The notes beneath the pieces are model-generated. The model was not told where the DNA came from. It saw nothing but the letters and a program-made list of their open reading frames with translations, and searched no databases. The translations under genes were made by a program, and so were the position numbers. From assembly GCA_042852035.1 (NCBI GenBank), contig BAAFHK010000002.1, positions 240,001-272,000 on the forward strand: 32,000 nucleotides of DNA, read 5' to 3'. Origin of the DNA: Candidatus Saccharimonadota bacterium. GTDB lineage: Bacteria; Patescibacteriota; Gracilibacteria; BD1-5; UBA2023. Position 1 is the first letter of the stretch; each line of letters begins with the position of its first letter. This document shows positions 1-32,000 of the stretch, piece by piece.

Positions 1-377
1 AAGCAAAGAAAGCTGAAGAGAAAGCAAAGAAAAAAGCACAAAAAGAAGCTGAAAAAATGGCAAAAAAAGCTGCTAAAAAAGCAAAGAAGGAAGAAAAAAA
101 AGCAAAGAAAGCTGTAAAAAAGAATCAAGTAAAGGCAGTAGTTCAAAAAAAGGCTCCTACTAAAAGAGCTTCTGTAAAAAAGGCTCCTGCAAAAAAAGCA
201 GCTCCAGTAAAAAATGTTGCTGTGAAGTCTGAAGTAAAAAAGCCTACTGTTGTAAAAGCTCCTGCTAAACCAACAACCCCTAAGAAAGCTCCAGTTAAGA
301 AACCAGTTGCAAAAGCTCTTCCAGCTAAGAAGCCTGTAGCAAAAAAAGCAGTAACTCAGACAGCATCAAAAAAATAA
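1..377 (+). CDS. Lys/Ala/Pro-rich histone H1-like (Hc1/AlgP-type) basic protein, C-terminal part; the 5' end lies outside the window
   Basis: The frame is open from base 3, and AKKAEEKAKKKAQKEAEK precedes the tracked Met at 57. Low-complexity KKAxAKKPV-type repeats run throughout. TAA at 375-377 is followed by a hairpin and T-tract. Confidence 0.6.
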   Translation, partial: AKKAEEKAKKKAQKEAEKMAKKAAKKAKKEEKKAKKAVKKNQVKAVVQKKAPTKRASVKKAPAKKAAPVKNVAVKSEVKKPTVVKAPAKPTTPKKAPVKKPVAKALPAKKPVAKKAVTQTASKK

Positions 378-378
378 T

Positions 379-402
379 CTAGGATTCTTCCTAGGTTTTT
401 TT
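379..402 (+). terminator. Rho-independent terminator-like hairpin
   Basis: CTAGGA (379-384) pairs with TCCTAG (389-394) around a 4-nt loop, followed by a T-run at 396-402. A second weaker hairpin, AATGAC...GTCATT, lies at about 421-447. Confidence 0.6.
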
Positions 403-559
403 ATGTGAATCATTTTTTCTAAATGACTCTCTAAAAGGGTCATTTTATTTTCTTCTCTATTTCAGGTGGGGATTATGAATAAATAATTTACTTCATTAAA
501 ATGCTTTGATATTCGGAAAAAATTACTAGAATCATCGTATATTCATTGTTGATTTTTGT

Positions 560-1936
560 ATGAAAAAAAATGTTCTCATTGGTATTAGTGTGCTTCTTTC
601 TATACTCATTTCTTTCCTCATTTTTCTGAAGAAAGATACTATGAAATCTCAAATTTGGGAAGACGAAAGTACTACAGGATCTCTTAATATAGAGAAGAAA
701 ATTGATCCTTCAATTCCAGCAGGATGAATCCCGAAGAAATCAACATCAATAGGAAATGTGGATACCAAAATAGATGTTATAAAGCAAGAGAAGATGGATA
801 AAAATCCACTTCTTATAAATGATATCATGTCCAATCGGCTCTATCTTATGGAAAAGTCTGGTCATGTTCTTTTTGAGTGGCCACTTGGAGATCAATACCT
901 CTGAAATGATGCATTTTTGCTTCCTGATGGAAAACTCCTTGCTTCAGTAAAATCAAAATCTCCGCATATAATTCTTGGAGGATATTGAGGTATTACTGAA
1001 TATATGGGAACAGGTGCACAGGCCCTTTGGAAGTATGAAATCTCCTCGACAGGCGTAATAGCTCATCATGATACTGAGCTTCTTCCAAACGGAAATATAC
1101 TGACCCTTGTGTGGCGTAAAATAGAGAAAAAGGATGCAAAAAAGATATGATATAAATCTGACATCGATATTTATCCTGAGAGAATAGTAGAAATAAATCC
1201 AACTACGAATTCTATAGTATGGAGGTGGGACTCAATGGATCATATTATCCAAGATGTGAATCCAAATCTTCCAAATTATGGTGTTATAGAGAAACATCCA
1301 GAAAAAATAAATCTCAACTACGCAAATTCAATGAGTGGTATGATAATGCATGGAAATGGACTTTTCTATGATTCCAAGAACGATCTTATCTACATGAGTG
1401 TTTATAATTTTAGTGAAGTATGGGTAATCGATCACAGTACGAGCTCATGAGAAGTTCATACTGGTAAGGGCTGAAATTACTGAAGATGAGGTGATCTTGT
1501 TTATCGATTCGGGAATCCAAGTGCTTACGGTGGAACCTGAACAAGAATCTTCTATAGCAATCACCATCCAAGCTTTACAAAACAATGAACATTTCTTATC
1601 TATTCAAATGGTATAAAGGCAAATCCTGAACAATCAACGGCTTATGAACTTAAGCTTCCAAGTGAGCTTGATGCAAAAAAAGCAACACTTATCTCACCTG
1701 AAATTGTTTGGTCCTATACTCATCCTGATTTGTTCTTCGATAAGGTAGGGGGTATAGTCGAAGCACCAAATGGAAATTTTATCCTTACAGAAGGGGATGG
1801 AAAAATTTGGGAAGTAACAAGAGAAAAAGAACTAGTTTGGACTTACACTGTTAAGCCATGAATGTTTTGGAGGACGTATGTCTATCCATACGGATCTCCA
1901 GAACTTAGTGCTCTAGGAATAGAAGAGAAAAAATAA
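560..1936 (+). CDS. Arylsulfotransferase (ASST)-family protein with an N-terminal membrane anchor or signal sequence (458 aa under code 25)
   Basis: The frame is continuous once about 12 in-frame TGA are read as Gly. The N-terminus MKKNVLIGISVLLSILISFLIFL is hydrophobic. ASST-like blocks include AHHDTELLPNGN and GKGGNYGRGGDLVYRFGNPSAYG. TAA at 1934-1936. Confidence 0.7.
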
Positions 1937-2065
1937 TTCTTGCTTTTTCTTTTATATCGAATATATTCTAAAACATGTACTCTAATATTGTAAAATCTCT
2001 TTGGCACCACACACTCACCTCACGGTCGAGTTTTGTGGCGTAGATTTTCAAAATCTGTACCCTAA

Positions 2066-2103
2066 ATCCCCCGTGAGTTTTAACTTTCGGAGGATTTTTT
2101 TTT
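2066..2103 (+). terminator. Terminator-like hairpin with a 9-10 nt T-run
   Basis: ATCCCCCG (2066-2073) pairs with CGGAGGAT (2088-2095) with one mismatch, followed by a T-run to 2103. Confidence 0.55.
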
Positions 2104-2139
2104 ATTGTTTCTATGTATTTTTTCTTCAAATCAAAACAT

Positions 2140-2272
2140 ACCTGGCAAAATATTTGGCATCATTTCCTGTCTCATCGGCGGACTTTTTATTGAACTATCC
2201 TGAGTATATTTCAGGATTTCTCTTAAAACTTATCCGCCAAAAGCGGATTTTATTTTTTTATTTTTTGCCTCT
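2140..2272 (+). promoter_or_regulatory. Candidate hisIE leader or attenuator with mutually exclusive terminator and anti-terminator pairings
   Basis: The terminator is ATCCGC (2232-2237), loop CAAAA, GCGGAT (2243-2248), then a T-rich tract to 2266, ending 7 nt before the hisIE ATG. Upstream GGCGGA (2177-2182) is perfectly complementary to UCCGCC (2233-2238). A central hairpin is formed by ATCCTGA (2197-2203) and TCAGGAT (2211-2217). Confidence 0.4.
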
Positions 2273-2974
2273 ATGAATACCCCTCCTAATGCATCAATGG
2301 GTTTGGATTTCCAAAAGTATCCGGAAAGTCTTATGCCAACAATAGCACAGGATCGAAATACATGAGAGATTCTTATGGTATGATTTGCTAATCCTCTTGC
2401 TCTCCAGAAAACTCGTGAAACATGAATGGCAACATTTTGGTCTCGCAGTCGTAATGAACTCTGGACTAAATGATTAAGTTCTTGAGATACGCTTATGGTC
2501 GAGAATATATTTACTGACTGTGATAGAGATACACTTATCTATCTTGTCACAATGAAAGGGAAGTGAGCCTGTCACATTGACTCTTGGCGGAGCTGTTTCC
2601 GTCGAAAAGTCGATATGCTGACATGAGAGATTAATCCAGAACCAGAAAACCTTCCACTTTGGTCACGAGTAAATACGGATGAACAATTGATTATTGAATC
2701 CCGCGCCTCGGCATCGAAAGAAGTTTCGTTTACTGCGAAACTTGCACAGTGAACCTGGTGAAAGCTCGTGGCTAAAGTGACAGAAGAAACATTCGAAGCT
2801 GTAACTGCCCTCACATGAAATGAAGGAAGGGGGCGAATCATCTCTGAGCTTGCAGATATAGACTACGTTACTCGAATTGTTCTCGCGAAGATAAATCAAA
2901 GCCTCAGAGATCAAAAAATTCCTCCTATTTCTGTCGAAGAAATCGAACAAGAAATCATGGCAAGACGAAAATAA
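2273..2974 (+). CDS. hisI: Bifunctional phosphoribosyl-AMP cyclohydrolase / phosphoribosyl-ATP pyrophosphatase HisIE (233 aa)
   Basis: HisI blocks: LMPTIAQDRNTGEILMVGFANPLALQKTRETGMATFWSRSRNELWTKGLSSGDTL and DCDRDTLIYLV..GACH..SCF. A HisE-like helical C-terminal half contains SFTAKL...KLVAKVTEE. TGA sits on the conserved glycines of TG-EVLM, TG and KGE-SG. TAA at 2972-2974. Confidence 0.85.
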
Positions 2975-2993
2975 TCCTTTAGCTTTTCCCTTT

Positions 2994-3746
2994 ATGAATA
3001 CTCTAAAATCATTTCTCGATTCTCTCAGATGAGGGCAGGTTTCTGATAGTGTACTTTTTGTGCAAAAATGAGTGGCTCAGTATGTTTTTGGACTCTTGTG
3101 ATATGGATCATTTGGTCGTCGATGAATGTGCGAGCTTAATAAGAATCTTCTTTTCCAATTCAAAACTCCTCAAGATATCAAAGTGGGAACAAAACTTTTT
3201 CAGTGAAAGAATCAATTCATTCTCACAGGGAGTGATGTTCTCCGCAAGGGTGAAGTAAGTGGTATCTTTGATGATTGTATTTTCGAAGAACTTCCATCAG
3301 AAAAAGTATGGTGAAGTCCGAGTACACTCTCAGTTTTTGGACCGATGGATTCCCTTGAGAGGATGGCCCGAGGAACCCCACCAGATATTATCTATACTCG
3401 ATGAGCACCAATCCTTACAAAAAAAGCTCTAGATAGAGCATATGCGGATGCTAGTATCGATATCCGAGAAGTCGATGGAAATACCGAGGCATTTGTTGCT
3501 ATTGAATCAAAAATCTCCAAAGATGCTACCGTCTGTGGTACAGAATTTGTCCAAACAGGAAGGTCACTCCAAGATACCGGATCATTTATCCTGAGAGAGG
3601 ATGGCATATATCTTCCACAACGAGGTGATGATGGATGATTTATCCTTTCTCGTCGTATTTCATCAACGTCATCACAAATTTTTTCGAATGCTCTTACCCT
3701 TGAGGTAAAAGTACTCTTTGCTCAAATCTTCCGAGAAAACGCATAA
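2994..3746 (+). CDS. hisG: Divergent ATP phosphoribosyltransferase (HisG)-like protein (250 aa)
   Basis: Begins 20 nt after hisIE. Matches by eye to HisG: QDIKVGTKLFQGKNQFILTGSDVLRKGE against DDIPxxVxxGxxDLGIxGxxxLxE, and REVDGNTEAFV...TEFVQTGRSLQDTG against GSVEVAP...CDLVSTGATLEANGL. The PROSITE-type ATP-PRT signature is only partly kept, and there is an insertion of about 6 aa. TAA at 3744-3746. Confidence 0.6.
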
Positions 3747-3780
3747 TACTATGTTAAAAATTTCTTTTACATCTTGGTGG

Positions 3781-3867
3781 AATATCCCTCTTCCTCATTG
3801 GCGGATATTTTAGCTGTTTCTATTTTTCTAAAATCTGTCAGAGAGGAATCTTTGACAGATTTTTTTA
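3781..3867 (+). terminator. Tandem hairpins downstream of hisG and immediately upstream of the next gene
   Basis: Hairpin 1 pairs AATATCC (3781-3787) with GGATATT (3803-3809). Hairpin 2 pairs AATCTGTCA (3832-3840) with TGACAGATT (3854-3862), followed by a T-run to 3867. The next ATG is at 3891. Confidence 0.6.
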
Positions 3868-3890
3868 TCTCAATTTTAATTTTATCAACT

Positions 3891-6110
3891 ATGAACCATC
3901 TTCCATCACAATCATACGAAACACCACAGGAACCGCCTTATGAATCAATTTCTCAAAGGAGTAAGACTATAGGATGAAAATGAGCAAATCTCGAATTTTT
4001 AAATTCCCTTTCTTCTCCAGGATTTATTGTCCCGAGATTTATGGTTCTCTCTGATTTTTCAGCAGAAAATCTCGCTCATATAGAAAGAGAGCTTTCAGAT
4101 TCGGTAGTTGCCGTACGCAGCTCATGAATCGAAGAAGATCATGATGGGTGAAGTATGGCGGGTGTTTTTCAAACACACTTAAACGTTCCATGAGCAAAAA
4201 TTTCTCAAACAATACAAGATATTCATGAGCACTCACTCCAAAAAACAGGCGAAAGAATCCCCATAGTTATTCAGGAAATGGTTGATGCTGAATATTCTTG
4301 AGTTGCATTCAGCTATGATACCGATGAGAATAAAGCATATTCCGTAATACAAATAGGAGAGGGAAATGGTGAATCTCTGGTTTCTTGAAAACAAACTGGA
4401 GAAACATATAAGATTCATCGAGATATCGATGAAAAGTATATTCCTGATGAGAGATTAAAGGCCCTCCATAAAGTTCTCCGTTTCTTATCCAAAAAATACT
4501 ATACTCCTCTCATTGATGTAGAATTTGCATTTATAAAATGATCAAATATCCCGTACATCCTGCAGGTTCGTCCTATCGTAAGAAGAAATCCTGATCCACA
4601 CCACGATAAGCCAATCCCTCGTGTCATGTACCGATATGCTCGAATGATAGCACATCGACTCTCAAACAGTGATGATATCTTCGGAAATATGATCGATATC
4701 AATCCTGAAGAGCTTGTCGGAAATCAGCCTCCACTCATCCAATCATTTTTTAGTACTATCTTCCCAGAATCATCTTTGAAAGAGGGGAGGGCATTCCTTG
4801 GATATGGTGAATCAGAGAGTATTTTGGGATATACTTTATGACATCCCTATATTTCTTTAAAAAATGATCTGAGAATGTTTTTACCAAAAGGACTTCCAGA
4901 AGATATCATTCGAGCATTCGAGAAATATTATCACTCTTTTATCGAAAGCAATCCAGGTGAGCAGTCTTCTCTGGATAGTAAACACTTCCCCAACACAAGT
5001 GAACAGCTTGAATACATACTGAATCGTTTGGAGATTTCCGAAGAACAAAAAGACGAGACGCGCCGAATTTTTGATCAATTTTTTCGAGGACTTCAGGAGA
5101 AATTGCTCGATTTCGATGATGAAATCGAAGGGATTCTCATGTGAATTTTTCAAAAGATTTCTCAACTTACAGGTACAACTATGAGATCATTTTGAGATCT
5201 TACCCAGCTGCAAGATACCAAAATTGATCCCGAGAAACTCAAAGAGCTTCTCGAGCTCATCAAAGAATGCACATACCTATTTGTTATTGCTGCTCGAGGG
5301 GCCTTTTATTTCAATACCCAAGATTCTTATATCGATGAAGCTTATTTTAAAACAAGAAAGTATGAAGCATCCATCTACCAGTATATGTGTGAAAGAGGGT
5401 ATGATAGAATAAGTTTTACTTCGGTAGAGGGCTTCAATTTTCTAAAGAAAATGACTTCAGAGTATACTATCGAAGGACTTCAGTCACTTGGTGCTGATGC
5501 ATCTTTTTCCGATGGTGATAGAGTCAATCCTACTTCTCGATTTATGGTTCACCGGGAAAATATCAAATACCTCTTTACGCGACTTTTTCTCATTTTACAC
5601 AATAGTATTTCTGACCCATCTCGTGCCCTAAATTATCGGGATTTTGCTTCCTTAATTGAGGATGAGATTTCTGGAGCTAAAGAGGAACCAAAAATAAAAC
5701 AAAGAGAATATAATCCTGAAGAACTTGGGAAGATGTTTTTATTTCCTGCGGTTATTCATCGAACGAATCATATGTTATTCCAGAAGCTCAGTATATCTGA
5801 GCCGCACTTTATTTGAGAGGGAATGAAGCGAGGAAGGATACTTTTTGTAAAACACGTTTCTGAGCTGAGCGGAAAGGATCTCACAGGAATGATTCTCTGT
5901 ATAGAAAATGCAACTCCAGAAATTGACATTTATCTCCCGAAGATAGAATGAGTACTTACAAAAAATGGATGACCACTGGCGCATATCACCATACGTGCTC
6001 GAGAATATGGAATTCCGGCAGTTGTCGGAATGGGGGAGAGATTTAATGCTCTCGAAAGAGCAGAAGCTGTAGAAATTGATTTTGCTCGCAAGAAATTAAC
6101 CATCCAATAA
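3891..6110 (+). CDS. PEP-utilising enzyme family protein with PpsA/rifampicin-phosphotransferase-like architecture: N-terminal ATP-grasp PPDK_N domain, an unassigned middle region, and a C-terminal phosphohistidine swivel domain (739 aa)
   Basis: I count 14 in-frame TGA. The N-terminus has IGGKGANLEFL (gga tga aaa tga gca aat ctc at 3972-3992), VAVRSSGIEEDHDGGSMAGVFQTHLNVPG, IVIQEMVDAEYSGVAFSYD and ILQVRPI. The C-terminus has NGGPLAHITIRAREYGIPAVVG, which includes the catalytic His context. TAA at 6108-6110. Confidence 0.8.
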
Positions 6111-6122
6111 GCTAAATACTAT

Positions 6123-6596
6123 ATGCAAATACAAGAAACTAAAGAAACATACATCCTCTTCATCTGTAAGGCAAATGTCTGACGTTCACAGATGGCTGAG
6201 TGAATCTATAATCATCTCTATAAGTCAAAGAGGGCAAAAAGTATCGCCGGATGTGAAGCGAGAAAAGATCTCTATGCATGAAAACCAGCAGAGTCTATAA
6301 AAGATTTTATGATCTCATATGCTGGGATCGATATATCATCTCAAAAGATCCAATACCTTTCTGATCTCTCTCTGGATGAAATCAATACAATTGAAGAGGT
6401 AATATTTCTCTATGATCCGACCCAAGAAACAATATGTGAAGGCGAATGCATGAGAGACGGACGGTCCCCTTATGAATATTTTAAGAATAGAGGAATTTCT
6501 CTTAGAATATTTCCGGTTGCTGATCCATTTTTAGAAGGAGAAAACACTTATGAATCAATATATGCTTCTATAGATTCACTTGTTCGTACTCTCTAG
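6123..6596 (+). CDS. Low-molecular-weight protein-tyrosine-phosphatase / ArsC-like phosphatase (157 aa)
   Basis: A CX5R(S) P-loop is present near the N-terminus in ILFICKANVGRSQMAEG. A late Asp-Pro (FPVADPF) sits at the expected general-acid position. The gene starts 13 nt after the preceding gene. TAG at 6594-6596. Confidence 0.7.
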
Positions 6597-6672
6597 ATAA
6601 AAAGAGAATCATATACCCTGATTGCTTTCTCTCTTGTTTTCTCTATATTAGTACTTATAAACCTCGTATCTT

Positions 6673-7812
6673 ATGAAAAAAATTATCACTGGTATCAAAT
6701 CTACTGGCTCATCGCTCCATCTCGGGAATCTCATGGGTGCTGTTCTCCCGCTCCAAAATGTTTCAAGAGGGAATGATACTTCACTCTTCATCGCTGACCT
6801 CCATTCCCTCACTTCAGTAAAGGATGGAGATACTCTCCGTCATCAGACTTTCGAAATCGCGGTCGAGTATTTCGCTATCCTTGGTCTCGATACGGATATC
6901 CGCATCTTCCGTCAGTCAGATATCCGCGACATCACGAAGCTTATGTGGATCCTCACGAATGTGACACCGTATTCGCTCATGCTCAGGGCACATAGCTCAA
7001 AAGATAACATTAATAAATCTGTAGAGAATATTGGAAACAGAATACTTTGATTACGAAAGCAAATTGCACAGAATGAATACTTTGATGGCAATAATGATCT
7101 TTATGGTTTTATTGATAAATTAGTTGAAGAAATAAAATTAAATATTTTACCACAAGCATTTGATAATGCTATGACTCTTGAAAGTCTTAACATGTGAACT
7201 TTCAACTATCCTATCCTTATGGCAGCGGATATCCTCGGCTATGATATCGAGGCGGTGCCTGTCGGGAAGGATCAGGTACAGCACCTTGAGATGGCACGAG
7301 ATATCGCTCGCGCGTTCAATAAAACCTATGGAGTGGATATATTCCCAGAGCCAGTCGCGATAGTGACTGAGGAGCTCGCAACCCTCCCAGGTATCGATGG
7401 TCGCAAGATGAGCAAGAGCTATGATAATTTCATCGGAGTATTCGACGATGAGAAGCTTCTCAAGAAGCGTATCAACTCTATCGTCACTGGATCTGAGTGA
7501 GTCGACGATGTGAAGATGAATCCTGACGATTGTAATGTCTTCAATCTCTATAAGGTGTTTGCCTCAAAAGAACAAACAGCAGAGCTTCGAGTGAAGTATC
7601 AGTCGAAGGGAATTGGATTCGGATATGGCCATGCGAAAGCAGCATTATTCGAAGTACTCAATACATACCTCCGACCGTATCGAGAAGCTCGTGAGAAACT
7701 CTTACAAAATCCTGAAATCGTGGAAGCCAAACTCGCAGAGTGAGCGAAAGTGATGAATGCGAGACTTGATGCGAAGATGGAGGTGGTGAAGCGGGTGGTG
7801 GGGGTGAATTAA
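6673..7812 (+). CDS. trpS: Tryptophan--tRNA ligase carrying a lineage-specific AT-rich insertion (379 aa)
   Basis: Class I motifs are present: [11 protein letters not shown] (HIGH-type), [16 protein letters not shown] (TGA at 7195-7197 on the conserved Gly), [18 protein letters not shown] and KMSKS. Four in-frame TGA. TAA at 7810-7812. Confidence 0.9.
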
Positions 7813-7851
7813 GTTGTTTGAAATTTTGAAAATTAAATTATAATAATACAT

Positions 7852-7956
7852 ATGGAAAAAAATAAGAAAAAGGACATAGCTGATACAAAAAATATCCAGG
7901 ACCTTATAAAGAATCCTGTAGTTTATTCAGTACTCGAACGACTTAAAGATAAATAA
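7852..7956 (+). CDS. Very small putative antitoxin (34 aa) preceding doc
   Basis: Sequence is MEKNKKKDIADTKNIQDLIKNPVVYSVLERLKDK. Its TAA (7954-7956) overlaps the doc ATG (7956-7958) by 1 nt, the classic translationally coupled toxin-antitoxin layout. I recognise no family. Confidence 0.4.
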   Translation: MEKNKKKDIADTKNIQDLIKNPVVYSVLERLKDK

Positions 7957-8342
7957 TGTTCTATCTCACAAAAGAGAACGTGCTTCTCATTCATAAAAAT
8001 GTTTGTGAAATCTTTAAAAATAGAGAGGGTATTTTACATGAATGACAACTTGAATCGCTTTGTGCACATATCCAGAATGATGAGTATTATCCAACTATCT
8101 ATGATAAGCTTGCTCATTTTTTCTTCGGTCTTGTACAGTTTCATATTTTTGTTGATGCAAATAAACGAACAGCACTTCTTTGTTGACTCCTACTTGTAGC
8201 CTGAAATTCAAATCAGTTTTGAGACTATAATGTTGAGAAATCTTCACTTTTCCTTGAGCAACTAGCATTATCTGTAGCAACAGGGAAGACGAAAGAAGAT
8301 GAGCTTCCAGAAATTCTTAAGCAGTATTTTTGAGGTGTTTAA
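7956..8342 (+). CDS. doc: Fic/Doc family death-on-curing toxin (128 aa)
   Basis: The Fic/Doc motif HxFx(D/E)(A/G)N(K/G)R is present as FHIFVDANKRTA. The N-terminus LTKENVLLIHK...EGQLESL is typical of Doc. Five in-frame TGA. TAA at 8340-8342. Confidence 0.8.
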
Positions 8343-8850
8343 ACTTGAGTTTCCCACCATCTTCCACAAATCCCTCTATCTCGATATGATAGAGGAGTGG
8401 AGAAATTTCGAATCTATTCCGACGAGTCCGAGAGCTTTGTTTCGAGGGGAGACTTATGAGGAATTTCTCGAAATCATAGAGAATAATCGTACCTCGAATC
8501 AACTCGGAGTACCTGCTACACTTTTCTTTTTTATGGAGGATGATATGCTCCTCGGAGCACTCCAACTTCGTCATCATATCGAACATCCCAATCTGTCTCT
8601 CGATGGAGGTTGTGGATGACATATTGGCTATGGACTTAGGCCAAATGCGAGAGGGAAGTGACTTGCGAAAGTGATGTTAGGGCTATGACTGTGAGAAGCA
8701 AAGAAGCTGTGACTCACGAAAGTTCTTATCTCCGCTCATAGTGAAAATATTGCTTCTTGGAAGACGATTGAGTGACTTGAGGGAGAATTTATTCAAGAAA
8801 TTGATGATGAAGGTAAGGGGCTCAGAGTATACTGGATAAAAATTCCTTAG
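8299..8850 (+). CDS. GNAT-family N-acetyltransferase (183 aa from ATG 8299; an alternative GTG start lies at 8335)
   Basis: GNAT blocks: SLYLDMIEEW, GGHIGYGLRPNARGKGLAKVML, LGLTKVLISAHSENIASWKTIEGLEG and RVYWIKI. Overlaps the doc 3' end by 44 nt (ATG start) or 8 nt (GTG start). TAG at 8848-8850. Confidence 0.75.
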
Positions 8851-8903
8851 AATTGCCTTTTTTTCAACTTCGGGATAAGATAGGTGTAATCTAATTCTTA
8901 TCT

Positions 8904-10547
8904 ATGCCACGCCTTATCCTCGCTTCGATTTGGTCGCTCTGACTACTTTCCGGATTTGTGCTTATTCTCGTGCTTATCGTGATGGGTTTTGCAGGAGTGG
9001 ATATAAACCTCCCATTTGCTATAGGGATTACTATTGTTTGGAATTTTATTGTTTGGCTTGCTGGACCACTTGTTTCAGATTTTCTCTATCAGTGGCTCTA
9101 TCGTGTCCAGTGGATAACTATCGAGTGACTCGAAAGTAAATCTCCAGAATCAGCTAAAGTTATACGTTCTGTCTGCCAAGAATATCATATCACTCTCCCA
9201 GAACTTGGAATAATTCCTGATAATAATCCCAATGCTTTCACCTATGGTTCAGGGAAGTGGAATAGTCGTATAATCGTGACTGAGGGGATATTTACCTTTC
9301 TTGATGAGAACGAGCGAGCTTCGGTATATGGACATGAGCTGGGTCATATCAAGAATAACGATTTTATCGTTATGACCATTGCTTCAACACTCGTCCAAAT
9401 TATTTATGAGATCTATTATTTTAGTAAGGAGGCGAGTAAGCGAAAGACATGAGGGAAAAAATGAAATCCATTTCCTCTTATTGCACTGGTGGCGTATGTA
9501 TTTTATGTGGTAGGGAACTATATACTTCTTTACCTTAGTCGTATAAGAGAGTACTATGCTGATGAATTTAGTGCCAAATATACCGATCCAAATGCTCTTG
9601 CTCAAGCCCTTATGAAAATCGCGCTTGGAATACTTGCTACCCCTGAGAACAATCGTCTAGTAGAATCAACCAAGCATATAGGGATAGCAAGTGTCGCTGT
9701 CTCTGAGGGTATTGGTCTCGTATATGCGAACTGTCAGAAAGTGAATAATTTTGAACCTCTTGCTCGAGCACTACTTTTTGATATCAAAAGTCCATGGGCA
9801 TGGGTCGCAGAACTTTCTTCAACTCATCCACTTACGGGAAAGCGCATTAAAGCTCTCATGAAGCTTACCACGAGTCCTTACTATGATCTCGAAAGAATCG
9901 AACAAAAATATCCCATCGATCAGTCTCGACTCTATGGTTGATTTTGGAAGGATGTATCACTTCTTATTCTTATAAAATTCCTTCCATGGATTGGGCTTGT
10001 TGGTTGATTCATGATTTCGCTTTGACGCCTCACTTCAGATAATTCCTGGATAGGAATTGTTGCAGGAGGGATATTTGGATTTGGACTGAGCCTCCTACTT
10101 TCTACCTATATGAGATATAATGATCTCAGTGAAAATCGAACTACCGTTCTCGAAGTAATGTCAGATGTGTATGCATCACCCGTTCGTGGAAAAAGAGTAG
10201 CTCTTTCTGGGACAATTATATGAAAGGGGATACCAGGGTATGTCTTCTCAGAAGATATGATGCTTCAGGATTCGAGCGGGCTTATGTATCTTGATTTTCA
10301 GAGCAAGGTTCCGGTGATTGGAAACCTCATTTTTAGCCTTACAAAAGTCCAAACACTCATAGATAAACCAGTAGAAACGACGGGTTGGTTCTTCCGAAGT
10401 ATTTGATCGAATGTAGTGGTAGATACAGTATCTCAAGGAACAAATGAGATTCATGGATGAGCAAAATTTTGGTGAAATATATCAGGTTTAGTGCTGTCGA
10501 TTATAGGATTTGCGTGAATTGCACTCGTTATGAGTTGAAGCATATAA
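8904..10547 (+). CDS. M48-family (HtpX-like) zinc metalloprotease with an extra C-terminal transmembrane and soluble extension (547 aa)
   Basis: N-terminal transmembrane helices are followed by HELGHIKNND (HExxH), a downstream EYYADEFSA and SSTHPLTGKRIKAL. Two more hydrophobic segments and a domain of about 130 aa follow. TAA at 10545-10547. Confidence 0.75.
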
Positions 10548-10619
10548 AACACTTTTCTTGAGAAGAGAAAATATTGCAAATAAGTGAAAAACTCGTAGAG
10601 TTTACATAAATTATAGTTT

Positions 10620-11177
10620 ATGTCTCTCTTCTCGATTCTCCTGATTTCATTTTCGCTTGCTATGGATGCCTTCGCAGTCTCAGTTTCTGCAGGGATTTCT
10701 CTGCGTAAGGCCATTTTTTGGAAATCATTTTTTCTAGCAGGAGTTTTTGCTATATTCCAAGCAATCATGCCTCTTATAGGATGGGCTGGTGGATATAGCA
10801 TCAGGAATATTCTTGAGCCGATTGATCATTGGGTTGCATTTCTTCTTCTTGGCTTTATCGGGGTAAATATGATTCGTGAAGCATTGGCAGGCGATGATGA
10901 AGATAAAAAAGACTATTTTTCCCTTCGATCACTTATGACACTTGGTATAGCTACAAGTATTGATGCTCTTGCGGTAGGTATATCGTTCGCACTTCTTCCG
11001 ATAGATATACTTACCACAGTATGTATAATATGATCCGTTACTTTTATTCTTTGCTTTCTCTGAGTATATGTTGGGGTAAAATTTGGTCACATGTTCGAGA
11101 AAAAGGCAGAGATACTTGGAGGTATCATTCTTATTCTTATAGGGAGCAAAATTCTCGGAGAACATCTATTTTTTTAA
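10620..11177 (+). CDS. mntP: Manganese efflux pump MntP (185 aa)
   Basis: Two MntP half-repeats are present: [14 protein letters not shown] and [16 protein letters not shown]. The protein is a multi-pass hydrophobic protein. TAA at 11175-11177. Confidence 0.85.
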
Positions 11178-11260
11178 TAGTAATTTATGGAACTTTTCTC
11201 GAAAAAATAGAGTGTAATCTCTGAAAAAATGGTAGTTGTGTTTAATTCTTTTTTATTCAT

Positions 11261-11977
11261 ATGAAGTATTTTTATTGAGTATTTATCCCATTTCTTCTAT
11301 TACTTGCTTCGTGTAGCTGAGGATATCCAATTGAAGATAAGGAAGATTTCCTTACTTTTGAAGCAAAAAATGGTTTTGAGATGCTTTTTGATTCAGGAGC
11401 AAAAAAAGCACTTCATGAGTATTACGAGTCAGGAACAGTTGTAATCAATGGATCATACTTTGGACAGACAACTTCCTCTGGATATTATCCAGCTTGAGTC
11501 TGGAGTATTCTTTGAGATGACTTTCATGATGATGATATTGATCTTTTAGACCCGAACCTGAGTCATATTGTTCTCTATGACCATGAGGGGTGATGGGTCC
11601 TTTTTCTTGATAGAGAGACTCCTCTTCCAGAGTGTGCAAAGCGTTCATCATGAGCAACGATTCTGTGTTCTATTTTTCAAGCCTGACCACTGGTTCTCAG
11701 TTGAGGAATACTTGAGAGTTTTGGTGATTCATGGCATGCAAATGGACCACATGAAAGAACCCTTATAGGAATAACGGAAGAAGGGAAGATATACTTTTTT
11801 CTTTTTACGGAGAAAGTAACTCTTACCGAAGCATGAGAAAAAATAAGGGAGAAATTCCCAAATGAGAATATGACTCTCTTGAATCTTGATGGTGGACCAT
11901 CAACAGCATATTTTGATGGAAGAGAATGATTTGGACAAAATAAAAAACTTCCTATAGTCTTTCGAATTCACATGTAA
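11261..11977 (+). CDS. Phosphodiester glycosidase (NAGPA/DUF2233) family lipoprotein (238 aa)
   Basis: A lipobox-like LLLASCSGG is present. Family blocks include VINGSYFG, GPHERTLIGITEEGKIYFFLF and LLNLDGGPSTAYF. TAA at 11975-11977. Confidence 0.65.
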
Positions 11978-11979
11978 TT

Positions 11980-12810
11980 ATGATAAAAAGAAATGTTGCT
12001 ATTATAGGAAATGGTGTATATGGAACAGCACTTGCTTTTCTCTTTGGAAAAAAACACGATATAACCGTATTTTGACGCGATATCAAAAATGAAAGTGAAT
12101 TTCCTATTTCGGATTTCTGAAAGCAGATCAAACATTTCGATTATCTTATTATAAGCATTACTACAAGGGGCTTAACAGATCTGCTTCCAAGAATTTATCA
12201 AAACATTTCGACTGATACCCATGTGATAATTGCGATGAAGTGACTTACATCGAGCTGACTTCTTCCTGTGGAGGAGTGTCAGAAACTCCTCCCCAATCAT
12301 CAAATAAGTGTGCTTTCTGGTCCTGGTTTTGCAGAAGAGATAGTAGCTTGAATTCCAGTCCATCTCGTACTAGCAGGAAAAAATTTTAGCGAAGACGAAG
12401 AAGAAGATTTTCTTCTTGATAGTCTAACCCTCGATTTTTCAGACGATATTATTGGAGTGAGTTGGTGTGGGGTTCTAAAAAATATTTATGCAATTGGTGC
12501 AGGGATAGCTTCCAAAAATGAGGAATTCGATCGATCGAGTTTTACGCGAGATGCGGTTCATGAGATGGCATCAATTTTGGTAAATTTGGGCTGAAGCCCC
12601 GAATCAGCACATGGTCCTGCGGGTCGATGAGATATGTGGATTTGCACAACCATACATTCGAGAAACTTCCGTTTCTGAAGAGGGGAACATAGCCTGAGAG
12701 ATCAGGCAGAAGGATACAATGCTCTTATAAATTTCCAAGAAAGATTTCCTCATATTTTTGAGGGTACGAATTTTCCAATATTGACAAGCATCAGAAAAAC
12801 AATACTCTAA
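11980..12810 (+). CDS. gpsA: NAD(P)H-dependent glycerol-3-phosphate dehydrogenase (276 aa, short form)
   Basis: Motifs present: IAIIGNGVYGTALA (Rossmann), LSGPGFAEEI, GVLKNIYAIGAG and GPAGRGDMWICTT..SRNFRFG. TAA at 12808-12810. Confidence 0.8.
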
Positions 12811-12814
12811 GGAT

Positions 12815-13918
12815 ATGAAGACTATTATTATAGATATTGCTCCACCGAGCCTCAAAGAAGAAGAGCTCCAGCACCGTATGGATGAGCTTGAGTCACTCGT
12901 ATCTACTTATGGATGAGTTACTATAGTGAGACGAGTACAGAAAAAATTTACTCCTGATTATAGAACATTTGTTGGATCAGGAAAGCTCGATGAGATTATT
13001 GCTTTATGAGCAGAGCTGGGGGCTGAGCTTCTTATTATTGGAAATATTATGAAGCCCGCTCAGGTATGGAATGTAAACGAGCATCTTCGTCTTGCAAAAT
13101 CAAAAATGAAAGCTTGGGATAGAGTTGATCTGATACTTAAGATTTTTGCTCTCCATGCTGTATCTCCAGAATCTAAGCTTCAGATTGAACTCGCAGCGAT
13201 TAAGCATATGGGTCCAAGAATTTTTGGTATGGGAATGGAACTATCCCGACAAGGAGGATGAGGAAGTGGTGCTATGCGAGGTTTGGGTGAGACCAATACA
13301 GAGATTATGAAGCGCCATCTAAAGGAAAAAGAACGTATTATACTCGAGAAACTTAAAACATATGAACGTACACGATCTTTGCATCGCGAGAATAGAAAAC
13401 GTAAAAATCTTTCTACTATCGGTATTGTTTGATATACGAATGCAGGAAAATCATCACTTTTTAATGCTCTAACTGGAAAAGGGGTTCTTGCAGAAGATAA
13501 GCTTTTTGCAACTCTTTGAACTTCTGTCTGAAAATTTTGGATAGGAAACAACGGGGAGTGACGAGAATATCTCCTGAATGATACTATAGGATTTATCCGA
13601 GATCTCCCACCTGACTTGATTGCAGCATTTACTTCAACATTAGAGGACTCTATAGAAAGTGATCTTATCCTTCATGTTGTAGATAGTTCTGATCCTTGGA
13701 TATTTGAAAAAATAAAAATTGTTGATACTACCCTTGATATGATCTGAGCGAGACAAAAAAAGATCTATGTCATGAATAAGGTTGATATGCTTACAGAGGA
13801 AAATATTACTCATGCTAAAAAGCAATTCAAAGACTTCAATCCTTTATTTGTATCGACCTACTCTCTTACGGGAATTGATGGCCTTAAGAAAAGAATTGAA
13901 GAAACAATAAAAAATTAG
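12815..13918 (+). CDS. hflX: GTPase HflX (367 aa)
   Basis: The HflX N-domain has [20 protein letters not shown] and [15 protein letters not shown]1 is [17 protein letters not shown], with TGA at 13430-13432 on the Gly. Also present: DTIGFI and NKVD. TAG at 13916-13918. Confidence 0.9.
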
Positions 13919-14473
13919 CTACTGCTTTTTTTCAATGATTTGCCCCGTTCTTTTGTCGATAATAATTTTTCTTGTTGGAAAATTATATCCTACACGAATC
14001 TCGAGGAGGGTATTAGCATTAATAGTTCCGGGTGACCCACTAAAAGTAATTCCAGAAGGTTCAATTACAAGTTTTCCCGTTCCGGTGTATGGAGTTGCTG
14101 ATCAAGACCAAGTAATACTTTTTATAACGTATTTTCGGTCTCATTCAAAAAATGGATTATTAAATGATCCAGAGTCAATTAGGGTTCCTCCACTGTAATA
14201 TTCAGTGAGAATTGACCCAGTGGAAAAGGTGATGATGGTTGTTTTTGCAATTCTTCAATCTTTTTTTGGCATTTTCCCAATACTTATATTCTGAATTTCA
14301 GTACGTACTCTTCATGCAATTCAAACCGATATAAGCTCACTTTTTTCGCTATCAGTTCGAGGATTCCAGTTAAAACGGAGTGCAAAAATAAAGAAAAATA
14401 TTAAAATGGTGATTGTTACCATCATTTCGAATATTGTAAAGCCAGATTTGCCTCCGTAGAATTGCCTTTTCAT
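13919..14473 (-). CDS. Type IV pilin / pseudopilin-like protein with a prepilin N-methylation motif (184 aa)
   Basis: The N-terminus is MKRQFYGGKSG/FTIFEMMVTITILIFFFIF, matching G|FT(L/I)xE plus a hydrophobic helix. The stop codon (13919-13921) directly abuts the hflX stop codon. Confidence 0.7.
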
Positions 14474-14531
14474 AACATTTTTTTATTATCAATTTTGTAA
14501 AGTGTATCTATTTTTTCTAAATCCTCAAGGT

Positions 14532-15182
14532 ATGAAAAGTCTTTTCAAGTCGATTTTTTCTCTTCTTCTTGTGTGCTTGACATGAAATCTCTTATTTGCT
14601 GCAGGGGTAACAGCGCCTCTTACTGTGACTTCAGTGAAAGTTACGGATAATAAACATATTCGAATTAATTTTTCAGAAGCAATTGACCCAGAAAGTGTTG
14701 TACTGAAGATAACTAAGCAATCCGATAATAGTGCAGTAACTCTTGATTCTATAAGTCCTGTTGATGACAATAAACAATCCGTTGACCTCACCCTCGATGA
14801 TGTTTTAGTGGAGGCAAGTTCATATACGCTTACTATTATTGCTGGTATTGGTGTATCTGGATCAACCATTACTGATGGTGCTTCCGCACTACTTGATTTT
14901 ATTACTCCAAGTCCTCTTAAGGTTTGGGGAGACGAAACTCTTAATGCACCGTCAAATCCAAATGCTGTGCTTACAGAACCAACTTCCACAACTCCTCTTT
15001 TGATTCAACAAACTCCCCCAGCAAGTTCATCTGGAAAAACTGACCCAGCACCAGTAAAACAAGTAGAAGCACCTGCTCCGGTTCCAACAGAAGAACTTCC
15101 CCTTACGGGACCAAACACTCTGTTTTTTCTTATGGTCTCGATACCACTCGCCTATTTCTTAATTAGAAGAAGGTCTATTTAA
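14532..15182 (+). CDS. Secreted surface protein with an Ig-like (SbsA/Big-type) region, a Pro/Thr/Ser linker and a C-terminal LPXTG sortase sorting signal (216 aa)
   Basis: The signal peptide is MKSLFKSIFSLLLVCLTGNLLFA. The C-terminus is LPLTGPNTLFFLMVSIPLAYFLIRRRSI, that is LPXTG, a hydrophobic stretch and a basic tail. TAA at 15180-15182. Confidence 0.75.
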
Positions 15183-15190
15183 TTTCTTAA

Positions 15191-15215
15191 TACCGAGCGC
15201 TCTCGGTATTTTTTT
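15191..15215 (+). terminator. Rho-independent terminator-like hairpin
   Basis: TACCGAG (15191-15197) pairs with CTCGGTA (15202-15208) around a 4-nt loop, followed by a T-run at 15209-15215. The ftsW ATG follows only 6 nt later. Confidence 0.65.
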
Positions 15216-15221
15216 CCTTTT

Positions 15222-16451
15222 ATGTATCGTAAAACCATTGATCCATACTTAGTTTTTATTGTCATGATGCTCGTCATACTCTGAGTGGTGATGATTAGTT
15301 CAGTGAGTGTATACCCTTCATTTAAAATAACTTCCCAATATGTTGCGAGAGGAATTCTTGAAGAGCCAAATAACTACTTTTATTTATCAAGAAATTTTCT
15401 TCATCTTACCATAGGTATAGCTGTGCTTACTTTTTTCACGAAGTTTACTTATACATATCTCGAGAAATATCATCGTATAGCTCTCATACTCGTTCTTTCC
15501 CTCATGTCATTGGTTCTTCTTATAGGTAAGGAATTAAATGGTGCAAAATGATGGATTGATATACCGTGACTTCCATCGATTCAGCCCGTAGAATTTGCCA
15601 AAATTGGGATTATTATTTTCTTAGCAGCTTTCATTAAGAGAAAAAGATCACTCATGTCGAGTTTTCAGGATGGTGCAGTTCCGTATTTTGCAATAGTTGG
15701 AGTGCTTTTTATTCTTCTTGCATTGCAACCGGATTTTTGATCTATACTTATTCTTGCTCCACTACTTGTTGCGCTCTATTATGTTGGAGGGGGAAATCCA
15801 CGATTTATAGTCCTTATATTTATAATAGCAGGTATTGGTGCTGGAAGTGTTTATGGTCTTGGGAAGCTTTGATGAGATGAGAGTAGAAGTAAGCTGTTTT
15901 ATATATCAAAGCGTATCGATAGCTTCTTTCAAAGCAGTGAAACTCTTTTTGCGAGTAAAGAATCAAGCAATCAAGATTATCAAATAAAGCAATGATTGAC
16001 AGCAATTGGATCTGGATGATTCTGATGACTCGGTTTTGGTAAATCTATACAAAAATTCTGATATCTTCCAGAAGTTCAATGAGATTTTATATTTTCTGTA
16101 TTTGTTGAAGAGTTAGGATTCTTGGGTGCTTTTTTTCTTATAATTATATATCTTACTATTATATATCGTTGATATCATATAGCGCGATGAGTGAAAGACC
16201 CATTTTGAAAGTACCTTGCATTTGGTATTACTACATTGATTCTCATTCAAGTATTTGTAAATATTGGAGTAAATCTGAATGTAATACCTCTTACCTGAGT
16301 TACTTTGCCATTTGTGAGTTATGGGGGCTCATCGCTTATTGCTCTGATGGCAGGTATAGGTATACTTCTCAATATTTCACGTTACGTAGAATTCAAATCT
16401 CAGTCAGGTTGATATGAGTTTGTAAAGAAAAGGAGGGTATATCATGAATAA
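15222..16451 (+). CDS. ftsW: SEDS-family peptidoglycan glycosyltransferase FtsW/RodA (409 aa)
   Basis: SEDS blocks: IQPVEFAKIGIIIFLAAF, IGSGGFGGLGFGKS, LPEVQGDFIFSVFVEELGF and PLTGVTLPFVSYGGSS. Many in-frame TGA fall on Gly. TAA at 16449-16451. Confidence 0.85.
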
Positions 16452-16452
16452 A

Positions 16453-16475
16453 AAAAGAGCTTTCAGAGCTCTTTT
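16453..16475. terminator. Bidirectional terminator filling the 25-nt gap between convergent ftsW and the ferredoxin gene
   Basis: AAAAGAGC (16453-16460) pairs with GCTCTTTT (16468-16475). An A-run lies on one side and a T-run on the other. Confidence 0.65.
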
Positions 16476-16476
16476 T

Positions 16477-16755
16477 TTATAAAGGATCACAATGTTCTTT
16501 AATGCCATTTAAGTATTCTCCTTTTTCATCGACTTCCTGCCAGCTTATTGCATTTACTGGACAGGCAGCAATAGAGTCATCAACATCCTGTCCTTCGTAG
16601 CTATCAAGATGCACAACACACGAAAGTCCGTTTTCATCGAGTTCAAATACTGTTCCAGATATAGCAGTACAAGCGCTACAACCAATACAGGTACTATTGA
16701 CATGAGGCTTTCTTTTGAGTTTATCTTTTAGGGTCTGGAGAGCTGATTCATTCAT
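16477..16755 (-). CDS. Small 4Fe-4S ferredoxin (92 aa)
   Basis: An intact standard-code ORF. It contains CIGCSACTAI (CxxCxxC) and a distal ACPVNAI (CP). Confidence 0.8.
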   Translation of the reverse strand: MNESALQTLKDKLKRKPHVNSTCIGCSACTAISGTVFELDENGLSCVVHLDSYEGQDVDDSIAACPVNAISWQEVDEKGEYLNGIKEHCDPL

Positions 16756-16827
16756 AATTATGCGAGTGGATTAAGTTTGCGTATTATAGGGAAATGCGTA
16801 TGATAATCAAGAATTTTTTACCCAAGA

Positions 16828-18111
16828 ATGAACCCAAGAATTACATTTGATATACCATTTCGGATTCTTTTGGTTATGCTCCCGTTTATGACGGTTCTTT
16901 CTATTTTTACCAGAGAGAAGCTCGGAATACCATGAATAACTTATATTAAAGAGCTGTTGATTTTCTTCATGCTTTTGACAGTACTTTGGTTCCATGTTAC
17001 CAGAAGAACACGAATCCGATTTCACATTATCGATGGATTGATACTTTCATATTTTTTGCTCATGATTTGAGTGTCACTTTTTACAACCTGAATATCAGGA
17101 GTGATATATGGGTGAAGGTATGATTTTTCTTTTTTGATTGGATTTCTCACGGTTTTTCATGGAGCAGTATTCCTCGAAAAACCAACTTCTTACTACATTA
17201 GACTTTTTCTTATCAGTTCAGGAGCAATGCTTTTTATAAGTGCCCTCTTGAAATGGCCGCTTTCTGAAGATTTATTGCTCTATCTCTGATACTCTTGAAA
17301 TCCTTCTAATTGGCAATTCTGATCTTCTATTCCGATTTTTCATGGAGTTGATGGCGCAAATGTGCGACGTTTTCAGGGTTTACTCGATGGTCCAAATACT
17401 ATGGGAGCGTACCTCCTTGTTTTCACCTGAATGCTTACCTATTATTTTCGCCATTACAAAAAATGGCACTTCTTTATAGGTTGTATAGTATTATGAATTT
17501 TTATACTGGTTATATACACCTACTCAAGAAGCGCACTTCTTTGATTTTTATCATGAGTATGAATAGTAATACTTTTCTTACTTCCTAAAATTTATAAGAA
17601 CTATCGTGTAGAATTTCTTTCCAGTGTTTTTATACTCCTGATGTTAGTAGGTGGAATTTTTGTGCAGTACTCTTGAACTATGAAGGCAATAGTCTGAAGA
17701 GCATGATCTACTAATGGTCATATAGAGCGTATGAAAATTGGAATTGAGAGATTTGTTGAGAAACCATTTTGACAATGACTTTGAAGTGCAGGCCCAGCAT
17801 ACCGCTACGTTCAAAATCTCGAAAATAAGGATCGGAAGGAGATTGAAGAGATCGATAAGAAATACATACCAGAAAGTTGGTATATTCAACAAATGGTTGA
17901 AGGATGATTCCTTGGTCTAATTCTTTTCCTTTTCATCGTCTCAATGATTCTCTATAAGCTTTTCCGAGAAAATATTTTACTTGCTTGAATGTTTTTTTCT
18001 ATTTTAGTCATGAATTTATTCTTGCATACATTTGAGTCATCTATCGTTTCATTACTTCTTTTTTCTCTCATAGGACTTATTCTTGCTCCGCATGAAAAAA
18101 AATCTAGATAA
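16828..18111 (+). CDS. O-antigen ligase / Wzy-like polytopic membrane protein (427 aa)
   Basis: About 10 hydrophobic segments. Wzy_C-like blocks include YTYSRSALLGFL and GHIERMKIGIERFVEKPFGQGLGSAGPA. TAA at 18109-18111. Confidence 0.7.
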
Positions 18112-19237
18112 TAAAATTCATATACTTTTTTGTTCACGACTTGTGAAAGAAAAAGGAGTAGATATTCTTTTAGAAGTAATAAAGAAGTGTCTATCGGACC
18201 CTCTCTTTTCTGAGAAATGTATCTGGCATATAACGAGTGACTGAGATTTTGTGAATGAAATAAAAGATTTGAGCTCTCAACATGAAACAGAAGTAAAATA
18301 TTATGGAAAAATTTCACAAAATGATCTTGCTTCGCTTATGAGAAGGGTAGATTTTCTTTATATGCCTTCTCGATTTCTTGAAACATTTTGACTCACTGCC
18401 CTTGAATCACTCGCTTGTTGAACAGGAGTAATCGGTTTTAAGAAGGGTGGCCTGAGGGATTTTATTGCTGATGATTGTTCTCTTGATGAATCTAATCCAA
18501 TAGAATCAAGTATGAATTTTCTGAAATATTATTTATCATGAAATTATCAATCCAAATCTATTGAAATTCAACCGTATGCGAGAGAAAAATGGGCACAATG
18601 ATTGAAAAAGATATTTCCAGTCGAATCAAATATCTTTATTCTTCATGACTATAATGAGCGAATTTGATGAGCAGAGGCCTATATTGATAATCTCTGTGAT
18701 TATCTTCCGAATATTTCATATCGTATAGTTCGTTCAAGTTATCAGGGATTAACATCGCCCATAAAAAGAAGAGTCATGTTTATCTTCTCGATTTTTGCAT
18801 TCTGGAGATGAATTGTTGTGAAAAGGAAGTTGTCTTTAGTAAAACCAGATATTATATGGATGCATTCGATTCTTAGGTATTATTGATATTGGTGACTGAG
18901 ATCAGTAGCAAAATATTCTCAGAGAAATAATGTTCCAGTCTATCTGAGTCATCATGATGTTTGATTTATTACACCATTTCCTCAGTTTATTTACAGTGAA
19001 TCACAAATTCCAATTAACGCCTCACTCCAGGAGTTTCTTAGAGGGTTGAAATGAAAACGGAGGTTTATTGCCATTTTCAAATGGCTTTATATAAGGCTTT
19101 TACGAAATGCCTTCCCAAAGAATATGAAACATATAATATTTTCCTCGTTCCTTAAAGATCATATAATGAATCATTTTCAAGGTGCTTCAGTGCATATTCT
19201 TCCGCATACCTATGATGAGAATATTTTTCACCTATAG
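18092..19237 (+). CDS. GT-B (GT4-like) glycosyltransferase with its two Rossmann domains in swapped order (381 aa)
   Basis: Residues 1 to about 150 look like the canonical C-terminal domain: ILFCSRLVKEKGVDILLEVI and FLYMPSRFLETFGLTALESLACGTGVIG. Residues from about 185 to the end look like the canonical N-terminal domain: IFILHDYNERIGGAEAYIDNL, KPDIIWMHS, VPVYLSHHD and VHILPHTYDENIF. Overlaps the upstream gene by 20 nt. TAG at 19235-19237. Confidence 0.65.
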
Positions 19238-20308
19238 TTAATCTATCGGACATCATTCCCATGAAATCTCTGAATTTTCGGGATTATATGAGGATATTTT
19301 TGATCAGAGAAGGGGAGAGTGTTCAGATCGTATTGTCTGAAGTATTCATTCGATGTCATCGATTGATTCAACATGCACTAATCTTGTTCGATATTCTTTC
19401 ACTCATGGGAAGCCGTGGAGGTATTGCACGAGATGCTTTCGGGCTTCCATCATTCCTTTTCTTACTTTTGTTTCCCAAAGAAGCTTTCCATGAAGAGACA
19501 TAATCGTGAGTATCTCTTCTAGAGTTGGCTCGTAATTTCCAGGAAGAAAACACCAAGGATTTCAAAATGATGCTCGACCAATCATGAATCCATCTAAATT
19601 CTTGAGACAGCTTTCCGTTGTATTTAAACTTTGTTCGTTTCTGTTATTGGGATGGATAATCTTTTTTACTCCATCTTCATAGCTTAAGATATCGCCATTA
19701 CATATGACAGGAATTTTTACGTGTTGCTTGAGATCATATATGCCAGTAAAATCAGCCTTTCAGGTAAATGCTTGTTTGTAAGTTCGACCGTGGACACTAA
19801 TAAGGTTAGCTCATGCATTCTCGAGTCCTTTTACAAAGTCTACAAGGAGTTCACTATTTTCCCAACCGAGTCGTGTTTTTACAGAAATAGGAATTTTTAC
19901 TGCAGAAGACATTTCTTCCACAATCCGAAAAGCGGTATCTCGATTGATCATGAGTGAAGACCCATGTCAGCTTTTTACAACCTTCTTTGCTGGACATCAC
20001 ATATTAATATCTATACCAGTTATCCCATAGGACTCAATTATCTTTGCTGCTTCTCGAAACATGGCAGGATCCTTTCAGAAAATTTGAATTATGAGAGGAT
20101 ATTCGTTGCTCTTATGTGTGAGAGCTCGCTTCTGGAGCTCTTTTGAGTGAACTAGTCCATCAGCTGAATAAAATTCTGAGAATACTACCGTCTCGGGCGC
20201 TATACTCTTTACAACTTGTCTATAGGGGCTATCTGTATACCCATCCATTGGGGCAAGTGCCATTATCGGTCACTTTTCAGCGAGATGTTTCCAAAATTCT
20301 TTGTTCAT
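19238..20308 (-). CDS. dus: tRNA-dihydrouridine synthase (356 aa)
   Basis: Under code 25 the frame extends upstream of the tracked Met to MNKEFWKHLAEKGPIMALAPMDGYTDSPYR, a typical Dus N-terminus. Other blocks: IDINMGCPAKKVVKSGHGSSLM, ISVKTRLGW, ISVHGRT and MIGRASFGNPW. The stop (19238-19240) abuts the glycosyltransferase stop. Confidence 0.85.
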
Positions 20309-20449
20309 CGGGCGAATTTATATCGAAAAAAATGAGAAAATCCAATGTTTTTTATGTACTAATCAAGACTTATCTTGGGAGTCAAGTCTCATTTTTCGCA
20401 ATATTCCTTTCTATATGCTATTATTCTCTTAATTCATACCAATATACCT

Positions 20450-20911
20450 ATGCCAACGAATCTTAAAAATTACAAAGAAGAGAAGCGAACGACTCTTCTT
20501 CGTGCTCATTCTTTTGCAAAGTCAACAAGAGCTATTGTAATACTCTTTCTTTCTGATAAGGGACTCAATGACTTTATTCGGGAGGCGGGAAAAGCTATTG
20601 ATGTTGAATTTATTGATGATAGCAAGGAAAACCGAGAAGGAACGGATGCCTTTATTACTGACGATTGGTCTCTTGTTCCTATAGAAGATCTTACAGCTTC
20701 TTTGATTGTTCCTATATGACCTAAAGAAGGATCAAACGAAAAAGGCTTGAATGAATTTAATCCCATGAAATTTGAAGGAAATGCGTTTCTTTTTGAAAAA
20801 AATGATAAATATCAGATATTTGCCGCGCTTGTAAGGTACCTCGAAAACATAAAATATCCTGGTGATAAAAGAACACTTCTGAAGAATCTCCACTCAGAAA
20901 AGAGCAATTAG
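20450..20911 (+). CDS. Hypothetical protein resembling only the C-terminal part of glycogen/starch-synthase-type GT-B enzymes (153 aa; start uncertain, 20375 also possible)
   Basis: LIVPIGPKEGSNEKGLNEFNPMKFEGNAFLFEKNDKYQIFAALVRYLE resembles the GlgA C-terminal block (PxVxxTGGLxDTV...GxGFxFxxYxxxxLxxAL). No N-terminal GT-B domain is encoded. TAG at 20909-20911 lies inside the terminator loop. Confidence 0.4.
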
Positions 20912-20927
20912 ATATTGCTCTTTTTTT
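20901..20927 (+). terminator. Rho-independent terminator
   Basis: AGAGCAAT (20901-20908) pairs with ATTGCTCT (20914-20921) around a 5-nt loop, followed by a T-run to 20927. Confidence 0.7.
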
Positions 20928-20972
20928 GTTCTAAAATTGAGAAATTCAGAGCTCCTCTTTAATTCTGGGTAT

Positions 20973-21467
20973 CTATTTCACAATCTCCACTCCTCCCACC
21001 ACCTTATCTGTAAATAACACCCCATCGAGGTGATCAATTTCGTGTTGCACGATTCGTGCCGCAAGATCTTCGAGTTTAAGGGAATATTTTTTTCCTTCTA
21101 TATCAAGGAAATTAACTCGTACCCAGGTCCATCTCTCAACAGAACCTGTCTCTCATGGTACAGAAAGACAGCCTTCTTTATCGCTACATTTTTTTCCACT
21201 ATTTTCGATAATTTCTGGATTTATCATCGGGATAGTTCGATAGTTTTCATCATCGTAGTCTTTCATAAGAGAAACGACTATAAGGCGTTTATTATATCAA
21301 ACTTGAGGAGCGGCGAGTCAAACCCCTCAATTCTCCGGATCTTTAATATGTTTTACCATCTCAAGGGCAAGACTTTTATACTTTCTTATTTCTTGAGATT
21401 TTATAGGTTCAGATAGAGTTCTTAGAATACTATTTGATTGCCCAGTTTGGATTTTTAATTTTTGCAT
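20973..21467 (-). CDS. def: Peptide deformylase (164 aa)
   Basis: All three Def motifs are present: ENGGVGLAAPQVGY (TGA at 21327-21329, 21318-21320 and 21297-21299 on glycines), EGCLSVPG and QHEIDHLDG. Confidence 0.9.
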
Positions 21468-21557
21468 ATATTCTAATGTTTGTACAGGAAAGTCTATTTT
21501 TCCGATTGAATAATAGGGACTTTCTCATAAAATTCAAGACAAATAAATGAAGTTGAT

Positions 21558-22874
21558 ATGCTTGAAAAATTTAAAAAACTCATTCCTCTTGATTCCCCAA
21601 TCCGACTCACTTGGCATTATCTTATGGGATGGCTTGCTTATCTTTCCTCTGGAAATCCAGCAAAGGATATGATAGTAATAGGAGTAACTGGTACAAAAGG
21701 GAAGACTACAACCTGTAATCTTATTGCAAAAGGATTGAGTGCGAATGGAAAAAAAATCGCCATGTTTACTACGGTAAATATGATTATTGGCGATATTGAA
21801 GAGGAAAATACTCTCAAAATGACCACTCCATCACCCTGGCAAGTTTGGGAATTTATACGACGAGCAAAATTAGCTGGTTGTGAATTCCTTATTATGGAAA
21901 CATCTTCACATGCGCTTTTTTATCACAGAGTCCATGGGCTTAGATATGATGTAGCAGTCATGACGAATATATCTCAGGATCACCTTGATCTTCATCGAAC
22001 AATGGAGAATTATGTTAATACAAAACTTCTTCTCTTTAAGAATCTCTACAAATATTGAATCCGCAGAGATGTAAGAAAGGTTTGAGTCGTAAATATCGAT
22101 ACTGAATATAGCGAAAAGTTCCTTTCGAAAGATATCGTTGTTGATGCGATGCATACTTATGGTATATGACCAAGAGCAAGCATTCGTGCAGAAAATATTG
22201 AGGCAAAAGAAATGGGTATCTCTTTCGATGTGCGTATGGCTTCAAGTAAGTTTCATATAGATTCCAAGCTTCAAGGGGAGTTTAATGTTATGAATATTCT
22301 TGCTGCCACAGCTGTGCTTATTTCTCAAAAAGTACCCCTAGAAATTATAACCAAAACAATATCACTTGTTGGATGAGTGCCAGGAAGACTTGAGGAGATT
22401 CCTAATTTAAGATGATGAAAAATATTTGTTGATTATGCTCATACCGAAGAATCCCTCAGGAGTGTTCTTGATACTATAAAAAAGATTGAATGAACAAAGC
22501 GTACTATTCTTCTTTTTTGAGCCACAGGTGATAGAGATAAAACAAAACGCCCGAAAATGGGGCGAGTTGCTGACACTATGGCTGATGTAATTATACTCAC
22601 GGACGATGATACATATACTGAGGATTCACTTGCAATTATTAGGCAAGTAACCGAAGGGATTTCGAGAAGAGAAGGTGAGAATTTCTGGATTGTTCCAGAT
22701 CGTGAAGATGCTATCCGTACAGCGCTTCTTATGCTTCACCCTTGAGATGTTCTCCTTGCCGCAGGGAAGGGCGCAGAAACTGTTCTTGTGACTCAAGCTG
22801 GCCCGATACCCTGGAATGATAGGAAGGTTATTGAGCGAATCCTTATGGAGATCGAGAGTCAGGTGATAGCTTAA
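21558..22874 (+). CDS. murE: Mur ligase, MurE-like, with a shortened N-terminus (438 aa)
   Basis: The P-loop VIGVTGTKGKTTT appears already at about residue 43. Other blocks: ETSSHAL, VMTNISQDHLDLH, GEFNVMNILAA, VPGRLEEI, VDYAHTEESL, FGATGDRDKTKRPKMG and AGKGAE. TAA at 22872-22874. Confidence 0.7.
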
Positions 22875-23110
22875 TTTTTCTTTTTGAAATAATATCCTCA
22901 GTTCTTGCCTGAAAGTCGAGGCGATGGGCTCATATGAGCCTATTTGTGTTTGCAATGAGTCGAATCGCTCATGTCGATGCGTTAGCATTTAGAAGATGTA
23001 GTATGTCATCCATGACATCTCAATTTTCGAGCATTTCCAAAACAGCATTGATCCCAGAGGATCGAGTAGTAGTAAAACAATGTTTTTCCATAAAAAAATA
23101 AGTAAAAAAT

Positions 23111-23138
23111 AAAAACTCCCTCTGAAGAAGGAGTTTTT
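23111..23138. terminator. Bidirectional terminator-like hairpin in the murE/aroK convergent gap
   Basis: AAAAACTCC (23111-23119) pairs with GGAGTTTTT (23130-23138). A second bulged hairpin lies at 23167-23186. Confidence 0.55.
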
Positions 23139-23260
23139 AAGTTCTCTCAATAAGACGCTAAAAACCCATCCTTCAGAGAAGGAATGAGTAATAATACAAT
23201 GAAGATAGAATCGATAAAAACATTTTAGAATAGGTAAAAGTTCTGGGATAAAGAGAAAAA

Positions 23261-23761
23261 CTAGAGTAAGAATCAGAGAATATCGCTTGCGATTTCTTGA
23301 GGGGTTCTTCCTTCTATAGGAAATCTGGGATTAAAACTTTGGTAGTGCATTCCTCGAGTGTGCATAAGGTTTCTGAAATCATTGGCATTTTGTGCAAGGG
23401 GTCGAACATTTATTGTATCTGCCATTATTCTCTCAAGGAGGAGTCAAATCGGTCATGAAAGAGAAATAATACGACCTTTTGATCTATAAATTCTCCTTAC
23501 ATTTTCTTCGTCGAGTAATGAGCCGCCTCAAAGAGAGATGACCCGGCTCCTAGAGTTTTGAATGACGGATAATAGGGTTTGTGATTCTAATACACGAAAT
23601 ACAGAGATTCAATAATGCTTTATAAAGTCTGGTATGCGTACTTCGTAGAGTCGTTCAAACTCGGTATCGAGGTCGACGTGATGTGTCGAAAGTTTTCGAG
23701 CGAGTTCTTTTCCGACAGTACTTTTTCCAGATCAAGGAGGTCAATAGAGAAAGAGGTTCAT
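23261..23761 (-). CDS. aroK: Shikimate kinase (166 aa)
   Basis: MNLFLYGPPGSGKSTVGKELA has TGA at 23741-23743 and 23732-23734 on the two Walker-A glycines. DLD and ISLGGGSLL are also present. TAG at 23261-23263. Confidence 0.8.
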
Positions 23762-23765
23762 AAAA

Positions 23766-24869
23766 TTACATCTTAGTTCTTCTTTTTTCAACAGATTTAC
23801 TTAAAGTCTTAAGCATTTTCAAGGTTTCTTCCCATCAAACACATGCATCCGTGATGCTTTGACCATAAATCAATCACTGTGGATCATCTTTACCTGGGGT
23901 AAATTTTTGAGCTCATGCTTCGAGATTACTCTCAATCATTACTCATCAGATATGTCTCGATCATGATCAAATCTGTTCGCTAATATTATCAACAACTTTT
24001 AACTGATTTTCATGATTTTTCTGACTGTTTCAGTGACTTGCATCAATCATTATTCTACTTCAATATAATCAAGCTGCCATTAGTTGTTCAGCGGCAGAAA
24101 GAACATGTTGAGCTGAGTAGTTTGGATTTTTTCATCCCCTAAGAATAAGGTGGCAGTCTAGATTTCACGTTGTTTGCACCATGGCAACTTTTCCACTTTT
24201 ATGAACAGAGAGAAAATGATGTCATTTTGATGCAGCCAAGATGGCATCAAGTGCAATCTTTATATTGCCATCTGTTCAATTTTTGAAGCCAACAGGTGAG
24301 GAAAGTCATGAAGTTAATTCTCGATGGACTTGACTTTCCGTTGTTCTTGCTCATATGGCTCACCAGGCGATAAGGTCAGCTATATATTGAGGACTAATTA
24401 CATCAAGATACTCTGAACCTGCAGGAACTCATAGTCTGTTAATTTCTAGAAGAAGCTGTCGTGCAATCCTTAATCATTCATCAATTTTATATGTTTCATC
24501 TAGGTATGGGTCATTAATAAGTCATTTCCATCCAACAGTAGTTCGTGGTTTTTCAAAGTATACACGCATTATTATTTCAAGAGTATCTTTATATCTTTTT
24601 CTTTCTTCAGCAAGATTTCGAGCATATTCGATTGCTCATGCAGGGTCATGTACTGAACATGGTCAAACTACAACTATAAGTCTATCGTCTTTTCCATGAA
24701 TAATTCTTGATGCTGCAGATCTTGTATCGGAAACTTGGGTTTCAATAGAAGTGCCTGCTATAGGGAAAAACCGAATTAAGTCTTCTGGCGGGGGAAGTGG
24801 TTCAATATTTTGAATTCTTTTATCATCAACAGTTGATGTGATATCAGAGGGGGTAGTATTCAATGCCAT
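23766..24869 (-). CDS. aroG: Class I 3-deoxy-7-phosphoheptulonate (DAHP) synthase (367 aa)
   Basis: Blocks present: [76 protein letters not shown] and IMIDASHGNS. Ends 4 nt before the aroK start. Confidence 0.9.
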
Positions 24870-25019
24870 ATAAAAATATTATATAAATAAAATCTCCTCC
24901 AGTTAGACTGAAGGAGAGGTTTTTATCTTCGAAAGTATTTCGACTACACAAATCTTCCCTTCAGTCAGTTCTGAAAGTAAAAAAAGAAGAAATATGTAGA
25001 AGAAAAGGTTCGCATAGAG
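24870..25019 (-). promoter_or_regulatory. aroG 5' region with three hairpins and a possible alternative pairing
   Basis: On the - strand, 5' to 3': CUUUCAG/CUGAAGG (24977-24958), UCGAAA/UUUCGA (24943-24929), and CUCUCC.../GGAGGAG (24919-24894) followed by AUUUUAUUU, 25 nt before the ATG. CUGAAGG of the first hairpin is complementary to CCUUCAG inside the last one. Confidence 0.35.
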
Positions 25020-26198
25020 TTATTTTTGGGTACTTTTGGAGGATATTGACTTTTTTGTATTTGTCAAATCTTTTCTTCCACTTCTTACTCAAACAGGGTG
25101 AGTATTTCTTTTTCGATATTCATCGAATGTAATACTAATGACTCAAGCTATAGGTATAGCAAGGATAATTCCTAGCACACCACCAAGGGTAGCACCAAGA
25201 AGCATCACAATAAATACAAAGAAAGGCGATAGATCAAGGGCTCGACTCATAACATATGGTACAAGAAAATCATTTTCGACTCTTTGAATAAGAAGATAGA
25301 GTATAGTAATGATTAATGCAGCCTTCCAAGAAATTCATAACGCAAGAATCACAGCGGGTATGAGCGCTATAAGAGGTCCAACATAAGGTATAAATTCCAT
25401 AATACCACTAATGAGCGCAAGAGTAAAAGTCTTTCCAAGAGAAATATCAAAGAGAAAATCAACTAATGAAAGTCAAAAATAGGTTACTATGAATATACTA
25501 ATAGAAAGAATAAGCATTGCTCTCATCCATGCAGTGAAGACTTGTTGAGTTTTTGCAAAGTGTGTGTTGAGAAAATTCTTTTTTTCAAGAGAAACAGAGT
25601 CAATAATATATTTTCCTATCGATTTTCTTTCGAGAATCATCAGAAATGTTGAGATGGCGATAAGAAGCCAATTTGTTATAGCTCAACCAACCTGTGACAT
25701 AATTGAAATTCAGCCCGATGTAATTGATGATATTTGGCTCGTAAGGAAAGATTGTATGTTTCATGCATTTTGTTTGATGATATCAAATGTATGATCAATA
25801 TTTTTTTCCCCAAAGAGAAATAGAATTGCTCTCTCTATATATGGATTCAAATGAAATCACTCTATTCCTTGAGTAAGATATATTTCTTTGGCATTATTCG
25901 TCCAGCTTGTAACTGTTCCGATGCTATCAGATATATAGTTGCTTATTATAGGTATAAGTGTTCCAACCACGATAAGAAGCAAAAGTATTATTGCGATAAA
26001 AACACCAATAACTGTAACCCAAGCCGGTATCTTATATTTTTCCCCTAAAGTAACTAAGGGGGATATTATAATCGTGAGAAAACCAGAAATAAGTAGTATA
26101 AAAAAAATCTCCCTTGAGATATAAATACCATAACAAAGCAGCCCAATAAGAATAGTGACAATAAGCTTTTTTATCCAAATAAGAATCTCTTTTTCCAT
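25020..26198 (-). CDS. AI-2E family (PerM/UPF0118) transporter (392 aa)
   Basis: A polytopic membrane protein. The family block is LALISGIMEFIPYVGPLIALIPAVILAL. The apparent TGA end after HPV is read through as Gly, giving a basic tail that ends at TAA 25020-25022. Confidence 0.75.
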
Positions 26199-26223
26199 AG
26201 CGACAAGTATTAAGTAGAATCAT

Positions 26224-26258
26224 TATAAAAAATTCTCTCGTATTGCAACTAGAGAATT
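26224..26258 (-). terminator. Rho-independent terminator of the upstream - strand gene
   Basis: AATTCTCT (26231-26238) pairs with AGAGAATT (26251-26258). On the - strand this is followed by UUUUUAU (26224-26230). Confidence 0.6.
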
Positions 26259-26811
26259 ATTTTTCGATTTCATCGATTTTCTTATCGAGTAAATATATAA
26301 GGTGACGTAGGAATTCTTGAAGAATCTCTTTTTTCGATGAACTTCACTCAGTTTCTTCAGTTTTTTCAAGTCGAATCTTGAGAGATTCTTGTATTTTTTG
26401 ATAGGCAACCTTTCTTTCGTTTAAGTCAGGTATGGTTTTTGTAAGCTTTATACTGAGATCTTTGATAATTTTATTTCATTGAGCCTTGTAAGATTCGATT
26501 ATGTAGGCATTGATATCACGTTTGAGTTTAATTTCAGTTTTTTTCTTTTCAATCTCATTGTATTCTTGGGAGCTTGATCAAGTTAAGGTTTCCTCATCAA
26601 GACTATTCTGAGATTCTAAATCTTGATTGCTATTCTCATTTTTCTGATTTTTTATCTTTTCCTTTAAGTCCTTTTTTTCATTCGTGAGTTTTGTTCCTGT
26701 TGATGAAGTCTGCACTGTTTTGGTGCCATCTTCATTTTTAGCAAAAACACTTCACCAAGAAGCCGTGAAGAAGATTAGGGCACAGAAGAGGTATCAGATA
26801 TACTGTTTCAT
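26257..26811 (-). CDS. Secreted K/E-rich, probably helical hypothetical protein (184 aa)
   Basis: A signal-like N-terminus MKQYIGYLFCALIFFTASWGSVFA is followed by charged low-complexity sequence. I recognise no family. TAA at 26257-26259. Confidence 0.5.
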
Positions 26812-26879
26812 TACCCAGAAGGATATAGCAAATATATTTAAATGCAAATACCGAATGTAAATTTTTCGTGAAGCCCGTA

Positions 26880-27740
26880 TTAGTTAATGTCATTTTTCAA
26901 AATTTGAATTTCTCAATCTATCTTTTTGCAGAGTGAAAAATAGGGAATTGACATATTCCTTATGAAAAATATTTCATCTTCTTTTATGGAAGAGGGTAAA
27001 AGTTCTTTGGTTATTTTCTTTCAATGAATGATTTCATTCATTGTGGCAATAGATCATTCATAAGTATGAATAGTATGAAAAATACTATTTAATGAAATTG
27101 GAGATGGATTTTCAATATTTGAGCACTCAGATATTTGACAATGAAAGTTTTCGCCATCAATCGAGATTCGTCTGAGTTGAGTAAGGTATCATCACTCAAC
27201 CCCAAAGAATTCTCAGAGAAGAGGTCAGAATGATCGTATATAACAACCAGATGAGACCTTCAATCGTATCTTTATTTCAAGATTTCACTTTTCTATAATA
27301 TCAGCTTCAAATACTTTAATTGGCCTTTTTTCAATATGAAAATCCTTTCACTTTCGAGCTATTTCATAGGAACGTTTCCCATTTATGTGAATTGCACTAT
27401 ATTTTGGTGGAGTCTGATCTTTTTGTCACAAGAGAAAGTCAATAATTTCGGATTCAGATTTCCACTTAAAGCCGGTTACATCAATAGGTGTTATAGGCAT
27501 CTCAGTATCATAAGATTCTGATGTTCCATCAAAACGTATGGTCGTAATATATTCTTTCTTTGATGATTCAAGAAGAGGAATGAGTTTTGTACTTTTCTCT
27601 GTAGCAATGAGCAAACATCATGTAGCAAGAGGATCAAGAGTTCCTGTGTGTCACATTTTTTTTACATTGAGTTTTTTTCTTAGCTGTCGAATCACTCAGA
27701 AACTTGAAACACCGCTTGGTTTATCGATGAGGTAAAACAT
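26880..27740 (-). CDS. truB: tRNA pseudouridine(55) synthase (286 aa)
   Basis: Blocks present: IDKPSGVSSFGVIRQLRK, GHTGTLDPLATGCLLIA (catalytic Asp context) and QTPPKYSAIHINGKRSYEIARKG. TAA at 26880-26882. Confidence 0.85.
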
Positions 27741-27748
27741 AGAAAAAG

Positions 27749-28567
27749 TTACTCAGAAAGCTCAGGATAGCTTGCATTTCTTGGATGACTGAGAAACCGA
27801 GGAGGGTAAGTCCAACGCCATTTCTTGCTATCAATAAGTCCGTCAACACCAAAAATATTGTAGTATCATAAATTAAGTAGTACTTTTCATACTATATCTT
27901 TTCTTTTTATGAAGTGACTTTTTGAATCATCATTGAGGCAAATTTTAAAACACGATCGAGAATCAGCAGAATTATTTCTGTTATCACCCATAACCCAATA
28001 ATATCATTCTGGAATAGTAAATTCATTTGTTTTTACGTTTTCAGGGAGCCGAGTCTGTCAAGCGTTTGCACTTGAGAGATATTTTTCAGAAATTTTAATA
28101 AACTTTTCACTGTTTGGAGTCTTAATAAGTACTTCACCATCCTCAAATCGAATAGTATCACCAGGCGCTGCAATAACACGTTTAATGTAATATTCTTTCT
28201 TTCTATCGACATGAGGAGTAATGACGACTACATCACCACGCACAGGATCTCCAACATGTATCGGGAGAATTGATAAAAAGTTATATAGTAATTTCTCGAC
28301 AGTTCCTGCGCTCGTTGATGGCTCTTTATAGACAACAGGGGTATTAAGATATGAGAATTTATCAACTATGATATATTCTTTATCATGATAACTTGTTTCC
28401 ATCGAGCTTCCATTAATTCTGAAAGGCGTTACGACAAATACGCGAATAGTAATTACGATAAGAAATATAATGACTAGATCACGCAAAAATGCTATAAATT
28501 CTTGGAGCGTCTTATTTGAATCTTCTAAGCTTTCGGTCTCAAAGTGAGATTCTTGTTTATCTCTCAT
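27749..28567 (-). CDS. lepB: Signal peptidase I (272 aa)
   Basis: A transmembrane helix is followed by INGSSMETS (catalytic Ser), YIKRVIAAPGDTI (catalytic Lys) and YWVMGDNRNNSADSR. TAA at 27749-27751. Confidence 0.85.
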
Positions 28568-28599
28568 ACGTAAATTTTATGAATAAAAGAAGGTTTATA

Positions 28600-31359
28600 T
28601 TATTTACCGTGACACTGTTTAAACTTTTTTCAACTTCAACAAGGGCAGGGATCGTTTCTTCAAACTCAAGCGTATTTTGCTTTTTCAGAATCATTTTCTC
28701 ATGTAACTTTCATTATACGTATATCAGGATCTGCTTCAGTGAGCGGTTCTGGCGTATACTCTGAATGTCACATGTGTCCGGCTCTTGCTGTCATTGATTG
28801 ATCAAATCCCTCTTGAGCACTGTCAGTATATTTCTCGAGAAGTGATGCCTCAAGGTTTACTTCATCGATTGATTCACGAGGCCTTGCTGTGAGAAGTCAT
28901 TTTATGACACGAACTCCAATTGTATCAATAAGAATTACAAATTTTTCATAGGCCTTTTCTTTATATATAATGAGAGGATTTTTCTGTGCATATCACTCAA
29001 AGGCAACTTCTTCCCTGAGGTGGGCCATACTGTCGATATGATTCATCCAGAGCTCATCGATAGAGGCAAGCGTAAGTCTTCTTTCAAATTCTGCAAATTC
29101 TTCTTCTGTTCCAGTGTTTCGAAGTGATTCAATTTTTCCAGAGAGAAGAGAAAATACTCGACTCTTCGCTTCATCGAAGCTTCAAGCCTGAGCAAGATCG
29201 TCAGCATGAATTACTTCAGCTTCAGCAAATTCATTCACAAACTCCATAATTTGGACTCAGATTTCAGAAGAGTATTCCTTTTCTTCTCCTTGAGCCATAT
29301 CTATAATTCTAGAAATTTCCCTTTGAAGCATCTCAAGAATTTCACTGTGAATGTCGTTTCATGCAAGAATTCTTCCTCTTCGTGAGTAGATGGCAAGTCG
29401 ATGATGATTGAGTACATCATCGTACTCAAGAATATGTTTTCTTATATCAAAATTTCTTCATTCAACTTGTTTTTGAATCGTGGTAATATTCCTCATGAGC
29501 TGCTTACTCTCAATAAGTGGATCACTCTCAGGATGGGATTCAAGATTCGCTAGGATAGCAAAAAGTCGATTTCATCCAAATATTCGCATGATATCATCTT
29601 GAGGAGATAGCATGAATTGGGAGAGTCCTGGATCGCCCTGTCGTCATGATCGCCCTCTGAGCTGGTTATCGATACGTCGTGTTTCGTGTTTTTCTGTTCC
29701 AATGACATAAAGTCAACCAAGTGGGTACTCTTGCATTCCTGCAGCTCATTCGAGCTTAACTGATCCTGTAAGGGTACGGACACGTTCATCGATTTTGATA
29801 TCTGTACCTCGTCATGCCATATTAGTTGCTATAGTCACTGCTCAATATTGACCAGCAGAAGCTATTATATCAGCTTCACGTGCATCTTGTTTTGCATTGA
29901 GTACTTGATGTGGAACTCATTCTTTCTCAAGAAGGTTAGAGAGATACTCACTTTTTGCTACCGAAACTGTTCCTACAAGTATAGGCTGACCTTTTTCGTG
30001 AAGGGCTTTAATTACTCGTACAAGATAGGCATACTTTCCTTTCTCTGTTCGAAAGAGGAGATCTCAACGATCGCTTCGTTTAATCGGTTTATTGGTTGGA
30101 ATTTGTATCACCTCAAGATGATATATCTTGTAAAACTCTTCTTCTTCAGTTTTTGCAGTACCAGTCATACCTGCAAGTTTTGGATACAGTCTGAAATAAT
30201 TCTGAAATGTTACGGAAGCAAGTGTGCGAGACTCTTGTTGTATGGTCACCGATTCTTTTGCTTCAATTGCTTGATGAAGTCCATCAGAGTATCGTCTTCC
30301 TGGAAGGACTCGACCTGTATGCTCGTCAATAATAAGAATCTCATCATTTCGAACGAGATAATCGATATCCTTTTTATAGACACTAGCTGCCTTCAGAGCA
30401 TTCTCTACATGATGAAGATCATTATAATGTTGGCTTACGTAGATATTATCAACTCACAGAAACTCCTCAATCTTTCGTATGCCTTCTTCGGTAAGTGTTG
30501 CAGTTTTTTGTTTCTCATCAATTTTATAGTGAATTCCCTCATCGAGTGAGCGTGCAAGAGCTGCAAATCGTGGATACTTACTCGTAGGTTCAGCATCAGG
30601 AGCGGAGATAATGAGCGGAGTTCTTGCTTCATCAATGAGTATGGAGTCAACTTCATCAACGATTGCAAACCAACGCTTTCTCATAACCTGCCTATCATCT
30701 CGAACAGCCATATTGTCACGAAGGTAGTCGAATCAAAGCTCATTATTGGTTGCATATACTATATCTGCACTATATGCAGCTTTTTTTTGCTCAAATGATT
30801 GTCAATGGGTGATGACATCAACCTTGAGACCAAGAGTATTGTAAATTATTCACATCTCAAGAGCATCACGTCGAGCAAGGTAGTCATTAACCGTAACAAT
30901 GTGTACTCAATATCCAGTAAGAGCATTTAGGTATGCAGGGAGGGTAGCAACAAGCGTCTTTCCTTCTCATGTTCGCATTTCGGCAATATTACCATCATGA
31001 AGCGTTAAGGCTCAGATAATCTGAACATCATAAGGTATCATATTCCATGTTATGGATTTTTCTCATCAGATACTGAATTCTTGTCCATAAATCAATTCAC
31101 AAGCTCTTCTATGGAGAGCAAATGCTTCATGCTTTATTGATTCGAGTATTTCACGGATTTTAATTTTATCCTCATCTTTTTCTATATCGAGTCATTGAAA
31201 TCGAGATTGAAATTCATGAGTTTTTGCCTGAACTTGATCTATAGAGCTGATTTCTTCACGAAACTTTGTTTCAATAGATTTAATAATTTCAAGTTCTTTC
31301 TGATATTGTTTGAGTTTTTTTGTACTTGGGTCACCAAAGAGGAGAGATAAAAGCCACAT
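28600..31359 (-). CDS. secA: Preprotein translocase ATPase SecA (919 aa)
   Basis: Blocks present: [44 protein letters not shown] and [15 protein letters not shown]. The C-terminal zinc finger is [17 protein letters not shown], with TGA at 28636-28638 and 28630-28632 on its two glycines. TAA at 28600-28602. Confidence 0.95.
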
Positions 31360-31472
31360 GTTCTAGAAGGAGTAAATAAAAAATCCCGCAAATTATACGA
31401 AAAAAGTCTCTCTTATCAAATCTCGTGTGGTGAAATGAAAGTGAAGGAGTTGACTATTTTTATATTAATTCA

Positions 31473-31497
31473 TTAAAAATCCCCTTTCGGGGGGATT
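31473..31497 (-). terminator. Rho-independent terminator after tig
   Basis: On the - strand, AAUCCCC and GGGGAUU form a hairpin followed by UUUUUAAUG. Confidence 0.65.
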
Positions 31498-31499
31498 AA

Positions 31500-32000
31500 T
31501 TATTCAAAGAATGAATCAACTACTTTTCTGTAGGCAAGACGATTTTTTATATCTTCGTAGTAAGTGTCACCTGGAACAAGTTTTGCACGAAGTCTATCAA
31601 TAACTTCATTTGATCCGTATTGAGAAATAACCTTTTCAACTTCTTCTTTGATTTCATTTTCTGATGGCTCGATCGCTTTAAGTTCACGAATTTTTCTAAG
31701 AAGAAGTTCTGCCTTTACTCTTCGGAGAGCTTCAGGTTTTACTACCTCATCCTTGTACATTTCTGCTGACTTCTTGAGGTGATCAAGGTATTGCTTCATC
31801 TCATACCCTTGCTGCATGAGGTTTTCAGATTGTTCTCGATATACTTGTTCAATTTCAGCAGAAAGAAGAGAAGGTCCTACTTCAAACTCTGAAGCTTCAA
31901 GAATCTCCTTCATAAGAAGATCTTCATCCTTTGCTCGTGCATCGTATTCATGTTTAGCTCGAATCTCTTTTGAAAGGATTTCACGAAAGCCAGTAAGATC
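31500..32000 (-). CDS. tig: Trigger factor, C-terminal domain; the 5' end lies outside the window
   Basis: A trigger-factor C-domain-like sequence is present: EVGPSLLSAEIEQVYREQ...KAELLLRKI. The frame stays open to the window edge. TAA at 31500-31502. Confidence 0.75.
   Translation of the reverse strand, partial: DLTGFREILSKEIRAKHEYDARAKDEDLLMKEILEASEFEVGPSLLSAEIEQVYREQSENLMQQGYEMKQYLDHLKKSAEMYKDEVVKPEALRRVKAELLLRKIRELKAIEPSENEIKEEVEKVISQYGSNEVIDRLRAKLVPGDTYYEDIKNRLAYRKVVDSFFE

Follow-up and report, generated by a model that had tools for sequence, protein, structure and literature searches.

Gene content of the window

The window analysed here is a stretch of 32,000 nt. A total of 30 open reading frames (ORFs) were found in it when only TAA and TAG are taken as stops, and together they cover about 90% of its length. 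The features are listed below with the number of in-frame TGA codons in each.

1..32000, no strand: whole window, read in code 25 as part of the chromosome of a Gracilibacteria (Candidatus Altimarinota) MAG; 274 sense TGA (possibly some 4 too many, see below), in 28/30 ORFs
57..377, + strand: Lys/Ala-rich histone-H1-like ORF, 0 TGA, no Gly, open at the left window end, without a Pfam match
560..1936, + strand: arylsulfotransferase-like protein, 11 TGA
2273..2974, + strand: HisIE (PRA-CH + PRA-PH), 10 TGA; Trp of FWSRSR and LW is TGG
2994..3746, + strand: protein of unknown family, 8 TGA
3891..6110, + strand: PEP-synthase/PPDK-family protein, 14 TGA; 3975 and 3981 in TIG-X-K-X-ANL
6123..6596, + strand: low-molecular-weight phosphatase-like protein, 3 TGA
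6673..7812, + strand: TrpRS, 4 TGA; 7195 opposite a Gly of E. coli TrpS
7956..8342, + strand: Fic/Doc family protein, 5 TGA
8299..8850, + strand: GNAT acetyltransferase, 6 TGA
8904..10547, + strand: M48 (HtpX-like) peptidase, 13 TGA
10620..11177, + strand: MntP, 2 TGA, 2/2 opposite Gly of E. coli MntP
11261..11977, + strand: phosphodiester glycosidase (NAGPA) family protein, 10 TGA
11980..12810, + strand: GpsA, 8 TGA
12815..13918, + strand: HflX, 8 TGA; G1 motif GYTNAGKS with its first Gly at 13430
13919..14473, - strand: pilin-like protein of unknown family, 5 TGA
14532..15182, + strand: Big_5 surface protein with C-terminal LPLTG signal, 1 TGA
15222..16451, + strand: FtsW/RodA, 17 TGA
16828..18111, + strand: Wzy_C O-antigen-ligase-like protein, 20 TGA
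18092..19237, + strand: GT4 glycosyltransferase, 12 TGA
19238..20308, - strand: tRNA dihydrouridine synthase (Dus), 11 TGA
20973..21617, - strand: peptide deformylase (Def), 6 TGA; 21327, 21318 and 21297 in NxGVxLAAPQVx; start probably Met51 (21467)
21558..22874, + strand: MurE-like Mur ligase, 9 TGA
23261..23761, - strand: shikimate kinase AroK, 7 TGA; the two Walker-A glycines at 23741 and 23732
23766..24869, - strand: DAHP synthase AroG, 22 TGA; same as deposited GAB0175067.1, Gly at 22/22
25020..26198, - strand: AI-2E family transporter, 8 TGA
26257..26811, - strand: protein of unknown family, 5 TGA
26880..27821, - strand: TruB, 15 TGA; start probably Met28 (27740)
27749..28567, - strand: signal peptidase I (LepB), 4 TGA
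28600..31359, - strand: SecA, 30 TGA; 28636 and 28630 within the CPC-G-S-G-KK zinc motif; same as deposited P0121, Gly at 30/30
31500..32000, - strand: trigger factor, C-terminal part, 0 TGA in the 137 codons analysed (31500-31913); runs off the window

Two deposited proteins from the same 289,822-bp contig, P0001 (GAB0175067.1) and P0121, were found to be the same as window ORFs and carry Gly at every TGA. Their organism name is Candidatus Altimarinota (taxid 363464) and the GC content of the genome is 36.6%. Most of the MAGs that carry the 80 nearest SecA loci bear the label Gracilibacteria, Peribacteria or Patescibacteria group, and the closest loci, with up to 79% identity, are from Gracilibacteria-labelled MAGs. 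On this basis, the source organism is a Gracilibacterium (Candidatus Altimarinota in the NCBI taxonomy).

Phages can be recoded, and Gracilibacteria phages are on record, so that the segment might be thought to come from a phage or mobile element with stop-codon recoding rather than from a cellular genome. We regard this as having a negligible probability in view of the housekeeping content (SecA, trigger factor, TrpRS, HflX, FtsW, MurE, Def, TruB, LepB and Dus), the uniformity of the recoding on either strand and in every functional class, the length of the contig (290 kb) and the MAG origin of the nearest SecA loci.

Reading frames and in-frame TGA codons

The reading frames depend strongly on the code used. 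Among stop-to-stop ORFs of at least 100 aa, the longest under table 11 is 261 aa and the sum is 5,119 aa, compared with 920 aa and 23,849 aa when only TAA and TAG terminate. A greedy cover by non-overlapping ORFs likewise takes in 22% of the window under table 11 and 91% under the TAA/TAG-only reading. All gene calls in the window thus hinge on table 25, as the original prediction had put it, and table 11 makes all the essential genes look broken.

In the 30-gene map, 274 in-frame TGA codons were counted over 9,621 codons (28.5 per 1,000 codons), a total that may be high by about four because Def and TruB probably start at Met51 and Met28, respectively, downstream of the TGAs at codons 28 and 31 of Def and codons 20 and 23 of TruB. 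TGA forms 37% of all glycine codons, which makes it the single most-used glycine codon in the window. It is present on both strands and in all functional classes, in 28 of the 30 ORFs. The claim that every conserved gene is interrupted by TGA holds for these 28 but not for the trigger-factor C-terminal fragment, whose 4 glycines are all GGN, or for the ORF at 57-377, which is Lys/Ala-rich and has no glycine. All eleven positions given as examples in the original prediction were confirmed as in-frame TGA codons (TCA on the plus strand for minus-strand genes) within the motifs quoted for them.

No in-frame TAA or TAG occurs in the 30-gene map and its genes stop at TAA (23) or TAG (7); both the zero and the lack of TGA stops, which had also been predicted, are a consequence of how the ORFs were constructed. 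Support independent of that construction comes from Pfam matches that extend over whole profiles despite the TGAs (see below) and from the tight abutment of adjacent genes in the code-25 map.

Reading UGA as a stop is the default of table 11 and nothing specific was found in its favour. The TGAs would then be pseudogene lesions, sequencing or assembly errors, selenocysteine codons or sites of leaky read-through. Such a reading has to reconcile 274 TGAs with the absence of TAA and TAG from those frames, and it would break the essential SecA, FtsW, TrpRS, Def, LepB and MurE. Leaky read-through of up to 30 TGAs per gene would leave no product. For selenocysteine, the density of 28.5 UGA per 1,000 codons, spread over every gene class, is unfavourable, only one of 136 aligned TGAs lies opposite Cys in E. 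coli, and an Rfam scan of the whole window matched no family. We consider UGA as a stop to be exceedingly improbable.

Identity of the residue at UGA

Translations with Gly, a neutral X or Trp at each TGA were compared by their Pfam scores. Gly scored above X and X above Trp for FtsW (293.1, 268.1 and 253.1 bits for Gly, X and Trp, respectively), DAHP synthase (302.5, 263.9 and 243.7), Dus (247.2, 228.0 and 219.7) and TruB (143.0, 124.6 and 118.1), and the same order was observed for the SecA domains, Def, Mur_ligase_C, SKI, MMR_HSR1 and PRA-CH. For the SEC-C motif, Gly gave 40.4 bits and X 29.2 bits, the Trp version not being listed. Gly was marginally below X in two domains, GTP-bdg_N (66.6 versus 67.7) and PRA-PH (28.1 versus 29.1). 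Full-length matches cross up to 30 TGAs. As an example, the FtsW profile was matched over positions 3-354 of 356 and spans 17 TGAs.

When all 20 residues were substituted at TGA and scored against HMMs built from distant homologs only, Gly came out on top by 31 bits in DAHP synthase and by 38 bits in SecA. In distant homologs that use the standard code, the TGA columns are 61-64% Gly and less than 1% Trp. Glycine reaches at least 90% in 14 of the 22 TGA columns of DAHP synthase (118 homologs, mostly named Burkholderiales). In SecA, Gly makes up 61% of the TGA columns, compared with a background of 6.8% and with 74% at the window's own GGN columns. About one third of the TGA columns are non-Gly in homologs, and the window's own GGN columns behave alike.

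A total of 136 TGAs could be aligned to E. coli in 16 orthologs, where they face Gly (63), Ala (12), Glu (9), Ser (8), Trp (1) and Cys (1), among other residues. Most TGAs fall on conserved glycines as predicted, but the description of them as invariant does not extend to all. Among the eleven example sites, 8 face Gly in E. coli, whereas 21297 faces Asp and 21327, 3975 and 3981 are unaligned. In Def, the TGA at 21318 falls on the conserved Gly of the G-I-G-LAA motif. The sites at 3975 and 3981 presumably correspond to the glycines of the family's GGKGANL motif; the PDB comparison left this N-terminal stretch unaligned. Codons 137 and 166 of the same PEP-synthase/PPDK-family gene lie opposite Gly in PDB 5hv6 and 9goj.

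Long ORFs are restored equally well by code 4, the code of Mycoplasmatales and some insect endosymbionts, which reads UGA as Trp. Code-4 translation of such genomes does occur in some pipelines, as shown by a SecA representative in the public protein sets (P0274) that has Trp in these columns. The scores above do not fit this code, since in almost all families Trp scores lower than the neutral X itself and in the DAHP synthase scan it lies 61 bits under Gly. The single TGA of 136 that faces Trp in E. coli also argues against it, as does the encoding of conserved Trp columns by TGG. All three TGG codons of DAHP synthase fall on invariant Trp, the sole conserved Trp column of SecA (771) is TGG, and the same codon is used in FWSRSR and LW of HisIE. 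Trp was the commonest partner of TGG in E. coli (13 of 37 codons; 8 of 16 in strict context). Taken with the relatives described below, these results make UGA as Trp very improbable. The original prediction, which preferred glycine over Trp or stop and expected conserved Trp to remain TGG, is borne out by the Pfam scores, the 20-residue scans and the homolog columns.

Conservation among relatives and gene ends

We noticed that UGA and GGN replace one another at equivalent positions in relatives. At the window's 30 SecA TGA sites, the 2,203 codons of 78 relatives include 1,142 GGN, 359 TGA and only one TGG, and this near absence of TGG again stands against Trp. The occurrence of TGA or GGN at the same sites in 78 other assemblies also argues against lesions or errors as the origin of the TGAs. 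Taken together, the sequence comparisons show that translation passes UGA in practically all genes and that Gly fits as the residue inserted. The UGA share of glycine codons in the relatives' SecA ranges from 0 to 87%, with the window (37%) at about mid-range, and a higher GC content was observed to go with a smaller share.

The C-terminus of SecA is conserved past two TGAs. The SEC-C motif was matched over positions 1-19 of 19 and ends on the last SecA residue, beyond the TGAs at codons 908 and 910. Elsewhere, TGAs were found in C-terminal tails that are not conserved, namely codons 340 and 352 of Dus (in the tail after codon 318), codon 163 of AroK and codon 545 of the M48 peptidase. These would be compatible with a dual use of UGA, as Gly within genes and as terminator at some gene ends. 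The conserved zinc motif of SecA nevertheless requires that TGAs 10-12 codons from the end be passed, SecA stops at TAA in 57 and at TAG in 21 of the 78 relatives and at TGA in none, and the clade is reported to be without release factor 2 (RF2). A dual use is therefore considered highly unlikely.

Decoding of UGA

We are nearly certain that the window comes from the regular chromosome of a Gracilibacteria/BD1-5-type bacterium that uses code 25, with UGA as Gly, UGG as the sole Trp codon, and UAA and UAG as stops. Following the literature on the clade, UGA would have its own tRNA-Gly with anticodon UCA, which would bear the glycine identity elements G1:C72, C2:G71, G3:C70 and U73, and loss of RF2, with RF1 kept, would prevent termination at UGA. 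RF2 has been reported missing from the code-25 clade (PMC8629427; gTranslate preprint). After reassignment, UGA was probably spread by AT-biased mutation (GGA to UGA), a driver suggested by the drop in the UGA share of glycine codons with rising GC across the relatives.

No tRNA genes were found in the 32,000-nt window. The SecA loci of the 80 relatives (about 1.4 Mb) contain only tRNAs for Thr(GGU), Phe, Arg(CCU), Glu and Leu, and none with anticodon UCA. A search of the code-25 six-frame translation of 1.45 Mb of Gracilibacteria DNA with E. coli RF1 and RF2 matched neither factor, RF1 included. It is very unlikely that the lineage implements UGA as Gly without a dedicated tRNA-Gly(UCA), or that it keeps a context-dependent release at UGA and so gives the codon two meanings.

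Nothing in the data points to either of these departures from the textbook mechanism.

Relation to known genetic codes

The window is qualitatively the same as described for code 25, the Candidate division SR1 and Gracilibacteria code (GTDB class JAEDAM01, comprising the orders BD1-5 and Absconditabacterales). In-frame UGA on Gly, UGG as Trp, UAA and UAG as stops, a low GC content and an affiliation with Patescibacteria/Gracilibacteria are all shared (Campbell et al. 2013 and Rinke et al. 2013, as summarised in PMC8629427; gTranslate preprint). The report at PMC4032931 appears to describe a proteomic confirmation of UGA as Gly in a BD1-5 bacterium. The original prediction had itself called the reassignment known, which is correct; the code has been described since 2013. 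There is nothing new in the code of the window, and the two deposited proteins that were checked already carry Gly. The window represents one further genome in class JAEDAM01, which holds hundreds of code-25 genomes, and does not extend what has been known since 2013.

Code 4 (Mycoplasmatales, Hodgkinia, Nasuia, Zinderia and some Eggerthellaceae) likewise turns UGA from a stop into a sense codon. Its genomes are reduced and AT-rich and are reported to have lost RF2, but the residue inserted is Trp where the window has Gly. Under table 4 catalytic glycines would become Trp, and mistranslations of this kind are present in public protein sets, P0274 being an example.

A further reassignment, CGA and CGG as Trp, has been described in Absconditabacteria, the sister lineage in the code-25 class (Shulgina & Eddy 2021, PMC8629427), and some Gracilibacteria are predicted to read CGG as Trp (PMC8629427). 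An Absconditabacteria-type reading of both codons was rejected for the window, since CGA is abundant and falls on Arg and CGG has no Trp partner. No Trp was found opposite CGG at the 7 sites aligned to E. coli orthologs. The 14 CGG codons offer few sites, and the sole informative column (DAHP synthase 33) is 95% Arg. CGA was counted 123 times, and its columns are Arg in 97% for DAHP synthase, in 54% for SecA and at 35 of 74 sites aligned to E. coli. Unlike in Absconditabacteria, CGA remains an Arg codon in the window, and CGG probably does so too.

Reading frames and gene content of the window

When TAA and TAG are taken as the only stops, the longest stop-to-stop ORF in the window (G+C 36.6%) was found to be 920 aa compared with 261 aa under table 11, the summed length of ORFs of at least 100 aa 23,849 aa compared with 5,119 aa, and the coverage by a greedy non-overlapping ORF set 91% compared with 22%. 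A map of 30 ORFs built with these two stops tiles about 90% of the window and contains 9,621 codons; TGA occurs in frame 274 times, TAA and TAG never. TGA forms 37% of the Gly codons window-wide (28 TGA per 1,000 codons). All eleven TGA codons cited in the original prediction are in frame (TCA on the plus strand for minus-strand genes) and lie within the motifs quoted for them. The prediction is confirmed with small overstatements: in-frame TGA, claimed for every conserved gene, occurs in 28 of the 30 ORFs and is missing from two, and most of the TGAs, not all, fall on conserved glycines. A Lys/Ala/Pro-rich, histone-H1-like ORF at 57-377 (plus strand), open at the left window edge, has no glycine and therefore no TGA; its 106-aa form has no record in the assembly index.

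The ORFs of the map end in TAA (23) or TAG (7), and the lack of TGA stops is a product of the ORF definition. Because this lack is built in, the Pfam matches that span TGAs serve as independent evidence of read-through. Once TGA was read as Gly, Pfam families were matched by 26 of the 30 ORFs, among them HisIE, PEP-synthase/PPDK-like, TrpRS, Fic/Doc, GNAT, M48 peptidase, MntP, GpsA, HflX, FtsW/RodA, Wzy-like ligase, GT4 glycosyltransferase, Dus, Def, MurE-like ligase, AroK, DAHP synthase, AI-2E transporter, TruB, LepB, SecA and C-terminal trigger factor. This housekeeping content and the 290-kb contig led us to reject a recoded phage as the source of the window. The matches continue end to end over TGA codons, as in FtsW, where profile positions 3-354 of 356 are matched across 17 TGAs. 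The SEC-C zinc motif of SecA is matched at 1-19 of 19 and finishes on the last residue, with TGAs at codons 908 and 910 preceding the end of the match by 10-12 codons. It is very improbable that UGA has a dual meaning and terminates at some gene ends; unconserved C-terminal tails leave room for this but nothing was found in its support.

In two genes the longest ORF starts upstream of the Pfam domain and overlaps the neighbouring gene.
20973-21617, minus strand: Def, start about 50 codons upstream of the domain
26880-27821, minus strand: TruB, start about 27 codons upstream of the domain
Translation probably begins at Met51 (21467) in Def and at Met28 (27740) in TruB, hence about four of the counted TGAs may lie outside the coding count.

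Identity of the residue at TGA codons

Ten conserved genes were rescored against Pfam with TGA as Gly, as a neutral masked residue (X) or as Trp; the original prediction had proposed comparing profile scores and column identities between translations with tables 11, 4 and 25. Gly scored above X and X above Trp in eleven domains and Gly above X in SEC-C, while GTP-bdg_N and PRA-PH were near-neutral to the residue chosen. Code 4, in which UGA is Trp, was rejected since Trp scores below even the masked residue.

Pfam bit scores with TGA as Gly, X and Trp
FtsW: 293.1, 268.1, 253.1
DAHP synthase: 302.5, 263.9, 243.7
SecA_DEAD: 365.8, 349.3, 345.4
P-loop_SecA: 235.8, 221.5, 215.7
Dus: 247.2, 228.0, 219.7
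Def: 149.0, 140.7, 135.5
TruB_N: 143.0, 124.6, 118.1
Mur_ligase_C: 99.7, 89.2, 83.0
SKI: 106.6, 97.1, 90.5
MMR_HSR1: 65.2, 56.8, 53.0
PRA-CH: 89.3, 76.6, 71.1
SEC-C: 40.4, 29.2, not listed

Every amino acid was also placed in turn at all TGA sites and scored with HMMs made from homologs only. Gly ranked first in both DAHP synthase (658.5; Ala 627.9, Trp 597.2) and SecA (1156.0; Ser 1118.1). In an alignment of 118 DAHP synthase homologs of about 65% identity, the named ones mostly Burkholderiales, 14 of the 22 TGA columns were at least 90% Gly and none was Trp, and all three TGG codons fall on invariant Trp, so that UGG has kept its meaning as predicted. Among 146 diverse SecA representatives (43-56% identity), residues in the 30 TGA columns were 61% Gly and less than 1% Trp, compared with a Gly background of 6.8% and 74% Gly in the window's own GGN columns.

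Sixteen window proteins with TGA masked were aligned to their E. coli K-12 orthologs, where the partners of 136 aligned TGAs included G (63), A (12), E (9), S (8), T (7), W (1) and C (1). When only well-aligned context is counted, TGA is opposite Gly at 50 of 84 sites, comparable to GGA (31 of 43), and it is the sole codon whose commonest partner deviates from the standard table if a trivial swap of Ile and Leu at ATC is set aside. For the eleven cited TGAs, this comparison gave Gly at eight and Asp at 21297, with 21327, 3975 and 3981 outside the alignment. The PEP-synthase-like protein has two more TGAs that stand opposite Gly in two solved structures. Taken with the rescoring, columns and scans, these partners support the reading of UGA as glycine.

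A public 908-aa SecA representative (P0274, from a 50%-identity library) contains 69 Trp against only 5 Gly over its whole length, and Trp stands at 20 of the 23 columns where Gly is near-invariant. Evidently this is a code-25 gene rendered with code 4, from a lineage in which TGA has evidently displaced GGN almost wholly.

Public records and relatives

Two deposited NCBI proteins, GAB0175067.1 and P0121, are identical to the window's DAHP synthase and SecA ORFs respectively; both come from a 289,822-bp contig labelled 'MAG: Candidatus Altimarinota bacterium'. These carry Gly at 22/22 and 30/30 TGA positions respectively and do not otherwise differ from the window ORFs; the public record was therefore translated with table 25. 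Candidatus Altimarinota is a phylum within the Patescibacteria group in NCBI taxonomy (taxid 363464), and the same taxid is listed as Gracilibacteria in an eLife paper (PMC8629427). As the original prediction noted, this recoding is known in Absconditabacteria (SR1) and Gracilibacteria, since 2013 according to the summary of Campbell et al. and Rinke et al. in that paper; for a BD1-5 bacterium it is the title subject of a study published in 2014 (PMC4032931), and it is now routinely assigned in hundreds of genomes of GTDB class JAEDAM01 (gTranslate preprint; PMC13092985). The phenomenon is thus already known and already applied to public proteins of this genome, and correct annotation of the window depends on it.

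A SecA scan of GTDB species representatives gave the 80 nearest loci (55-79% identity), labelled mostly Candidatus Gracilibacteria and some Peribacteria or Patescibacteria group. When 78 of these were aligned codon by codon, the window's 30 SecA TGA sites were occupied by GGN (1,142), TGA (359) and TGG (1), and where the relatives have TGA the window codon is mostly TGA or GGN. The readings in which UGA is still a stop, with pseudogenes, sequencing artefacts, selenocysteine or leaky read-through behind the TGAs, were rejected given this conservation of TGA sites in other assemblies, the contrast of 274 TGA with no TAA or TAG, the density of up to 30 TGAs per essential gene and the lack of Cys partners. 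SecA ends in TAA (57) or TAG (21) in the 78 relatives; in those inspected at the C-terminus, the stop directly follows a conserved CHGK/R.

The TGA share of SecA Gly codons ranges from 0 to 0.87 across relatives and falls with rising locus G+C (Spearman -0.71, p = 5e-13), which fits AT-biased mutation that would have turned GGA into TGA after the codon became readable. With its window-wide share of 37%, the window is mid-range among the relatives. Nine loci of about 60% SecA identity (L035, L038, L040, L044, L046, L047, L052, L053 and L068), mostly labelled Gracilibacteria or Peribacteria, have a table-11 ORF cover of 74-87% and 3-10 TGA per 1,000 codons on read-through, with SecA ending in TGA in none of the nine. 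These may have the standard code or make sparing use of TGA; part of NCBI 'Gracilibacteria' is really table-11 taxa according to the gTranslate preprint.

Decoding machinery and other codons

No tRNA genes were found in the window and no tRNA(UCA) in the SecA neighbourhoods of the 80 relatives, and a search of 1.45 Mb of Gracilibacteria DNA gave no gene for RF1 or for RF2. The decoding mechanism is therefore taken from the clade, where the hallmarks of code 25 are RF2 loss and a tRNA-Gly(UCA) that bears glycine identity elements (PMC8629427; gTranslate preprint; PMC13092985), and by analogy the same would apply to this genome.

Shulgina and Eddy reported CGA/CGG as Trp in Absconditabacteria and CGG as Trp in some Gracilibacteria (PMC8629427). 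CGA (123 codons in the window) was found to be Arg in 97% of DAHP synthase and 54% of SecA column residues and at 35 of 74 sites against E. coli. CGG (14 codons, e.g. DAHP synthase codon 33, HisIE 106, Dus 128 and AroK 73) has a sole informative column, which is 95% Arg, and is opposite Trp at none of seven aligned E. coli sites. Both behave as arginine and therefore, unlike in Absconditabacteria, appear unchanged; judged from these alignments no second reassignment is seen, with the evidence for CGG being thin.

DAHP synthase ancestry and other genes

Shikimate-pathway genes are unusual in CPR genomes, and two are adjacent here.
23261-23761, minus strand: AroK
23766-24869, minus strand: DAHP synthase
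Besides the deposited copy, the nearest DAHP synthase homologs are 64-67% identical, the named ones mostly Burkholderiales (Aquabacterium, Ideonella, Tepidimonas), with one Gracilibacteria protein (67%) among them. On sequence similarity the gene seems to have been acquired horizontally from Betaproteobacteria long ago and would later have gained its 22 TGA glycine codons.

No Rfam families were matched within the window. Other genes were observed as follows.
2273-2974, plus strand: bifunctional HisIE gene, with no other his genes within 32 kb
13919-14473, minus strand: protein without a Pfam match at the default threshold, whose N-terminus KSGFTIFEMMVTITIL resembles a prepilin-type cleavage/methylation signal (type IV pilin-like)
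14532-15182, plus strand: secreted Big_5 (bacterial Ig-like) protein ending in LPLTG, a hydrophobic stretch and RRR, which we take to be a classic sortase cell-wall sorting signal
18092-19237, plus strand: glycosyltransferase with a 20-nt overlap with the upstream Wzy-like gene and reversed GT4 halves (Glycos_transf_1 at residues 6-128, Glyco_transf_4 at 191-373), an order that could stem from permutation, fusion or mis-assembly
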